Origin: Elusimicrobiota bacterium
GTDB taxonomy: Bacteria > Elusimicrobiota > Elusimicrobia > UBA1565
DNA length: 64,000 bases
Direction of reading: 5' to 3'
Assembly: GCA_043827405.1 (NCBI GenBank)
Contig: JBDRPD010000062.1
Coordinates: 1-64,000 of the forward strand
Below, in pieces: positions 1 through 64,000 of this stretch. Within the stretch, counting starts at the first letter, position 1; every line of letters begins with the position of its first letter. The translations under genes were made by a program, and so were the position numbers. Under the pieces are notes generated by a model. That model saw only the letters and a list, made by a program, of their open reading frames with translations, did no database searches and had not been told where the DNA came from.

Positions 1-3000
1 GACTTCCATATGGGGACCGGCAAGGTCTGGGCCTCGGTGAACAAGTACGACGAGATCCGGCGCTACGACAATCCGTTCAGCACCTTTGCGGAGACCGCCT
101 CGCATGAGCAGGCCCGCGGCGCGTTCTATCCGCATGGCGTCGGCTTCGACACCGGCGACAACCTGTGGGTGGCGGTGTCGACCGAGCCTGCGGCCGCGCA
201 GGGATACACCACCCGGCTGGTGCGCTTCGCCACCGCCGGCGGGGGCAACGTCACGGCTTCGACCGACGTCACGCTGACGGCCAACCTGCATGACTCCAAT
301 TTCTTCACCTTCCAGCCGAACAGCGGCCATATGTGGGTCGCCAATGATCACAACAATCCCGGCGGGGAAGCGGCTATTCTCAAGTTCACCAATACCGGCA
401 CCTACGGCGCGCCGGTCTTTAACGACGGCAATGTCACCGTGCATGCGACGCTGGCGCAGATCAATGCCCCGCGCGGCATCGCCTTCGACACCGGCGGCAA
501 CCTGTGGGTGACGTCCGCCGAAGACAAGAAGATCGTCCGCTACAATAACAATGCCGGCAATATCGAGGTAACGATATCCACCTCGTTGGTCGCCGTCTCG
601 AGCCCGCTGGCCATCGCCTTCGACAATACCGTCGGCGACATGTACGTTTCGCCCCTGCCGGAGGAGACCCCCGGTGAGGCGGCGCTCTATCTGTTCAAGA
701 ATATCGGCAGCTATGCGACGCCGTTCTTCTCCACCGCGCCGTTCCTGCTGCAGAGCGGCATCGCTATTTCTCAGATGAGGTTTAAGGGCGAGGAGCTGTG
801 GGGTTCCACTCCGTTCTCGTCGCCGTCCGAGATCGTGCGGCTGTCGACCGGCGCGCCGTCCATGGGGCCGGCCGGCTTCGGCACGATCATCGGCACCGTG
901 ACCTATGCCGGTGCCCTGAGCGGGTACTTCAAGCTGGCGGTCAGCACCGACATCCGCATGGACGACGTACAGATCATCCCCATCAGCTCCGGCTCGACCG
1001 GCTTCATTATCCCCGGCGTCCCGGCGCCGAGCACCTACTACATGCTTGGCTTCCTGGATGAGAACGGCGATGATATGCCCAGCGGTCGTGAGCCGCTGGC
1101 GTATTATAGTACCGGCCCGTCGCCATCGCCGGCGATGACGGTCTTTGTCGACCAGGATGCTACTTTCATCAATGCGGACTTTCAGATTATGGACCTGGCG
1201 GTCGCCACCGGCACCATCACCAATGCCAGTGTTCAGACTGGCAACATGCGCGTGGAGGCTTGGATCGGACCGCCCAACGCGGCTGAACAGCGATTCATGC
1301 TCGTCTCCGAGCCTTTTGGTCCATCACCGTCGGACTATACGCTGTACTTTGCGACGGGGGCGGATCTCTCTATCCGGGCTTACGTGGACGCCAACAGCAA
1401 CTACCAGCACGATGCGGGCGAAGATACCGACATCTTCGGCCCGTTCGCCATTCTGACGCCGGGCACCACGATCGGCGCCGACATCACCATCGCCGCCAGC
1501 GCCGGCGGGCAGGCCTTGGCGCAGGCCTTCAATATCGCCCCGCCCAATGTCAGCGGCAACCAGTACGACGTTCCCTTCCTGCGCCTGCTGCTGTGGACCG
1601 ACAGCGGGGTGGCGCAGCTAAATACCTTCCGCATCGGCCTCAAGGGCAGCGCGCCTTCGGGCAATGTCTATGCCAAGGTGTACCGCGATACCAACCAGGA
1701 CGGCTTCCTGCAGCCCGGACCCGACCCGCAGCTGGGCAGCTATTGGTTCAGCAGCGGCTTCCCGCCCAGCGCCGAAGTGAATATCGGGACCGAGACCATC
1801 AACACCACGACGTCGCATTTCCTGATCGCCTTCGACCTGACCAATGTGCCGGCGGGCAACAGCATCGGTGCGTCGATCGAGTTCCCCGAGGACTTCGTCT
1901 TCGGCAACGGCGCCATGGCGGTGCAGAGCGGGCTGTACCCGATCGAGTCGAGCACCGCGACGGTCAAAACCAACGTCGCCGCCAACCCCGCCAACGGCGG
2001 CTTCGGCATGCCGACGGCGAGCCCGATCGGCGGCGGCTACAATACCGGCTTGAACGTGCAGACCGGCCAGAATGTGAGCATCGCCGCTTCGGGAAACTGG
2101 GACACGGGCGTCTACGGATCCACCTGGGCGGCCGGAATCGCCGGCCAGTACAACGGCTCGGCGCCGCTGCCGGGCCAGGTGCTCGGCGCGCTGATCGGCC
2201 GCATCGGCTTTAACAACTGGTTCCTGGTGAGCACCGGCACCGCCTTCACCTCGAACTACTCGGGCGACCTGTACCTGGCGATGAACGACGACAACTACGG
2301 CGACAACTACGGCGCGGTTTCCGTCGAGTTCGGCATCCAGACCTCGACCGCGGTCAGGGTGTGGACCGGCAACTTCAATAACGACGCGAACATCCCCGCC
2401 AACTGGGCGGGCGACCAGACGCCCCTTCCGGGCGAGGCCATCCGCTTTGACGGCAACAACAGCGTCAACTGGAATATCTTCGGCGCCAATGTCGGCCTGC
2501 TGGAGATGGCCACAAGCTATACCGGGACCATTTACCTGCAAGGTACGCAGCTGCATGTTTCCGGCGACATGCGGATGGAAGGCGGCCGCTTCGACATGAC
2601 CTCGAACTCGACGCTCGAAGTCGAGAAACGGCTGTTCGTGAGCTCGAACGCGGTCTTCGACATGGGCTCCTACAATAACTCCCTGCGCTTGAGCACCCAG
2701 GGCGTCAGCGTTTCCGATAACGGCATATTCTACGCCGGCGCGAACGGCGGCAACCTGCGCATCGAGCGGTTGGGCTCACAGAACTATGAGTTCGGAGTCG
2801 GCGCCGGCACCATCACGATTACCCGGTTCGGCGGTTCGGGATGGACCTATTTTGACGGCATCAAGCAGCTTGATCTGAGCGCGCAAGCGGTGGTCAACGC
2901 TTTCGACCATGCCGCTTTCGGCAGCCCGCAGCCTAATCCGTTCCCGGTGCTCAAGCTGCAGTCCGGCACTCCTGTTTCCACGACCTTCTACAACCTCGCT

Positions 3001-6000
3001 TTCGGCGTGAATATTTCCACGAACGTCGATGCTTCGGGCGCGGCCGCCGGCTCGAATTTCCTGTTCGTCGACTCTACCGGCAGCAAGTTCGGCACGCCCT
3101 TCGAGTACGACCCCTATGGCGTGGTGTTCTGGTCGCCGGATGGCGGCGGTACGGCGATCGCTTCCGGCACCCTAGTCTACACCGGCAATCAGCCCGGGAA
3201 CTTCGAGGTTCTGGCCACCACCAGCCCCACCAATGAACCCGGCGCGCTGTATTACGACTACTCAACGGCCGTCTATACGTACCAGTTTGCATCGCTGCCG
3301 GCGCCCAATACCTGGTACTTCTTCGCCATCAAGGACAGCGACGGCGATCCGGGACCGACGGGCTTCGACGCCCGCGGCGGCTATCTCAGCTCGGGCTCGC
3401 TGCGTTCAGAACCTGTCTATCTGAACAACGGCGACAATATCGGCGGTATCAATATCCAGTTGGAGGATTGGGGCGCGATCGAAGGCACCATCACCAATAA
3501 TTCGGACCAGGTCGGACAGATTATTGTCGCGGCGTATCCGGACAGCAATCCGAATATTTTCGAGCGGTGGGAGCCGATGCCGGGCGAGGGCCTCTATACT
3601 CTGCATACCCGCGCCACCGACTACTCCTACGTTATCGCCTTTATCGATGTGAACGGCAACGAGGAGTACGACACCTTCGAGGCCAGCGGCTCGGTCGCCA
3701 ATGTTACCGTGCCGCAGCTCTCCAGCGTTACCGCGGTCCATATGACCATCGCGGGCGGCGGCGCGCAGGCCGGCGGCACCGGCTGGGTAACGGCGACGTC
3801 GGCGCATCCGGGCTATATCGCCACCAGCGGCGAAACCGGGCTGCTCAAGCTCGAGATTTGGGCGCAGGGCGGCGACCTGAACATCACCGCCTTCAAGTTC
3901 AGCATCACCGGGTCCACGCCGCCGTCCAGCTATAACCTGCGGGCCTATCATGATGTGAACTACAACGGCATATTCGATCCGATGTACGACAACCAGATGT
4001 CCTGGCTGGACCTGCCGGGCGGGGTATCTTCCGGGACTTTGGTCTTCGCCGGACCGAAGTATGTCGCCACGGACAGCACCGAAACCTTCTTCCTGGCCAT
4101 GGACCTAAACGGCCAATCGGGCATCGACAGCCTGGGCCTCGCCATGGGCGCGAGCACCTATATCGGCATCAGCCAGGGCAGCATGGCCGATCAGCCGGGG
4201 ACCTATCCTATCGTCTCCGGCAACGCCTCCGTTTCATTCGCCGTCCCGGCCTATCAATGGCTGAATATGCCGAGCCAAGGCGGCACCGGCACCGGCTTCT
4301 ACGTCGCGTCGGGACAGACGCTGAACATCACCGCCAACGGCCAGTGGAACATCAACTATTCGGAGACCACCGGCCCCGACGGCAAGCCCGGAACCCAGGG
4401 CTACGGCACCATATTGCCGGACGCCCAGTGGGGCCAGCTGCTGGCCCGCATCGGCGAGACGGCGGGGGGATCCTGGTTCAAGGTCGGGTCAAGCACGCAG
4501 ATCACGGCCCAGTCCTCCGGCGAACTCCACTTCGGCATCAACGATTTTGACGGCGACTTCTTCAACAATTCGGGCGAGCTGTATGTCGCCTACTCGGTGT
4601 CGGGTTCGACCCAGGGCGCCATCGAGGGTACGGTGACCTATGTCGGCGGCAACCCCACCGGCAATCTGCGCGTACGGGCGTACAAGTGCGACGCCGGCAA
4701 TGATGAGGATAATTCGTCGTGCGTAGCGCAGAGCACATACACCGTGGCGGTGGCGGCGGGGCAGACCCAGTATCCGTACAGCCTGAGCGGCTTGGCGCCC
4801 GGCGAGTACTACGTTGACGGCGACTGGTCGGTCGATCCGGGCCATTACGGCAATACCTATGCCCGTTTCGATGTCCCGGCGGGGTCCACCAAGACAGGCG
4901 TCAACTTCGAGCTGTCCTTGGGCGTCGGCTCGATCGCCGGCAATATTATTTACACCGGAGTGCAGAACTTCGGCAGCTTCTTCGTCGGCGCCTCGACGGT
5001 GACCGACTTCGAGAGCGATGTCGCCTTTATCGGCGAGACGACGCTGGCGGGCCCCGGAGCGTTCACCATCAGCGGCCTGCTGTCGCCCAACACCTATTAC
5101 CTGATCGCGTTCCGCGACGGCAACAACGATGATGAGCCCAACGGCCCCGAGCCCTTCGGCGTATTCGGCAACTCGGACGGCCCGATGCGGCAACTGGACA
5201 CTCTGTTTACCCCGATCTTTGTCGATACCGCCGCCGCGGTGACCGGCAAGGATATCACCGTCCTCGACCGGGCGGGGATATCGGGCAATGTCTATTTGTC
5301 GACGACGGTCTATGACAAGATCATGATCACGGTTGCGGGACATGGTCCGGTCGGCTCGCCCGGCTATGTGGCGGAAGCCGGCAATCGGCAGTACATCAAC
5401 AATGCGTCGTCGGGCAGCAGCCGCTGGTACGAAGTCGGTTTGCTGCGGCCGGCCACCGACTACTCGATATTCGCCTTCCTCGACGCCAACGACAACGGCC
5501 AGTATGACGGCGGCGAGCCCTTCGGCCAGAACAACGGGCCGTTCCCCCTGTACGCGGGCGACAACGCCTACGCCGACGTCACGGTAGCCGGCGCCCAGCC
5601 GCCGCCGCAGGTGCTCAACTTCACCGGCACGGCGCTCTCCTCGACCGCGGTGCGCTGGACGTGGAGCGCCGCCCCGGCCGCCATCAGCTACCAGCTGGTC
5701 AGCGCCGTCAGCGGCGTCCTCCAGACGGTGGCGGCGCCGGCCACCTCCTACATTGACGTCCTGACGCCTAACACCACCTCGCAGATCCGCGGCATCCGGG
5801 CCGTCAACGGTGAGGGCGCGGGACCGGAGTTCCAGATGTCCGGTCCAGCCATCGCCTCCTTCGCCTCGCAGCCGTCGATCACCGGCTTCCCGCTGATCGG
5901 GCAGAGCAGCGTGACTGTGACCTGGTCGGCCAACAGCAACTCGGCGCCGACCGTCTACGAGGTGTCGCGCGCGACCGACAGCGGCGGGCCGTTCTATACG

Positions 6001-9000
6001 ATTTCGACGCATACGGCGCTGTCGGCTCTGCACTACGGCCTGGCACCCAACCGGCAGTACTGGTACCGGGTAACGGCCCAAAACCAGGCCTTCCTCTACG
6101 GCGCGCCGTCGGCCACCTCGCCGGTGACGACCTTGGCGGCCTCCGGCGGCTCGATCTCGGGCACTATTTCCTATGCCGGCGGCCAGAAAGGCCAGATGAA
6201 GCTAACGGTACATATCGCTTCGAACCCCTGGAGCGCGGCGGTGGCCACGGCCACGCTGCCCAACGCGCCGCAGCAGGCTTACTTCATCCCGGATGTCTCG
6301 GCCGCCACCTACTTCCTGCAGGCCTGGGTCGACGTCAACGGCAACGGCATATTCAATACCGGCGAGGATAAGGGGACGTTCGGCGGCGCGGGAATTCCCG
6401 TCGCCGGCGTCGAGAACGCGGGCAACAACATCACGCTCAGCGTCGACACCGTCGCGCCCGGCCTGCCCTACGGACTGACGACGACTTTGTCCGCGGGCAA
6501 GGTCGACCTGACCTGGCAGGCGCCGACCAGCAACGCCAACGGCAGCACGCTCCTCGACCTCGCCGGCTACCGCGTGCAGCGGACGACCGCCACGGCGGCC
6601 GGCTACACCACGCTGTCGACCAATACGGTGTTCGGCGCCACCAATGTGGTCAGCGGCCTGAGCTTCCGCGACAACTCCCCGATCGCCGGCGTCGACAACT
6701 ACTACCGGGTGCGCGCGGTGGACTACGGCGGCAACCAGAGCCAGCCCTCGGGCGCGGTTTCGGCGCGGCCGTCGGCCGGCGGCACCATCTCGGGTTGGGT
6801 CAGCACCTTCACCGCGACGACCGGCGGCCTGCGGGTGCGGCTGTCCACCTCGCCGCAGCGCGGGACGTATCAGGCGCAGAGCACGATTAGTCCCTTCTCG
6901 TTCGCCGGGCTGCAGGACGGGACCTATTTCCTGCGCGGCTTCATCGACGCCGACAACAGCGGCAACCAGGACGCGGCCTCCGAGCCCTCGGGCACCTTCG
7001 GCGGCATCGCCGAGCCGTTCCCGATCAGCATCATCAACGGCAACGTCGTCTCGAGCCAGACGGTCACGATCTGCGACCGCACGGCGATCACGCCCGGGCC
7101 GCGGGTATCGGGCGGTCTGGTCAACTCCGACTGCCCGGCGCGCGACGCCGGCCCCGGCCGCTACGCCGACCTCTATACCTTCCGCGTCGGCGGCGGCGCT
7201 TCCGGCTCGATCGCCCCCGGCTCCAACATCCACATCTCGATGTTCGGATCGTTCGAGACCCAGCTGTTCCTGCTTGGTCCGGAAGGCTACGTGCTGCGCC
7301 AGAACAGCGATCCCTACGGCGCCTACCTCGATCTCAGCGTCAACCAGGAAGGCCTCTACATTATCGAGGCGGCGAGCTTCCAGCGCGACGTCATCGGCGG
7401 CGCCACTCAGTACTACGACCTCGATTTCTTCGTGTCCGGCGGCTACCAGGGCCAGGTAATCGGCAACACCGCGTACTCCGGCTCCAAGAGCGGCCAGGTC
7501 CACCTGCAGCTCTACGACAACCCGTCGGAGACCAATACCTATCCGTTCTTCGTCCACTTCGTGCCCGCGGTCGGGGCCTTCACCATCCCCAACGTGCCGG
7601 ACGGCACCTACTACCTGCGCGCCTTCATGGACGTCAACGGCAACTATGTGCGCGACGGCTCCGAGCCCAAGGGTGTCTACGGACTGAGCTCCTCCTCGCC
7701 GACCGCCATCAACATCTACGGCGGCGTCGCCGCGCAGGGCAGCCTCGACGTCACCTTGGCCGACGTCGCGGTCGGCGCCGTCCAAGGCACGGTGGTGCGC
7801 AGCGGCTCGAAGTCCGGCACCATCCGGGTCGACATCGGCCGGCCGCGCTGCAGCGACTGCGGCGACCTGGAAGTGGTGGCCTTCTCCTCGATCTCGGCCG
7901 GCGCTTTCGCCGGCGGGACCAGCACCTACTTCCTGCAGTTCATCGCTCCGGCCACGGACTATACTTTGCTGGCCTACGTCGACAGCAACGACAACCGCTA
8001 CCCCGACGCGCTCGAGGCCATCGGCTCCTCGAAGCCGGTGACCGTAATCGCCAACTCGACGGCGTCGATCAGCATCTATGTCCAGGACCCGGGCTTCGGC
8101 TCGGCCGGCAACTCGACTATCCAGGGCACCGTCAGCTACAGCGGCAGCGCCTCGACGAGCCCGGTATTTATCGGCTTCGCCACTGATCCCGAGTTCCGCA
8201 GCTTCCCGTACATCACCCAGCTGGCTTCGATCTCGGCCAACGGCACGCAGTACATCAAGAGCGGCATCGTCGGCAATACCTCCTACTATATCGGCTCCTT
8301 CATCGATATCAACAATAACGGCGAGCCGGATTTCGAAGGCGACTACATCGAGCCCAGCTACGGCAGCGAGGACTCGCCGATCTTCGTGCCGCTGTCGAGC
8401 ACCGTGGTGCGCAACTACACGCTCGAAGACCCGCCGAGCGGCCGGATTCAGGGCACCGTGACCTACGACTCGGCCACGGCCGTGACCACCTTAATCGTTG
8501 AGACCAATAGCCCCAGCTCGCAGAGCGAGGGCTCCTGGCGCAAGATCCTGATCTCCAAGACCGCCGGCACGACGACCTACGCCTACACCTTGAACAACCT
8601 GAGGGCGGCGAGCGACTTCCAGGTGCGCGCTTTCGTCGACTTCAACAATAACGGCATGGGCGACTTCGGCGAGCCCTTCTTCGAGCGCGCCACGCCGGTT
8701 ACGGTTTCCGGCAGCAGCGTTACGCCGACGACCGGCATTGACCTATTCCTGCGCGATATTCAGGAAGGCGGCGGCGGCGCCAATATCGGCTCGATCCAGG
8801 GCTGGGTGGACTATACCGGGGGCCAGTTCGGCCAGGTCCGGGTGCAGGTCTATACCACCAGCACCTATGTGGGCGCGCCGCGCTTCGACATGATCCCCAG
8901 CGGCGGCGCCTCGCCCTACTACTTCGACTTCCAGGGGGTGTCCAACGGCACCTACTACCTGCGGGCCTTCATCGATTCCAACTACGACGGCATACTTGAC

Positions 9001-12000
9001 CCGGCCTACGAGGCCAACGGCAAGATCAATGGCGGCGGCGCCATCACCGTCTCGGCCGACGCGCCGCTGCAGTCGGGCTTCAGCGGCACCATGACCGATG
9101 TCGGAACCGCGACCGGCGGCGCGAATTCCATCTCCGGCTCCGTCGTCTATAAGAGCTCGACGACGCCGGCCAAAGAGTCATCGGGTACGGTCCGCGTGAC
9201 CATGTTTCAGCTCAACCAGGACGGCACGCAGAGCCCGGTGCGCATCAGCACCTACGCCTTCCCATCGCCGGCCGGCAATCCGACCGCGTTCTCTTTCACC
9301 GTCGATCCGGGCAACTACTTCCCGCGCGCCTTCATCGACAAGAACGGCAACTATCTGCCGGACGTCGACGAGCCCATCGGCTCGGCGCGCACCGACGGCT
9401 TCTACATTCCCGGCGAATTCGCCCCGGCCGACTTCGATATCTGCGACCGTGGGCCGATCGACACCGCGCCCGGCGTGGTGACGATCTCTACTTTGACGGT
9501 CGCGGACTGCCGCTCCTCGGAGCGCGAGGACCGTCCGTACCAAAAGCTCTTCTCCTTCAGCGGCCAGCGCGGCCAGGTCATGACCATCGACATGCGCGCG
9601 ACCGGCTTCTACGACTGCTACCTGACGCTTTTCGGGCCGCAGGGCCGCCGCATCGACTCCGACGACGAGGCCGGCGGCAGCGGCAACGCGCGCATCATGA
9701 ACGTGGCTTTGCCGACCGACGGCGTCTACACGCTGGCGGCCCAGGCCTTCGCCGGCGGCGTGACCGGCGCCTTCGAGCTCTCCTTCCAGAGTTCGGCGGG
9801 CGAACTGGGCTCGATCGCGGGCGAGGTGACCTACTCGGGCAGCCAGGGCGGCCGCGTCGTCATCGGCCTGTTCAACAACCAGAGCTTCGACGCCCCCAAC
9901 GCCTACGTCGACGGCCGCGATCTCGACGGGGCCGGGCCGTTCGCCTTCGATAATCTGGCTTCCGGCGCGAGCTACTATATCGGCGGCTTCATCGATGCCA
10001 ATTTGAACCACAATATCGATGCGGGAGAGGACTCCGCCGTCTTCGGCGCGGACGGCATAGCGACACCCATCTACCTGCGCTCGGGCCAGAGCCGGACCGG
10101 CATCAGCTTCGACATCCAGGGCACCACCGAGACGGTCGGCCTGGCCGGCATCACCGGCATCATCAACTACAACGGTACTCTGCAGGGGACTTTGCGCATT
10201 GAGTTCTGGGGCGACGCGACCTTCAGCGGCCGTCCGGTGGCGGTGCGCGCCATCGCGACCGGCGCCGGCCCTTACGACGTCAGCCTGCCCGGCGGTCAGC
10301 CTTATTTCATCCGCGGCTTCCTCGACGCCGACGGTGACTTCATGCCGGACCCGGACGAGCCCAAGGGCGAGTACGGCACCGGCTTTGCCGAGCCGGTCTA
10401 CGTTCCGGAGAGCGGCACGGTGCAGGACATCGATTTCGAGCTCTTCGAGCCCGGCCAGCGGGAGGGCCAGAGCGGCATCGCCGGCGAGGGCACGGCGACG
10501 CTCTCGATCAGTTCGGTTTCACCCGGCAATTTCATATCGAGTATAACGGCGCATGTAGTGATCGGCCCCGCAGGCATCAACACCGGAGGAGTGGTGGCAG
10601 TTGGCGTGCCGCCGGGCTTCCCCTTTCCGTCGATCTCGTCGGACACCTGGAACCCGCCGGGATTCATTAACGTGCCGGTGATCGATAATAATCCATTGGG
10701 CGCTGCGGTGGCTTTGGCCGTTGAGCAGCCGCCGGGAGCGCCCGGTTTGGTCGCGCGAGTTATCTCCGGCACGCTTAATGCGGGCGCGACCGTGCAGTTC
10801 CAAATGCACGAAGTGAATGTGCCCTGCTGGCTGCCCGACGGCAGGCTCGAGTTCTTCTTCGCCACCGGCTCGGAGGGGTCGACGCCGCCGGTGCCGCTGT
10901 TCGGCGGCGTGCCGGCGCTGACCAAGGGCACGCCGGCGGCGTCCATGTTCCAGTTCAAGGACACCTACTTCACCTTGACCGCCAACACCACCGGCCAGGC
11001 GACCCTGCAGGCGAGCGGCAACTGCGGCGGCGGCGGGACCGCCGGCGGCGCACTGGCTTCGGTGCAGACGAGCACCGACGTCTTCCTGCAGGCCAAGAGC
11101 TACGATTACACGACCGGCAACTTTTCCAACGACAGCACCCTCCAGTTCTCGCTGATCTCGACCGGCAGCTTCAGCAGCTCGCTGGCGGTGCCCTTCGCCG
11201 TCGGCATGACCTCGCGCACCGTCTACGTCAAGGCCACATCGGCCGGCGAGAAGAATATCGAGATGCTCTCCTACCTGTCAGGGATGTACGGCAGCTACAT
11301 GTACGCGCCGGTGACGGTGCACGCCGGCAACATCCTGTCGGAGGTGCTGGTTGCGACGACGCCGTTCTCGGTCGGCAAGACCTCGGTCACGATCACGCCC
11401 AACGGCGATCGCATCGCGGACCAGGCCTTCATCAACTTTCGCCTCACCGAGCAGATCGGCTGGCAGGTCATGATCTCGTCGATCCCCTACAAGACCGGCG
11501 TGGACCCGAACCCGATCTTCCAGACCTGGGGCTGGGGCCAGCCGACGCCCGGGCAGATCCTGTGGGACGGCCGCTACAGCCCCTGGATCAACAACGGCAA
11601 CCGCGTGCCCTCGGGCTCCTATTATGTGCGCGTGGATCTGGGCGGGGTGCGCGACGACTCGCTGCGCATCGACGTGCAGAGTACCCAGCTCGCGGGCAAG
11701 ATCGTCGACGTCGGCGTGGCGCCCAATGTCCCGCTGGCCGGCGTACGGATCAATATCTACGGCCCTTACGGCGGCGGCTACCAGGAGACGGATTCACTGG
11801 GCGGCTATGTGTTCCCGGGTCTGGCGGCCGGCGACTACAAGATGAACTTCGAGAAGTTCGGCTACCTGATCGGGAATGCGACCATCACGCTGAACTCCTC
11901 GTCGGTGGTGCAGGCCGGCTTCAAGTCGCAGTTCGGCAATATCACGCTGTCGACGACCAGCGCCGGCAAGCTCAACGTCGGCATGAAGCGCGCGCCGGCG

Positions 12001-15000
12001 CTGTTGGTGGTGCCCACGATATCCTCGACCCAGAGCTTCGAGAGCTGGGGCGGCCTGCAGGTCCATAACGCCAGCTTCACCCGCGTCTTCCACGGCCCGC
12101 TGCGCCTGAAGGCCGGCACCACGACCTTCGACGACGGCGGCCAGTGGGACCCGACGGTGCAGCGCTTCATCGAGAAGACGCAGATCCGCTTCGAGCTGCA
12201 GTCCGACACCTATACCATCCGGGCCTACCTGCCCGGCTTCGAGGAGATCTCGACTACCACCTTCATGGGGACCTCGGGCCAGCGGACGGTGACGCTGGCG
12301 CCCTTTACCCAGCGCGGCGTGATCATCGCCTCGGTCACCTTGCCGTCCAATCCGGGCGGGGTCTTCATCTCGGTCAACGCGCGCTCCTCGTCGACCGCGG
12401 TCCAGCTCAACGAGGGCTTCGGCGGCGAGTACCTGGCGCCGACCGTGACCCAAGCCACCATCCCGGTGCAAGGCCTGCAGACCGGCTATTACCGGGTGAC
12501 GGCCAATGCTCCCGGCTACAACAGGGTCGAAGTCGCCTCGGTCCTGGCGACCACCGGCACCACGGTCTCGATCGACATGCCGGACTTCGCGGACCCCAAC
12601 GCCGGCAATGTCATCACCGGCTCGGTCACCGTCTACGGCAACACCACGGGCTTTAACAATATCGAGCCCGGCGTCAAGCTGCGCGTGCACGTCAATGCCT
12701 GGGCGCCCGGCTCACAAAGCTTCGGCTCCACCAACGTGGTAGTGGCCGCCGGCAACCCGAGCAGCCCGAAGACACCGTTCGTCATCACCGGCCTGGTGCC
12801 CGGGGCGACCTATCAGGTATTCGCGCAGCTCGAATACAACGGTGACGTCGAGGGCTTCGAGTCGCCCGGCGGCTTCCCCAAGCAGGTCTACATCAACCAG
12901 GCGCTGACCCGCAACGCCGAGGGGACGCTGGACTTCGGCTTCACCGCCACCGACGGCCGCATCAACGGCTCCATCGTCCTGCCGACGGGCAAGGGCGACT
13001 TCGACAATATCGCTTTCTTCGGCAAGGTCGTCGAGTCCGTGCGCCCCGAGAACGTAGGCCGCAATATCGGCCAGGACGTGCCCAGCGCTGCGGGGCTGCC
13101 CGGCTTCGCCTGCCACATCGGCGGCGTGCATTTCTCGACCAAGGCCGCCGACTGCACGGCCGGCGCCGTCAACACCGCGTCTTTCACCGTCACCGGACTC
13201 AACACCGAGACCTACGAGGTCAGCTTCTACTACGCCACCAACGGCAAGTCGGTCAAATCGCGCCTGCCGGTGGTCAACCACGCTACGACCACGGCCTCGG
13301 TCGACCTGCGCATACTCGACGTGCGCTCTTCTACCTACACGATATCGGGCTCGATCATCAACAAGATCAACAATACGAGCTTCGACACCAATCAGGAGAT
13401 TGCCCAGAATGCCCCGCATGTGCCGCTGCGCGATGTCTTCGGCAGCCTGATCAGCCTGAGCCAGGTCGGTGTGGCCGTTTCGACCGCGAGTACGGCGCGG
13501 GTCATCGCCATTCGCCAGGACTACGCCGACTACGGGGTGGCGATCTCGACCACCTTCGACCGGGTAAAGCACCGCGTCGGCTTCATGCACCTCGGCGGCT
13601 CATTTACCATCACCAATGTCGAGGCCGGCAACTACCTGGTGCGCACCGAGGACCTGCGCCGCTGCGCGACCTGCACTATCGCGGTGCCGCGGCAGTCGAT
13701 CCGCGTCGTCGTCACGACCTTCTCCCGGACCGGCCAGGACATCACCCTGTCGGACGGCTACGATGTCTCCGGCAGCATCGCTCTGGCCAACAGCATAGTC
13801 GACAAGTCCCTCTTCAGGCTGACGGTGTACAACTCGCGCCAGGAGGTGGTGCGCAGCACGGCGGTCTCGATCGGCAACGCCGCCACCGGCGCCACCGCCA
13901 ACTCGGCGAACTATACCTTCGGCAACCTGCCCTCCGGCCAGTTCTACACCTTGGTGGTCGTCGATTCGAGCGCCACGGCGAAGTACGTCGGCCGGCCGAT
14001 CAAGTTCCCCAACCCGGGGCTGTCGCCCAACGGCCTACAGGCCGCGCTCTCGGGCCAGAACGTGACCATGCAGCAGGCCGCCTACGTCACCGGCAAGCTC
14101 AAGGACGAGGCCACGGGCGAGCTGATCCGCGCCGCCAACGCGACCACCTTGCCGCCCAACTTCAAGATCAGCGCCAGGGCCAACCCGTGGATCGAGGGCG
14201 GATATGTCGTGGCCGCGGCCAGCGTCTCCAACCGGCCGATCCGCGGCGACGGGACCTTCCTGGTCGGACCGCTCTACCCTGAAACGCCCTATGATGTGCG
14301 TCTCGATCAGGATAAATGGGATATCGCCTATCTGGCGCAGGGCAGTCAGAACTACTCGCCGGTGCTGATCGGCGGCCTCAAGCTGCGCGCCGGTGAGACC
14401 AAGGACCAGGGCACCATCGGCCTCAACCAGGGCTCCTCGATCAAGGGCCGGATCGTGGACGTCGCCTCCACCAGCACGGCTTTGGGCAATATCAAGGTCA
14501 CGGCCAAGCCTTCCTTCGGGGCGCTGCAGCTTAACGTCCAGACCTATACCGATCCCAACGGTGCCTTCACGTTATGGGTCTCGACCTTCGTCTCGCCCGT
14601 ATACGACCTGGCGATCGCGCCGCGCGGCGGCAATACGGCGGCCAGCGGCAAGGTCTACAAAACGCTGGACCTGCCTAGCGTCGCGGTGACGACCAACCCG
14701 ATCAACGCCTGCGCGATCAGCACCGCGACCATCTGCCTTACCGAGCTGCTCGGCTCGGTGACGAGCCAGGTGCGGACCTCCGACGGCGGCGTGCTCTCCT
14801 ATCCGTTCGGCGAGCGCAAGGGCTTCCCGGCGGCGGCGGTGTTCATGCAGCGGCGCGGCATCCTGCCCAAGGCCAACCCGCTGGGCGATATCGCGGCGGT
14901 GACCGAAGGCGACGGCGCCTTCGAGATCCTCGGCCTCTCTACCGGCACCTATGATCTCAAGGCGGTCAGCCTCGGCTACAGCGTCTTCACCGCCACGGTT

Positions 15001-16803
15001 ACGGTCAACGTGGGCGACTTCGCTATCAGCGCGGGCGGGGTGCAGCTGTCCTCGATCACCCTGACGCGCGGCGCCCAGGTCGCGGGCCGCATCCTGCTCC
15101 CCGACGGCAGCGCGCCGTCGACCGATGAGGTTACCGGGGTGGCGGCCGCCGACCGCACCTTTACCCGCTTCGTGGTCGGCGCCCTGGAGACCGACGAGAA
15201 CGCGCGCACCGTCAGCGGCTACACCATCACCGGCTTCGAGACCGGCGTGACCTACGACGTCGTCATCCTTACCGGCGAGGGCGCGAACGTGGTCGCTCCC
15301 GCGGAGGGCCAGGGCGTCTCCTTCACCGCCGCCGAGTCGACGGCCACCAAGACCATCAACCTGACCTTCGGCCGGGTGGCGCCCGAGTGCACGGCAACCT
15401 CCAAACATATCGGCAACTTCCAGTTCCAGATCAAGTTCGACTGCACCGAGCCGCTGCGCAATGAGACCACGGTCGACAGCGACCTCGACACCATCGTCGC
15501 CAAGGCCACCACGACCACGCGGGGCAAGGATTACGACGGCATCGAAGTGCCGATCACCGACCCCGACCCCAACAACCAGGGGACTCTGCTGGGCTCCGAC
15601 AAGCAGTTCGCCAACGGCCGCAAGCAGATCACCGCGATCTACCGCGCCGAAGACGGGGCCGACAATGTGGCCTTCACCTCCGACGACGAAAAGATCTTTA
15701 GCCTGCGGCTGACCGGCACCTTCAACGTTACCGATCCGACCACCGGCGGTGAGTTCACCATCGACAAGGTCTTTGACTTCTCGACGCGGCTGGCCTCGGC
15801 CAAGAGCGAGAACGTCTCCAATATGCGCGGCGGGCAGGTCAAGCTCGAGCCGACCGATGAAGACCGCGCTCGGGGCCAGGACGAGAAGTTCTCGGTCAAC
15901 GTCCCGCCGGGCGGCATGAAGAAGTGCCAGCCGGGCGACACCGACGCCGCGGGCGCCGCCTGCTACGACGCCGGCCTGGGCGAGGATACGACCCTCAATG
16001 TCCAGATCGAGGTCCGCAAATCGACGGTGAGCGTCGACGACGCGGAATCCGGGACCACGTCGGGCCAGGGCCTGGCGGGCCTGAGCGCCGCCGACATATC
16101 GCCCGAGCTGATGCGGGCGCGGGAGCTGGCGGCGGCGGCGACGGTCGCCAAAACCGAGCTCAACCCGCTGAGCGCCTTCTACGCCATCTTCCTGCCGCAG
16201 AATATCGCGCACCAGCTCGGCAAGCCGGCCGATATCACGCTCTCCTACGATCTGTCGCAGACCACGGCGACGGCCGAAGAGCTCAACGTCTACTACTTCG
16301 ATACGACGCTCGGCAAGTACCAGCGCGAGGATACCAACCGCCGCACGGATAGCAACAATAATACGATCACGGTGACGGTCGACCATTTCTCGACCTTCGT
16401 GGTGTCGGACTCCTCGCCGGTCCTGACCGGCGCGAATCCGTTCGGCGGCGAAGAGATTCGGGTGCACAACTTCCCGAATCCGTTCGACTGCAACCGCAAG
16501 ACCAAGAACACCAATAGCCTGGTGGCCGGCGGCGCGCTGACCTTCGACGGCACCATGATTCGCTACAGCCTGCCGGCGGGCGCCGCGGCGGACCTGAAGG
16601 TCAAGATTTACAATATTGCGGGCGAGGTCGTCCGCGAGCTGAGCCAGGGCACGCTGAGCGGCGGACAGACCTACTATACGCCTTGGAGCTGCACCAACCA
16701 GAGCGGCAAGACGGTCGCTTCCGGCGTCTATATCGGCCAGATCCAGTGGGGGGACAAGAGTCAGTTCTTCAAGATGGCCGTGATCAAGGGTAGCGGGCTA
16801 TGA
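1..16803 (+). CDS. Giant secreted multidomain surface protein (>=5597 aa, probably 5'-partial): beta-propeller-like N-terminus, Ca-loop beta-sandwich repeats, 2 LecA/PA-IL-like domains, FN3, PPC-like and carboxypeptidase-regulatory-like repeats, HFS motif, C-terminal T9SS-CTD/FlgD-Ig-like domain
   Basis: Frame is open from base 1 (GAC TTC CAT ATG) and there is no signal peptide at Met10, so the start probably lies upstream. Repeated (G/A)I.FD..G.LWV blades, many AFxDxNxNxxxDxxE motifs, and a C-terminal HNFPNPF...KIYNIAGEVVR...W...GKTVASGVY...KMAVIK. Confidence 0.9.
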   Translation, partial: DFHMGTGKVWASVNKYDEIRRYDNPFSTFAETASHEQARGAFYPHGVGFDTGDNLWVAVSTEPAAAQGYTTRLVRFATAGGGNVTASTDVTLTANLHDSNFFTFQPNSGHMWVANDHNNPGGEAAILKFTNTGTYGAPVFNDGNVTVHATLAQINAPRGIAFDTGGNLWVTSAEDKKIVRYNNNAGNIEVTISTSLVAVSSPLAIAFDNTVGDMYVSPLPEETPGEAALYLFKNIGSYATPFFSTAPFLLQSGIAISQMRFKGEELWGSTPFSSPSEIVRLSTGAPSMGPAGFGTIIGTVTYAGALSGYFKLAVSTDIRMDDVQIIPISSGSTGFIIPGVPAPSTYYMLGFLDENGDDMPSGREPLAYYSTGPSPSPAMTVFVDQDATFINADFQIMDLAVATGTITNASVQTGNMRVEAWIGPPNAAEQRFMLVSEPFGPSPSDYTLYFATGADLSIRAYVDANSNYQHDAGEDTDIFGPFAILTPGTTIGADITIAASAGGQALAQAFNIAPPNVSGNQYDVPFLRLLLWTDSGVAQLNTFRIGLKGSAPSGNVYAKVYRDTNQDGFLQPGPDPQLGSYWFSSGFPPSAEVNIGTETINTTTSHFLIAFDLTNVPAGNSIGASIEFPEDFVFGNGAMAVQSGLYPIESSTATVKTNVAANPANGGFGMPTASPIGGGYNTGLNVQTGQNVSIAASGNWDTGVYGSTWAAGIAGQYNGSAPLPGQVLGALIGRIGFNNWFLVSTGTAFTSNYSGDLYLAMNDDNYGDNYGAVSVEFGIQTSTAVRVWTGNFNNDANIPANWAGDQTPLPGEAIRFDGNNSVNWNIFGANVGLLEMATSYTGTIYLQGTQLHVSGDMRMEGGRFDMTSNSTLEVEKRLFVSSNAVFDMGSYNNSLRLSTQGVSVSDNGIFYAGANGGNLRIERLGSQNYEFGVGAGTITITRFGGSGWTYFDGIKQLDLSAQAVVNAFDHAAFGSPQPNPFPVLKLQSGTPVSTTFYNLAFGVNISTNVDASGAAAGSNFLFVDSTGSKFGTPFEYDPYGVVFWSPDGGGTAIASGTLVYTGNQPGNFEVLATTSPTNEPGALYYDYSTAVYTYQFASLPAPNTWYFFAIKDSDGDPGPTGFDARGGYLSSGSLRSEPVYLNNGDNIGGINIQLEDWGAIEGTITNNSDQVGQIIVAAYPDSNPNIFERWEPMPGEGLYTLHTRATDYSYVIAFIDVNGNEEYDTFEASGSVANVTVPQLSSVTAVHMTIAGGGAQAGGTGWVTATSAHPGYIATSGETGLLKLEIWAQGGDLNITAFKFSITGSTPPSSYNLRAYHDVNYNGIFDPMYDNQMSWLDLPGGVSSGTLVFAGPKYVATDSTETFFLAMDLNGQSGIDSLGLAMGASTYIGISQGSMADQPGTYPIVSGNASVSFAVPAYQWLNMPSQGGTGTGFYVASGQTLNITANGQWNINYSETTGPDGKPGTQGYGTILPDAQWGQLLARIGETAGGSWFKVGSSTQITAQSSGELHFGINDFDGDFFNNSGELYVAYSVSGSTQGAIEGTVTYVGGNPTGNLRVRAYKCDAGNDEDNSSCVAQSTYTVAVAAGQTQYPYSLSGLAPGEYYVDGDWSVDPGHYGNTYARFDVPAGSTKTGVNFELSLGVGSIAGNIIYTGVQNFGSFFVGASTVTDFESDVAFIGETTLAGPGAFTISGLLSPNTYYLIAFRDGNNDDEPNGPEPFGVFGNSDGPMRQLDTLFTPIFVDTAAAVTGKDITVLDRAGISGNVYLSTTVYDKIMITVAGHGPVGSPGYVAEAGNRQYINNASSGSSRWYEVGLLRPATDYSIFAFLDANDNGQYDGGEPFGQNNGPFPLYAGDNAYADVTVAGAQPPPQVLNFTGTALSSTAVRWTWSAAPAAISYQLVSAVSGVLQTVAAPATSYIDVLTPNTTSQIRGIRAVNGEGAGPEFQMSGPAIASFASQPSITGFPLIGQSSVTVTWSANSNSAPTVYEVSRATDSGGPFYTISTHTALSALHYGLAPNRQYWYRVTAQNQAFLYGAPSATSPVTTLAASGGSISGTISYAGGQKGQMKLTVHIASNPWSAAVATATLPNAPQQAYFIPDVSAATYFLQAWVDVNGNGIFNTGEDKGTFGGAGIPVAGVENAGNNITLSVDTVAPGLPYGLTTTLSAGKVDLTWQAPTSNANGSTLLDLAGYRVQRTTATAAGYTTLSTNTVFGATNVVSGLSFRDNSPIAGVDNYYRVRAVDYGGNQSQPSGAVSARPSAGGTISGWVSTFTATTGGLRVRLSTSPQRGTYQAQSTISPFSFAGLQDGTYFLRGFIDADNSGNQDAASEPSGTFGGIAEPFPISIINGNVVSSQTVTICDRTAITPGPRVSGGLVNSDCPARDAGPGRYADLYTFRVGGGASGSIAPGSNIHISMFGSFETQLFLLGPEGYVLRQNSDPYGAYLDLSVNQEGLYIIEAASFQRDVIGGATQYYDLDFFVSGGYQGQVIGNTAYSGSKSGQVHLQLYDNPSETNTYPFFVHFVPAVGAFTIPNVPDGTYYLRAFMDVNGNYVRDGSEPKGVYGLSSSSPTAINIYGGVAAQGSLDVTLADVAVGAVQGTVVRSGSKSGTIRVDIGRPRCSDCGDLEVVAFSSISAGAFAGGTSTYFLQFIAPATDYTLLAYVDSNDNRYPDALEAIGSSKPVTVIANSTASISIYVQDPGFGSAGNSTIQGTVSYSGSASTSPVFIGFATDPEFRSFPYITQLASISANGTQYIKSGIVGNTSYYIGSFIDINNNGEPDFEGDYIEPSYGSEDSPIFVPLSSTVVRNYTLEDPPSGRIQGTVTYDSATAVTTLIVETNSPSSQSEGSWRKILISKTAGTTTYAYTLNNLRAASDFQVRAFVDFNNNGMGDFGEPFFERATPVTVSGSSVTPTTGIDLFLRDIQEGGGGANIGSIQGWVDYTGGQFGQVRVQVYTTSTYVGAPRFDMIPSGGASPYYFDFQGVSNGTYYLRAFIDSNYDGILDPAYEANGKINGGGAITVSADAPLQSGFSGTMTDVGTATGGANSISGSVVYKSSTTPAKESSGTVRVTMFQLNQDGTQSPVRISTYAFPSPAGNPTAFSFTVDPGNYFPRAFIDKNGNYLPDVDEPIGSARTDGFYIPGEFAPADFDICDRGPIDTAPGVVTISTLTVADCRSSEREDRPYQKLFSFSGQRGQVMTIDMRATGFYDCYLTLFGPQGRRIDSDDEAGGSGNARIMNVALPTDGVYTLAAQAFAGGVTGAFELSFQSSAGELGSIAGEVTYSGSQGGRVVIGLFNNQSFDAPNAYVDGRDLDGAGPFAFDNLASGASYYIGGFIDANLNHNIDAGEDSAVFGADGIATPIYLRSGQSRTGISFDIQGTTETVGLAGITGIINYNGTLQGTLRIEFWGDATFSGRPVAVRAIATGAGPYDVSLPGGQPYFIRGFLDADGDFMPDPDEPKGEYGTGFAEPVYVPESGTVQDIDFELFEPGQREGQSGIAGEGTATLSISSVSPGNFISSITAHVVIGPAGINTGGVVAVGVPPGFPFPSISSDTWNPPGFINVPVIDNNPLGAAVALAVEQPPGAPGLVARVISGTLNAGATVQFQMHEVNVPCWLPDGRLEFFFATGSEGSTPPVPLFGGVPALTKGTPAASMFQFKDTYFTLTANTTGQATLQASGNCGGGGTAGGALASVQTSTDVFLQAKSYDYTTGNFSNDSTLQFSLISTGSFSSSLAVPFAVGMTSRTVYVKATSAGEKNIEMLSYLSGMYGSYMYAPVTVHAGNILSEVLVATTPFSVGKTSVTITPNGDRIADQAFINFRLTEQIGWQVMISSIPYKTGVDPNPIFQTWGWGQPTPGQILWDGRYSPWINNGNRVPSGSYYVRVDLGGVRDDSLRIDVQSTQLAGKIVDVGVAPNVPLAGVRINIYGPYGGGYQETDSLGGYVFPGLAAGDYKMNFEKFGYLIGNATITLNSSSVVQAGFKSQFGNITLSTTSAGKLNVGMKRAPALLVVPTISSTQSFESWGGLQVHNASFTRVFHGPLRLKAGTTTFDDGGQWDPTVQRFIEKTQIRFELQSDTYTIRAYLPGFEEISTTTFMGTSGQRTVTLAPFTQRGVIIASVTLPSNPGGVFISVNARSSSTAVQLNEGFGGEYLAPTVTQATIPVQGLQTGYYRVTANAPGYNRVEVASVLATTGTTVSIDMPDFADPNAGNVITGSVTVYGNTTGFNNIEPGVKLRVHVNAWAPGSQSFGSTNVVVAAGNPSSPKTPFVITGLVPGATYQVFAQLEYNGDVEGFESPGGFPKQVYINQALTRNAEGTLDFGFTATDGRINGSIVLPTGKGDFDNIAFFGKVVESVRPENVGRNIGQDVPSAAGLPGFACHIGGVHFSTKAADCTAGAVNTASFTVTGLNTETYEVSFYYATNGKSVKSRLPVVNHATTTASVDLRILDVRSSTYTISGSIINKINNTSFDTNQEIAQNAPHVPLRDVFGSLISLSQVGVAVSTASTARVIAIRQDYADYGVAISTTFDRVKHRVGFMHLGGSFTITNVEAGNYLVRTEDLRRCATCTIAVPRQSIRVVVTTFSRTGQDITLSDGYDVSGSIALANSIVDKSLFRLTVYNSRQEVVRSTAVSIGNAATGATANSANYTFGNLPSGQFYTLVVVDSSATAKYVGRPIKFPNPGLSPNGLQAALSGQNVTMQQAAYVTGKLKDEATGELIRAANATTLPPNFKISARANPWIEGGYVVAAASVSNRPIRGDGTFLVGPLYPETPYDVRLDQDKWDIAYLAQGSQNYSPVLIGGLKLRAGETKDQGTIGLNQGSSIKGRIVDVASTSTALGNIKVTAKPSFGALQLNVQTYTDPNGAFTLWVSTFVSPVYDLAIAPRGGNTAASGKVYKTLDLPSVAVTTNPINACAISTATICLTELLGSVTSQVRTSDGGVLSYPFGERKGFPAAAVFMQRRGILPKANPLGDIAAVTEGDGAFEILGLSTGTYDLKAVSLGYSVFTATVTVNVGDFAISAGGVQLSSITLTRGAQVAGRILLPDGSAPSTDEVTGVAAADRTFTRFVVGALETDENARTVSGYTITGFETGVTYDVVILTGEGANVVAPAEGQGVSFTAAESTATKTINLTFGRVAPECTATSKHIGNFQFQIKFDCTEPLRNETTVDSDLDTIVAKATTTTRGKDYDGIEVPITDPDPNNQGTLLGSDKQFANGRKQITAIYRAEDGADNVAFTSDDEKIFSLRLTGTFNVTDPTTGGEFTIDKVFDFSTRLASAKSENVSNMRGGQVKLEPTDEDRARGQDEKFSVNVPPGGMKKCQPGDTDAAGAACYDAGLGEDTTLNVQIEVRKSTVSVDDAESGTTSGQGLAGLSAADISPELMRARELAAAATVAKTELNPLSAFYAIFLPQNIAHQLGKPADITLSYDLSQTTATAEELNVYYFDTTLGKYQREDTNRRTDSNNNTITVTVDHFSTFVVSDSSPVLTGANPFGGEEIRVHNFPNPFDCNRKTKNTNSLVAGGALTFDGTMIRYSLPAGAAADLKVKIYNIAGEVVRELSQGTLSGGQTYYTPWSCTNQSGKTVASGVYIGQIQWGDKSQFFKMAVIKGSGL

Positions 16804-17753
16804 TGCGGCACCGGCTCCTGCTCGCGGCGGTTATGCTCCTGGCGGCGGGGATGCCCGCGCAGGCCATCAGCAAGAACGCGGGCACCAGCGGGTCCCAGTT
16901 CCTCAAGCTTGGGGCGGGCTCGCGCGCGGGCGGCATGGGCGAGGCGTTTTCGGCCGTAGCCGACGACATCCATGCCGTGTACTACAACCCGGCGGGCCTG
17001 ACGCGGATTACCGGCAGCCAGCTGGCGGCTTCGCATACCGAGCTGTTCCAGGACATCAACTACGAGTTCGCCGCCTTCGCCTACGCGCTGGGCCGCGCGG
17101 AAGACCATTCCAAACATGTCCTGGCCGCCTCGATCTACAGCCTGCAGGTGTCCGGAATCGAGCGGCGGGCCGAGGATACCAATAACCCTATCGGCAACTT
17201 CAATGCCGGCGACTACTCCTACAATATCAGCTACGGGCATTGGCTGAACCCAAGCGTCAGCCTCGGCATTACCGGCAAGCTCATCAGCCAGCGCATCGAC
17301 AGCTACAGCTCGGAAGCCTTCGCGATCGACGGCGGCCTGCAGTACCGTCCGCGGCCGGCCATGCAGCGTCCGCTGACGCTGTCTTTGGTCATCAAGAACC
17401 TCGGTTCGCAGCCTAAGTTCGCCGGCATCTCCGACCCGCTGCCGATGGCCTTCGTCGCCGGCGTCGGCTATGAGATCATGCCTAAGCGTTTCATTATCGA
17501 TATTGACGCCACCAAGTACCGCGATACCGACGCCTTCTTCGGCATCGGCGGCGAGTTCCGCCAGGAGCTCAGAGACGACATCGGCTTCGCGCTGCGCGCC
17601 GGCGTCAATACCCATCGCACCAGCAATGAAGGCCTGACCGAGGTTACCGCGGGCGCCGGCATCAACTTCCACCGTGCGGCGTTCGACTTCTCCTGGGTGC
17701 CCTTCGGCGTCCTGGGCAATACCTTCCGCTACTCCCTCATCCTGAAGTTTTAG
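16800..17753 (+). CDS. PorV/PorQ-like (UPF0164/FadL superfamily) outer-membrane beta-barrel, copy 1
   Basis: Signal peptide; N-terminal FLKLGAGSRAGGMGEAF...YYNPAGL plug motif; amphipathic beta-strands; C-terminal Phe (RYSLILKF); ATGA overlap with the giant gene. Confidence 0.85.
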   Translation: MMRHRLLLAAVMLLAAGMPAQAISKNAGTSGSQFLKLGAGSRAGGMGEAFSAVADDIHAVYYNPAGLTRITGSQLAASHTELFQDINYEFAAFAYALGRAEDHSKHVLAASIYSLQVSGIERRAEDTNNPIGNFNAGDYSYNISYGHWLNPSVSLGITGKLISQRIDSYSSEAFAIDGGLQYRPRPAMQRPLTLSLVIKNLGSQPKFAGISDPLPMAFVAGVGYEIMPKRFIIDIDATKYRDTDAFFGIGGEFRQELRDDIGFALRAGVNTHRTSNEGLTEVTAGAGINFHRAAFDFSWVPFGVLGNTFRYSLILKF

Positions 17754-17774
17754 GTCCTCTCCCGCCATTTATTT

Positions 17775-17859
17775 GGATAAGCCGGTATCGACGCTTGTCT
17801 TGACGAAGCGTAGACCGGGCCTAGCGCTGAGGAAAGACAAGCGTCGATAACGGCAAGCC
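17775..17859. repeat. Dispersed structured hairpin element, copy 1
   Basis: 16-bp perfect stem (17786-17801/17834-17849) encloses a 28-nt core (17804-17831) that is 25/28 identical to 46559-46586. Confidence 0.75.
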
Positions 17860-17960
17860 AAATTTCACGATTTCTTCGTGTTTTTCTGCATTAGGGGACT
17901 ATAGTATCGTGTATATTGGCCGAGCACTATAAGGGAATGTACTACCCTAAAACAAGCACC

Positions 17961-19484
17961 GTGAAATCGGTGAAGCTGCTCTTTTTTCCATTTGCCGCCG
18001 CCACATTCCTGGCGGTCGCGGCCGTGCCGTCGGCGCTGGCGGCGGCGAAAATCACGCAGGCCAAAGGCGTCGTGCAGGTGGAGGGGACCACGGTGGATAT
18101 CCTGCCGCATCCGCTCTACCCGGGCGACAAGGTGCAGACGGGACGGCGGGCGGCCGCCGAAATCAGCTTTGACGACGGTTCGCGTATCGAGCTGGCGGGC
18201 GACGCCGAGGTCCTCATTGAAGAGACGACCGCGCAGCGCCAGGCGCTGCGGCTGCGGCTCGGGACGCTGCGGGCCTACGTGAAGAAAGTCCTCCAGCGCC
18301 GCTTCGAGGTGCGCACGCCGACCGCCGTATGCAGCGTGCGGGGCACGGAATTTTCGGTGCAGGTCTACGCCGGCGGGCGGACGAATATTTCGCTGTTCAA
18401 GGGGCTGCTCGGCATCGAGGACAACCGCGGCCGCGCCATCCTGCTGCGGCCCAACGAAAGCCTGCATATCGACGGACGTGGAATGGGCGCGGTGCAGCGG
18501 ATTCCGACCGGCACCGAGACCCGCAAGAGCGGCCGGCGCCGGGACATGCGCCGCGAGGTCCAGCTGGACATGGACAAAAACGCTGTCCTGGCGGCGGCCG
18601 CGCGCGAGAGCAAGCTCGCGGAGTACCAGCAGGGCAAGGTGCTGGTCGATGTTCACGGCCAGCGGGTCCGCTTGGAGGAGTACATCCTGCGCCCGGCCCC
18701 GGACCAGTTCAAGCTCGTCGTGCTCAACTCCCGCCGCGACCGCTTCGACTACTTCTACTACCACGGAACGTTCAATAAGACGCTGCCGGACGATCTGAGC
18801 GCGGCGCTGCGCCAGCTCGGCGGCGGGCTCGATACCCAGCCCGGGTACTACCTCACCGGGTTCGAGACCGGGCGTTCCAACCTGACGGACTCGATGCGGG
18901 AGATCGCCCAGGGGGGGCATCTCGTGGACGTCAACGGAAACGCCAGCCCCGGCGACGATGTGGCGCAGTTCTTCGACGCCGGTACGGACTCTTACGTTTC
19001 GGCCGCCGGTCGCCGCGTGTACCAGACGCTGTTCGACCGCTACGGCTTCTATCTCAACGGCCGGCTCAAGTACGGCTGGACGGGCGGCAATATCCAGTCC
19101 TACGACGACGCGACGGCGGCGAGCACGACGGACCCTGTTTCGGGTACGGCACTGACAGCCGCCAACGCCTATCTGGAGAACTCGGGCAGCCTGGCGGCGC
19201 GCAGCGTCAGCTCCACGTTTCCGGACGGCTCGCGGCTGCATCAGCGCATCTACGAGTCCTACTCGGACGGCTCCTACACCGCCTGGGACAACTACATCAT
19301 CGACGATCAGGGGCGGACCGTGAATATCTCGGAGTTCTCCGGCATCCGCTCCGGCGCGGGCTTCCGGCAGAAGCTTCTCGATTTCAACTACGAGCAGGTG
19401 ATAACGGCGACGGAGTTCGGCGGAAGGAAGATCGATCTCGTGGTCGAGCCGAAAATACTGATTCAGTCCGGGCTTATCCAGTAG
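17961..19484 (+). CDS. Exported FecR-domain protein with an uncharacterised C-terminal domain
   Basis: Signal-peptide-like N-terminus; FecR signature GDKVQTG...ISFDDGSRIEL...FEVRTPTAVCSVRGTEFSV. Start uncertain (GTG 17961 or 17970). Confidence 0.75.
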   Translation: MKSVKLLFFPFAAATFLAVAAVPSALAAAKITQAKGVVQVEGTTVDILPHPLYPGDKVQTGRRAAAEISFDDGSRIELAGDAEVLIEETTAQRQALRLRLGTLRAYVKKVLQRRFEVRTPTAVCSVRGTEFSVQVYAGGRTNISLFKGLLGIEDNRGRAILLRPNESLHIDGRGMGAVQRIPTGTETRKSGRRRDMRREVQLDMDKNAVLAAAARESKLAEYQQGKVLVDVHGQRVRLEEYILRPAPDQFKLVVLNSRRDRFDYFYYHGTFNKTLPDDLSAALRQLGGGLDTQPGYYLTGFETGRSNLTDSMREIAQGGHLVDVNGNASPGDDVAQFFDAGTDSYVSAAGRRVYQTLFDRYGFYLNGRLKYGWTGGNIQSYDDATAASTTDPVSGTALTAANAYLENSGSLAARSVSSTFPDGSRLHQRIYESYSDGSYTAWDNYIIDDQGRTVNISEFSGIRSGAGFRQKLLDFNYEQVITATEFGGRKIDLVVEPKILIQSGLIQ

Positions 19485-20729
19485 ATGAATACGACACGGC
19501 TAATATCGCAGGCGCTGGCGGCGGCGCTCGCGCTCGGCGCCGCGGGCGTGCCGGCGGCGGCCCTGGAAACGCAGACGCTCTGCGACCTGCAGGTTCTCGG
19601 CGGGCAGTATTTTTTCCAGGGAGAGCGCGGAGCCCTCAACGGCAACGCCTCGGGCCTGTTCGCCTCCGTCCTGGTGCTCAATGACCGCTGGACCCTCGTG
19701 CCGTCGGTCGCCAGCCGCTTTCAGGGCACCAAGCAGGTGGTGGACCTGGTCGGGGCGGGCACCTTGTTCTCGCAGCAGATGGATCACCGGATCGGGGTGA
19801 AGGGCGTCTACCGGCGGCCGGAATCGGACTGGCTGTTCAAGCCCGCGCTGAGCTATTCCGTGCAGCTGCTCAAGGAGACGCTGGACGAACGCTGGTTTGC
19901 CGGGCTCTTCGACTACCGGATGATCGATTTGGGATTCGAAGCGGAATACATTTACCGGGATCCCTACTCGGTGCGCGCGGGCGTCGACTACGTCTATACG
20001 CATTTCCCGAACTATACATCGCTGGAGTCGCAGCTGGCGTTGGATTTCCAGGGGCAGCCGCTGGCGCGGGAGCTGGTGGGCGACAATGTGCTCGATACGC
20101 ATGCGCTGATGTTTTCCGCCGCGCTGACCGTTCCGCTGGGGCGCGGCCTGCGGGCGGAGAGCGGGCTGTCCTTCACGCGGCAGAGCTATCCGCAGCAGCC
20201 GGTGGTCGCGGGAACGGGTCTGCTGACCGGCGACAACCGCGCGGATTTAATAACAAGCTTTTCCACCGCGCTCGACGCCTCATGGAAAGCCGGCCGCGAG
20301 GTGCGCGTGGCGCCGCGCCTCGGCCTCGCGGTGGCCAATACCGTAGCGAACCAGAACAACTACGACGCGATGCGTACTGAGCATCAGCCGGGCTACTACA
20401 ACAGCACCGAGCTCAAGCTGGAGCCGGAGGTGCGGCTGCTGCTGGGCGATCCCCGGCAGCCCGTCGCGCTGCGCTTGGGATCGAGCCTGAGCTTCCGGCG
20501 CTATCCGCACCGCAGGATTCAGGACGCGTCCGGCACCTATCTCGACGAGACGCTGCGCCAAAACGGCTGGATGTTTACGGCGACGGCATCGTATCCGATG
20601 GCGCCGGGCTTCCGGCTGCTGTTTAATCTGCAGCACGGCAAGGCCTCGAGCAACCAGGGATTCGAGCAGTTTTACAGCTACAACTATACGGCGACGAACT
20701 ACCTGATAGGATTTCGTTACGAACATTAA
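19485..20729 (+). CDS. Putative outer-membrane beta-barrel protein of unknown function
   Basis: Signal peptide (AAA-LE); alternating-pattern strands rich in Y/F; C-terminal YLIGFRYEH; starts immediately after the upstream stop. Confidence 0.65.
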   Translation: MNTTRLISQALAAALALGAAGVPAAALETQTLCDLQVLGGQYFFQGERGALNGNASGLFASVLVLNDRWTLVPSVASRFQGTKQVVDLVGAGTLFSQQMDHRIGVKGVYRRPESDWLFKPALSYSVQLLKETLDERWFAGLFDYRMIDLGFEAEYIYRDPYSVRAGVDYVYTHFPNYTSLESQLALDFQGQPLARELVGDNVLDTHALMFSAALTVPLGRGLRAESGLSFTRQSYPQQPVVAGTGLLTGDNRADLITSFSTALDASWKAGREVRVAPRLGLAVANTVANQNNYDAMRTEHQPGYYNSTELKLEPEVRLLLGDPRQPVALRLGSSLSFRRYPHRRIQDASGTYLDETLRQNGWMFTATASYPMAPGFRLLFNLQHGKASSNQGFEQFYSYNYTATNYLIGFRYEH

Positions 20730-20738
20730 GGGGGAATA

Positions 20739-21197
20739 GTGGAAGAGTTCAAAATGTCGGAAGCGGACTTCGCAAACTTGGGGCGCTCCCTGCGCAAGGT
20801 GGACTTTTTCGCCCCCATGACCGTCGGGCAGCTGGAGATGGTCCTGCCTTATGTTCTGCTCTACCGTTACGGGTCCGGAGAGACGGTGTGCAAGCAGGGG
20901 GAGGAGGGCGACGCGTTCTACATCGTCCGCAAGGGCAAGGTGGCTATTTGGGTCAAGAAGAGCTTTTTCAGCTTTGCCAAGAAAATAGCCGAGCTGGGAG
21001 AGGGGGACTTTTTCGGGGAGATGGCTTTGGTTACGCGCGAACCGCGCAGCGCCACTATCACCTGCGAGACCGAGACCACGCTCTACGTGCTGACCTCGGG
21101 CAACTTCAAGTACGTGCTGCAGAAGAACCCGTCGTTTCAGACCGAGCTCAAGCAGATCATCGAGACCAGGAAGTTTAAATCCAAGCATGAAGGTTAA
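20739..21197 (+). CDS. Stand-alone cyclic-nucleotide-binding domain protein
   Basis: QGEEGDAFYIV and the phosphate-binding cassette GDFFGEMAL...PRSATI; 152 aa with no room for a CRP HTH. Confidence 0.9.
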   Translation: MEEFKMSEADFANLGRSLRKVDFFAPMTVGQLEMVLPYVLLYRYGSGETVCKQGEEGDAFYIVRKGKVAIWVKKSFFSFAKKIAELGEGDFFGEMALVTREPRSATITCETETTLYVLTSGNFKYVLQKNPSFQTELKQIIETRKFKSKHEG

Positions 21198-21206
21198 GCC
21201 GCTGAA

Positions 21207-24200
21207 ATGAGCTTGCGTCTCGCCGCGCTCTTGTCCGTTCTGGCCGCCGCGCTCCCCTGCGGGGAGGCGCGGGCCGCCGGCATCGACTGGACGGGCGCGG
21301 GGGACAACCGGTCCTGGTCGGACGGTCTCAACTGGTACCCTTCCGGCGTCCCGGCGACGGGCTCCGATGTGACCATCGCTTCGAGCACGCTCATCGTGAT
21401 CGGGGCCGGCGAGAATATCGACCTGAACTCCATAACGCTCGGCGACGGCATCTCCTCGCCGACGCTGAAGACCCAGACCGGCTTCAAAAATGTCGGAGTA
21501 TTCACCGCGGCTTCTTCGGCGACCCTGATCTTCGACACCAACCTGGTCTCCACTATGGGCGTGGTGACGATCAATTCGGGCGCTTTGATCTCCCAGCTCG
21601 GGCCGGTCGAGTCCGCGACCGTGGCCGTGCGCATGATGGTGCAGACCTTCGAGCTGCAGGCGGGGGCGACGATCACTTTGTCCGGCCGGGGCTATGCGGG
21701 CGGCGGTTCCATCGCCAACGGCAAAGGGCCGGGGGGCGGGTTAAAGGGCTCCGCCTCGGCCGGGGGCGGCGGCGGCGGTCATGGTTCGCTGGGCGGCGAC
21801 GGCAGCAATGCCGGCGGATTGACCGGAATCGGCGGCATCACCAACGATTCACAGAAGGTCCCCGAGTATATGGGCAGCGGCGGCGGCGGCGGTTTGGCGC
21901 CCTGCTTCGGCGGTCCGGGCGGCGGCTTGCTGCGGCTGTTCGCGGCGACGGCGACGATCAACGGCCTGATCGACGTCGACGGCGGTGCGGCGCCGAATTC
22001 CTGCAGCGGCGGCGGCGGCGGCGGGGCGGGAGGAGGCGTATATATCGAGACGCAGTTCCTCCATGGGCGGGGAACCTTCACCGCGCGCGGCGGCAATGGC
22101 GGCGCGGCGGCCAGCACCGGCGGCGGCGGCGGCGCGGGGGGACGGGTCGCGTTCTCCATTTCGAGCGCCACGCTGGCTGATTTCTCCGTCGATGTCGCCG
22201 CCGGTTTGGGCGGCCCGGCGCCGGGCTCGGGCAATCCGGGCGCCAACGGCGCGACCTATGCCGACCCCAAGATTTATGTGGGCAATGCCGGCGGCAACTG
22301 CAGCACCGCGGGCAACTGGTTCAGCGGGCTCACCCCGCAAATCAATGAGAACATCCTGTTCGGGTCATCCAATACTTTGACGGGGTGTATCTGGAATGTG
22401 GGCGTTTTCGGCGGCAGCCTGGGAAATTTCACCATCACCCCCGAATTCCAGGGGATCATCACCTGGTCCGCCGCCTTCAGCGATATCGGGGGAGATTTTA
22501 CCATCGCCGGAGGAACGCTGGCCTCCACCAACTCCGAGATCAAGCTGGCGGGGAACTGGAATCATACGGGAGGAGTGTTCTTGCTCGATAACGGGACGGT
22601 GACCTTTAACGGTTCCGGCGCGCAGACCATCGCCCAGCAGCCGGGGAGCTATTTCCGCAATCTGCGGATCAGCGGCGCCGCCACCGGCGCCAACAGCGTC
22701 CAGCAAACCTCGGACCTTGTGATCCGCGGCAATACCACGCTCGGCGCGCGCTTCGAAAATTCTTCCGGCGGCTATAAAATACGCCTGTGGGGAGATATGC
22801 TCGACAAGCCGCCCGATGCGGTCGGCGATACGGAGTGGATCATGGAGGGGGCGGCGCCGCAGTCGGTATCGACGGGCCCGTACTTCGCCCTGACGATCAA
22901 CAATACCAGCAGCGTCACCTTCAGCGGCTCCGACCCGCCGGGTGTCGGCCCCGGCGATCTGACGATCGGTCCCGACGCGATCCTCGACATCAGCGGCCGC
23001 GATCTCGAACTGGGCGGCGACTTTATGGACCTGGGCGGGACCTTTACCGTTGCCGGGGCGACCCTGTCTTTCGCCAACAGCACGCAGACCGTTACCTTCA
23101 ACGCCCCGGGCATAGTGCTCGAGCATGTCGATATCCGCAAGCTCGACGGGACGGTGCTGTGGCTGACCTCGGCCACGATCGGCGGCAATCTGACGCTGCG
23201 CAGTACCAGTACTCTGAGCGTAGCCAACGGCAGCACGATTACGGCGCTTGGTCACTGGACGCATATCGAGCAGGCGACGCTGGCCGCCGGTACCGGTACG
23301 GTGGTGTTCGCCGGTTCGTCGCCCCAGGTGGTCTACACGACGGCGGCGGCCGCCTTCCACCAACTCCATTCATCCAACACGACAACAGTGACGCTGTCGA
23401 CAGATGTCGTGGTGCTCAGCGATCTGGAGATGCACGCCGGAACTCTGGACTTCTCCGGAACCGCGCTGCGTGTTCGCGGCGATCTTCTCAGTTCGGGAGG
23501 AAGCAACCCGGCCGTGACCGGCTCAACTTTGACCCTCGATGGAGGGACCCTGCAGAATCTGGTCCTGGGGCCGTTCTCGCCGGCGCTCGACAGCCTCGTC
23601 ATCGCCAACTCCTCGAGCGGCGTGGTGCTGGTCAGCAGCATCACGGTGCAGCGGAACTTCACGATTCAGAGCGGCACGACGTTTTATGCCCAAGACCGAA
23701 CGCTGACGCTGACCGGAGACGGCGGCCTATGGGACAGCGCTTACGCCAACTACTATTCGGCGGGCGGCGGCCAGCATGTGGTGCGATGGAATCCCAGCGG
23801 CGGCGCCGCGACGCTGTATGTGACCAACGGGAGCACGGTGGACGCGCACATCGACGCCTACAATACGGTGTCGCTGCAGGGCTATTTGTTCATTAAGGGC
23901 GCCGGCAATAGCTTCAATGGACAGCCCGGCCTAACCTTCGTCGCCACCAACAGCCTGGTGCATCTGGCCGATGACTGCGACTTCGTCTTCCCGGCCGACG
24001 GCGCCTATGTCCATGACGCCAATTCCTGGATCATCTTCGCCGGCAGCGGAACAGACCGCGGGCTTAACCTTTCAACCGGACCGTTCGCCAATATCCGGCT
24101 GAGCCCAGACTACTCGACCAGCACCTTCGCTTTTAACAATATTACGCTCGATGGTTCGCTGGTTCTGGACCGCGGCCTGCTGCGCAATAACGGCGACCGC

Positions 24201-27200
24201 ACCTTGGTCCTCGCCGGCGACCTCCTCAACAACGGGGGGACGGTGCAGTACAGCATGTCGAGCACCGGCACCGTGCGCTTTGCCGGCGGCGCCGATCAGA
24301 CCGTGCTGCTTAGAGACGCCGACGAGTTCTCCCGTTTCGAGACCGCGTCCTCGAGCCGGGTGATCCTGGCCGGGGGGCGGTTGAACGTCGCGGGCGACTT
24401 CGTCCTCTCCTCCGGCACGCTGCGCGCGGGGAGCGCGCTGCTGAACCTGCGGGGCGACTGGAGCGGCACCGGCGGCGGCTTCCTGGCCGAGGCCAGCACC
24501 GTGGTGTTTTCTTCGGCCGGCGCCGGCGCCGCGGCGCGCTTTACCGACGGCTACGGGGTGACGTTTAACGGGCTGTCGCTGCAGGTTCCCACCATGGTGT
24601 TCAACTCCTCGTTTACCGCCGCCGTGCTGACCAGCACCCGCACGGGCGGTCTGAATATCTTCACCCCGACCGGAGCGGATCGCTATACCGTGAGCGACCT
24701 GCGCATCAACGGCGGTTCCGTGAGCGACCGCATCCGAATTCGCAGTTCGGTTCCCGGCACGCTGTTCGGCATCAGCATCGTCAGCGTTTCCAGCGTGACC
24801 GCCGCCGATATCCAGGATTCCAACGCCGTCGGCACCGTTATCCACGCCAACGACGGCGACAGCGTGGATTCCGGAAACAATATCAACTGGAACATCAAGC
24901 CGAACCTGGTACTGATCGCGCCGGGAGAATCCTTCGCGGAGACCATCGGCAAGACCGGCACGCCGAGCGTGCAGACTGCCGGCGCGCCGTTCACCGTTAC
25001 CGTACGGGCCGTCTCCTCGAACTTCCGCACCCGAACGGATTTCGCCGGGACCGTCAGCGTGACGAGCGACGACCCTTACGATACCGAGCCGGCGCCCGCG
25101 GCGCTGACCGGGGGTGTCGGGACCTTTATCGTGTCGCTGCGCATCGCCGAGCCGGCGCCCTATCCTTCGCCGCTGCAGGCGGCCAGCGCGGGGGTTTTCG
25201 CCGGAACGTCCGCCGTGATCGGCGTGAATCCGGCGTACTTTGACCGGCTGCAGCTGACTTTCGAGGGCGAGACGCTGGTCCCGGGTTCGCCCGACGGCAT
25301 ATCAGGCGTGCCGAACGCCAAGGTCATCGGGCTGCCGTTCGGCGTCACGGTACGGGCCACCGATCCCTTCTGGAACCTGCGTACGGGCGAGACCGACACC
25401 GTCGAGCTGTCGACGGCGGCGGTCTCCTCGGTTACGCTGCCGTCGCCGGTAGCGATGACGGGCGGGCGGGGCCTATTCGCCGGCATCTACTCGCATACGA
25501 CGACGTCGATGCTGCTGCGGGCGCGCGACCTCACCAACGGAAATGTCAAGCTCAGCACCGGCCAGCCGGTCGTGATCTTCGGCCTTTCCGTCTCCAGCCC
25601 CATCGCGATGCTGGGCATCGCTCAGGACTCGATCGTGCCGACCTTGGGCGGCGCGCTGGTGGGGACGGCCTCCGACAGCGTCGCGGTGACCGAGGTTCGG
25701 CTCTCGATCAAGGACTCCGCGGCGGGGAAGTTCTTCGACTGGACGGCGCTTGCTTTCAGCTCGGGAGCGCCCGAGTACAAGCGGGCGGCGATCAGCCCGC
25801 AGAACAGCCCGCAGGCGCAGTGGTCGCTGAGCTTCCCGGATGAGCGGCTGACCAGCGGCAAGGAGTACTACGTGCTGCTGCAGTCGTCGAACCCCTCGCA
25901 GTATGTTTCCAGCGTCTATTCGACGTTTACTTTCGATACCGGCGGGCTGGTGTTCGACCCGACCGACGGCCAGGGGACGGCCGCTGTGCTTCCGGCCGCG
26001 ACCGTCGGCTGCCGGCAGGTTATCTCGACGGTAACCTTTACCGTGGGCGCCGACGGGATCGGCAAGGAAGGCGCCGTGGCTTTGCGCGTCCCCGAAGGAT
26101 GGACGCGGCCGACGGCGCTGGCCGGCCTTACGCCGCAGCCCGGCCAAGTGCGGATTATCGGCGGCTCGGCGGCTTATCCCGCTTCCACCGAGGTGACGTT
26201 CAACCCGCCGCGATACGGCGGCACCGAACTGGGAGATCAGTGGGTCCTGGTGAGCGTCAAAGCGAGCGCGGCCAACGAGTTCGCCGGCGGCGATACGCTG
26301 CAGTTCGTCTATTCCGGCTTCCCGCCCAACGGCCCGGCCGGCCAGGGCGTGCAGTTTTTCGACCTGCGCACCCAGGGCGCCGCGTCCGGGAACCTGGTCA
26401 GCATCTCGACGGTGCCCAGCCTGACGCTCAGCCCAGGGACGGCAAGCGCGCTCCGCTTCGACGACCAGCGGCCGCTCATTCTCGGGCCGCTGCAGGCGTC
26501 GGCCACCATGCGGCTGCTGGTCACCGATGCCTGCGGCAATCCGGCCGCGGCCGCCGGCGCCGCGCCCGTGGTGCTGTCGGCCGGGGTGCCGGAAACGGCG
26601 GGCTTTGCCGTCGACGCGAACGCGGAGTTTTTCCTGGGCGGTACCCCGACCAACTCCGTTCAGATCGGCGCCGGCGAGAGCGCGTCGCAGCCTTTCTATT
26701 TCCGGACTTCGACTACCGGCGTCGGCTTCGAGCTGCTGCGCGCCACCGCGGTTCTGGCGGGCGGCGCCGCCGCCGTCGACCGGCCGGTGCGGCTGCGGGC
26801 TTCAGCGGTCGCGCTGACCGGCGTCTCCATCGATTCGGGGACCCTGATCGCGGGGGCGACCAGCGTCCTCGTCGTGCCCGGCCGCAGCGGCTCGCGCGCC
26901 GTCGTGCGTTTCCGGCTTCCCGACGCGGCCCTGCGCTGGGAGGTCGTGGTCGCGACCGATTCCACTTTTGATCCGCCGGTTTTCACCGCCGCGGGGTTCG
27001 GCCGCCCGGACGCCCCGGTGCTGGTCGCGTTTGACGGCATGCGCTGCCGGCGCGGCAGCTGCGGCTTCCTTCCTCCCGGGACGTATCCGGTACGCATCCG
27101 GTCTCCCGGAAGCACCGCCGAGGATACCACGCTCGAGGTGCGGGTGGACGCCGCGCCGATGATCTACGGCGTGGTGCGCCTGCAGAGCGGCGCTGCCGGG

Positions 27201-30200
27201 GCGGGCGCGGTAGTCCGGGCGGACGGTCCGGGCAGCGGCGTCGGCAGCTTCGCGGTGGCAAGCTCCACCGGCTACTTCCAGATCTTCGGGCTGCGGGACG
27301 GCGGGGTATATACGGTGACCGCGGACACCGCGGTCTTCGTCTCCGGCCAGCACGTGACTCTCAGCACGCGGGTATTCGGCGTCAGCGCTTCGTCGGATGT
27401 CGGCACCAGCACTTTCCCCGCCGCCTCCTTCATCCGGGTGAACGTGGGCATCCCGATGGCCTCTCCTATCGAGTTCTTCGGCCGCGTATCGGCGCATGAC
27501 GCGAGCTATGCGGCCGAGGCCTTCGGCACGCTCCACTTTTCCTCCGGCCGCTCGCGCTCCGATGACGGCGGCACCGCGATGAGCCTCGCCGCGAGCACCT
27601 GGACCACGCTGCATCTGCCGCCGGGGATCTATGACCTCGACGTCGATCTGGGGCGCATCGGCGTCACCACGCAGGTGGCCGGCGTCTCCCTGGCCGCCGG
27701 CGGCATGACCGATGTGACGCTGCAGCTCGAGCGGCCGGCGAACGTCTACGGCTTCATCGTGCTGCCTTCTACCAAGCCGTTCGGCGCCCCGGTCTCGGTG
27801 CGGGCGCTGCGGCAGGGCGCGACGTACCCGGCGGCGTTCGCCGGGACCTTCGTCGAGGCCTCCACGAGCAGCGTCGCGATCACCAGCGCGCCGTATCGCC
27901 TGTACGGCCTGTCCGCCGGGACGTGGATGCTGACCGCGCAGGGCGAGGGCTATGTTTCGGTGTCCTCGACGCTCTATGTCGCCGCGGGGACGGATATCGG
28001 CGATCCGGTATGGGGCGTCGGCAACCTGAATTTCACTTTGGGCCTTGGAGGCGTGATCTACGGGACCGTCACCGTGACGGGCGACACGACGGCTCTTTTC
28101 GACCCGCCCGACGCGAACGCGCCCGCCGGAAGGTCCGGCTTCAGCGTCTACCTGACCGCCTATGATCCCGCGACCTACGAGATGCGGACGCAGCGCGTGC
28201 GACTGTCGACCAATACGACGGTTACGTCGGCGACCTATACGCTGACCGGCCTGACGCCGGGGACGCATGCCCTCAGCGCCTTCCTCGCGGGTTTTGAAAA
28301 GTCGCCGCCGGGAGCGGAAAGCGTCGCGGTCTCCAGTATTACGCAGGTTAACATGAGCTTCGTGCCGGTCTCCGGCGGACTGCGTTTGAATATCGACCTG
28401 CCGCCGGCCGGCGGCGCCTGCCGTCCGGCCGCCGACTACGGCGAGGTCGGGCTGTTCGTCGAGGGGCCGGATATCGGCCCCGAGGTCTACGCCGATATCA
28501 CCGTTTTCGACAATTTTCGCGCCGGCGTCGTGGAGGAGCTGTTCTGTTCCAGCATGTCGCTGACGGTTCCGGGGCTGGGGACCGGCGTGCACAATTTCCG
28601 CCTCATGCACGGGCCCTCCGGAAACGCGCAGGACCTGTTCCTGCCGCTGATCAGCGGGGCGACGGCCGCCGTTCGCGTCGATCTCGCCGCCGCGACCTAT
28701 ACGGTCTCGGGAACCGCCGCGATCTCCGGAGTGGTGCGGTTTTCGGGTTCCGATTTCGCGATTTCCGTCAGCTCGGCGGCGGGGCTGGTGGCGCAGTCGA
28801 CGCGCGCCGCCTACTGTTTATTGTCCTCAAGCGAGCCGGTGACGCTGTCCGCCGCCCGCGTTGAGCTCGTCGCGCTGGACCGGCGCGGCGGGACCGTTCC
28901 CGGTCCGCTGCGGATATCGACCGCCGCCGACTGCCTGCGCTATTCGCTCGCTCCGTCATCGGCGGCGCCGCCCGCGCTGGTCGCCTACGCCGCGGAGCTC
29001 ACGGCGGACGGCAGCTACACCATCGCCGGGGTTCCCGCGGGCGCCTACCTGCTGCGGACGCCGGGCGACCTGGACGGGGATTCAAGCAACGGCGATGAGG
29101 CCGCTCCCGTACGCAAGGTGCTCAACGTGACGGGCGACCTTACGGCGGATGTCGAGATCGGCAATGGAGCGAGCGTTCGCGGAACGGTATCGCTGCCGCC
29201 GGGCTATTCCCTCAGCCGCCCGGTCGCGGTGAGTCTGCTGGACGGCCGCGGGAAGACGGTGCGGCGCCAAGTGCTGCATTTCGCGAAAAAGGACGCCGTT
29301 TCTTATGTGTTCGAGCAGGTGGCGGACGGCGCGTATGCGGTGACCGCGGAGGATATCGCGCAAACCAAAGGGTTCGCGGCCAAGCCCCTGCTGCTGACGG
29401 TCGCGGGCGCTGATCTCGATGACCAGGACCTTGAGCTGCGGCTCGCGGGCCGCATCCGCGGCCGTCTTGCCGTAGAAAGATCGCGTCCGGAAGGGACGCG
29501 CGACTTCGCCGTCATCACGCCGGACAACCGTGATCTGCTCCCCGGCGGTTTGAAGATCGCGGCCGCGGCGGATCCGTGGTTCCAGGGCGGCTTGTATGAA
29601 GCGAATGGCGACCAATGCAATGATTTGGGATGCGGGCGCGCGGCTTTGGACGCCGAGGGCGCGTTTGTAATCGAAGGCGTTCTTCCGGGCAGCTATAACC
29701 TGGAATTTTATGCGGTCAGCGGCGCGGCGGACGCGCAGGCCGGCCGGCCGGCTTTGGTCCCCACGCGCCGGGCGGGCATCGGCGTGGAGGCGGCGCGCAC
29801 CACAGATGTGGGCGTCGTGCGGCTGCGCATGGGCGCCACGCTCGGCGGACAGGTTACGGATGCGGTTAGCGGAGAAGGCTTGGCGAATATCCGCATCATG
29901 GCGCGGCCGATGGGCGGGGCGCCGGGCGCGGAGAGCAGCCGCATACTGCCTCCGGAGACGCAGGCGGGCCGCGACGGACGCTACGAGCTCCGCGGCCTTG
30001 ATCCCGAGGTGCGCTACTACGAGATAATCGCCGCCGAACGGGAAGACGGCGCGTCGACCGGCGAGACGCCGGCCTACGAGCGGACGGTCTATCCGACGAT
30101 TGATATCCGCAGCACCGCGACGCTTAATATCGCGCTGCGCCGCGCCGCTTTCACGGCAACCGGCCGCGTCGTCTCTTCCGGCGGCGGGAGCCTGTCCTAT

Positions 30201-31976
30201 TCCGAAAATGGAGAGTCCCGGCCCGGAGCGCGTCTCTACCTGCAGAAGGAAGGAGTTATCGCCACGCGCAGTCCTTTCGGCGACATCCTCACCCATGCGG
30301 CGCCGGACGGGAGCTACTCGGTGCCGGGTCTTGCCCCGGGCTCCTACCGCCTGCGGGCGGCGGCCCTTAACCATGCGCCGGCCGTGACCGCGTTTACCAT
30401 TACGGTATCCTCGGTGGATATCGGAACGATGACCCTTGATCCGGGCGCGACCCTGTCCGGGTCCATCCGCTTCCCCGACGGTACGGCGCCGGGCGAGGAC
30501 GATATCGCGGCGGTGCTGGGCGCCACGCCCGACCAAGGCGAGGTGCTGTCGGGGACACTGACGAAGGATCCGGTCACGCGGACGGTGACGGGCTACCGTC
30601 TCAGCGGCTTCCGGCGCGATACGGTGTACCGTCTGGTGTTCATCACTCCGCGCCAGGAAGTCGTTTCGCCGGCTGAAGGGTACTATGTCGTTTTCGCCAG
30701 CAGCGTGGAGACGCGCGGCCTCGACCTGGTGTTTCGCCGCCGGAAGCCGTACGTGCTGGCCAAGTCGCGGCGTACCGGCGCGGATTTCCTGCTCGAGTTT
30801 CAGACCAGCCATCCCCTGCGCGCGCGCACCTCCGACGACAGCGACCTTTCCCGCATCCTGTCGACGACGAGCGCTCTGGGGACCTTGAAGAACCGCGAGC
30901 TTTCGACGGATCGCCAGCGCCTGCGCGCCGAGTATACGCCTGCGGTCGGCGAATCGAGCTTCACCGTGCGGCTTAAGGCCTACAGCGCCCTCAAGGATCC
31001 GGATTCCTCCGATACGGTCAATGCGGAGTTCATGGTGAACTCGACCTTCTCCTTCTATGCCGGGCTCGACGGCTACCAGCGGACCAGCATCCCCAACCTC
31101 GCGGGCGGCGCGCTCGCGCTCGAGGGGGACAGCGGGCGGGTGGCGCTGCCGGAAGGGGCGTTTTTTGTGGATCCGTCGTCCGCGGTGCTGGTTACGTTCC
31201 AGCGCTCCAGCGAGCTGCTGACCGATGCCGAGCGCTATGCGGCGAGCGGGCTGAGCCCGGCGGCGGCCAATCTCCGCTCCCTGCGCTATCCCGTGCAAGC
31301 CTATCCGCCCGGGGTCCTGTCGGCGCTGGCCGCGACGCCGCCGCAGCTTGATCCGCTTTCCGCATTCTACGACGTCCTCCTGCCGCTGGGGGTGCGTACC
31401 GCGCTCGCCGCGCCGGTGAAGATTACGCTGCGCTATGCGGCGGGCGTCGATCCGGCCGAGCTCAACGTCTACTGGTATAATCCGGCGGCCAACGCCTACG
31501 TGCTGCAGCAGGACGCGACCGGGGCGGCGCCGGAGATCGACACGGCGAACCGGACGATAACGATTCACGTCAGCCATTTTTCGACCTTCGTGCTGTTCCA
31601 GACCGGCGTTTCGGTCATTACCGGCAACAGCTTCGGCGGCGGGGAGATCGAGGCCTATAATTTCCCGAACCCCTTCGACCTGAAGTTCAAGACGGTGACG
31701 CCGGTCCACGGCGTGGCGGCGCAGTCCGTTCGCGGCACCATGATCCGCATCGGGCTGCCCGCGGACGCGAGCGGCGGCGCCAGCCTGCATATCTTCAATA
31801 TCGCCGGCCAGCGGGTGCGGACGATCGATCTTGGCACTTTGCGCGGCGGGCAGACCTATTATCAGCCTTGGGATGGACGCGGCGACGGCGGGCGCGACGT
31901 CGCCAGCGGCGTCTATTTCGCGCAGGTTAAAGTCGGGGACAGGTTCAAGTTCTTCAAGATGGCGGTCATCGAATGA
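21207..31976 (+). CDS. Giant secreted surface protein (3589 aa): Gly-rich domain, beta-solenoid-like repeats, Ig-like and carboxypeptidase-regulatory-like stalk, HFS motif, T9SS-CTD/FlgD-Ig-like C-terminus
   Basis: Signal peptide (ARA-AG); poly-Gly runs; GxWxxxGGxF...TVxF repeats; C-terminal YNFPNPF...IFNIAGQRVR...WDGR...VASGVYF...KMAVIE. Confidence 0.9.
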   Translation: MSLRLAALLSVLAAALPCGEARAAGIDWTGAGDNRSWSDGLNWYPSGVPATGSDVTIASSTLIVIGAGENIDLNSITLGDGISSPTLKTQTGFKNVGVFTAASSATLIFDTNLVSTMGVVTINSGALISQLGPVESATVAVRMMVQTFELQAGATITLSGRGYAGGGSIANGKGPGGGLKGSASAGGGGGGHGSLGGDGSNAGGLTGIGGITNDSQKVPEYMGSGGGGGLAPCFGGPGGGLLRLFAATATINGLIDVDGGAAPNSCSGGGGGGAGGGVYIETQFLHGRGTFTARGGNGGAAASTGGGGGAGGRVAFSISSATLADFSVDVAAGLGGPAPGSGNPGANGATYADPKIYVGNAGGNCSTAGNWFSGLTPQINENILFGSSNTLTGCIWNVGVFGGSLGNFTITPEFQGIITWSAAFSDIGGDFTIAGGTLASTNSEIKLAGNWNHTGGVFLLDNGTVTFNGSGAQTIAQQPGSYFRNLRISGAATGANSVQQTSDLVIRGNTTLGARFENSSGGYKIRLWGDMLDKPPDAVGDTEWIMEGAAPQSVSTGPYFALTINNTSSVTFSGSDPPGVGPGDLTIGPDAILDISGRDLELGGDFMDLGGTFTVAGATLSFANSTQTVTFNAPGIVLEHVDIRKLDGTVLWLTSATIGGNLTLRSTSTLSVANGSTITALGHWTHIEQATLAAGTGTVVFAGSSPQVVYTTAAAAFHQLHSSNTTTVTLSTDVVVLSDLEMHAGTLDFSGTALRVRGDLLSSGGSNPAVTGSTLTLDGGTLQNLVLGPFSPALDSLVIANSSSGVVLVSSITVQRNFTIQSGTTFYAQDRTLTLTGDGGLWDSAYANYYSAGGGQHVVRWNPSGGAATLYVTNGSTVDAHIDAYNTVSLQGYLFIKGAGNSFNGQPGLTFVATNSLVHLADDCDFVFPADGAYVHDANSWIIFAGSGTDRGLNLSTGPFANIRLSPDYSTSTFAFNNITLDGSLVLDRGLLRNNGDRTLVLAGDLLNNGGTVQYSMSSTGTVRFAGGADQTVLLRDADEFSRFETASSSRVILAGGRLNVAGDFVLSSGTLRAGSALLNLRGDWSGTGGGFLAEASTVVFSSAGAGAAARFTDGYGVTFNGLSLQVPTMVFNSSFTAAVLTSTRTGGLNIFTPTGADRYTVSDLRINGGSVSDRIRIRSSVPGTLFGISIVSVSSVTAADIQDSNAVGTVIHANDGDSVDSGNNINWNIKPNLVLIAPGESFAETIGKTGTPSVQTAGAPFTVTVRAVSSNFRTRTDFAGTVSVTSDDPYDTEPAPAALTGGVGTFIVSLRIAEPAPYPSPLQAASAGVFAGTSAVIGVNPAYFDRLQLTFEGETLVPGSPDGISGVPNAKVIGLPFGVTVRATDPFWNLRTGETDTVELSTAAVSSVTLPSPVAMTGGRGLFAGIYSHTTTSMLLRARDLTNGNVKLSTGQPVVIFGLSVSSPIAMLGIAQDSIVPTLGGALVGTASDSVAVTEVRLSIKDSAAGKFFDWTALAFSSGAPEYKRAAISPQNSPQAQWSLSFPDERLTSGKEYYVLLQSSNPSQYVSSVYSTFTFDTGGLVFDPTDGQGTAAVLPAATVGCRQVISTVTFTVGADGIGKEGAVALRVPEGWTRPTALAGLTPQPGQVRIIGGSAAYPASTEVTFNPPRYGGTELGDQWVLVSVKASAANEFAGGDTLQFVYSGFPPNGPAGQGVQFFDLRTQGAASGNLVSISTVPSLTLSPGTASALRFDDQRPLILGPLQASATMRLLVTDACGNPAAAAGAAPVVLSAGVPETAGFAVDANAEFFLGGTPTNSVQIGAGESASQPFYFRTSTTGVGFELLRATAVLAGGAAAVDRPVRLRASAVALTGVSIDSGTLIAGATSVLVVPGRSGSRAVVRFRLPDAALRWEVVVATDSTFDPPVFTAAGFGRPDAPVLVAFDGMRCRRGSCGFLPPGTYPVRIRSPGSTAEDTTLEVRVDAAPMIYGVVRLQSGAAGAGAVVRADGPGSGVGSFAVASSTGYFQIFGLRDGGVYTVTADTAVFVSGQHVTLSTRVFGVSASSDVGTSTFPAASFIRVNVGIPMASPIEFFGRVSAHDASYAAEAFGTLHFSSGRSRSDDGGTAMSLAASTWTTLHLPPGIYDLDVDLGRIGVTTQVAGVSLAAGGMTDVTLQLERPANVYGFIVLPSTKPFGAPVSVRALRQGATYPAAFAGTFVEASTSSVAITSAPYRLYGLSAGTWMLTAQGEGYVSVSSTLYVAAGTDIGDPVWGVGNLNFTLGLGGVIYGTVTVTGDTTALFDPPDANAPAGRSGFSVYLTAYDPATYEMRTQRVRLSTNTTVTSATYTLTGLTPGTHALSAFLAGFEKSPPGAESVAVSSITQVNMSFVPVSGGLRLNIDLPPAGGACRPAADYGEVGLFVEGPDIGPEVYADITVFDNFRAGVVEELFCSSMSLTVPGLGTGVHNFRLMHGPSGNAQDLFLPLISGATAAVRVDLAAATYTVSGTAAISGVVRFSGSDFAISVSSAAGLVAQSTRAAYCLLSSSEPVTLSAARVELVALDRRGGTVPGPLRISTAADCLRYSLAPSSAAPPALVAYAAELTADGSYTIAGVPAGAYLLRTPGDLDGDSSNGDEAAPVRKVLNVTGDLTADVEIGNGASVRGTVSLPPGYSLSRPVAVSLLDGRGKTVRRQVLHFAKKDAVSYVFEQVADGAYAVTAEDIAQTKGFAAKPLLLTVAGADLDDQDLELRLAGRIRGRLAVERSRPEGTRDFAVITPDNRDLLPGGLKIAAAADPWFQGGLYEANGDQCNDLGCGRAALDAEGAFVIEGVLPGSYNLEFYAVSGAADAQAGRPALVPTRRAGIGVEAARTTDVGVVRLRMGATLGGQVTDAVSGEGLANIRIMARPMGGAPGAESSRILPPETQAGRDGRYELRGLDPEVRYYEIIAAEREDGASTGETPAYERTVYPTIDIRSTATLNIALRRAAFTATGRVVSSGGGSLSYSENGESRPGARLYLQKEGVIATRSPFGDILTHAAPDGSYSVPGLAPGSYRLRAAALNHAPAVTAFTITVSSVDIGTMTLDPGATLSGSIRFPDGTAPGEDDIAAVLGATPDQGEVLSGTLTKDPVTRTVTGYRLSGFRRDTVYRLVFITPRQEVVSPAEGYYVVFASSVETRGLDLVFRRRKPYVLAKSRRTGADFLLEFQTSHPLRARTSDDSDLSRILSTTSALGTLKNRELSTDRQRLRAEYTPAVGESSFTVRLKAYSALKDPDSSDTVNAEFMVNSTFSFYAGLDGYQRTSIPNLAGGALALEGDSGRVALPEGAFFVDPSSAVLVTFQRSSELLTDAERYAASGLSPAAANLRSLRYPVQAYPPGVLSALAATPPQLDPLSAFYDVLLPLGVRTALAAPVKITLRYAAGVDPAELNVYWYNPAANAYVLQQDATGAAPEIDTANRTITIHVSHFSTFVLFQTGVSVITGNSFGGGEIEAYNFPNPFDLKFKTVTPVHGVAAQSVRGTMIRIGLPADASGGASLHIFNIAGQRVRTIDLGTLRGGQTYYQPWDGRGDGGRDVASGVYFAQVKVGDRFKFFKMAVIE

Positions 31977-32938
31977 AGCGGGCGCTGACGCTGATCGCGG
32001 CGGCCGCCGCGGCCCTGGGGCCGTTGGCGCCGCGGCATGCCAGCGCCTATGGAAAGGCCGACCGCGGTACGTCCGGCGCCGCTTTCCTGAAGCTGCCGCC
32101 GGGCGCCCGCCCCTCCGCCCTGGGCGAGGCCTATTCGGCCGTGGCCGATGACGTCTACGCGGTCTATTATAATCCCGCCGGACTGGCCCGGCTCGGCCGG
32201 TCTGAGCTCGCCGGGATGCATAATAAGCACTTCCAGGATACCAGCCATAATTTCGGCGCTGTCGCCGTGCCTTTGCTGTCCTGGGTCGATACCCGCCGTC
32301 CGCGTTACGAGTTCGGCGTCCTGGCGCTCTCCCTGACGAGCCTGTCGGTTGATGGTATCGAGCGGCGCGGCCTGGTCGAAAGCGACGAGCCGGAGGGGAC
32401 TTTCGGGGCGCGGGATTTTGTCTATACGCTGGGCTACGGCTATGCGGTAGGCGACCGTTTGTCGATCGGCGCGGCGGGCAAGTATATCTCCCAAACGCTT
32501 GATTCGTCCCGCGCCTCGGCCTTCGCCGTGGACGGCGGCACGCAGTACCGCGCCGGGCGTCTGCGCGCCGCCGCCGGCTGGCGCAACGGGGGCAGCGCCG
32601 TCAAGTTCCATTCCAGAGGCAATCCGCTGCCGTTTGAGGTCTACTTCGCCGGCGGCTATGCCTGGTCGGAGCGCTGGCTGGGCGTTGTGGAAGCGACTTT
32701 GCCGCGCGATGATTCGCCGGGTTTTGCCGCCGGCGTCGAATACCGGCGCGCGATAATGGAAGATCTTGACGGCGGCCTGCGGCTGGGCTACAACTCGGAG
32801 CATACCGCGGCCGACGGCCTGGGCGGAGTCACGGTGGGGCTGGGCTTAAGCTACGGGAAGACGGCTTTTGATTTCGCCTGGGTGCCCTACGGGGAACTGG
32901 GGAGTACCTTCCGCTATTCGGTCCGCGTCCGGTTTTAG
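31973..32938 (+). CDS. PorV/PorQ-like (UPF0164) outer-membrane beta-barrel, copy 2
   Basis: Paralog of 16800..17753 (GTSGAAFLKL...GEAYSAVADDVYAVYYNPAGL; FDFAWVPYGELGSTFRYS...F); ATGA overlap with giant 2. Confidence 0.85.
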   Translation: MKRALTLIAAAAAALGPLAPRHASAYGKADRGTSGAAFLKLPPGARPSALGEAYSAVADDVYAVYYNPAGLARLGRSELAGMHNKHFQDTSHNFGAVAVPLLSWVDTRRPRYEFGVLALSLTSLSVDGIERRGLVESDEPEGTFGARDFVYTLGYGYAVGDRLSIGAAGKYISQTLDSSRASAFAVDGGTQYRAGRLRAAAGWRNGGSAVKFHSRGNPLPFEVYFAGGYAWSERWLGVVEATLPRDDSPGFAAGVEYRRAIMEDLDGGLRLGYNSEHTAADGLGGVTVGLGLSYGKTAFDFAWVPYGELGSTFRYSVRVRF

Positions 32939-33465
32939 CGCTTCTTCTTTTCGCCCCACATCCGGTCGGCGCCGGTTTTGGCGGCGAAGGCGGCGCCCTG
33001 CAGGGACTTGCGCTCCTCGCGCATGCTGTTGATCTGCTCGGCGGCCTGGGTCTTGGAGTCCACCTCGGTCCATTCGGCGTCATCGGCCGCGCCCTTGGCG
33101 CCGTTTTTGCCGGCGGGGAGGTTGGATGCCGGCAAAGTCAGCGATTCCTTGCCGTTGTAGATGATCTTGTCTTTTTCAGTTTCCGAGGAGATCCGGATCG
33201 CGGAGACGATACCCTCGCCGTCCTTGGTCAGGCGGCCGTTAAGCACGGCCTGGCTAAGCGGGTCCTTGCCGAGGCTGAAATCGGATTTGGGGACTTCCTT
33301 AACCTCCACGTCCTTCTTCTCGGCCGCGGGTTTCTTGATGATCGGATTCGGCTTGCCGGTGCAGGTATTGGGCCAGAGGCAAATAGAGTACTTCCTGCCC
33401 TGCGCGCAGGCGTCGTCGGCGGTCAGGGTGAAGGTCAGGACGAAAAGGGCGATGGTTATCTTCAT
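32935..33465 (-). CDS. Hypothetical exported protein
   Basis: 176 aa; Sec-type signal peptide (MKITIALFVLTFTL...); charged, low-complexity body. Confidence 0.6.
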   Translation of the reverse strand: MKITIALFVLTFTLTADDACAQGRKYSICLWPNTCTGKPNPIIKKPAAEKKDVEVKEVPKSDFSLGKDPLSQAVLNGRLTKDGEGIVSAIRISSETEKDKIIYNGKESLTLPASNLPAGKNGAKGAADDAEWTEVDSKTQAAEQINSMREERKSLQGAAFAAKTGADRMWGEKKKR

Positions 33466-33560
33466 GCTCTTATGATAGCCGGAATGCCCACGGAGGAGAA
33501 GTGGCGGACGGCCTAAAAAGACGACCCGGCCTTGGACCTATTGGAAGTGGGACGAAGGGC

Positions 33561-34934
33561 CTATCTGGATTTTCTGATTTCGCGGCAGCCCGTCTTCTGG
33601 ATGGAGGTCGTGGTCTTGATTTGTCCCTTGCCGGGGCCGGCGCAGGCTTTGACATTATCCGGCGAGTAGATGGCGGTTTGATGGTAGGCTTTGAGGAATC
33701 TCACCGCCGCCTGGTCGCATTCTCCGCTCGTTTGGCCCGGCTTGCAGCCGGCGGCCGATACGGCGGCTCCCTGGGCCGCCGCTTCCGTGATGGAGAGCTG
33801 TACGCCGGGGGAGGTGATTCCGCTTTCGGCCTGGCCGCTGAGCAGACCCGACACCCGCTGCTTCATGTCAACGACGGACTCTCCCTGAGGATCGACGAGC
33901 TCCTTGGTCGCGCTGTCCTGTATGCCGCCGCGGTACTTCTCCTGCTGCTCGGACGTCATGTCGGTGTTGTAGTTCTTCGCGCGGGCCTGCGAAATATCGG
34001 GGGTGCCGCCGCCGTTCTGCGAGACGGCGGTAGGGGTGTTGTTGCCGGAGCCGTACGCCGTGGGCTCCGCGCCGCGGTTCTCGGTCTGCTCCGGCGTGCT
34101 CTTGATGTTGGCCAGGTTCTCGAGCGCCTGGTGGTGGCTCTGGTCGTCGGAGAGCACCTGATCGACCTGCTCCGGAGAAGGGTCGTTCCATAAATTATCA
34201 TTGCCTTCGGGATTCTGCGGAATATCCCAGGGGGCCGGCGGACCGACGAAGCCGGGGTCGCCGTACTGCAGCGGCTGCTGCCCTTTGGGGGCGTTCTCCG
34301 CGATCGTTTTATTGGCGAGCGCCGTGCCTTCCTTCTCGGCCGCCGCGAATGCGGCTTCCTGGTCCTGCTTCTGCTGCTGCTCCTGGTCCCAGGTTTTTCG
34401 GAAACTCTCGTTGATGTTGCCCAGGTCCAAAAGCATGCAGGAGTCGGCCGTTTCGACGCCGACGATGGTCGGGGGTTCGCCGCCGTCGGTCTGGAACCTG
34501 AAGATGCCGGGATACAGTTTCGAGAGCACCTCGAGGTCCTGCATGTCCTGGGTGCAGGCGGTCTTTGAGCAGTCGATATTGACCGGGGCATTCGGGATGT
34601 CAAGATGCTCCGCGTTCGCCAGATATTCGAGCCGGCTGGCGCTGAAGCCCCATTTGTTGAGTTTGTCCACAACCGCAGGATGTTCTTTCGAATAGGCCAT
34701 GGCAAGCGGGGGGTCTTTCGGGTCGGGCGTCTTGGGCGGAAATGAGAACCTGCCGAGGGAGTCAGGGTTGAAGCCCGGCATATCGGAGGTAAGAGTCATG
34801 CCGTCAGCCGGCAAGCCGGCATTCGCTTCTGCGGTTTCTTCCGGCAGCGGCGGATCGGCCGACGCGATAGGCGGAAAAGCCAGGGCCAGAGCCAGGCTGA
34901 AGAGCGGAAAGAGCTTAAAAATATTGGCTTTCAT
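33561..34934 (-). CDS. Hypothetical exported protein, acidic/Pro-rich with paired Cys
   Basis: 457 aa; signal peptide (MKANIFKLFPLFSLALALAFPPIASA); Cys pairs; preferred over the antisense ORFs. Confidence 0.7.
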   Translation of the reverse strand: MKANIFKLFPLFSLALALAFPPIASADPPLPEETAEANAGLPADGMTLTSDMPGFNPDSLGRFSFPPKTPDPKDPPLAMAYSKEHPAVVDKLNKWGFSASRLEYLANAEHLDIPNAPVNIDCSKTACTQDMQDLEVLSKLYPGIFRFQTDGGEPPTIVGVETADSCMLLDLGNINESFRKTWDQEQQQKQDQEAAFAAAEKEGTALANKTIAENAPKGQQPLQYGDPGFVGPPAPWDIPQNPEGNDNLWNDPSPEQVDQVLSDDQSHHQALENLANIKSTPEQTENRGAEPTAYGSGNNTPTAVSQNGGGTPDISQARAKNYNTDMTSEQQEKYRGGIQDSATKELVDPQGESVVDMKQRVSGLLSGQAESGITSPGVQLSITEAAAQGAAVSAAGCKPGQTSGECDQAAVRFLKAYHQTAIYSPDNVKACAGPGKGQIKTTTSIQKTGCREIRKSR

Positions 34935-34975
34935 GGCGCTTCCGTCAATAGTATAGCCGGATTACTGGCCGCCGC

Positions 34976-35015
34976 AAGGTCTAAAGTCCTAGACGTCAAT
35001 AGGCCTTAGGACCCA
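34976..35015. promoter_or_regulatory. Two 7-2-7 imperfect palindromes, candidate NarL/LuxR-type operator boxes
   Basis: AAGGTCT-AA-AGTCCTA (34976-34991) and TAGGCCT-TA-GGACCCA (35000-35015) in a divergent promoter region. Confidence 0.4.
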
Positions 35016-35040
35016 GATTATTATATCATAGAATGCGCCA

Positions 35041-35071
35041 TTGAAAAGCCACCGCGCTTTTGGTATATATT
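35041..35071 (+). promoter_or_regulatory. Sigma70-type promoter of the pgm-eno cluster
   Basis: TTGAAA (35041-35046), 17-nt spacer, TGn-TATATA(TT); ATG at 35078. Confidence 0.55.
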
Positions 35072-35077
35072 CCCACT

Positions 35078-36556
35078 ATGGCAATCGAATTTGGCACCTC
35101 CGGCTGGCGCGCCGTCCTGTCTGAAGATTTTACTTTTGATAATGTTCGCAAGCTTATTCACGCAATATCCGGGCACATTAAGGAGCACCCTTTATACGGC
35201 TACCATGGGCAGGAGTACTTCGCTCATGTGGGGGAGAAAGCCGCCAAGGACGCGCCCCTGGTGGTCATCGGCTACGATCCGCGTTTTATGGGGGAGAAGT
35301 TCGCCCTGGAGGCGGCCGAGGTGTTCGCCGCCGCCGGGGTGCGAGTCATCCTGTCGGACCAGGACACTCCGACTCCCGCCGTCGCCTGGAATGTCCTCGA
35401 AGAGGGCGCCGTCGGCGGCATCGTCGTGACGGCGAGCCACAACCCGGGCAACTACAACGGCATCAAGTGGACGCCGTTCTGGGGCGGGCCGGCGACTGTG
35501 GATGTGACCGAGGATATCGAGCGGCGCATCAGCATTGTGGGCCACCACAATATCCGGATGATGGCTTACGATAAGGCCGAGCGCGACGGCTGGATCACCC
35601 GCAAGGACTTCCGCGGCGGCTACTTCAAGCAGCTGCGCAAGATGCTCGACATTGACAAGATCAAGGCGGCCAAGCTGCGCATCGGCGTCGACGCCATGAA
35701 CGGCGCCGCGCGGCACTACCTGCGGCCGTTCCTTGAGAGCATCGGTCTCACGGTCGAGGCCATCAACGAAGAGCGCGACGTCACGTTTCAGGGGCATTCG
35801 CCCGAGCCGACGCCGGAGCGTCTCGAGCGGCTCGCCGCGCTGATGAAGAAAAAGAATCTCCAGCTGGGCCTCGCCTGCGACGGCGACGCCGACCGCTTCG
35901 GCGTCCTCGACGAGGGCGGCGCTTGGATCTCCGCCAACGAGGTGCTGGCCCTGACCCTGCATCACCTCATAACCTACCGCCGGCAGACGGGAGGGGTGGC
36001 GCGCAGCCTGATGACCTCGCATTTTGTCGACGCCGTCGCCAAGAGCCGCCAGCTGCGCGTCCGGGAGACTCCGGTCGGCTTCAAGCATATCGGCGAGCTC
36101 CTGCGCACGGGCGATTTTATCCTCGGCGGCGAAGAGTCCGGCGGGCTTTCGATTCGCGGGCATGTGCCGGAGAAAGACGGCATCCTCGCCTGCCTGCTGA
36201 TGGCCGAACTGACGGCTTACGCGAAGAAGCCGCTGGCCAAGGTGCGCGACAGCCTGTTCAAGGATCTGGGGCATTTCTGCAACTCCCGGCTGAACTTCGA
36301 GCTGAGCAGTCCAAAGATGGCCAAGGAGCTGCGCGACCGCCTGACGCAGAAGCCGCCGCTCAATATCGCTGGGACTTCGGTATGGCGCATAGACCACACC
36401 GACGGCTTTAAGTTTATTCTCAAGGACGGGCGCTGGATGGGCCTGCGCCTGTCGGGTACCGAGCCCGTCGTTCGGCTCTACGCCGAAGCCTTCGACCCGA
36501 AGGGGCTGAAGTCGCTGGTTGATGACGGCCGGAAGATTATCATGGGGAAAAAATAA
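35078..36556 (+). CDS. pgm: Phosphoglucomutase/phosphomannomutase family protein
   Basis: FGTSGWR, TASHNP phosphoserine loop, DGDADR metal loop, GEESG, RLSGTEP. Confidence 0.92.
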   Translation: MAIEFGTSGWRAVLSEDFTFDNVRKLIHAISGHIKEHPLYGYHGQEYFAHVGEKAAKDAPLVVIGYDPRFMGEKFALEAAEVFAAAGVRVILSDQDTPTPAVAWNVLEEGAVGGIVVTASHNPGNYNGIKWTPFWGGPATVDVTEDIERRISIVGHHNIRMMAYDKAERDGWITRKDFRGGYFKQLRKMLDIDKIKAAKLRIGVDAMNGAARHYLRPFLESIGLTVEAINEERDVTFQGHSPEPTPERLERLAALMKKKNLQLGLACDGDADRFGVLDEGGAWISANEVLALTLHHLITYRRQTGGVARSLMTSHFVDAVAKSRQLRVRETPVGFKHIGELLRTGDFILGGEESGGLSIRGHVPEKDGILACLLMAELTAYAKKPLAKVRDSLFKDLGHFCNSRLNFELSSPKMAKELRDRLTQKPPLNIAGTSVWRIDHTDGFKFILKDGRWMGLRLSGTEPVVRLYAEAFDPKGLKSLVDDGRKIIMGKK

Positions 36557-36557
36557 T

Positions 36558-37850
36558 ATGGCCAAGATCAAGGATGTCCGGGCGCGTGAGATTCTGGATT
36601 CCCGGGGGTTCCCGACGCTGGAAGCCGAGATCGTTCTGGAGGACGGCGCCATCGGCCGGGCCGCGGTGCCCAGCGGCGCGTCCACCGGCGAGCACGAGGC
36701 GGTGGAGCTGCGGGACAAGGATAAGTCGAGATTTTTGGGCAAAGGCGTCCGGCAGGCGGTGGAAAACGTCGTGCAGGTGCTCGGCCCGGCGGTCAAGAGC
36801 ATGGACGCCGCCGACCAGGTGGGGATCGACGAGACCATCATCGGGCTCGACGGCTCGTCCAATAAGGGCAAGCTGGGCGCCAACGCGCTCCTTGGGGTCT
36901 CCATGGCGGCGGCGCGCGCCGCGGCGGCGAGCTCCGGCACGCCGCTCTATATCCATCTGCGCAAAGCTTTTAATATCAAGCACGAGGAGTTTCTGCTGCC
37001 GGCGCCGATGCTCAACATCATCAACGGCGGCAAGCACGCCGACAGCGGCCTCGACGTCCAGGAGTTCATGATCGTCCCGACCGACGCCGCGGACTTCCCG
37101 GAGGCCCTGCGCATGGGCGCCGAGATTTATCAGCACCTCAAAATGCTGCTCAAGGCGCGGAACCATTCGGTGGCCGTCGGCGACGAGGGCGGTTTCGCGC
37201 CGCACCTGAACTCGCACGACGAAGCGCTCGAAATCGTGCTCGAGGCCATCCAGAAGGCCGGCTACGAGGGCCGCGTCCAGCTGGCGCTCGATGCGGCGGC
37301 CAGCGAGTTCTTCAAGGTCGGAAAGTACCAGTTTGAGGGCCAGGCGCGGACGGCGGCGGAGATGAACGAGATCTACGCGCGCTGGGTCGCGCATCATCCG
37401 ATCATCTCCCTGGAGGATCCCCTGGCGGAAGACGACTGGGACGGCTGGAAGGCGCTGACCGCCAAGATCGGCGATAAGACGCGGATCATCGGCGACGATA
37501 TCTTCGTGACCAACCTCGAGCGGCTCGGGCGCGGCATCGAGGAGAAGTCGGCGAACTCGATCCTCATCAAGCTCAATCAGATCGGTACGGTCATGGAGAC
37601 GGTGCATGCCGTGCTCAAGGCGCACGGGGCGGGCTTCATGTCGGTTATCTCTCACCGTTCGGGCGAGACGGAGGATCCGTTTATCGCGGACCTCGCCGTC
37701 GCGCTCAACGCCGGCGCCATCAAGACCGGCGCGCCCTGCCGCTCCGAGCGGCTCGCGAAGTACAACCAGCTCCTGCGCATCCATGACGAGCTCGGCGATA
37801 AGGCCGTGTTCGCCCGGGACCGAGCCTTCCGCGCAGGAGTGCATGCCTAA
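36558..37850 (+). CDS. eno: Enolase (phosphopyruvate hydratase)
   Basis: AREILDSRG, VPSGASTG, GDEGGFAP, ILIKLNQIGT, SHRSGETED, RSERLAKYNQL. Confidence 0.98.
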   Translation: MAKIKDVRAREILDSRGFPTLEAEIVLEDGAIGRAAVPSGASTGEHEAVELRDKDKSRFLGKGVRQAVENVVQVLGPAVKSMDAADQVGIDETIIGLDGSSNKGKLGANALLGVSMAAARAAAASSGTPLYIHLRKAFNIKHEEFLLPAPMLNIINGGKHADSGLDVQEFMIVPTDAADFPEALRMGAEIYQHLKMLLKARNHSVAVGDEGGFAPHLNSHDEALEIVLEAIQKAGYEGRVQLALDAAASEFFKVGKYQFEGQARTAAEMNEIYARWVAHHPIISLEDPLAEDDWDGWKALTAKIGDKTRIIGDDIFVTNLERLGRGIEEKSANSILIKLNQIGTVMETVHAVLKAHGAGFMSVISHRSGETEDPFIADLAVALNAGAIKTGAPCRSERLAKYNQLLRIHDELGDKAVFARDRAFRAGVHA

Positions 37851-38220
37851 ACGCCGCCGCCATCTAAAGACGGCTAATGGGGGCGTAAGCAGGCGGCCGG
37901 CGGCGCGCGGCACCGCGGTCGGCGGCTGGTTTGCGCGCATCCCCCGCCGCTGGCTCTACGCCGCTGCCGCTGCTGCCGCCGCCGCTCTGCTGTTGGGAAA
38001 CCAAGGCTTCCGGACTGTGGTCAAGAATACTTTGCTGCTGCGCCGCATCCACCGGGAGCTGGCGCTGGAGAAAGAGGATGCGCGGCAGCTGGAACGCTCG
38101 ATCAAGGCGGTGAGCAGCGATGATCGCGCGCTCGAGCGGGCCGTACGCAAGGAGCTGGGCTATCTTAAGCCGGGTGAAGTCGAGTACCGCTTCCCGCCGC
38201 CCAGCGCAAAAAACAAATAA
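37843..38220 (+). CDS. ftsB: FtsB/DivIC-family septum formation initiator
   Basis: Basic N-terminus, TM segment, coiled coil, ERAVRKELGYLKPGE motif; eno-ftsB adjacency is a common gene order. Confidence 0.75.
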   Translation: MPKRRRHLKTANGGVSRRPAARGTAVGGWFARIPRRWLYAAAAAAAAALLLGNQGFRTVVKNTLLLRRIHRELALEKEDARQLERSIKAVSSDDRALERAVRKELGYLKPGEVEYRFPPPSAKNK

Positions 38221-38230
38221 CCATAACGAC

Positions 38231-38304
38231 TGGTACCGGTTTTTAACTTTAACTTTGTTGTGGATAGTTATCCCCATGTAAGTTAAAGTTAAAAAACGGT
38301 ACCA
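38231..38304. promoter_or_regulatory. 74-bp AT-rich palindrome centred on two back-to-back DnaA-box-like 9-mers
   Basis: Outer arms 38231-38255/38280-38304 pair at 24 of 25 positions; centre TGTGGATAG|TTATCCCCA, each one mismatch from the TTATCCACA box. Confidence 0.65.
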
Positions 38305-38314
38305 TTGAGCTATT

Positions 38315-39097
38315 GTGTTTCCGACTCTGTTTCGAATAGGCGATTTTCAAGTGGCGACCTATGGTCTGCTGGTCGCCGCCGGCTATCTGGCCGGCATCGC
38401 CTGGCTGAGCGCGCAGCGCCGGAACATGGAGCTGAGCGAGGAGCGGTTCTGGAACCTCATCTACGTCCTCTTTTTCGGCGCTATCGTCGGCGGCAAGCTC
38501 CTCTACTGGGCCGTTTCCTGGCGCGATATCCTCAACGGCGACCTGCGGCTGATCCGCGATATCCGTTTCGGCTTCGTCTACTTCGGCGGCCTGCTCGGCG
38601 TCTTCGCGGCCGGCGTCTGGTACAAGCGGCGGCACAATCTGGTCTTCATGAAGATCGCGGACTACTTCTCGACCGCGCTGCCGGTCGGGCATGCGATCGG
38701 ACGGCTCGGCTGCTTCATGGCCGGCTGCTGCGCGGGGCGGCCGACCGAGATGCCCTGGGGCGTGCGCTTCACGCATCCGGCCAGCCTGGTCCATCATGCC
38801 CTGCGCGGCACGCCCCTGCATCCGACCCAGCTCTACGAGGCCGGCGCCAATATCCTGATCGCCGTGCTCCTGTACCGCTTGCTGGGCAGGGTGCGTACGG
38901 GCCGGCTCGCCCAGGGGACCGTCTTCGTTACCTACCTGGCGCTGTACTCCGTCGCCCGTTTTGTTATTGAGTTCTTCCGCGGCGACGACCGGGGCGGGGA
39001 ATTGCTCGCCTTGTCGCCGTCGCAGTGGATCGCGCTCGGTACCGTCGCGGCGGCCGCTTACCTGTATAAATTCCACCGCGGACGGAGCGGGGCATGA
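38315..39097 (+). CDS. lgt: Prolipoprotein diacylglyceryl transferase
   Basis: TYGL, GRLGCF..GCC, HPTQLYE and RFVIEFFR motifs; polytopic membrane protein. Confidence 0.92.
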   Translation: MFPTLFRIGDFQVATYGLLVAAGYLAGIAWLSAQRRNMELSEERFWNLIYVLFFGAIVGGKLLYWAVSWRDILNGDLRLIRDIRFGFVYFGGLLGVFAAGVWYKRRHNLVFMKIADYFSTALPVGHAIGRLGCFMAGCCAGRPTEMPWGVRFTHPASLVHHALRGTPLHPTQLYEAGANILIAVLLYRLLGRVRTGRLAQGTVFVTYLALYSVARFVIEFFRGDDRGGELLALSPSQWIALGTVAAAAYLYKFHRGRSGA

Positions 39098-40035
39098 AGA
39101 ACGAGCGCCTGACCGTGGGCACCAGCGGCGTGCGGCTCGACCGCTTTCTGGCCATGCGTTTTTCCGGCTACAGCCGCTCCTTCTGCAAGGACCTGGTAAA
39201 CACCGAGCGCGTCACCGTGGACGGCCTTAAGCGGCCTCCGGATTACCGCCTGACCTGCGGCGAGGTCGTGCGGGTGCGCATCGGCCTGCCCGTCTGGGAC
39301 GAGCCCGACTTTGATAAATGGGTTATTTACGAGGACCGGGACCTGCTGGCGCTCAATAAGCCGGCCGGCATCCTGACGCACCCCGTGGGCGAGACCTGGC
39401 TCAACCGTTCCGATGCCGTGCTGGACGCTCCCGAGCCGACGGTCGCGGGCCTGCTGTGGAAGTGCCGGCCCGAGATCCGCCGTTCCAATGTCGAGCGCTG
39501 CGGGATCGTGCACCGTCTCGACCGGCGCACCAGCGGCGTCATTCTCGCCGCCAAGCGCGTCCCCGCGCAGAAGAATCTGCTGCAGGCGTTCCGGGAGCGG
39601 AGGGTCGCCAAGGTTTATCGCGCCGTCGTGCTGGGCCATCCGGAGCGGATAGATATCGACGCGCCGATCGGCCGCGCGCCGGGCCGCCGGCGCGTGCAGG
39701 TATCGCAGTGGGGACGGGAGGCGAGCACCCGCATCAAGACCATCGCTTTCGCCCGCGGGATGAGCGTGGTGCAGGCTGAGCCGCGGACCGGCCGTACCCA
39801 TCAGATCCGCGCCCACCTGGCGCATTTGGGATATCCGGTGGCCGGGGATGGCGAATGGTTCTGCGCGCCGGAGCTCAAGAGGCTGGCCGAGCTGGGCCAT
39901 GAGCCGCCCGAGCGCATGCTGCTGCACTCCTACCGGGTGCGTTTGTGGCATCCCGTTACCGGCGAGCGGGCTTCCTTCACCGCGCCGATTCCCCAGGACT
40001 TCCGCGACTACTGGGAAGCCGTGGTCGGGCTTTAG
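39094..40035 (+). CDS. RluA/RluD-family RNA pseudouridine synthase with S4 domain
   Basis: RLDRFLA S4 domain, NKPAG, catalytic HRLDRRTSG, TGRTHQIR, LHSY. Confidence 0.92.
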   Translation: MKNERLTVGTSGVRLDRFLAMRFSGYSRSFCKDLVNTERVTVDGLKRPPDYRLTCGEVVRVRIGLPVWDEPDFDKWVIYEDRDLLALNKPAGILTHPVGETWLNRSDAVLDAPEPTVAGLLWKCRPEIRRSNVERCGIVHRLDRRTSGVILAAKRVPAQKNLLQAFRERRVAKVYRAVVLGHPERIDIDAPIGRAPGRRRVQVSQWGREASTRIKTIAFARGMSVVQAEPRTGRTHQIRAHLAHLGYPVAGDGEWFCAPELKRLAELGHEPPERMLLHSYRVRLWHPVTGERASFTAPIPQDFRDYWEAVVGL

Positions 40036-40067
40036 CCGGGCGCCGCCGAGGCCTCTCAGGATATGCG

Positions 40068-40403
40068 TTATCTTCTGACTTCGATCCCGTTTTCCCGGGC
40101 TGCCGCCAGAAGATCTTCCAGCGAGAAATCCTCGCAGAGGGCGGCCTTCTCCATGAAGGGGACAAACCAGCCGAAACCGTAGCGCTTGATCTCCGCGACC
40201 GTATCGTTGTAGCGCAGCAGGGAGCGCGGATCGAAGTTGGCCTGTCCATTATAATCGCCGCCGAACAGTATCGGCCGGTCCAGGCTGGCGGGATCGAAGC
40301 CCAGGCTGAACGCCTTCGCGTAGTAGAACTGAAGCGGGAGTTCCGCGGGCCGATACCAGCCGGGCTCCTTTCCTCGGCTGTTCAAGACGCCCTCTCGCGG
40401 CAC
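40068..40403 (-). CDS. Hypothetical protein (start uncertain)
   Basis: The C-terminal ~110 aa of the ORF has protein-like composition; GTG at 40403 with a TACAAT-like -10 upstream. Confidence 0.45.
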   Translation of the reverse strand: MPREGVLNSRGKEPGWYRPAELPLQFYYAKAFSLGFDPASLDRPILFGGDYNGQANFDPRSLLRYNDTVAEIKRYGFGWFVPFMEKAALCEDFSLEDLLAAARENGIEVRR

Positions 40404-40519
40404 GGGAATCCGATCATGCCGCGATTGTACTAGATTGGTCGGATCGCCGATGACGCAAATTAGCGGACGAAGATATATAATGCTCGCCGCCAATAATCCG
40501 TGCCGCGGAGGCAATAGGT

Positions 40520-40831
40520 ATGCCGAGCAAACTGATAGCGCTTTTGGAGTCGGCTCTCGCTTATCGCGCGATCCAGGGACTCCTCTTTTTGCCGACCCTG
40601 ACGATGGTCGTCCTTCAGACTTTTGCCGCTGCCGGAGAAATCCGCGGCGCCGGCATGGGCGGCGGCGCCTTTCCCGTCGCCGCGCTCGGCCGCGCCGCGT
40701 GGGTTGTCGTCTGCATCGCGCCGATCAAGGAGATCTATGAGGCCAACTTTGTTCGCAGGAACGCGCCGCGGATCCTGCCGATGCTCCCGGCCTTCGTCTG
40801 CCTGATAATGGCTGTCGCTGTCTTTTTTTAG
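40520..40831 (+). CDS. Small hypothetical membrane protein
   Basis: GGAGG ribosome-binding site; 103 aa with about three hydrophobic segments. Confidence 0.5.
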   Translation: MPSKLIALLESALAYRAIQGLLFLPTLTMVVLQTFAAAGEIRGAGMGGGAFPVAALGRAAWVVVCIAPIKEIYEANFVRRNAPRILPMLPAFVCLIMAVAVFF

Positions 40832-40859
40832 CGATCCCACGTGATTCGTGGGTCTTGTC

Positions 40860-41201
40860 TCAGCGGCCGAAATAGCTCTTGATTTTGCCGGCGAGGCGCC
40901 GGCCTTCGCGCCAGCCCAAGACTATCCCGACCAGGGCTCCGAGGGTGAATGCCGCCGCCTCGATCGTCGCCGTCGTCGCGGAGCCCGTGTCGACGCCCTG
41001 CACGTCGGCGAAGAGGTAGCCGACGACCAGCCCCAGGACGCCGAAGCAAAAGGCGCCGGCGCTCGCGACCGCCGGTACGAGAAAAGCCGCGAGCGCGTCC
41101 TGGCGGCGCCCCGCGACGAGATAGGCTAACGCCAGCAAGGCACCGGCGCCGGGAGCGAGGAGGATGCCGCCCATGATGGCGAGGGGAATGGTCTGATTCA
41201 T
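40860..41201 (-). CDS. Small hypothetical membrane protein
   Basis: From ATG 41201, 113 aa with three TM-like segments. Confidence 0.55.
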   Translation of the reverse strand: MNQTIPLAIMGGILLAPGAGALLALAYLVAGRRQDALAAFLVPAVASAGAFCFGVLGLVVGYLFADVQGVDTGSATTATIEAAAFTLGALVGIVLGWREGRRLAGKIKSYFGR

Positions 41202-41270
41202 CTCAGGGCCTGCGATACTAAACCAAAAATGATAAAAATGGAGAAGAGCCGCAGCGCAAAGGAGCGAGCC

Positions 41271-42470
41271 ATGACCACAAAAACCGATCCCCGCATGAAG
41301 TTCGTCGACGACGACGTCGCGGCCCTGAAGGAGGAAGGCCGCCATATCACGCTCAGGATCCTGCAGGGAGCGCAGGAAGCCGTATCGACCATCGACGGCA
41401 AGAAGGTCATCAACCTGACCTCGAACAATTATTTAGCGCTGGCGACCCATCCCAAGCTCAAGGCAGCGGCCAAAGAGGCCATCGACCGCTACGGCGTGGG
41501 CACCGCGGCGGTGCGCAGCATCATCGGGACCATGGACATTCACCAGGAGCTCGAGGATCGCCTGGCGCGCTTCAAGGGCACCGAGTCTTGCGTCGTATTC
41601 CAGTCCGGCTTCGCCACCAATGTGGCGGTATGCCAGAGCCTGATGACCGACAAGGCCGACCTGCTGATCTCCGATAAGCTCAACCACGCCTCGATCATCG
41701 ACGGGGGGCGGCTGTCCCGGGCGCAGCGCAAAATCTACGAGCACAAGGACATGGACTCGCTCAAGGCCATTCTCGAATCACCGGAAGCGCGCGCGGCACG
41801 GCGCAAGCTGATCGTCACCGACGGAGTGTTTTCGATGGACGGCGACGTCGCCCCGCTGCCCGCGATCATGGATTTGGCCGATCAGTACGGCGCCTTCGTC
41901 ATGGTCGACGACGCACATGCCAGCGGCGTCATGGGCAAAAACGGCCGCGGCACGCCGTCACATTTCGGCCTGACCGACCGGGTGCAGATCCAGATCGGGA
42001 CTCTCTCCAAGGCGATCGCCTCGATCGGCGGCTACGCCGCCTGCTCGGCGTCCATGCGCGAGTACCTGATCTCGACCGCGCGGCCCTTTCTGTTTTCGAG
42101 CTCACATCCGCCGTCGGTGACCGCCACCTGCATCGCCGCGGTCGAGGTGCTGGAAAACGAGCCCGAGCTCATCGACCGGCTGTGGTCGAACACCCGGCTG
42201 TTCAAGGACGGCCTGGTGAAGGCGGGCTTCGATACCGGCGCCAGCGAGACGCCGATCACGCCGGTCATGGTCGGCGACACCTTCAAGGCCAAGCAGTTCA
42301 GCGAACGGCTGTTCGCGGAGGGGGTGTTCGCCCTGTCTATCGGCTTCCCGACCGTACCCAAAGGCAAGGAGCGGCTGCGCACCATAGTGACCGCCGGCCA
42401 TACCGAGCGGGAGCTGGAGACCGCGGTCGCGACCTTCGCCAAGGTGGGCAAGGAGCTGGGAATTATCTAG
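41271..42470 (+). CDS. kbl: PLP-dependent glycine C-acetyltransferase / 8-amino-7-oxononanoate synthase family enzyme
   Basis: SNNYL, NHASIIDG, TDGVFSMDG, DDAH, GTLSK (PLP Lys); AAGGAG RBS before ATG 41271. kbl versus bioF cannot be settled by eye. Confidence 0.8.
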   Translation: MTTKTDPRMKFVDDDVAALKEEGRHITLRILQGAQEAVSTIDGKKVINLTSNNYLALATHPKLKAAAKEAIDRYGVGTAAVRSIIGTMDIHQELEDRLARFKGTESCVVFQSGFATNVAVCQSLMTDKADLLISDKLNHASIIDGGRLSRAQRKIYEHKDMDSLKAILESPEARAARRKLIVTDGVFSMDGDVAPLPAIMDLADQYGAFVMVDDAHASGVMGKNGRGTPSHFGLTDRVQIQIGTLSKAIASIGGYAACSASMREYLISTARPFLFSSSHPPSVTATCIAAVEVLENEPELIDRLWSNTRLFKDGLVKAGFDTGASETPITPVMVGDTFKAKQFSERLFAEGVFALSIGFPTVPKGKERLRTIVTAGHTERELETAVATFAKVGKELGII

Positions 42471-45099
42471 CGACGGGGCGCAAAGCCTTCCGGTCGACTA
42501 CGATGATCTCCGGGGACCCGTCGCGTACCAGCCACGCTTTGCCGTCCCTCCAGGTGAAGCCGGACAGCGGCTGCGGACCGCCGCTGAGCTCCGGAATCTC
42601 ATAGGCGTCCAGCACAGATAAGGATCTGTCGAGCTGATGCCGGTACAGGCGCCGGCTTTCCGCGTCCGCCGACCAGAAGAAGTCTTTATCTACGTAGATG
42701 GCGGCGGGCGCGCCGTTCGGGGCGGCGTAGCTCTCGATGACCGACAGCTCGCTGTCGGGCAGATGCTGGTAGATGCGGCGCTTTACCGTATCGGCCGACC
42801 ATAGATACCGTTCATCCCAGAACAGCGCCGAGGGGCTGGGTCCGGGGCTGGCGACGCGGCGGACCAGCGGCAGCTCTTTGCTCAGGAGCCGTATTTCGAT
42901 CATTCCTTTCGCGCCGTCGCAGATGTATAAGTGCTCCTTGGACGCGGCGAGGCCGGTCAGCCGCTCCGCCGGGATCGGGGACTCGCGATGCGGTATCAGC
43001 TTGCCGTCCTTGAGTTCAAGCTCGTATACCATTTGCCGCATCCAGTCCGCGGTCCACAGCCGGCCGTCGCGCCACATAAGAGCCGTGGCGTTGGCCAGCG
43101 GCAGTGTGAGCCGCCGTACCGCCGGCGCCGCCGGCGGGGGGGGAGGTGACGGCGCTTTTGCGGGGATACGCACCGCCAGCGTCCATAGCCCGAAGGCGAG
43201 CAGGGCCGTCCCCGCGACAAGGCCGAAAATTTGCACGCCGGATAGGCGCCGGCCGCCGGCGAGCACCTGCCCAATGTGGTCCGCAATGGAGTGTACCTTG
43301 GAGCGGACTTCGCCCAGTTCCTGCGCTTGGCGTCCGCTCGTTTCACTCAACTCGCCAATGCGTTTGCGCAGATCGTTGAGTTCGCGGCCGCGCGCACCGC
43401 CGGCCTGCATGAGCTTGTCCAGTTCGCGGGCCAGCTGCTCGCCGCCGGCATCTATCTGTCCTTTGAGTTCCGCCAAGATGCGCACATGCTCCTGGTCCGC
43501 GGCCTGCGCCTGTGCGAGCTTCCCCAGAATATCCGAGCGCACGTCCTCGAGCCGTACGGCCTGCCCCTGGTCCCGTTCGGCCGCCTCCTGGAGCCCGCCC
43601 AGCACGGACTCCACGCGCACGCGCAGCGCCTCGAGAGAGCGGGCGTTGGCGCCGCCCTGCGCGCGTTCCTCTTCCATCTCGCGGGCCAGCGCGTCGAGCT
43701 TGCCGGCGAGCGCCGCGTTCCCGGCTTCCTGTACCTGCGCCGCAGTTGCGATCTCGCCAGCGAGTTTCGCGTGCAGGGCCTGCCGGCCCTTATCCGCTTC
43801 CCGCGCCGCGGCTTCGATCCTGCCGGCGAGCGCCGCGTTCCCGGTTGCTTGTTTCTGCGCCGCGGCTTCGATCTCGCCGGCAAGCGCCGCGTTCCCGGCT
43901 TCCTGTACCTGCGCCGCAGTTGCGATCTCGCCAGCGAGTTTCGCGTGCAGGGCCTGCCGGCCCTTATCCGCTTCCCGCGCCGCGGCTTTGATCTCGCCGG
44001 CGAGCGCCGCGTTCCCGGCTTCTTGTTTCTGCGCCGCGGCTTCAATCTTGCCGGCGAGCGCCGCGTTCCCGGCTTCCTGGTGTCGTTCGACCTGATCCAG
44101 GCGTCGCGCGTTTTCCGCGCGCGCGGCCTCCGCCTGCTGCGCGGTGGAATCGATTTTTTTGTACAGCGCGGTGTCGCGCTCCGTCTGGAGCCGCTGTGCC
44201 GCGGCGGCGCGCCGTTCATCCTCTCCGCGGGCCGCCGCCGTCTCCTGGGCCAGGAAGTCGACCTTATCGGCGAGTACCTTGTTCCTGAGTTCCTGCCGGC
44301 GGTCGGCCTGCGCCAGGCGTTGGGCGCCTTCCGTATGCGTTCTCTCTATTTCATCCGTCAGCGAGCCGATCTTTTTTGCGATGATGGCGTTGCGGGCTTC
44401 CTGGTGCTGGTCGATCTTATTCCAGCGCCGCTCGCTTTTATCGTCGGCAATCTCCAGCTTTTGGCCGAGCGTATCTATTTTTCGCGACATTTCGGCGGCG
44501 CGGTTGCGCTGCTGTCCGTCGGTCTCGACGGAACGCTCGCGCAGGGCGCTCAGGCCTTCTTTCAATTCCTGCAGCTCGGCGGAAAATTCCTTGTGCGCCG
44601 CCAGGACGCTGCTTACGTCGCCGCGAAAGGCGCCGACCTGTCCGTTCAAGGCGTCGAGCTGTTTAGTATGCTCGGCCCCCGTGGCCAGGCTTTCCTGAAT
44701 TTCCCGGCGCAGCGCCTCGGTGCTGCGCAGCTGGCTGCTGAGGCCCTCGACTTTCTCGCGCAGGCCGCCGATGTGGCCGCCTTTCTCGGCCAGCTCCTCC
44801 CGTAAAGCGGCGATATCCTTTATCCGGCGCCCGAGCTGCGCCGCCATCACGGCCCGCGTTTTTTCCAGCGAGTCGACGCGCTCGCGCACGCCGCTGACCG
44901 CGGCGCGTATCCTGGCATGTTCGACGAGGGCTTCGACGAGGCCCTCGATCTCGCGGGCCGGCCGCCAATCCTCTTTCTGCTTGCCGTAGCGATCCTCGGG
45001 ACAGACGAGCGCGGCGTCCGAAAAGCCGGGAAGACTGAGCAGGTCCTTCCACTCATACGGGCCGACGATGTTCCGGCTGTGATATAGCCAATACTTCAT
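42463..45099 (-). CDS. Bitopic membrane protein: GYF_2-like N-terminus, long coiled coil with tandem repeats, TM helix, Pro linker, C-terminal beta-propeller-like domain
   Basis: MKYWLY...VGPY...LVCPE...W; A/E/Q/R-rich helix; IFGLVAGTALLAFGLWTLAV; PPPPP; repeated (L/I)xWDxxxLWSAD blades. Confidence 0.7.
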   Translation of the reverse strand: MKYWLYHSRNIVGPYEWKDLLSLPGFSDAALVCPEDRYGKQKEDWRPAREIEGLVEALVEHARIRAAVSGVRERVDSLEKTRAVMAAQLGRRIKDIAALREELAEKGGHIGGLREKVEGLSSQLRSTEALRREIQESLATGAEHTKQLDALNGQVGAFRGDVSSVLAAHKEFSAELQELKEGLSALRERSVETDGQQRNRAAEMSRKIDTLGQKLEIADDKSERRWNKIDQHQEARNAIIAKKIGSLTDEIERTHTEGAQRLAQADRRQELRNKVLADKVDFLAQETAAARGEDERRAAAAQRLQTERDTALYKKIDSTAQQAEAARAENARRLDQVERHQEAGNAALAGKIEAAAQKQEAGNAALAGEIKAAAREADKGRQALHAKLAGEIATAAQVQEAGNAALAGEIEAAAQKQATGNAALAGRIEAAAREADKGRQALHAKLAGEIATAAQVQEAGNAALAGKLDALAREMEEERAQGGANARSLEALRVRVESVLGGLQEAAERDQGQAVRLEDVRSDILGKLAQAQAADQEHVRILAELKGQIDAGGEQLARELDKLMQAGGARGRELNDLRKRIGELSETSGRQAQELGEVRSKVHSIADHIGQVLAGGRRLSGVQIFGLVAGTALLAFGLWTLAVRIPAKAPSPPPPPAAPAVRRLTLPLANATALMWRDGRLWTADWMRQMVYELELKDGKLIPHRESPIPAERLTGLAASKEHLYICDGAKGMIEIRLLSKELPLVRRVASPGPSPSALFWDERYLWSADTVKRRIYQHLPDSELSVIESYAAPNGAPAAIYVDKDFFWSADAESRRLYRHQLDRSLSVLDAYEIPELSGGPQPLSGFTWRDGKAWLVRDGSPEIIVVDRKALRPVAR
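43701..44079. repeat. Intragenic near-identical tandem repeat, 174-bp period (58 aa = 18+18+22)
   Basis: Sequence at 43711 recurs at 43885; protein repeat QEAGNAALAG...READKGRQALHAKLAGEIATAAQV. Confidence 0.9.
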
Positions 45100-45108
45100 A
45101 GCGCTGGC

Positions 45109-45138
45109 ATAGTATGGCGGATGCCGCAAAAGAGTCAA
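45109..45138 (-). promoter_or_regulatory. Sigma70-type promoter of the coiled-coil gene
   Basis: Minus strand TTGACT (45138-45133), 18 nt, TACTAT (45114-45109); ATG at 45099. Confidence 0.55.
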
Positions 45139-45171
45139 TAATATAAATGTTAACTGGGGATTAGGGGGGGG

Positions 45172-45247
45172 AGTCAGCGCTAACGCGCTGACAGCACTGC
45201 TTCTGTAATGTGAGGATCTGTACAGTCAGCGCTAACGCGCTGACAGC
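45172..45247. repeat. Two exact 24-bp palindromic direct repeats separated by 28 nt
   Basis: AGTCAGCGCTAACGCGCTGACAGC at 45172-45195 and 45224-45247; internal 8-bp stem GTCAGCGC/GCGCTGAC. Confidence 0.85.
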
Positions 45248-46461
45248 CCGTGACGGGCGTCCATCTCGCGGTAGACGATGTTTGAGACTTCGCGGATCAG
45301 GTCGCCGCGGGAGCTGATCCAGCGGGTATAGTTGCTCGCCGGCTTGTCCTTCTCGATGACCCCGACCAAGGTATAGGCGTACTTTTTCCCGTCGGCGCCT
45401 TTAACTTCCAGAATCCCCATATTGCCGCACAGCTGACGGGTGCTTCCGGTCTTGTCGTAGACCTTGGTGCCTTTCGGGATGTCACGCGCGCCGGTGAAGA
45501 TGCGGTCGCGGTTGGGCAGGGCCATGATGCGCTTGATCTCATCGGCGCCGGGAACGTTGTCGTGCCACAGCGCGTAGAGAAACCGGCTGTAGTCATGCAC
45601 CGAGGATTTGTTGCGGTAGGTGCGGCCGCCCCACGGGATATACTCGACGATCTCCGTATCCTGCAAAAGATGGCTGAAGCTGCGCTTAAGCAGCTCATCG
45701 ACGGCCTGCGGGCCGCCGAGACGGCGCAGGATCCAGTTGGTCGCGCGGTTGTCGCTGCGGCGGATCATGGCGGTGAGCTGGCGGCGGCTCTTCGGTCCAT
45801 AGTGCAGCTTGCCTTCGCGGACCTGGTGAAAAAACGCCATGGCGAAAAACGGTTTCACCAGGCTCGCGGCCTGCATGGGCTTGTCTTCGTTGATGTCGAC
45901 CAGCTTGTCCTTGCTCGTCAGGTCGTAGACGGACCAGGACGTGCTCTCGTCCGGACGCAGGGTCCCGCGCCGGCGCTGGGTCTGGATATAGGCGTCGATG
46001 CGCTTTTCGAGATCGGGCAGGCTGGCGAGCGCTCCCTTGGAAGGTTTATGGTGTGCGGGCAGCGCCGGGACCGGCCTCTTCGCCGGACGCCGCGCCTCTG
46101 CGGGCTCCGGGACGTTCGACCGCTGGGCCGAGGCGATGGGCCATCCTTCGCTGGCGACCATGGCGCATTTCTCCAGGCCGGATGAGGTCAGGAGCTCGTT
46201 GTGATAGTCGGCGATTTCCCGGGTCGAGAGGGCGTCGCGGTCGCGGTCGTAGATCAATCCGTAGAGGCTGCGGCCGCGGACAATGAGGAGCTTCTTGGTC
46301 ATGTGGGGGCCGAGGACGCTCAGGACGGACTGGCGGTACTTCAGCACCTGGCTGAAATCAGAATGCCAGAGGTAGGATACGTCATAGCTCTTTGCGGCGG
46401 ACGCGCGCGCGGGCGGGCAAGCGAGCGCGGTGATGAGACAAATGAAAAAACAGATTCTGAT
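45232..46461 (-). CDS. Exported serine hydrolase, class A beta-lactamase-like/PBP fold with N-terminal extension; probable non-canonical ATC start
   Basis: SxxK (ASLVK), SDN and KTG motifs; in-frame signal peptide (I/M)RICFFICLITALACPPARA upstream of the track's GTG start; GGGAG RBS 7 nt before ATC. Confidence 0.75.
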   Translation of the reverse strand: MRICFFICLITALACPPARASAAKSYDVSYLWHSDFSQVLKYRQSVLSVLGPHMTKKLLIVRGRSLYGLIYDRDRDALSTREIADYHNELLTSSGLEKCAMVASEGWPIASAQRSNVPEPAEARRPAKRPVPALPAHHKPSKGALASLPDLEKRIDAYIQTQRRRGTLRPDESTSWSVYDLTSKDKLVDINEDKPMQAASLVKPFFAMAFFHQVREGKLHYGPKSRRQLTAMIRRSDNRATNWILRRLGGPQAVDELLKRSFSHLLQDTEIVEYIPWGGRTYRNKSSVHDYSRFLYALWHDNVPGADEIKRIMALPNRDRIFTGARDIPKGTKVYDKTGSTRQLCGNMGILEVKGADGKKYAYTLVGVIEKDKPASNYTRWISSRGDLIREVSNIVYREMDARHGLSAR

Positions 46462-46530
46462 GGCGGTGCTCCCGGTTTGCGAATATGTCCATAGATGTAA
46501 CTGGAATTCGTTACATTTTCAAGTCCGCGC

Positions 46531-46614
46531 GGAAAAGCAGAGCTGGAATTCGCTTGCGCGAAGCGTAGACCGAGCCCGGCGCTGAGCGAAAACGAATTCC
46601 AGCTCGGCTTAGCC
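46531..46614. repeat. Dispersed structured hairpin element, copy 2
   Basis: 13-bp perfect stem (46540-46552/46593-46605) around the core shared with 17804-17831. Confidence 0.75.
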
Positions 46615-48170
46615 TAGTGCCGGTGATGGCGGATGCCGGTGAAGACCATGGCCATGTTCAGCTCGTCGGCGAGCTGCACCGCTTCGCGGTCCGCGCTGGT
46701 CCCGCCCGGCTGGATGCAGGCCGTCGCGCCCGCGTCCGCCGCTTCCTGCAGATGGTCGGGTCCCAGCCCGCTGTCGCTGGCGAACACCAGAATGTCATTG
46801 GGGGATATGACGGGATGCCGCTCCTGGCTCTTGACGATCGCCAGGCGCACGGCGTCCAGGCGCGTGGCCTGGCCGGCGGCGATGCCGACGGTCGACAGGC
46901 TCCTCGCGAAGACCGCCGCATGGGTCGCGGTGTGCTTGCATACCTTCCAGGCCAGGCGCAGCCCCGGCGTTTCGAGCTCGCTGGGCGCGCGGCGCGTGAC
47001 CGTCTTGAGCATCTCGGGAACCTTGGGGTTGTCGCGGTCCTGCAGCAGAACGCCGCCGGATATCGTTTTGATATCGATCTCGTTGGGCGACAGCAGCAGG
47101 GACGGCAGGCGGACGAGCCGCACGTTCTTTTTGGCGCGCAGGATGTCGAGGGCTTCGCCCGAGAAATCGGGGGCGACGATGCACTCGAGATATTCCGCGG
47201 CCAGGGCGGAGGCCGCCTCGCCGTTCACTTCGCGGTTGAAGGCCGCGACGCCGCCCGTGCAGCCGCGGGGATCGGCGCGGTAGGCGAGCTGCGCCGCCAG
47301 CCCCAGGTGCTCCGCCGCCGCCGCCCCGGCCGGATTGCCGTGGATGACGATGGCGCAGGCGGGCTCGGCGAACTCGGCGGCCAGCTCGACCGCGCGGTCC
47401 ATGCCGATATAGTGGTTGTAGGAGAGCGGCTTGCCGAAGAACAGCTCCGCGGCGTTAAGCCCCCAGGGCCGCGAGCCGCTGCGGTCGTAGAGCGCCGCGC
47501 GCTGATGCGGGTTCTCGCCGGCGCGGAGCTCGGAGGACTTTTTCAGCGCGAGCACCATCTCGTCCGGCATTTCCTTGAGGGCCGAGCTCAGGTACTGCGC
47601 GATCGTGGAGTCGTAGTAGGAGACGTAGTAGAAGGCCTTGGCCGCCAGCGACTGGCTGCGCTCGATCGGCAGGCGGCGTCTTTTTTTGAGCGTGTCGAGC
47701 ACCGGCATATAGTCGTTGGGATCGCATAAGGTGATGACGCTGGGATAGTTGCGCGCCGCCGCCCGCAGCAGCGCCGAGCCCGAGACGTCGAGGAAGTCCA
47801 GGATATCCCGTTTGGACGAGTCGCCCAATTGCGGGATATTGGCCAGCGGATAGAGGTTGACGGCGGCGAGATCGATCACCGGGATCTTTTCCCGGTCGAG
47901 GTCGCGCATCTGATCGCCGTCGCGGCGCTCGGCGATCAGGCCGGCGAACAGCCGGGGGTGGATCAGGCGGACCCGTCCCCCGCAGATATCCGGCTGTCCG
48001 GTCAGCTCGGTCACGTCCTCGTGCTGGATGCCCGCTTCCTTCAGGGTCGCGGAAGTGCCGCCGGAGCTGAGGATGCGGTAGCCCAGCTCCTGAAGCCCCT
48101 GCGCGAGCTCGACGATGCCGCTGTGGTCCGCGACGCTGAGCAAGGCGGCTTTGGGGAATTCCGCGGCCAT
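46614..48170 (-). CDS. purH: PurH (AICAR transformylase/IMP cyclohydrolase) homolog with many degenerate catalytic motifs
   Basis: Full-length 518 aa; ALLSV, SGGT, NLYP, GENPHQ, LSYN, IQPGG, TGIRH.RH. Catalytic KH reads IH, so activity is doubtful. Confidence 0.8.
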   Translation of the reverse strand: MAAEFPKAALLSVADHSGIVELAQGLQELGYRILSSGGTSATLKEAGIQHEDVTELTGQPDICGGRVRLIHPRLFAGLIAERRDGDQMRDLDREKIPVIDLAAVNLYPLANIPQLGDSSKRDILDFLDVSGSALLRAAARNYPSVITLCDPNDYMPVLDTLKKRRRLPIERSQSLAAKAFYYVSYYDSTIAQYLSSALKEMPDEMVLALKKSSELRAGENPHQRAALYDRSGSRPWGLNAAELFFGKPLSYNHYIGMDRAVELAAEFAEPACAIVIHGNPAGAAAAEHLGLAAQLAYRADPRGCTGGVAAFNREVNGEAASALAAEYLECIVAPDFSGEALDILRAKKNVRLVRLPSLLLSPNEIDIKTISGGVLLQDRDNPKVPEMLKTVTRRAPSELETPGLRLAWKVCKHTATHAAVFARSLSTVGIAAGQATRLDAVRLAIVKSQERHPVISPNDILVFASDSGLGPDHLQEAADAGATACIQPGGTSADREAVQLADELNMAMVFTGIRHHRH

Positions 48171-48171
48171 A

Positions 48172-50160
48172 TCAGCCGAGCAGCTCCAGGAAGGCTTTGA
48201 GATCGAGGATCGGGACCTCGAGCTTCTCCGCTTTTTTCGCCTTCGATCCCGGCTTGGCCCCGACCACGACGTAGGAGGTTTTCTTGGAGACGGAGGACGA
48301 GGCTTTGCCGCCGAGCAGCCGCACCTTCTCCTCGGCCTCGCCGCGCGTCATCCCCGCGAGCTCGCCGGTGAACACGAAGGTCTTGCCGGCGAGGGGGGAG
48401 CCCGCCGGAGCCGCCGTCTTCGGCTCGACCATGTTTACTTTCGCGCGTTTGAGCTCGCCGATGAGCGCGCGCACGGGCGGCCGGGCGAAGAACTGCGCGA
48501 CCGCGGCGGCGACGATGGGCCCGATCTCCGGGATGCGGGTCAGGGCTTCCTCGTCGCTGTGCATCAAGGCGTCGATGCCGCTGAAGCGCGCCGCCAGGTC
48601 GCGGGCGGTGGTCTCGCCCACCTGCGGGATGCCGAGGGCGAAAAGCAGCTTCGAGAGCGGGCGGCTCTTCGCCGCGGCGATGGCGGCGAGGAGGTTGTGC
48701 GCCTTCTTGTCCTTGAACAGCTCAAGCCGGAGCAGGCGTTCCTTGGTCAGGCCGAAGATGCCGGAGATGTCCTTGACGTCGCCGGCGTCGACCAGCTGCT
48801 CGACGACCGCGTCGCCGAAGCCCTCGATATCCATGCCGTCGCGCGAAGCGAAGTGCAGCAGCTTGCGCTTGAGCTGCGCGGGGCAGGAGGGATTGCCGCA
48901 GCGATAGGCGACGAACCCCTCCGCCTGTTCGACCGCGCCGCCGCAGGCCGGACATCCTTTCGGCGGGCGCACGGGCTTGCCGCCGGCATGCCGGACCACC
49001 TTGATGACTTTGGGGATAACCTCGCCCGCCCGCTCGATCATTACGGTATCGCCGACCCGCACATCAAGACGCTCGATCTCCTCGAAGTTGTGCAGCGAGG
49101 CGCTGGAAATCGTGACGCCGGAGAGAAATACTGGCGCGAGCTCGGCGACGGGGGTGATGGTGCCGGTGCGGCCGACCGAGAAGGTCACGCCGCGGAGCGT
49201 CGTCGTGGCCTGGCGGCCGGGGTACTTGAAAGCCATGGCCCAGCGCGGGCTCTTGGTGGTGGCGCCGAGAATCTTTTGCTCCCGCTGGAGGTCGACTTTG
49301 GCGACCAGGCCGTCGATCTCGTAGGGGAGCTCGAGCTGCCTGCCGCGGTACTCTTCGTAGACCGCGATGACGGCGCCGACGTCTTCGACGCGGCGGCTGC
49401 CGCCGGGCACGGCGAAGCCGAGGGCGCGGCAGGCGGCGAGAAAATCCGAGTGCGACTCGATCTTGGGGCCGCCTTCGATGCGGCCGAAGGAGTGGGCGAA
49501 GAACTTGAGACGGCGGGAGGCGGTCACGCGCGGGTCCTTTTGCCGCAGCGATCCCGAGGCGCAGTTGCGGGGGTTGACGAAGGGGTCTTTGTCCGCTTCT
49601 TTCAGCTCGTCGTTGATGGCGGCGAAGTCGTCTTTGTCGATATAGACCTCGCCGCGCACCTCCAGAAGCCGCGGCGTCTCCGGGCCTTCCAGCGCCAGGG
49701 GGATGGCGCGGATGGTGCGGATATTGGGGGTGACGTCCTCGCCGCTCCTGCCGTCGCCGCGGGTGGCGCCCAGGCTCAGCTTGCCGCCGCGGTAGGTCAG
49801 GGCGAGGGAGACGCCGTCGATCTTGGGCTCGACGACGTAGCCTTGGGGATCGCGGCCGAGGACCTTCTTCACCCGCTCGTCCCAGGCCCGGATGTCCGCG
49901 GCGTCGTAGGAGTTGTCGAGCGACAGCATGGGCACCGCATGGTCCACCGGCTTGAAGTCGGCGCCGACGCCGCCGCCGACGCGCACGGTGGGGGAGTCGT
50001 CGGTCTTCAGCTCGGGATGCGCGTCTTCCAGCACCTGCAGGCGCTGGAGGAGCCGGTCGTATTCCTCGTCGGAGACGGCGGGATCGTCGTCGATGTAGTA
50101 GCGGCGGTTGTGGGCGCGGATCGCGGCGCGCAGCTGGAGGATTTCCTTCCCGGCGTCCAT
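48172..50160 (-). CDS. ligA: NAD-dependent DNA ligase
   Basis: YY..DDP.VSDEEYD, EPKIDG, TRGDG, EVRGE, NPRN, AFKYP, C4 zinc finger, HhH motifs, BRCT. Confidence 0.98.
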   Translation of the reverse strand: MDAGKEILQLRAAIRAHNRRYYIDDDPAVSDEEYDRLLQRLQVLEDAHPELKTDDSPTVRVGGGVGADFKPVDHAVPMLSLDNSYDAADIRAWDERVKKVLGRDPQGYVVEPKIDGVSLALTYRGGKLSLGATRGDGRSGEDVTPNIRTIRAIPLALEGPETPRLLEVRGEVYIDKDDFAAINDELKEADKDPFVNPRNCASGSLRQKDPRVTASRRLKFFAHSFGRIEGGPKIESHSDFLAACRALGFAVPGGSRRVEDVGAVIAVYEEYRGRQLELPYEIDGLVAKVDLQREQKILGATTKSPRWAMAFKYPGRQATTTLRGVTFSVGRTGTITPVAELAPVFLSGVTISSASLHNFEEIERLDVRVGDTVMIERAGEVIPKVIKVVRHAGGKPVRPPKGCPACGGAVEQAEGFVAYRCGNPSCPAQLKRKLLHFASRDGMDIEGFGDAVVEQLVDAGDVKDISGIFGLTKERLLRLELFKDKKAHNLLAAIAAAKSRPLSKLLFALGIPQVGETTARDLAARFSGIDALMHSDEEALTRIPEIGPIVAAAVAQFFARPPVRALIGELKRAKVNMVEPKTAAPAGSPLAGKTFVFTGELAGMTRGEAEEKVRLLGGKASSSVSKKTSYVVVGAKPGSKAKKAEKLEVPILDLKAFLELLG

Positions 50161-50232
50161 GGGGACATTAAATCATTTCGCGGAACTTTTTCGGGCTTGG
50201 GTCGTAATGAGGGGCGGGGGCGAGAATGGGTC

Positions 50233-50268
50233 TTGTTATACAGTGTTATACGATCTATAATATAGGAG
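50233..50268 (+). promoter_or_regulatory. Promoter, operator-like repeat and RBS of a decayed TA module
   Basis: TTGTTA-17 nt-TATAAT (50256-50261); TGTTATAC direct repeat at 50234 and 50244; AGGAG at 50264-50268. Confidence 0.6.
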
Positions 50269-50274
50269 TTTCGG

Positions 50275-50362
50275 GTGCTTGGGATTGACCTCCTCGTTTG
50301 GAATACGGATACCGATGACGGATATGGAGAAGCAGAGATACATGAAGCATGCTCTGCACTAG
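50275..50362 (+). pseudogene. Probable internally deleted BrnT-like toxin remnant
   Basis: GTG-initiated VLGIDLLVWN resembles the BrnT N-terminus; the +1 frame gives PMTDMEKQRY, resembling the BrnT C-terminus; the middle is missing. Confidence 0.5.
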
Positions 50363-50366
50363 GGTC

Positions 50367-50624
50367 ATGAAACGAAACGCGAGACGAACCACGGAGTCCG
50401 ATAAGAAGCTCCGCCGCTATTATGAGCGAAACTCCGCCTTGGCTTCCGGCAGGAAGCTCAGCCGGGTCGAGGTCTCCTTCCCGCGGCCGCGCAAGCTCGT
50501 CGCGCTGCGCATAGAGCCGGAGACATTGGCCGCGGTGCGGAAATTGGCGGCGGAGCGGGGGCTGAATTACTCAACTCTGATGCGCATGTGGATCACCGAG
50601 TGTTTGCGGCGGGAGATTCGTTAG
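50367..50624 (+). CDS. CopG/BrnA-like antitoxin with C-terminal ribbon-helix-helix
   Basis: KLVALRIEPETLAAVRKLAAERGLNYSTLMRMWITECL is a typical RHH antitoxin pattern. Confidence 0.75.
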   Translation: MKRNARRTTESDKKLRRYYERNSALASGRKLSRVEVSFPRPRKLVALRIEPETLAAVRKLAAERGLNYSTLMRMWITECLRREIR

Positions 50625-50679
50625 CATCGGCGCGAACCATCCGACGTGCTGAACTGCTCAACTCTGAGGCGCCTGGGGA

Positions 50680-51513
50680 TTACCGCTTCGCGGCTTCGTC
50701 CGTGCTCTCGACAAACGACCACGCCATGTCCTGGTTCGAGCCCGCGGCGTACGTATCGGGGCCCAGCAGGATGCAGCCGAACTCGACGTCCCCGAGCAGC
50801 TCGCGGGCTTCCTGCAGAACCGTCGACGCGGGGATGCCGCGCGCGAGCCGGTCGTAGGCGCGCAGCGCGGCGCCGCGGCGCAGGATCTCCTCGCCGATCC
50901 CGGTGAAGGCGGCCGCGCCTCGCGGGCCCGCGTAGAGGCCGCAGCCCGGAAGGGGGACGTCCCCGATGCGGCCGAGCGGTGAGCCCGTCAGCCCTCCGGA
51001 GCTCAGGGCGGCGGCGAATTCCAGCCCGTCGGTCGCGACGCAGCCGACCGTATCGGAGCCGCGGAGGAAAGCGGCGAACCGCCGCCGGGCCTCCTCGGTC
51101 GTCGGATCATATCGCGCGTGGCCTTCCCGGCGGGCGAACTGGGTCGCCCCGGGACCGCAGAGCAGGGCGCCTCCTTTCAGCGCCAGCGAGAACGCGACCC
51201 GGGCCGGGTGGCGCACCGCTTCGATGCAGGCGACGGCCCCGAATTGCGGCGGAGCCGGCTTTGTCGTCGGGCGCCAGAACATGAAAGAGGCGTCCATCTG
51301 GATGGTCTTGTGGTCGCCGCGCAGCGACGAGCCCGTTCCGGCATTGAACCGCGGGTCGTCCTCAAGCACGTCCATCGCGCTTAGAACAGCTTCCGCCAGC
51401 GGCCGCCCCGCGGACACCGCCCGCCGGGCCGCCGCGGCGGCCCGCTGGGTTCCGTCGCGGTGCGCCGCGGGTGAGCTGGAGCCGCCGTGCGTCAGTATCC
51501 TCACATGAGCCAT
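50680..51513 (-). CDS. iaaA: Isoaspartyl peptidase / plant-type L-asparaginase (Ntn hydrolase)
   Basis: THGG, LEDDPRFNAGTGS, MDAS, D-TVG autocleavage nucleophile, GRIGD, TGIGE; divergent from cphBA. Confidence 0.88.
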   Translation of the reverse strand: MAHVRILTHGGSSSPAAHRDGTQRAAAAARRAVSAGRPLAEAVLSAMDVLEDDPRFNAGTGSSLRGDHKTIQMDASFMFWRPTTKPAPPQFGAVACIEAVRHPARVAFSLALKGGALLCGPGATQFARREGHARYDPTTEEARRRFAAFLRGSDTVGCVATDGLEFAAALSSGGLTGSPLGRIGDVPLPGCGLYAGPRGAAAFTGIGEEILRRGAALRAYDRLARGIPASTVLQEARELLGDVEFGCILLGPDTYAAGSNQDMAWSFVESTDEAAKR

Positions 51514-51589
51514 GCGAGTCATTATAGTCTAATGGCGATGCCGCGAGCGCATTAACCGCTCCCGGTCAAATGCTAGAATCAAGCCCACC

Positions 51590-52477
51590 ATGGCAAGCGA
51601 GACCCGCGGCGATTCCCCTCGAGATCCGAAGAGCAGGAGGAAGCAGGGAAAGCTGCTCCTAATCGGCGGCAACGAGGACAAGACCGAAAAGATGGAGATC
51701 CTTCGCGCCCTCGTCCAGGAGGCGGGGGGCGGCGCGGCGCGCATCGAGGTTATTACCACGGCTTCTTCCGAGCCGGAAACCGTATGGCAGGCGTACGAAA
51801 AGGCTTTCCGGCAGATCGGGGTCGCCTACGCACAGCCGCTGCACATCGATTCGCGCGCGCAGGCGGAGCAGCCGGAGCTGCTCGAGCGCATCGGCCGGTC
51901 CACCGCCATCCTGTTCGCCGGCGGGGATCAGCTCCGCATCACGTCGATCCTCGATGGGACGCCGGTGGCGGAGGCGATCAACCGCCACTTCTTCGACGAC
52001 GGAAAGCTGATCGCGGGGACTTCCGCGGGCGCGGCCGCGCTGACCAGCACCATCATCTACGACGGGGAATCTCATGAGGCCCTGCACAAGGGGTCGGTGA
52101 AGATGACCGGCGGCCTGGCCCTGATTTCGAATGCGGTGGTGGATACGCATTTCGTTTCCCGCGGCCGTTTCGGCCGCCTGATCCAGGTCGTCGTCGGCAA
52201 TCCCCGCCTCATCGGAGTCGGACTCGGCGAGGATACCGGCGTTTTCGTCACCGGCGGGACGAAGCTGAAGGTCGTCGGCAGCGGTTTGGTGATCATCGTG
52301 GATGGCGGGAATATCGGCTTCACCAATGTTTTTGATGTCGAGCATATGGAGCCGTTTTCCGTCGAAAACGTCAAGGTCAACGTGCTCAGTTCCGGCGCCG
52401 GCTACGAGCTCGATTCCCGCTCCTTTCTGCCGCCGCCCCCCAGGAAGGCGAAGCCCGGGGCGGCCGAGAGCCGGTGA
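51590..52477 (+). CDS. cphB: Cyanophycinase
   Basis: IGGNEDK, GGDQ, GTSAG (Ser), DTHF..RGRFGRL (His), GLGED (Glu). Confidence 0.93.
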   Translation: MASETRGDSPRDPKSRRKQGKLLLIGGNEDKTEKMEILRALVQEAGGGAARIEVITTASSEPETVWQAYEKAFRQIGVAYAQPLHIDSRAQAEQPELLERIGRSTAILFAGGDQLRITSILDGTPVAEAINRHFFDDGKLIAGTSAGAAALTSTIIYDGESHEALHKGSVKMTGGLALISNAVVDTHFVSRGRFGRLIQVVVGNPRLIGVGLGEDTGVFVTGGTKLKVVGSGLVIIVDGGNIGFTNVFDVEHMEPFSVENVKVNVLSSGAGYELDSRSFLPPPPRKAKPGAAESR

Positions 52478-55143
52478 AGATCCTGCAGCTGCGCGCGCTG
52501 CGGGGCCCGAATCTTTGGTCGCGCTTCCCGACGATGTATATGGAGCTCGACCTCGAAGGCTTCGCTGAACGTCCCACCCATACGCATCCCGGATTTACCG
52601 ACCTCCTGATGCGGCTGATGCCGTCGCTCTACCAGCATCGCTGCGGGGTCGGCCGCGAGGGAGGCTTCGAGGGCCGGATGCGCGAGGGGACCTATTTGGG
52701 GCATGTGGTCGAGCATGTCGCGCTCGAGCTCCAGTGCCTGGCGGGCATGGAGGTCGGTTTCGGCAAGACGCGGGAGACCTCCGCGCCGGGAGTCTACCAT
52801 GTGGTCTACCGCTACCGCGATGAACAGGCGGGACTCGAGGCCGGCCGGCAGGCGGTCGGTCTGGTAGAGGCGTCGACTCAGGGCCGCTGCGTCGAGCTCG
52901 CCCCCATCCTGCAGCGGCTGCGGGAGATCCGCGAGGAAAGCATGCTGGGCCCCTCGACCACCTCGATCGTGGAGGAGGCGGTGGCGCGCGACATCCCGTT
53001 CATTCGCCTCAACGAGGCGTCGCTGGTCCAGCTGGGATGGGGCGCGCAGCAGCAGCGCATCCAGGCGACCTTGTCGGGGCGAACCTCGGCCCTCGGCGTC
53101 GAGATCGCGGACGACAAATTTCTTACCAAGAAGCTCCTGCGCCGCGTCGGCGTCCCCGTTCCCCAGGGCGCGGTCGTGGATTCAGCGGCGGAGGCCGCGG
53201 CCGCGGCTGAGGACCTCGGCTTCCCCGTCACCATCAAGCCCCTGGTCGGGAACCACGGGCGCGGGATTTCGGTCTGCGTCGCCGGCAAAGAGGGGGTCGG
53301 ACCGGCTTATGAAAGCGCGCTGAAAGTGTGTCCGCGCGCGGTGGTCGAACGGCACCTGGAAGGGGACGATTTTCGCATTCTGGTCGTGGGACACCGCATG
53401 GCGGCGGCGGCGCGCCGCACCCCGGCCCAGGTTACGGGCGACGGGAAGCGGACGATCCGCGAGCTGATCGACGAGGTGAACCGCAGCGAAGCGAGAGGAT
53501 TCGGTCACGAGAAGGTCCTGACCTATATCACTCCCGATGATATGACCCTGCGCCTCCTGCGGGAGCTCGGCCTCGATCTCGAATCGGTCCCCGCGGCCGG
53601 ACGGGTGGTGCGCCTGAAGTCCACGGCGAATCTTTCGACCGGCGGCACCGCCGAGGATGTCACGGATACGGTGCATCCGGCGAACCGCTTCATGGCGGAG
53701 CGCATCAGCCGCATCGTCGATCTCGACATCATGGGCATCGACTTCGTCGCCCCCACGCTGGAGACCCCGGTTTTCGAGAACGGCGGAGGGGTCGTCGAGG
53801 TCAACGCCGCCCCCGGGTTCCGGATGCACCTGTCGCCGACGCACGGCAAGCCGCGCAACGTCGCCGTTCCGGTCGTCGATATGCTTTTCGGCAAGGAAGG
53901 CCGCGGGAGGATTCCGCTGGTGACCGTTACCGGAACGAACGGCAAGACGACAACGGTGCGGCTGATCTCCCATCTCCTGAGAACGGCCGGCCGCCGCGTC
54001 GGCTCGACCACGACCGACAGCGTGCAGATCGAGAACCACACCGTGCTCCGCGGGGACTATTCGGGGCCGGAAGGCGCCGGCGTCGTCCTGCAGGACCCCA
54101 CCGTCAATGCGGCGGTGCTGGAGATCGCGCGGGGAGGAATCCTCCGCCGCGGCCTGGGCTTCGACCGCGCCGACGTGGCCGTGGTCCTCAACGTCGCCGA
54201 AGACCATCTCGGGCTCGAGGACGTCCACGATCTCGACAAGCTCAGCGATGTCAAGCGGGTCGTCGCCGAGGCGGTGCATCCCGAAAAGGGCCGGGTCGTC
54301 CTTAACGCGGACGACCCGCGGGTTCTGGCGATGAAGAAGAAGCTGCAGGCCCGGGCCGTACTGTTTTCGCTCGACCCCGATTGCGCGGCGGTGCGCCGGC
54401 ATTTAGCCGAGGGCGGCACCGTTTTCACGATCGAAGAGGCCGCCGTGGTGCTGCGCGAGGGCAAAGCCCCGAAGATGCCGATCGTCAAGGTGTTCGAGAT
54501 ACCGATCGCGCTCGGAGGGAAGGCCCTTTACAATGTGTCCAACGCCCTCGCCGCGGCCGCGGCGGCGCATGCTTTGCTCGGCCTCGAGCTCGAGGACCTG
54601 AAGGCGGGCCTGTCGACGTTCAACCCGTCGATCGGCCAGTCTCCGGGGCGCTTGAATATCATTGAGATCGCGGGCGTCGACTATCTGGTCGACTACGCCC
54701 ACAACGTCCCGGCCTTTATGGCTCTCAACCAAGTCGTGGCGTCCCTGGCGGAAAACCGGCCGCCGGGCCACCGCCGCATCGGGGTGGTTTCCGGCACGGG
54801 CAACCGTCGAGACGAAGATATCCATCTCCTCGGCAAGGCCGCGGCCGGCATCTATACCGACCTAATCATCAAGGACTCCGACCCGCGCGGCCGGCCTCCG
54901 GGGGAGACGGCTGAGATTATGAAGCGCGGGGTGCTCGCCGCGGGTTTTCCCGGCGCGAGGATCCGCGTGGTCGTCGAGGAGAAAAGCGCGATCGAAGCCG
55001 CATTCGACGCGGCGCGCTCCGGGGATCTCGTCGTCATTCAGCCGGATGATATCGCGCGAACGATCCGGCAGCTGCTGGAGTACAAGGAGTCGCATGTGAG
55101 CCTTGATCTCGGAGACAACCCGCCGGCGCAGATACCGGCCTGA
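52474..55143 (+). CDS. cphA: Cyanophycin synthetase (CphA1)
   Basis: GPNLW, Cx19HxxEH N-domain, LGPST, ATP-grasp (KPLVGNHGRG, ANLSTGG, EVNAAPG), Mur-ligase domain (TGTNGKTT, DYAHN); GTGA overlap with cphB. Confidence 0.96.
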   Translation: MKILQLRALRGPNLWSRFPTMYMELDLEGFAERPTHTHPGFTDLLMRLMPSLYQHRCGVGREGGFEGRMREGTYLGHVVEHVALELQCLAGMEVGFGKTRETSAPGVYHVVYRYRDEQAGLEAGRQAVGLVEASTQGRCVELAPILQRLREIREESMLGPSTTSIVEEAVARDIPFIRLNEASLVQLGWGAQQQRIQATLSGRTSALGVEIADDKFLTKKLLRRVGVPVPQGAVVDSAAEAAAAAEDLGFPVTIKPLVGNHGRGISVCVAGKEGVGPAYESALKVCPRAVVERHLEGDDFRILVVGHRMAAAARRTPAQVTGDGKRTIRELIDEVNRSEARGFGHEKVLTYITPDDMTLRLLRELGLDLESVPAAGRVVRLKSTANLSTGGTAEDVTDTVHPANRFMAERISRIVDLDIMGIDFVAPTLETPVFENGGGVVEVNAAPGFRMHLSPTHGKPRNVAVPVVDMLFGKEGRGRIPLVTVTGTNGKTTTVRLISHLLRTAGRRVGSTTTDSVQIENHTVLRGDYSGPEGAGVVLQDPTVNAAVLEIARGGILRRGLGFDRADVAVVLNVAEDHLGLEDVHDLDKLSDVKRVVAEAVHPEKGRVVLNADDPRVLAMKKKLQARAVLFSLDPDCAAVRRHLAEGGTVFTIEEAAVVLREGKAPKMPIVKVFEIPIALGGKALYNVSNALAAAAAAHALLGLELEDLKAGLSTFNPSIGQSPGRLNIIEIAGVDYLVDYAHNVPAFMALNQVVASLAENRPPGHRRIGVVSGTGNRRDEDIHLLGKAAAGIYTDLIIKDSDPRGRPPGETAEIMKRGVLAAGFPGARIRVVVEEKSAIEAAFDAARSGDLVVIQPDDIARTIRQLLEYKESHVSLDLGDNPPAQIPA

Positions 55144-55149
55144 GCCGGC

Positions 55150-57405
55150 TCAATCCGCCAGCGACTTCAGCAGGCGGTTCTTGCCGGCGGCGTCGAGCCG
55201 TTGCAGAGCGGGATTCCCGTCGAGCGCGATGCGGATGATCTCGGGAAGCTCGGCCGGGCGCCCGGCGGCCGGGATCATGCCCGCCGGCTCCGTCAGCTCG
55301 TAGAGCGCCACGTCATGAGCATTGCGCCGCACCGGGCGCAGGTGGCCGCGCCAGAAGCGCGACAAAATCCGCAGCTGCTCCGGCGTCAGCGCGTGCAGGC
55401 GCCGCTGGAGGTTGCGCAGGGTTTCCGGATAATCGGCGAGAACATGCGTGAAGCCGCCGGCGCGGAGAATCGCTTGCAGCCCGGCGGCCGTCGGCGCCGT
55501 CCGCAGCGCCCGCAAAAAAGGATGCTCGTCGAACAGCGAGCAGGTCGCGCTGTCGCGCTCCAGGAACGCTGTGCGCACATCGCCCAGCAGCATGAGGCGG
55601 GCGTCCGGCGGCAGCGTTGCGTTGATATAGCGCGCCATCTCGTACTGCTGGGGCGGGTAGCCGATATGCGCCCGGCCGAGATACTGCTCCTTGGTCTCAT
55701 GTCCGAAGACGACGACCGGCACCTCTTTTTGCAAGAGCATCGCGCCGTTCCAGGCCAGGTTCCAGAGGACGATCGGGACGACCAGCCACGGCGCCCAGGG
55801 GCGCCACTCCCGGCCCAGCGCGGTCAGTTGATGGGCGGCATAGAGGCAGAACAGCGCCAGGGCGGGGATAAAGAAGCGGACCATGGAAGAGGACGCGCTC
55901 CAGGCGATATACTGCACGCCGAAGGCGAGCAGCAGCCAGCCGAAGGGGAAGACGGCCTTGCGCACGCGGAAGATCAGCGGGAAGAACGCGACCAGCAGCG
56001 GGCCGATGAAGGAGTAGTGGCTGCGTCCCTGGGTGAACAGCAGCCAGGGGGTGAGCAGCCAGGTCTGCCAGTGCCGGAGGCCGCCGTACCAGAAATGCCC
56101 GCGCGCCGAGTCCTTGAGCGCGGCGGCGTCGGGATAGAGGCCGCTCTGGCCGAAGACGGCGCCGAGGAAGGGATAGACGGGGTTGCCCGTAAACAGCGCG
56201 TTCTTCACCAGCCAGGGCGCGAAGACCGCCAGCGCGGCCAGCGACCAGAGTACCGGGAGCAGCAGCTTGGCGCGGCGCTCTATTTTGGGAGCGCGGTAGA
56301 GCCAGAGCAGCATCAGGACCAGCGCCGCCGCCGCGTTCCACGCCGCGGTGTATTTGACCCCCAGGGCGAGCCCGTGGAAGATGCCCGAGACCAAAAACCA
56401 GCGCGCGGTGGCGGCCGGCTGGGGCGACTCCTGGGCGTAGAAGCCCCGGACCAGCGCCCATATTCCCATCAGCGACCAGAACGCCGCTCCGCATTCGACG
56501 CTGGTATGCCAGGCGGCGAAGGCGGTGACGGGTACGGTGCAGAACAGCGCGCAGGCGCAGAGGGCGGTTTGCCGCGAGCAGGCGGTCCGGCCGAGGCCGT
56601 AGATCGCGGCCACAGTCAGCAGCATCATCCACAGGTGCATGAGCTTGGCCAGAATCTCGCCGCGGAACAGCATCCCCAGCAGGTACAGCATCTCCATGTT
56701 CTGGGGGAAATTCGTATGCAGGATGCCTTCGATGGGGACGATGCGGCCGCGCAGGCGGTAGGTGTTGGGGGCGCCGAGGTGGTAGACGAGCGAATCGTAA
56801 AAGGTCTCGGGAGCGAGCGCGCCGAGGAGATGGTAGAAGACGCTGTAGGCGAGAACGGCCAGGAGCAGCCATTCCAGCGGCGCCAGCGTCGAGAAGAAGC
56901 CGGGGTGTTCGGGCGATATCGCCGGCCGACGCTTGAGCCAGCGCAGAAGCTCCACCGCCGTTAGGGCGATCCCCGCGCCGAGCAGCGCGAAGGCGAGCCC
57001 GGGCGTGACCCCCGCCGCAGCGCCGAGAAACAGCGTCAGCAGCGCGAGCGCGCCCAGGCCGAAGGCTTGCGCGATCAGGGCGCGCTCGAGGCCGGCCAGC
57101 GGCGTGCGGAACATCCAGCGGACCAGCGGCATGCCGTAGCCGAGCGCCGCGAAGGCGAAGGCGGCCAGATAGATCAGATCCAGCAGGTAGCCGCCGGCCA
57201 GTTCGGCGAGCGGTACGGTGCGCGGCGTCTTCACGGCGAAGGGCAGCAGCAGGCCGAGGTACAGCGACCGATCGGTCAAGGAGACGAGCTTGGCGCCGAT
57301 GAAGGCGAACCATACGGCAAAAGCCGTCGGCAGCGGCCAGAAGACCGCGCGGGCGTTCCCGGTGTCCTGCTTGTTGGCGCGCGGCTTACGTTTTCTCTTT
57401 CCCAC
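55150..57405 (-). CDS. Polytopic GT-C-fold (ArnT/PMT-like) glycosyltransferase-like membrane protein
   Basis: Many TM segments; YDSLVYHL acidic loop, GLALGVKYT, PWLVKN..TGNPVYP. Confidence 0.65.
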   Translation of the reverse strand: MGKRKRKPRANKQDTGNARAVFWPLPTAFAVWFAFIGAKLVSLTDRSLYLGLLLPFAVKTPRTVPLAELAGGYLLDLIYLAAFAFAALGYGMPLVRWMFRTPLAGLERALIAQAFGLGALALLTLFLGAAAGVTPGLAFALLGAGIALTAVELLRWLKRRPAISPEHPGFFSTLAPLEWLLLAVLAYSVFYHLLGALAPETFYDSLVYHLGAPNTYRLRGRIVPIEGILHTNFPQNMEMLYLLGMLFRGEILAKLMHLWMMLLTVAAIYGLGRTACSRQTALCACALFCTVPVTAFAAWHTSVECGAAFWSLMGIWALVRGFYAQESPQPAATARWFLVSGIFHGLALGVKYTAAWNAAAALVLMLLWLYRAPKIERRAKLLLPVLWSLAALAVFAPWLVKNALFTGNPVYPFLGAVFGQSGLYPDAAALKDSARGHFWYGGLRHWQTWLLTPWLLFTQGRSHYSFIGPLLVAFFPLIFRVRKAVFPFGWLLLAFGVQYIAWSASSSMVRFFIPALALFCLYAAHQLTALGREWRPWAPWLVVPIVLWNLAWNGAMLLQKEVPVVVFGHETKEQYLGRAHIGYPPQQYEMARYINATLPPDARLMLLGDVRTAFLERDSATCSLFDEHPFLRALRTAPTAAGLQAILRAGGFTHVLADYPETLRNLQRRLHALTPEQLRILSRFWRGHLRPVRRNAHDVALYELTEPAGMIPAAGRPAELPEIIRIALDGNPALQRLDAAGKNRLLKSLAD

Positions 57406-58888
57406 GCGGCGTAAAGAGAGCGCCCCAGCCCAGCGTCCAGGCGGTTCCGATGACGATGGCCCAGGGCCAGGCGATTTGGGATATGCCGAGCGGCGACAGG
57501 AGGCCGGAGCGCAGCGCCGCCGGCCCCGGTGGGAGATCGGCGGTTAAGAACAGGACGACCAGGACGCTCGTCGCCATGGCGGCGACGTTCGCGTACTCAT
57601 GGCCGCGGCTTTTCGTCAGCACGGCCAGCAGGAACACGCCGAGGAGCGCGCCGTAGGTGTAGCCCATGATGCGCAGGCCCAGCCACAAAATAGAGGTGTC
57701 TCCGCCGAAGAGCATGGCGACGCCGGCCAGGATGACGCCGAAGACGACAACGAGACCGCGCGACAGCCGGATGCTTTGCCCGTCGTCGAGCCGGCGGGTC
57801 GCGAAGGGGACGTAGAGGTCGACATAGACGGTCGAGGCCAGGCCGTTGAGCGCCGAGTCCAGAGACGACATGGCGGCGGCCAGCAGCGCCGCCACCAGCA
57901 GGCCCCGGACGCCCATGGGCAGGACGGTGCGGATGAAGTGGGGATATATGAAGTCGTTGCGTCCGGCGGCGGCGTACTGCGCCGCCGCGGGGTCGGGAAA
58001 GACCTGGTAGTAGGCGAACAGCGCCGCGCCGACCGTCAGAAACACCAATGTCGTCAGCAGGCTGGCGGCGCCGTAGGCTATGGCGGCGCCCTGGGCGTTT
58101 TTGACGTTGCGGCAGGTCAGGAGGCGCTGGGCGATGTCCTGGTCGGTGGCGCCGACGGCCAAGCCGATGACGACGGCGAAAAAGTTGCCGGCCCAGAAAG
58201 TCGTCGCGTCGTCGAGGTCGAAGGCGAAGTTGAAGGTCGTGAATTTGCCGTGCGCCGCGCCGATGTCGATGAACTGGGCGAAGCCGTCGGGCAGGGCGCT
58301 CCAGATAAGAGCGATGGAGACCACGGCGCCGATGAGAAAGAGGGACAGCTGCAGGATGTCGGTCCAGATCACGGCCTTGATGCCGCCGCTGGTCGTATAA
58401 ACCATAGCGAAGAGCGCGATCAGGACGATGGCGGTTTTGAGCTCCAGGCCGAAGAATACCGAGACGGCGATGGCGCAGCCGGCGAGCCGGACGCCGCTGG
58501 CCAGGATGCGGCTGCAGATGAAAAACAGGGTTCCCGTCGTCCGCGTGACCGGGCCGAAGCGGTCCCCCAAAAGCTCGTAGACGGTGGTGACCTGCAGCCG
58601 ATAAAATACCGGCAGGAAGATGGCGGCCAGCAGCAGGCTCGAGATGAAGGTCCCGACCCAGAGCTGCAGGTAGACGAAGTTGCCGCCGAAGGCGGCTCCC
58701 GGCACGCCGATGAAGGTCAGGGCGGAGAGCGCCGTCGCCAGTGAGGAGGCGGCGACCGGCGCCCAGGACATGGAGCGGCCGGCGAGAAAGAAGTCCGCGG
58801 TGTTCTTCTCCCGGCGTCCCGCCCAGACGCCGAGGGATACGACGGTCGCGGCATAGAGCGCGAGCACGCACCAATCGAGCCAAACCAT
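57386..58888 (-). CDS. Sodium:solute symporter (SSS) family transporter
   Basis: DFFLAGRSM, SALTFIGVPG, GGIKAVIWTD, DQDIAQRLL, AAAMSSLDS. Confidence 0.92.
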   Translation of the reverse strand: MVWLDWCVLALYAATVVSLGVWAGRREKNTADFFLAGRSMSWAPVAASSLATALSALTFIGVPGAAFGGNFVYLQLWVGTFISSLLLAAIFLPVFYRLQVTTVYELLGDRFGPVTRTTGTLFFICSRILASGVRLAGCAIAVSVFFGLELKTAIVLIALFAMVYTTSGGIKAVIWTDILQLSLFLIGAVVSIALIWSALPDGFAQFIDIGAAHGKFTTFNFAFDLDDATTFWAGNFFAVVIGLAVGATDQDIAQRLLTCRNVKNAQGAAIAYGAASLLTTLVFLTVGAALFAYYQVFPDPAAAQYAAAGRNDFIYPHFIRTVLPMGVRGLLVAALLAAAMSSLDSALNGLASTVYVDLYVPFATRRLDDGQSIRLSRGLVVVFGVILAGVAMLFGGDTSILWLGLRIMGYTYGALLGVFLLAVLTKSRGHEYANVAAMATSVLVVLFLTADLPPGPAALRSGLLSPLGISQIAWPWAIVIGTAWTLGWGALFTPRGKEKT

Positions 58889-58918
58889 GGCCGGAATTAT
58901 AGCGAATATGGTTACGGC

Positions 58919-59341
58919 CTAGCGGGGACCCGCGAACCGCGCGAGGTCCGTGAAGAAGGTTTTTACGTAGGCGGGCAGGTAGCCGACGACGCAGAGCAGA
59001 AGCAGCGCCGCGATCATGAACGGCGCGGCGGTGCCGCATAGCGACGCGGGACGCCAGAAGGGGTGGGCGTCCGGCGCCGGCGCCCAGACCCAGCCGTGCA
59101 GGGGCGGCGCTTCTTCCTCGGGGCCGGCATAGTCGCCGTGCGGCCACCAGCGGTCGGTGAGATAGTGGGCCGCCAGATAGGCGCCTAGGCCGAGGAAGGC
59201 GAGCGCGGCGCACAGATGCCGGAGGAGCTCGCCCGGCGCGATGAGCCACAAGACAACGACAAGCGCGGCCTGCAGCGCGGAAAACTTCAAGGCGGCACCG
59301 CGGCGCGCTCTCTTATGCTCGGCGGTCGCCCAGTCGTTCAC
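58919..59341 (-). CDS. Hypothetical membrane protein
   Basis: GTGA overlap with the upstream gene; three hydrophobic segments. Confidence 0.55.
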   Translation of the reverse strand: MNDWATAEHKRARRGAALKFSALQAALVVVLWLIAPGELLRHLCAALAFLGLGAYLAAHYLTDRWWPHGDYAGPEEEAPPLHGWVWAPAPDAHPFWRPASLCGTAAPFMIAALLLLCVVGYLPAYVKTFFTDLARFAGPR

Positions 59342-59853
59342 GCCGACAACCCATGCTCTTCCCGCACCGCTTCCCAGCCCGCTTCCCACCCGTTTTCCTT
59401 GGCGGCCGGCTCAAAAGTCGCGAGGAATTTTCGCAGCGCCGCGTCGCCGTCGATCCGGCGGCCGAGGCGGCGGTTGTGTTCCAGTATGTTTTCGCAGCGG
59501 GCTTGGAAGTCCGTCGGGGTGAGCTGCGCGACCCGGAATACGTCGCGGTCTTCGCCGCCGCCGCGCACCTCGACGATCCAGTGCCGGGAGGCGAGCGAGG
59601 TACGCAGGTACTTGGCCACGGTCTCGTCGCCGAGGTCGAAGACCCGGTGGACGTAGAAGGGCTGGTCGGGTATGTCGTAGAGGCGCAGGATGCAGGCAAG
59701 CAGGCCGCCTGTGGGCAGCAGGAAGGAGCCGAACTCCAGCGTCATGCGCACGTCCTTGAAGCGCGACGGCTGAGCGACGCGCACCGTCCAGGCGGGGACG
59801 CCGTCATAGTAGTAGAGGTGCCCGGGGCGCGTTATTTCGTTTTCTCTCACCAT
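59338..59853 (-). CDS. Hypothetical protein
   Basis: 171 aa, globular-looking; overlaps both neighbours in an operon-like way. Confidence 0.65.
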   Translation of the reverse strand: MVRENEITRPGHLYYYDGVPAWTVRVAQPSRFKDVRMTLEFGSFLLPTGGLLACILRLYDIPDQPFYVHRVFDLGDETVAKYLRTSLASRHWIVEVRGGGEDRDVFRVAQLTPTDFQARCENILEHNRRLGRRIDGDAALRKFLATFEPAAKENGWEAGWEAVREEHGLSA

Positions 59854-60323
59854 CGGTGGTAGGCGGGATGCCCGGGCTTGACGGCGACGAAGGTCCCGCG
59901 GAAGGTCGCGCAGCGCTTGCCGCCGGAGGTCAGCGCGGATTCAACAACCGCGCGGTCGTCGGCGGACTCGGTGACGCGCGCGATGAGGCGGATGGGGCCC
60001 GCGGACGGCGCCGGCCGCCGCATCTTCACCGCGAACTCGGCGGTGACGGTGCACGGCGGCTTGTCCGTCCCGGTCTTCTTCATGAGGTGATGCGTCGCCG
60101 TCCAGTTCGAGTGGCAGTCGAGAAGGGCGCCGATGATCCCGCCGCTGAGGGTCCCGGCGAAGGCTTCATGCTGCTTCTCCGCCCGCCAATCGGCGACCAG
60201 TTCGTCGCCCGCGCCGCCGGAAGGAAAGCTGCGGATGCGCAGGCCCCGCGGGTTGGCGGGGCCGCAGCCGAAGCAGACATTGCCGGGCGCGTAGCGCTCC
60301 TGTACCGAGAGCTCGGCGCTCAC
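59847..60323 (-). CDS. PaaI/hotdog-fold thioesterase family protein
   Basis: CFGCGPANPRGL, SGGIIGALLD, VTAEFAVKMRRP. Confidence 0.85.
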   Translation of the reverse strand: MSAELSVQERYAPGNVCFGCGPANPRGLRIRSFPSGGAGDELVADWRAEKQHEAFAGTLSGGIIGALLDCHSNWTATHHLMKKTGTDKPPCTVTAEFAVKMRRPAPSAGPIRLIARVTESADDRAVVESALTSGGKRCATFRGTFVAVKPGHPAYHRW

Positions 60324-60739
60324 GGCTTCTTCCCTTTGCGCGCGGACTTGCGAATTTTGTCCAGGATCCCGTTGATGAAGCCGCCCGATTCGCGGGCGGC
60401 GAAGACCTTGGCGATTTCCAGGGCCTCGTCGATCACCACGCTGGCCGGAGTGTCCGGGCAGTGCATAAGCTCGTAGGACGCCAGCCGCAGCAGGTTGCGG
60501 TCGACCGCGGCCATGCGCTCAAGCGCCCAGTTCTTGGCGGTTTTAGCGATGCGCTTGTCGAGCTCATCGCGAAGCTCGTGGGCGCCGACGGCGAGGGCTT
60601 TCGCGAACACCAGGGTTTCCTTATCGAGCGCATGCCCGGCGCTGACGATGATCATCGCCTGCTGGACGCTCATGCCTCCCGACTCGGCGAGATAAAGCGC
60701 CTGCAGGGCGAACTCTCGTGCTTGCCGTCTCCGTCCCAT
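60320..60739 (-). CDS. nusB: Transcription antitermination factor NusB
   Basis: RRQAREFALQALY, W.LERMAAVDRNLLRL, VIDEALEIAK, FINGILD. Confidence 0.96.
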   Translation of the reverse strand: MGRRRQAREFALQALYLAESGGMSVQQAMIIVSAGHALDKETLVFAKALAVGAHELRDELDKRIAKTAKNWALERMAAVDRNLLRLASYELMHCPDTPASVVIDEALEIAKVFAARESGGFINGILDKIRKSARKGKKP

Positions 60740-60742
60740 GGG

Positions 60743-61189
60743 CTACCCTTTTTTTACGGCGCCGTGAATTTTAAGCCGCGCCATCTCGAGCGCCGCCAGC
60801 GCGGCCTCCGCGCCGCGGTCGAACTTGCCGCGCGTGCGGGCCACGGCCTGGGCATAGGTTTTGGGAGTTATGACGCCGACCACGCAGGGCACACGGGTCT
60901 GCAGCGAGATGCGCTGGATGTGGATGTAGGTGGCGTTCGAGATATAGTCGTTTTGCGGGGTCTGTCCTTTGAGCACCGCGCCGAGGCAGATGACCGCGTC
61001 GAAGCGGCCGGAGCGGGCCAGTTCCTGCGCCGCCCAGGGAATCTCGAAGCCGCCGGGCACCCAGACCGTGTGGATGCGGTTGCCGGCGACGCCTTTCTTT
61101 TTCAGCGCGCGCACGCAGTTGGCGTGCAGCTTGCCGGTGATCTCCTCATTGAAGCGGGATACGACGATGCCGAATCGTGGCTGTTTCAT
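60743..61189 (-). CDS. ribH: 6,7-dimethyl-8-ribityllumazine synthase
   Basis: IVVSRFN, VPGGFEIP, DAVICLGAVLKGQT. Confidence 0.93.
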   Translation of the reverse strand: MKQPRFGIVVSRFNEEITGKLHANCVRALKKKGVAGNRIHTVWVPGGFEIPWAAQELARSGRFDAVICLGAVLKGQTPQNDYISNATYIHIQRISLQTRVPCVVGVITPKTYAQAVARTRGKFDRGAEAALAALEMARLKIHGAVKKG

Positions 61190-62469
61190 TTTTTCTTTCG
61201 CTTGGCGGAGGGGGTTTCCGTCAGGCTGAAATGGGTATGCAGAACCGGCCCCAGCTCCAGCAGATGTCCCATCTTCGCCTGTTTGGTTTTGATATAGCGT
61301 TCGTTGTGGCGGTTGGCCGGTATCTGGATCGGAACGCGTCCGACGACCTTCAGGCCGAAGCCTCCGATGCCCACGATTTTGCGCGGGTTATTGGTCATGA
61401 TGCGGATCGTCGACAGCCCGAGGTTCGCGAGAATTTGCGCGCCGATGCCGTACTCCCGCAGGTCGGGCTTGAAGCCCAAGGCCTGGTTGGCCTCTACGGT
61501 ATCAAGCCCCTTGTCCTGCAGCACATAGGCCTGGAGCTTCTTGACCAGGCCGATGCCGCGGCCTTCCTGGGACAGGTAGACCAGCACGCCTTTCTTCTCC
61601 CGGGCGATGGAGCGCAGCGCCGACGCCAGCTGGTTGCCGCAGTCGCAGCGCAGGGAGAACAGGGTGTCGCCGGTAAGGCAGGACGAGTGGACGCGCACGA
61701 GCACGTCTTTGGCCCCGTCAACCTCGCCCATGACCATGGCCAGATGCTGCTTGCCGGACAGAGTCTCCTCGAAGACATGCAGCGTGAAATCCCCGAACGG
61801 AGTGGGGAGGCGGGTCGAAACCTGCCGTTCAATGAGCTGCTCGTGGGTATGGCGGTACTCGATGAGCGCCTTGATGGTGATGATCTTCAGCCCATGCTTG
61901 TTGGCGAACTTCAGGAGCTCGGGGACCCGCGCCATCTTCCCGTCCGGGTTCATAATCTCGCAGATAACTCCGGACGGGTGCAGCCCCGCCAAGCGCGAGA
62001 GGTCCACCGCCGCCTCGGTATGCCCCGTGCGGACGAGCACGCCGCCGTTCTTCGCGCGCAGCGGGAAAATGTGGCCGGGGCGAATGAAATCGTTGGGCCC
62101 CGAGGCGGGATCTATCAGCCGCTGGATCGTCGCCGCCCGGTCGGCCGCCGAGATGCCGGTGGTGGTGTCTTTTACGGCGTCGACCGAGACCGAGAAGGCC
62201 GTGTCGCGGCCCGGAACCGGCCCGCAGTTGGCGTCGCTGACCATAGGATCAATCTTGAGCCGGTCAAGGTGGGCGGCTTTCATCGGCACGCAGATCAGGC
62301 CGCAGCCGTGGCGCGCCATGAAGTTGACCGCTTTGGCGGTAGTCTTCTCCGCGGCCATGACCAGGTCGCCTTCATTCTCGCGGTGCGGGTCGTCGATCAC
62401 GACGACCATCTTCCCCTTCTTGATATCCGCGAGAGCGTCGGGGATGCTGTCAAATTCGGCGGCGCTCAT
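61186..62469 (-). CDS. ribBA: Bifunctional DHBP synthase / GTP cyclohydrolase II
   Basis: RENEGD, TTGISA, PGHIFPL, GHTEA; RVHSSC...RCDCG, QEGRGIG, TNNPRK. Confidence 0.96.
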   Translation of the reverse strand: MSAAEFDSIPDALADIKKGKMVVVIDDPHRENEGDLVMAAEKTTAKAVNFMARHGCGLICVPMKAAHLDRLKIDPMVSDANCGPVPGRDTAFSVSVDAVKDTTTGISAADRAATIQRLIDPASGPNDFIRPGHIFPLRAKNGGVLVRTGHTEAAVDLSRLAGLHPSGVICEIMNPDGKMARVPELLKFANKHGLKIITIKALIEYRHTHEQLIERQVSTRLPTPFGDFTLHVFEETLSGKQHLAMVMGEVDGAKDVLVRVHSSCLTGDTLFSLRCDCGNQLASALRSIAREKKGVLVYLSQEGRGIGLVKKLQAYVLQDKGLDTVEANQALGFKPDLREYGIGAQILANLGLSTIRIMTNNPRKIVGIGGFGLKVVGRVPIQIPANRHNERYIKTKQAKMGHLLELGPVLHTHFSLTETPSAKRKKK

Positions 62470-63053
62470 TTGCCCTTCCGCTGGTCCAGGATGTTTACGA
62501 TGTAGCGTGCGAACAGGTCGACTTCTAGATTCACTACGCCGCCGGGCCGGTAGATGCCCAGCGTCGTCCGGTCGAGCGTCTCGGGGATGAGCACGGATTC
62601 GAAGTGATCCTTGCCGACCTTGGTCACGGTCAGGCTCGTGCCGTCAACCGCGATCGAGCCCTTAAGGGCTACGAACTTGCGCAGCGCCTTGGGCAGGCTG
62701 AAGCGCATGCGCACGAAGCCGCCGGGAACCTTCTCTTTTTCGAGCACCTTGGCGCGTGAGTCCACGTGCCCGCTGACCCAGTGGCCGCCGATGAAGTCCG
62801 CGGCCTTGAGCGAGGGCTCGAGGTTCACGCGCGCGCCCGCCTTGAGGCCGCCCAAATTCGTCAGCCGCAGCGTTTCCGGGCTGACGTCAAAGTCCACCGT
62901 GCCGTCCTGTTGCCGGATCGCGGTCAGGCAGGTGCCGTTGATGGCGACGCTGGCGCCCTTGGGCAGGCGTCCGAAGGTTACGCCGCGCACGCGCAGATAG
63001 GCGCCTTTGTTGGATACGACGGTTCCGAGTTTGCGAACGATGCCCGTGAACAT
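62466..63053 (-). CDS. ribE: Riboflavin synthase
   Basis: MFTGIV N-terminus, SVAINGTCLT, GGHWVSGHVD, KGSIAVDGTSLT. Confidence 0.95.
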   Translation of the reverse strand: MFTGIVRKLGTVVSNKGAYLRVRGVTFGRLPKGASVAINGTCLTAIRQQDGTVDFDVSPETLRLTNLGGLKAGARVNLEPSLKAADFIGGHWVSGHVDSRAKVLEKEKVPGGFVRMRFSLPKALRKFVALKGSIAVDGTSLTVTKVGKDHFESVLIPETLDRTTLGIYRPGGVVNLEVDLFARYIVNILDQRKGK

Positions 63054-63058
63054 AGCTG

Positions 63059-64000
63059 TTACCTCGCAGTAGTTATGCGGCCCGTCACGAGCAGGTCGCG
63101 GCCTGCCCGGCGGAATTCCATCGCGGTCAGTATCGGAGTGCGGCTTAAGCGGTGAAAGCCGCCGCCTTCGAAAAAGGAGCGCGCCTCCCGGCCCCCGATG
63201 AGGCGGGGGGACAGGAATAAATGTACCTCGTCGACCAGCCCGGCTTCGAGAAAAGATGTGTGTACGGCGCTGCCGCCCTCGACTAGAAGCGAGGATATCC
63301 CCCGGCGCGCGAGCGCTTTGAGCAGCGCGCGCAGATCGACGCCGCCGTTTTTGGCGCGCGGCAGGCGCAGGCAGTCGGCATGCGGCAAGCCGGCTTTGGC
63401 GGCGGTGGCGACCAGCGCCCGTCCGGGACCGCGGAACACCTTGGCCCGCTTGGGCGAACGCAGCCGCGTATCAAGTATCACCCGCAGAGGGTGCCTGCCG
63501 GTCCCGGCGGTGAGGCGGGGGTTGTCGGCCAGGACGGTGCCGACGCCGGTCAATATCGCGTCGACTTCGCCGCGCATGCGGCGGCTGATGGTCCGCGCCT
63601 CGGGGGAGGTGATCCACTTGGACTCCCGCGTCGCCGTCTCGATGCGGCCGTCCAGGCTGGCGCCGGCCTTAAGGATGACGTAGGGCCGCTTCTTCTTGAC
63701 CCAATGCACGAAGACGCGATTGAGCTCGAGCGCTTCTTTGTTGAGCGCTCCGCGAACGACGGTGATGCCGGCGCGCCGCAGCCGGGCGAAGCCCTTGCCG
63801 GAGACCAGGGGATTGGGGTCCGTCATCGCGGCGACCACGCGGCGCACTCCGGCCTTGATCAGCGCCTCCGTGCACGGCGGGGTCTTGCCGAAATAGCAGC
63901 AGGGCTCGAGCGTCACATAGGCGGTGGCGCCGCGCGCGCGTTTGCCCGCGCGCTTGAGCGCCTGGGGTTCGGCATGCGGTCCGCCGAAGCGCCGGTGCCA
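63059..64000 (-). CDS. ribD: Bifunctional riboflavin deaminase/reductase RibD (5'-partial)
   Basis: PHAE, TLEPCC...TPPC, SLDG, SKWIT, DNPRLT, VEGG; the frame runs off the window end. Confidence 0.95.
   Translation of the reverse strand, partial: WHRRFGGPHAEPQALKRAGKRARGATAYVTLEPCCYFGKTPPCTEALIKAGVRRVVAAMTDPNPLVSGKGFARLRRAGITVVRGALNKEALELNRVFVHWVKKKRPYVILKAGASLDGRIETATRESKWITSPEARTISRRMRGEVDAILTGVGTVLADNPRLTAGTGRHPLRVILDTRLRSPKRAKVFRGPGRALVATAAKAGLPHADCLRLPRAKNGGVDLRALLKALARRGISSLLVEGGSAVHTSFLEAGLVDEVHLFLSPRLIGGREARSFFEGGGFHRLSRTPILTAMEFRRAGRDLLVTGRITTAR

Follow-up and report, generated by a model that had tools for sequence, protein, structure and literature searches.

Seven open reading frames (ORFs), all co-directional, fill positions 1-32938 of the window, the 64,000 nt stretch of Elusimicrobiota DNA analysed here, which comes from a genome of 98% completeness (Table 1). 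Two of these encode giant proteins, referred to here as cargos, and the gene for each giant joins that of an outer membrane barrel through an ATGA stop/start overlap; between the two cassettes lie genes for a FecR-domain protein, a further barrel and a cyclic nucleotide-binding protein. This arrangement, together with a C-terminal domain (CTD) common to both giants, had been proposed by an earlier sequence-only reading, and is confirmed by the ORF coordinates, by CTD matches above the Pfam FlgD_ig cut-off and, for the FecR-domain and cNMP-binding genes, by Pfam. The same reading had placed the host probably outside the Bacteroidota; the best named relatives of LigA, like the closest Atlas clusters of barrel 1, are indeed from Elusimicrobiota, and the host is not an FCB or Bacteroidota organism with a canonical type 9 secretion system (T9SS).

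Table 1. Features of the cassette block, with positions in the window
Feature	Position	Strand	Description
Giant cargo 1	1..16803	+	5600 aa visible, open at contig start
Cargo 1 ZU5/GAIN-fold (MAIN-like) domain, predicted	15793..16413, limits approximate	+	model, pLDDT 84.5
Cargo 1 HFS motif (His5462-Phe-Ser)	16384-16392	+	turn preceding last strand, in model
Cargo 1 CTD, T9SS-type, PorU/PorZ-like	16444..16800	+	conserved Lys5591, clade-specific GSGL tail
Barrel 1, PorV/PorQ-family outer-membrane	16800..17753	+	317 aa; NF033709 158 bits
FecR-domain protein	17916..19484	+	522 aa; Pfam FecR E 3e-18
Unnamed outer-membrane beta-barrel, not PorV family	19485..20729	+	414 aa
Stand-alone cyclic-nucleotide-binding protein	20739..21197	+	152 aa; Pfam cNMP_binding E 1.7e-21
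Giant cargo 2	21207..31976	+	3589 aa, signal-peptide-like N-terminus
Cargo 2 HFS motif (His3457-Phe-Ser)	31575..31583	+	133 residues before C-terminus
Cargo 2 CTD	31647..31973, start approximate	+	FlgD_ig 38 bits; TIGR04183 21.6 bits
Barrel 2, PorV/PorQ-family outer-membrane	31973..32938	+	321 aa; NF033709 132 bits

The block is syntenic in eight of a chosen set of nine relatives; the FecR gene and the middle barrel are syntenic among those compared, and the cNMP-binding gene is found in the stretches of seven. The FecR-domain protein begins with a signal-peptide-like segment, and its C-terminal domain is conserved and unnamed. Neither this domain nor the middle barrel has a significant match in the PDB; the nearest named look-alikes of the latter are Slam-like and BBP2 barrels, which constitute a lead only.

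The size of at least 5597 aa originally given for giant 1 holds, with the correction that the gene is truncated at its 5' end by the end of the contig: orthologues in two relatives (G013 and G007) are approximately 7,520 and 7,840 aa long, and both start with signal-peptide-like N-termini. Domain searches found no catalytic family in either cargo, cargo 1 having weak matches to beta-propeller, PA-IL-like lectin, Fn3, DUF2141 and carboxypeptidase-regulatory-like Ig domains and cargo 2 having carboxypeptidase-regulatory-like Ig domains; the giants are putative adhesins by domain content only.

The two CTDs, which are 51% identical, have FlgD_ig as their best Pfam match, and full-length FlgD (NF005176, cut-off 230) is not matched, the score of approximately 27 bits covering one Ig domain only. 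The cut-off of 23 bits for TIGR04183, the type A CTD model, is passed by CTD1 (24.8 bits) and by 13 of 22 CTDs in all, with CTD2 falling below it, and the type A lysine is retained. Among the same 22 domains, the best NCBIfam match is the PorZ C-terminus in 13 cases and PorU in four; likewise, the best PDB matches are PorZ and PorU both by profile and by fold, the model of CTD1 aligning with the CTDs of PorU (Z 11.2) and PorZ (Z 9.7). The type B model, TIGR04131, gave no row for any of the 22 at E values up to 0.05, and the Pfam CHU_C cut-off was reached by one, which was neither of those in the window. The original description of the domain as type A/FlgD-like is refined, on the NCBIfam, profile and fold comparisons, towards the PorZ/PorU type. 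Since their closest resemblance is to PorZ and PorU, the CTDs of which stay uncleaved, and not to type A CTDs of the ordinary kind, the best precedents are the PorZ-PorQ and PorU-PorV pairs of the Porphyromonas gingivalis T9SS (PDB 5M11, 6ZA2), which also share the PorV/PorQ barrel family. PorZ and PorU retain their CTDs, with PorQ holding PorZ (PMC10947112); the two are housekeeping proteins of the attachment complex, whereas here 23 unrelated cargos have coupled barrels.

The barrels had been described as PorV/UPF0164-like, and their membership of the PorV family is borne out: both pass the NF033709 PorV/PorQ family cut-off of 90, and the profile of barrel 1 matches the PorV structure 6H3I_F with an E value of 7.5e-35. 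They are 44% identical to one another, and score below the stricter equivalog cut-offs set for PorV and for PorQ. Pfam PorP_SprF is passed by a single barrel of the genome (on contig C23), and by neither of those in the window. The cassettes resemble type B systems, such as SprB-SprF and PG1035-PorP (PMC9143113, PMC12618676), in having a barrel gene directly after that of the cargo and in the expected uncleaved CTD anchor, but differ in barrel family, in the type of CTD and in that no motor was found.

Across the genome, a CTD occurs at the very C-terminal end of 27 ORFs, and 23 of 27 PorV-like barrels are encoded by the next gene after one of these, against 0.04 expected by random placement; the cassettes in the window are two of these 23. 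A barrel gene follows next or next but one in 24 of the 27 cases, and four barrels and three cargos are unpaired; 18 of 24 CTD-barrel pairs have an ATG or GTG start that overlaps the stop by 4 bases. A 423-aa barrel in the vicinity of sprA proved to belong to Pfam TraF_2 and is left out of the PorV-like set, which thus numbers 27 and not 28.

This pairing is conserved in related genomes, as had been anticipated. A CTD gene lies directly upstream in 18 of 19 barrel-1 orthologue loci and in 23 of the 40 top PorV-family loci of other Elusimicrobiota (a broader profile raises this to 24, leaving 16 without a detected upstream CTD gene); PorV-family barrels occur in 147 of 151 genomes of the phylum. 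Furthermore, CTD and barrel distances correlate both among 19 pairs of this genome (Mantel rho 0.56, p 1e-4) and among 23 phylum pairs (rho 0.45, p 1e-4), the same cassette being nearest for barrel and CTD in just 8 of the latter. The cassettes appear, from these sequence comparisons, to evolve as units. A pattern-based locus scan returned matches from other phyla only, and at the three PorV-like barrel loci checked in other phyla the preceding gene was porU in every case.

The expected interface between CTD and barrel was recovered for the first cassette, for which a model of the CTD1 and barrel 1 complex scored 0.94, compared with 0.00 for the best of three controls; the mark applied is attained by 116 of 157 solved pairs and 2 of 215 mismatched pairs. 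Model runs share at least 98% of contacts, with a partner pLDDT of 90, and the conserved CTD lysine is predicted to contact a barrel loop that aligns beside PorV Phe115, as on the equivalent loop in PorV-CTD structures. The score may be owed to likeness to those solved structures. It does not show exclusivity, because near relatives of genuine partners clear the mark as well. The findings on host, barrel family, modelled interface and conservation of pairing, and the T9SS link provided by the SprA homologue described below, all leave the sequence-only reading standing, and none of the outcomes it named as refuting was observed. A candidate charge pair was rejected, failing outside the two clades represented in the window (p 0.63).

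Ahead of CTD1, a model of cargo 1 residues 5261-5600 contains a domain similar to ankyrin ZU5 (Z 11.1, rmsd 2.7, 127 aligned) and to GAIN folds (Z 8.0-9.2), such as those of CD97 (9.2) and BAI3 (8.9). Its profile matches the GAIN region of ADGRB2 with an E value of 3.7e-4, and Pfam ZU5 is found in two of 50 aligned members; in the model, the HFS motif falls within a strand-turn-strand. Of 25 cargos, two CTD-only proteins being too short for testing, 15 carry the pattern H-[FL]-[ST] at a distance of 102-139 residues from the end and 10 lack it; at other places in the cargos it occurs in 12 of 548 windows. One further match, on C92, falls within the CTD region and is excluded, which reduced the count from 16. 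Among 24 orthologues of the giants, HxS is retained by 23, and the motif histidine and serine occur in at least 90% of 50 aligned rows, some of which were picked for the motif. The HFS-bearing domain of cargo 2 would, by homology, be of the same kind. In a recent preprint, MAIN domains are described as being cleaved at HFS and sited just before a surface anchor, with cleavage products that remain associated (bioRxiv 10.64898/2026.05.12.724683). The cargos share with MAIN and ZU5 proteins (same preprint; PMC3482391) the fold, the HFS turn and the order of signal peptide, ectodomain, domain and anchor; the preprint names sortase tags, wall-binding domains and SLH domains as anchors, whereas here the anchor slot is taken by a T9SS-type CTD. 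By this analogy, the domain is predicted to self-cleave.

The earlier statement that no SprA, PorK-N or PorU gene lies in the window stands as regards SprA, although the genome scan found a single divergent SprA homologue, a 1,909-aa ORF on contig C17 that is unlinked to the cassettes. As a profile, its only PDB match is SprA (E 3e-36), whereas as a single sequence it has none; a model of its last 1,200 residues (pTM 0.53) matches SprA with Foldseek E values of 9e-34 to 3e-30, the next fold being at 2e-5. It scores 145 of the 200 bits set as the TIGR04189 cut-off, and is about 1,900 aa in length as opposed to 2,403 for known SprA. SprA matches are found in 141 of 151 genomes of the phylum, nearly always one per genome. 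The combination with PorV-family barrels is reminiscent of the SprA/Sov translocon with PorV and type A CTDs (PDB 6H3I, 6H3J, 8GL6, 8GL8; PMC10994853), from which the present system differs in having many barrels rather than one shared PorV, in yielding no PorU or GldLMN match and in its non-FCB host.

Peptidase_C25, the domain of the PorU sortase, was detected in all three comparison genomes, in two of 151 genomes of the phylum and in none of 41 relatives including this genome. The PorZ model, which gave full-length matches in two of three comparison genomes, matched CTD regions only in this genome (G000) and in one relative (G034). The absence of PorU and full-length PorZ from these searches is a further difference from the P. 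gingivalis attachment complex, and as there is no sortase, no CTD cleavage is expected. Searches for motor components, for which 38 genomes of other phyla gave no positive control, found GldM in none of 5 and none of 41 genomes, GldL in none of 5 and GldN in none of 43.

We consider it fairly probable (approximately 0.62) that the window contains two of 23 cassettes belonging to a pared-down type 9-like system, comprising SprA export, a barrel-held CTD and self-cleaving release. By extension from Bacteroidota biology, the giants would pass the inner membrane by Sec export and likely cross the outer membrane through the single divergent SprA pore, at the lateral opening of which the CTD is predicted to be captured by the loops of the co-encoded barrel; the uncleaved CTD would then probably stay on the barrel as a surface anchor, like PorZ on PorQ. 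SprA export and barrel retention are likely given that a divergent SprA is present and that sortase and motor went undetected. The GAIN/ZU5-fold domain is predicted, from the MAIN preprint, to cleave at the F-S bond, and the large ectodomain would be non-covalently held and released under load. In Flavobacterium, the carrier-substrate complex needs a motor to exit SprA (PMC10994853); since no GldLM motor was detected here, the force for leaving the pore would come either from the binding of CTD to barrel or from a motor that escaped recognition. A bolder version, which we advance tentatively and with less than even confidence, is that this is a motor-free, sortase-free, phylum-wide form of type 9 secretion, in which one SprA serves cargos of up to 7,800 residues, a private PorV/PorQ-type barrel per cargo, on binding, pulls the tag from the pore and anchors the protein permanently, and an adhesion-GPCR-like self-cleaving link is released by force; it may resemble an ancestral core that preceded the motor, ring and sortase of Bacteroidota.

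It is possible, though rather less likely than our favoured explanation, that export follows the same route with barrels that are interchangeable, pairing and translational coupling serving only to match each cargo molecule with a barrel, and the agreement of the trees arising from cassette duplication; this departs from the best explanation in partner specificity only. Consistent with it, barrel-CTD residue covariation is not enriched at the predicted interface, being below random column sets (effective depth approximately 19), core interface residues are common to both clades in the window, unpaired cargos and barrels occur, and in Flavobacterium a single PorV is shared by every type A CTD (PMC12618676). 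Arguing for specific partners, pairs are maintained across three families, the GSGL tail within the predicted interface is found in 19 of 19 cargo-1 rows (one as GSRL) and none of 49 others, barrel position 147 is Tyr or Phe in 19 of 19 barrel-1 rows compared with two of nine barrel-2 rows, and type B shuttles are cognate-specific (PMC12618676). The original description of the barrels as 'dedicated' is sustained as a conserved one-cargo/one-barrel pairing, with exclusive binding unsupported by the negative covariation result.

An energised T9SS-like machine, with a motor that has diverged beyond the reach of the Bacteroidota models or is borrowed (TonB/ExbBD-like), barrels recycling as shuttles and HFS cleavage replacing PorU such that cargo is shed into the medium, appears unlikely. 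Motor subunits could be missed, because the SprA homologue is itself far below its cut-off and the GldL, GldM and GldN searches had no positive control; release requires energy in Flavobacterium (PMC10994853), and matches to the GldK model, which likewise had no positive-control genome, exist below the cut-off. Such GldK-model matches are, however, also found in Bacillus, Caulobacter and Methanosarcina, and no candidate motor gene is conserved beside sprA in 21 loci; moreover, the CTD would still fill the barrel after HFS cleavage, the products of which remain associated in MAIN domains, and one coupled barrel per cargo is better suited to stoichiometric use than to recycling.

That every cassette couples its cargo tightly to a barrel, with sprA unlinked in this genome, could also suggest self-contained two-partner exporters, each small barrel carrying its cargo across the membrane and the SprA homologue having some other task. 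This is very improbable: PorV-family carriers are known to bind CTDs by extracellular loops at SprA (PMC10994853), the four genomes of the phylum without a PorV-family match also lack a SprA match, and in several relatives the sprA stretch retrieved also contains PorV-family barrels. Least credible of all is that the FlgD-like domain represents an Ig module of generic type, with giants that stay in the periplasm or take a different way out and barrels that act as uptake pores, for while FlgD_ig is the best Pfam match, CTD2 falls below the TIGR04183 cut-off and the barrel profile has weak FadL/TodX matches, the domain was found right at the C-terminal end of 27 ORFs, is nearer to PorZ and PorU than to FlgD with the type A lysine kept, and models onto barrel 1, and the genome's cargos bear extracellular-type lectin, Fn3, Kelch and subtilase domains.

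The T9SS has been assigned to the Bacteroidota or FCB group only (PMC12618676; PMC11205867). A literature search, which covered few subscription papers, found no description of SprA, PorV or T9SS in Elusimicrobiota; the available portions of 10.1101/2023.11.21.568195, PMC12204202 and PMC8542988 contain no statement on these, and the main text of the MAIN preprint does not mention T9SS, PorV or Elusimicrobia. Judged from genomes and models, the occurrence of SprA and PorV-family proteins in 141 and 147 of 151 Elusimicrobiota genomes, respectively, would carry the outer membrane core of the T9SS well beyond the FCB group. Cryo-EM led to the conclusion that a motor is needed for extracting carrier and cargo from SprA (PMC10994853), and a naturally occurring system in which no motor can be recognised would directly test the purpose of this energy. 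Similarly, 23 natural CTD-barrel pairs in one genome would provide a ready set for deciphering a carrier-specificity code, and the arrangement of a MAIN-like domain with a CTD would extend force-released surface display to outer-membrane bacteria.

Re-reading of the window gave the same seven open reading frames (ORFs), with the same lengths and both ATGA overlaps, as the sequence-only reading, which had taken the barrels behind the two giant genes to be PorV-like. Both pass the NF033709 model of the PorV/PorQ family and neither passes the narrow PorV or narrow PorQ model; a profile of 68 barrel sequences matches Flavobacterium PorV at E 7.5e-35, against 3.9e-7 for FadL-type pores. The window starts at the start of contig C62, and giant 1 is truncated there, because its first residues align ~1,500 to 1,900 residues into longer orthologues with signal-peptide-like N-termini (about 7,520 residues in relative G013, 7,840 in G007). 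Neither giant contains a catalytic Pfam family; their lectin-like, Fn3, DUF2141 and Ig-like modules suggest, from domain content, an adhesion or scaffolding role for both. The expectation of a non-Bacteroidota host held: Elusimicrobiota are the source of the named best relatives of LigA in the window, of the Atlas clusters nearest to barrel 1 and of those middle-barrel relatives that carry a name. The host genome (G000) is 4.33 Mb in size and 98% complete.

Features of the window and of other contigs of the host genome
Feature	Location	Strand	Remark
Giant 1	window 1-16803	+	
Barrel 1	window 16800-17753	+	
Giant 2	window 21207-31976	+	
Barrel 2	window 31973-32938	+	
ORF ending block	window 32935-33465	-	convergent; signal-peptide-like start; no Pfam family
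ORF ending block	window 33561-34934	-	convergent; signal-peptide-like start; no Pfam family
Class A beta-lactamase-like domain protein	window 45232-46347	-	47 of 200 bits, far under family cut-off
Cyanophycin synthetase	window 52474-55143	+	above cut-off
sprA homologue (locus L073)	C17:8074-13803		
TraF_2-family barrel	C17:17470-18741		423 aa; 3.6 kb from sprA
Tiny cargo	C23:19613-21972 (locus)		
Tiny cargo	C42:18646-20645 (locus)		
Longest cargo	C68:2-28294 (locus)		7,851 aa visible

An iterated profile search of the host genome returned 27 ORFs with a terminal T9SS-type C-terminal domain (CTD) and 28 barrel matches, one of which, sharing an N-terminal motif with the PorV family, was excluded as Pfam TraF_2 to leave 27 PorV-like barrels. 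Of these, 23 directly follow a CTD gene, against 0.04 expected by random placement, and 24 of the 27 CTD genes are followed by a barrel gene in first or second place; three cargos and four barrels are unpaired. Four-base overlaps with an ATG or GTG start join 18 of the 24 pairs. Domains found in other cargos (17 scanned) are subtilase, Kelch, laminin-G, beta-helix and Big_3, and C-terminal TPRs occur in 7 of 20 barrels scanned. Two tiny cargos (127 and 144 aa frames) are barely more than a signal peptide and a CTD, and could be caps or housekeeping parts; in the one on C23 a TPNGD motif recalls type B, and the barrel of this cargo is the sole Pfam PorP_SprF match of the genome, relatives G007 and G034 having one match each. 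No PorV-like barrel gene stands behind the longest cargo; the genes after it are one of 669 aa, one that is FecR-like and one for another type of barrel-like protein (labels by eye).

Every one of the 41 genomes in the order sample has matches to barrel 1 (6 to 35 each). The locus was fetched from nine relatives, a non-random sample, eight having been picked for two barrel matches on one contig; eight keep both cassettes of cargo gene and barrel gene in unchanged order on either side of the FecR gene and the middle barrel, six have the complete set of seven genes, and the ninth has the cNMP gene together with giant 1 and barrel 1. The pairing proposed for the window was borne out at these loci, barrel-1 orthologues always lying behind giant-1 orthologues and barrel-2 behind giant-2. 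Across the phylum, 147 of 151 genomes have PorV-family matches, above cut-off in 100. A CTD gene ends <400 bases upstream at 23 of the best-scoring 40 loci; a broader profile adds one, and 16 show none. Distances among CTDs are correlated with distances among barrels, with rho 0.56 over the host genome's 19 pairs and 0.45 over 23 pairs from the phylum (p 1e-4); in 8 of the latter the nearest cassette is identical for CTD and barrel, with about one expected by chance. These figures show duplication and descent of the cassettes as units, and do not prove exclusive binding. In other phyla, CTD genes precede 29 of 49 barrels (47 loci); 12 of the 29 are one family, and all three checked are PorU in the ordinary porU-porV order. 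At 13 loci (L003-L016, L034, L043), several from Krumholzibacteriota, a 1,050-1,110-aa CTD protein accompanies a PorV-like barrel; the two checked are metalloproteases of M6-like type, with scores below the family cut-off.

The assignment of the CTDs to type A was refined: 13 of 22 scanned pass the type A model, and the best NCBIfam match is the C-terminal end of PorZ in 13 and that of PorU in 4, in a ranking where long-model and short-model scores are not strictly comparable. None of the 22 matches the type B model. The best PDB matches of the CTD profile are PorZ (E 2.6e-13) and PorU (7e-9), with FlgD and ordinary type A CTDs behind, and the modelled CTD of giant 1 (CTD1) is likewise closest in fold to PorU (Z 11.2; rmsd 2.9, 96 aligned) and PorZ (Z 9.7). 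The passages on these proteins in PMC10947112 describe PorU and PorZ as substrates with uncleaved CTDs, PorZ being held at the surface by PorQ. Type B cargo, according to sections of PMC12618676 and PMC9143113, uses an adjacent cognate PorP/SprF barrel and remains bound. The system here unites parts of the PorZ/PorU-PorQ/PorV kind with the type B order of cargo gene, then barrel gene.

Release may be built in upstream of the CTD. Of 25 cargos, 15, both giants among them, have the motif H-[FL]-[ST] at a distance of 102 to 139 residues from the C-terminus; in other parts of these proteins it occurs in 12 of 548 windows. Among orthologues of the giants, 23 of 24 conserve HxS, and 14 of 23 cargos from across the phylum show the strict motif. 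When the 340 C-terminal residues of giant 1 are modelled (pLDDT 84.5), the domain before CTD1 matches ankyrin ZU5 (Z 11.1) and GAIN domains (Z 8.0-9.2), and the His-Phe-Ser (HFS) motif occupies the turn preceding its last strand. Microbial GAIN (MAIN) domains are described in a preprint as being cut between F and S with products that remain associated, and as located just before a surface anchor (Brogan and Rudner, 10.64898/2026.05.12.724683); its main text makes no mention of T9SS, PorV or Elusimicrobia. A section of PMC3482391 had earlier noted ZU5 domains in large bacterial surface proteins. That the CTD occupies the anchor position behind such a domain is independent support for its retention.

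The proposed genome-wide scan for sprA, porU and porKLMN yielded a divergent sprA on C17, but neither the PorU family nor motor genes were found. The 1,909-residue ORF matches the SprA model under cut-off, as do proteins in 39 of 41 relatives. A profile from 21 such proteins matches SprA alone in the PDB, and a structure model of the last 1,200 residues (pLDDT 79.8, pTM 0.53) has SprA as its best fold match (E 9e-34 to 3e-30), with 2e-5 for the runner-up. The homologue is present, nearly always singly, in 141 of 151 phylum genomes, and the four genomes without a PorV-family match are all among the ten without it. Peptidase C25, the PorU family, was found in none of 41 relatives and 2 of 151 phylum genomes, with strong positive-control matches in Caldithrix, KSB1 and Krumholzibacteria genomes. 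With the PorZ model, matches here are confined to CTDs, and two of those three genomes yield full-length proteins. Models of GldL, GldM and GldN had no match in the genomes searched and GldK had generic ones; as these searches had no positive-control genome, the motor is 'not found' rather than 'absent'. No conserved motor-like neighbour flanks sprA in 21 loci (L155-L174 compared with that of the host), where we take the usual neighbours to be a small phosphoribosyltransferase/ComF-like gene (19/21) and LptF/G-like permease genes (17/21). The Caldithrix, KSB1 and Krumholzibacteria genomes (G041, G042, G043 via L033, L024, L011) have SprA above cut-off and C25 peptidases, with no GldM/GldN match; SprA systems that have a sortase and lack a motor may be common in phyla other than Bacteroidota.

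The predicted complex of CTD1 with barrel 1 scores 0.94, against 0.00 for the best of three controls. Of solved pairs 116 of 157 attain the mark, and of mismatched pairs 2 of 215; at least 98% of contacts recur between runs, and the partner pLDDT is 90. This pass may reflect likeness to solved complexes, since PorV-CTD complexes are among them. A near-invariant CTD lysine contacts barrel residues aligning beside PorV Phe115, and the loop aligned with PorV Asn87 belongs to the modelled interface (our reading of alignment and model, with PorV residues as in PMC10994853). For the proposal of one barrel per cargo, co-encoding and shared descent hold, but the evidence on partner specificity is mixed: a GSGL tail limited to the cargo-1 clade (19/19 rows, 0/49 others) sits in the predicted interface, against which mutual information between barrel and CTD shows no enrichment there. 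A candidate charge pair as specificity determinant failed outside the window clades.

The FecR-domain gene and unnamed middle barrel occur together in relatives' loci. A second such pair, downstream of dnaG/rpoD-like genes, immediately precedes giant 1 in G013 and G007 (L082, L085, L089), as does its barrel in G020. Named look-alikes of the middle barrel are, at lead level only, Slam-like and BBP2 barrels. With the cNMP protein, these may form a separate surface or signalling module, and the mechanism below is drawn up without them.

In the most likely mechanism (probability about 0.62), cargo would be exported by Sec and then pass through the SprA homologue, its CTD would be captured by the co-translated barrel, the two would leave the pore as a 1:1 complex and stay as anchor, and self-cleavage at HFS would make the ectodomain sheddable under load. 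We infer every transport step, with gene order, homologies and modelled folds as the demonstrated part. The system would work like the canonical T9SS, but stands outside it on PorU, PorZ and host group. Passages of PMC12618676 and PMC11205867 confine the T9SS to Bacteroidota or FCB, and the literature searched gave no description of such a system in Elusimicrobiota.
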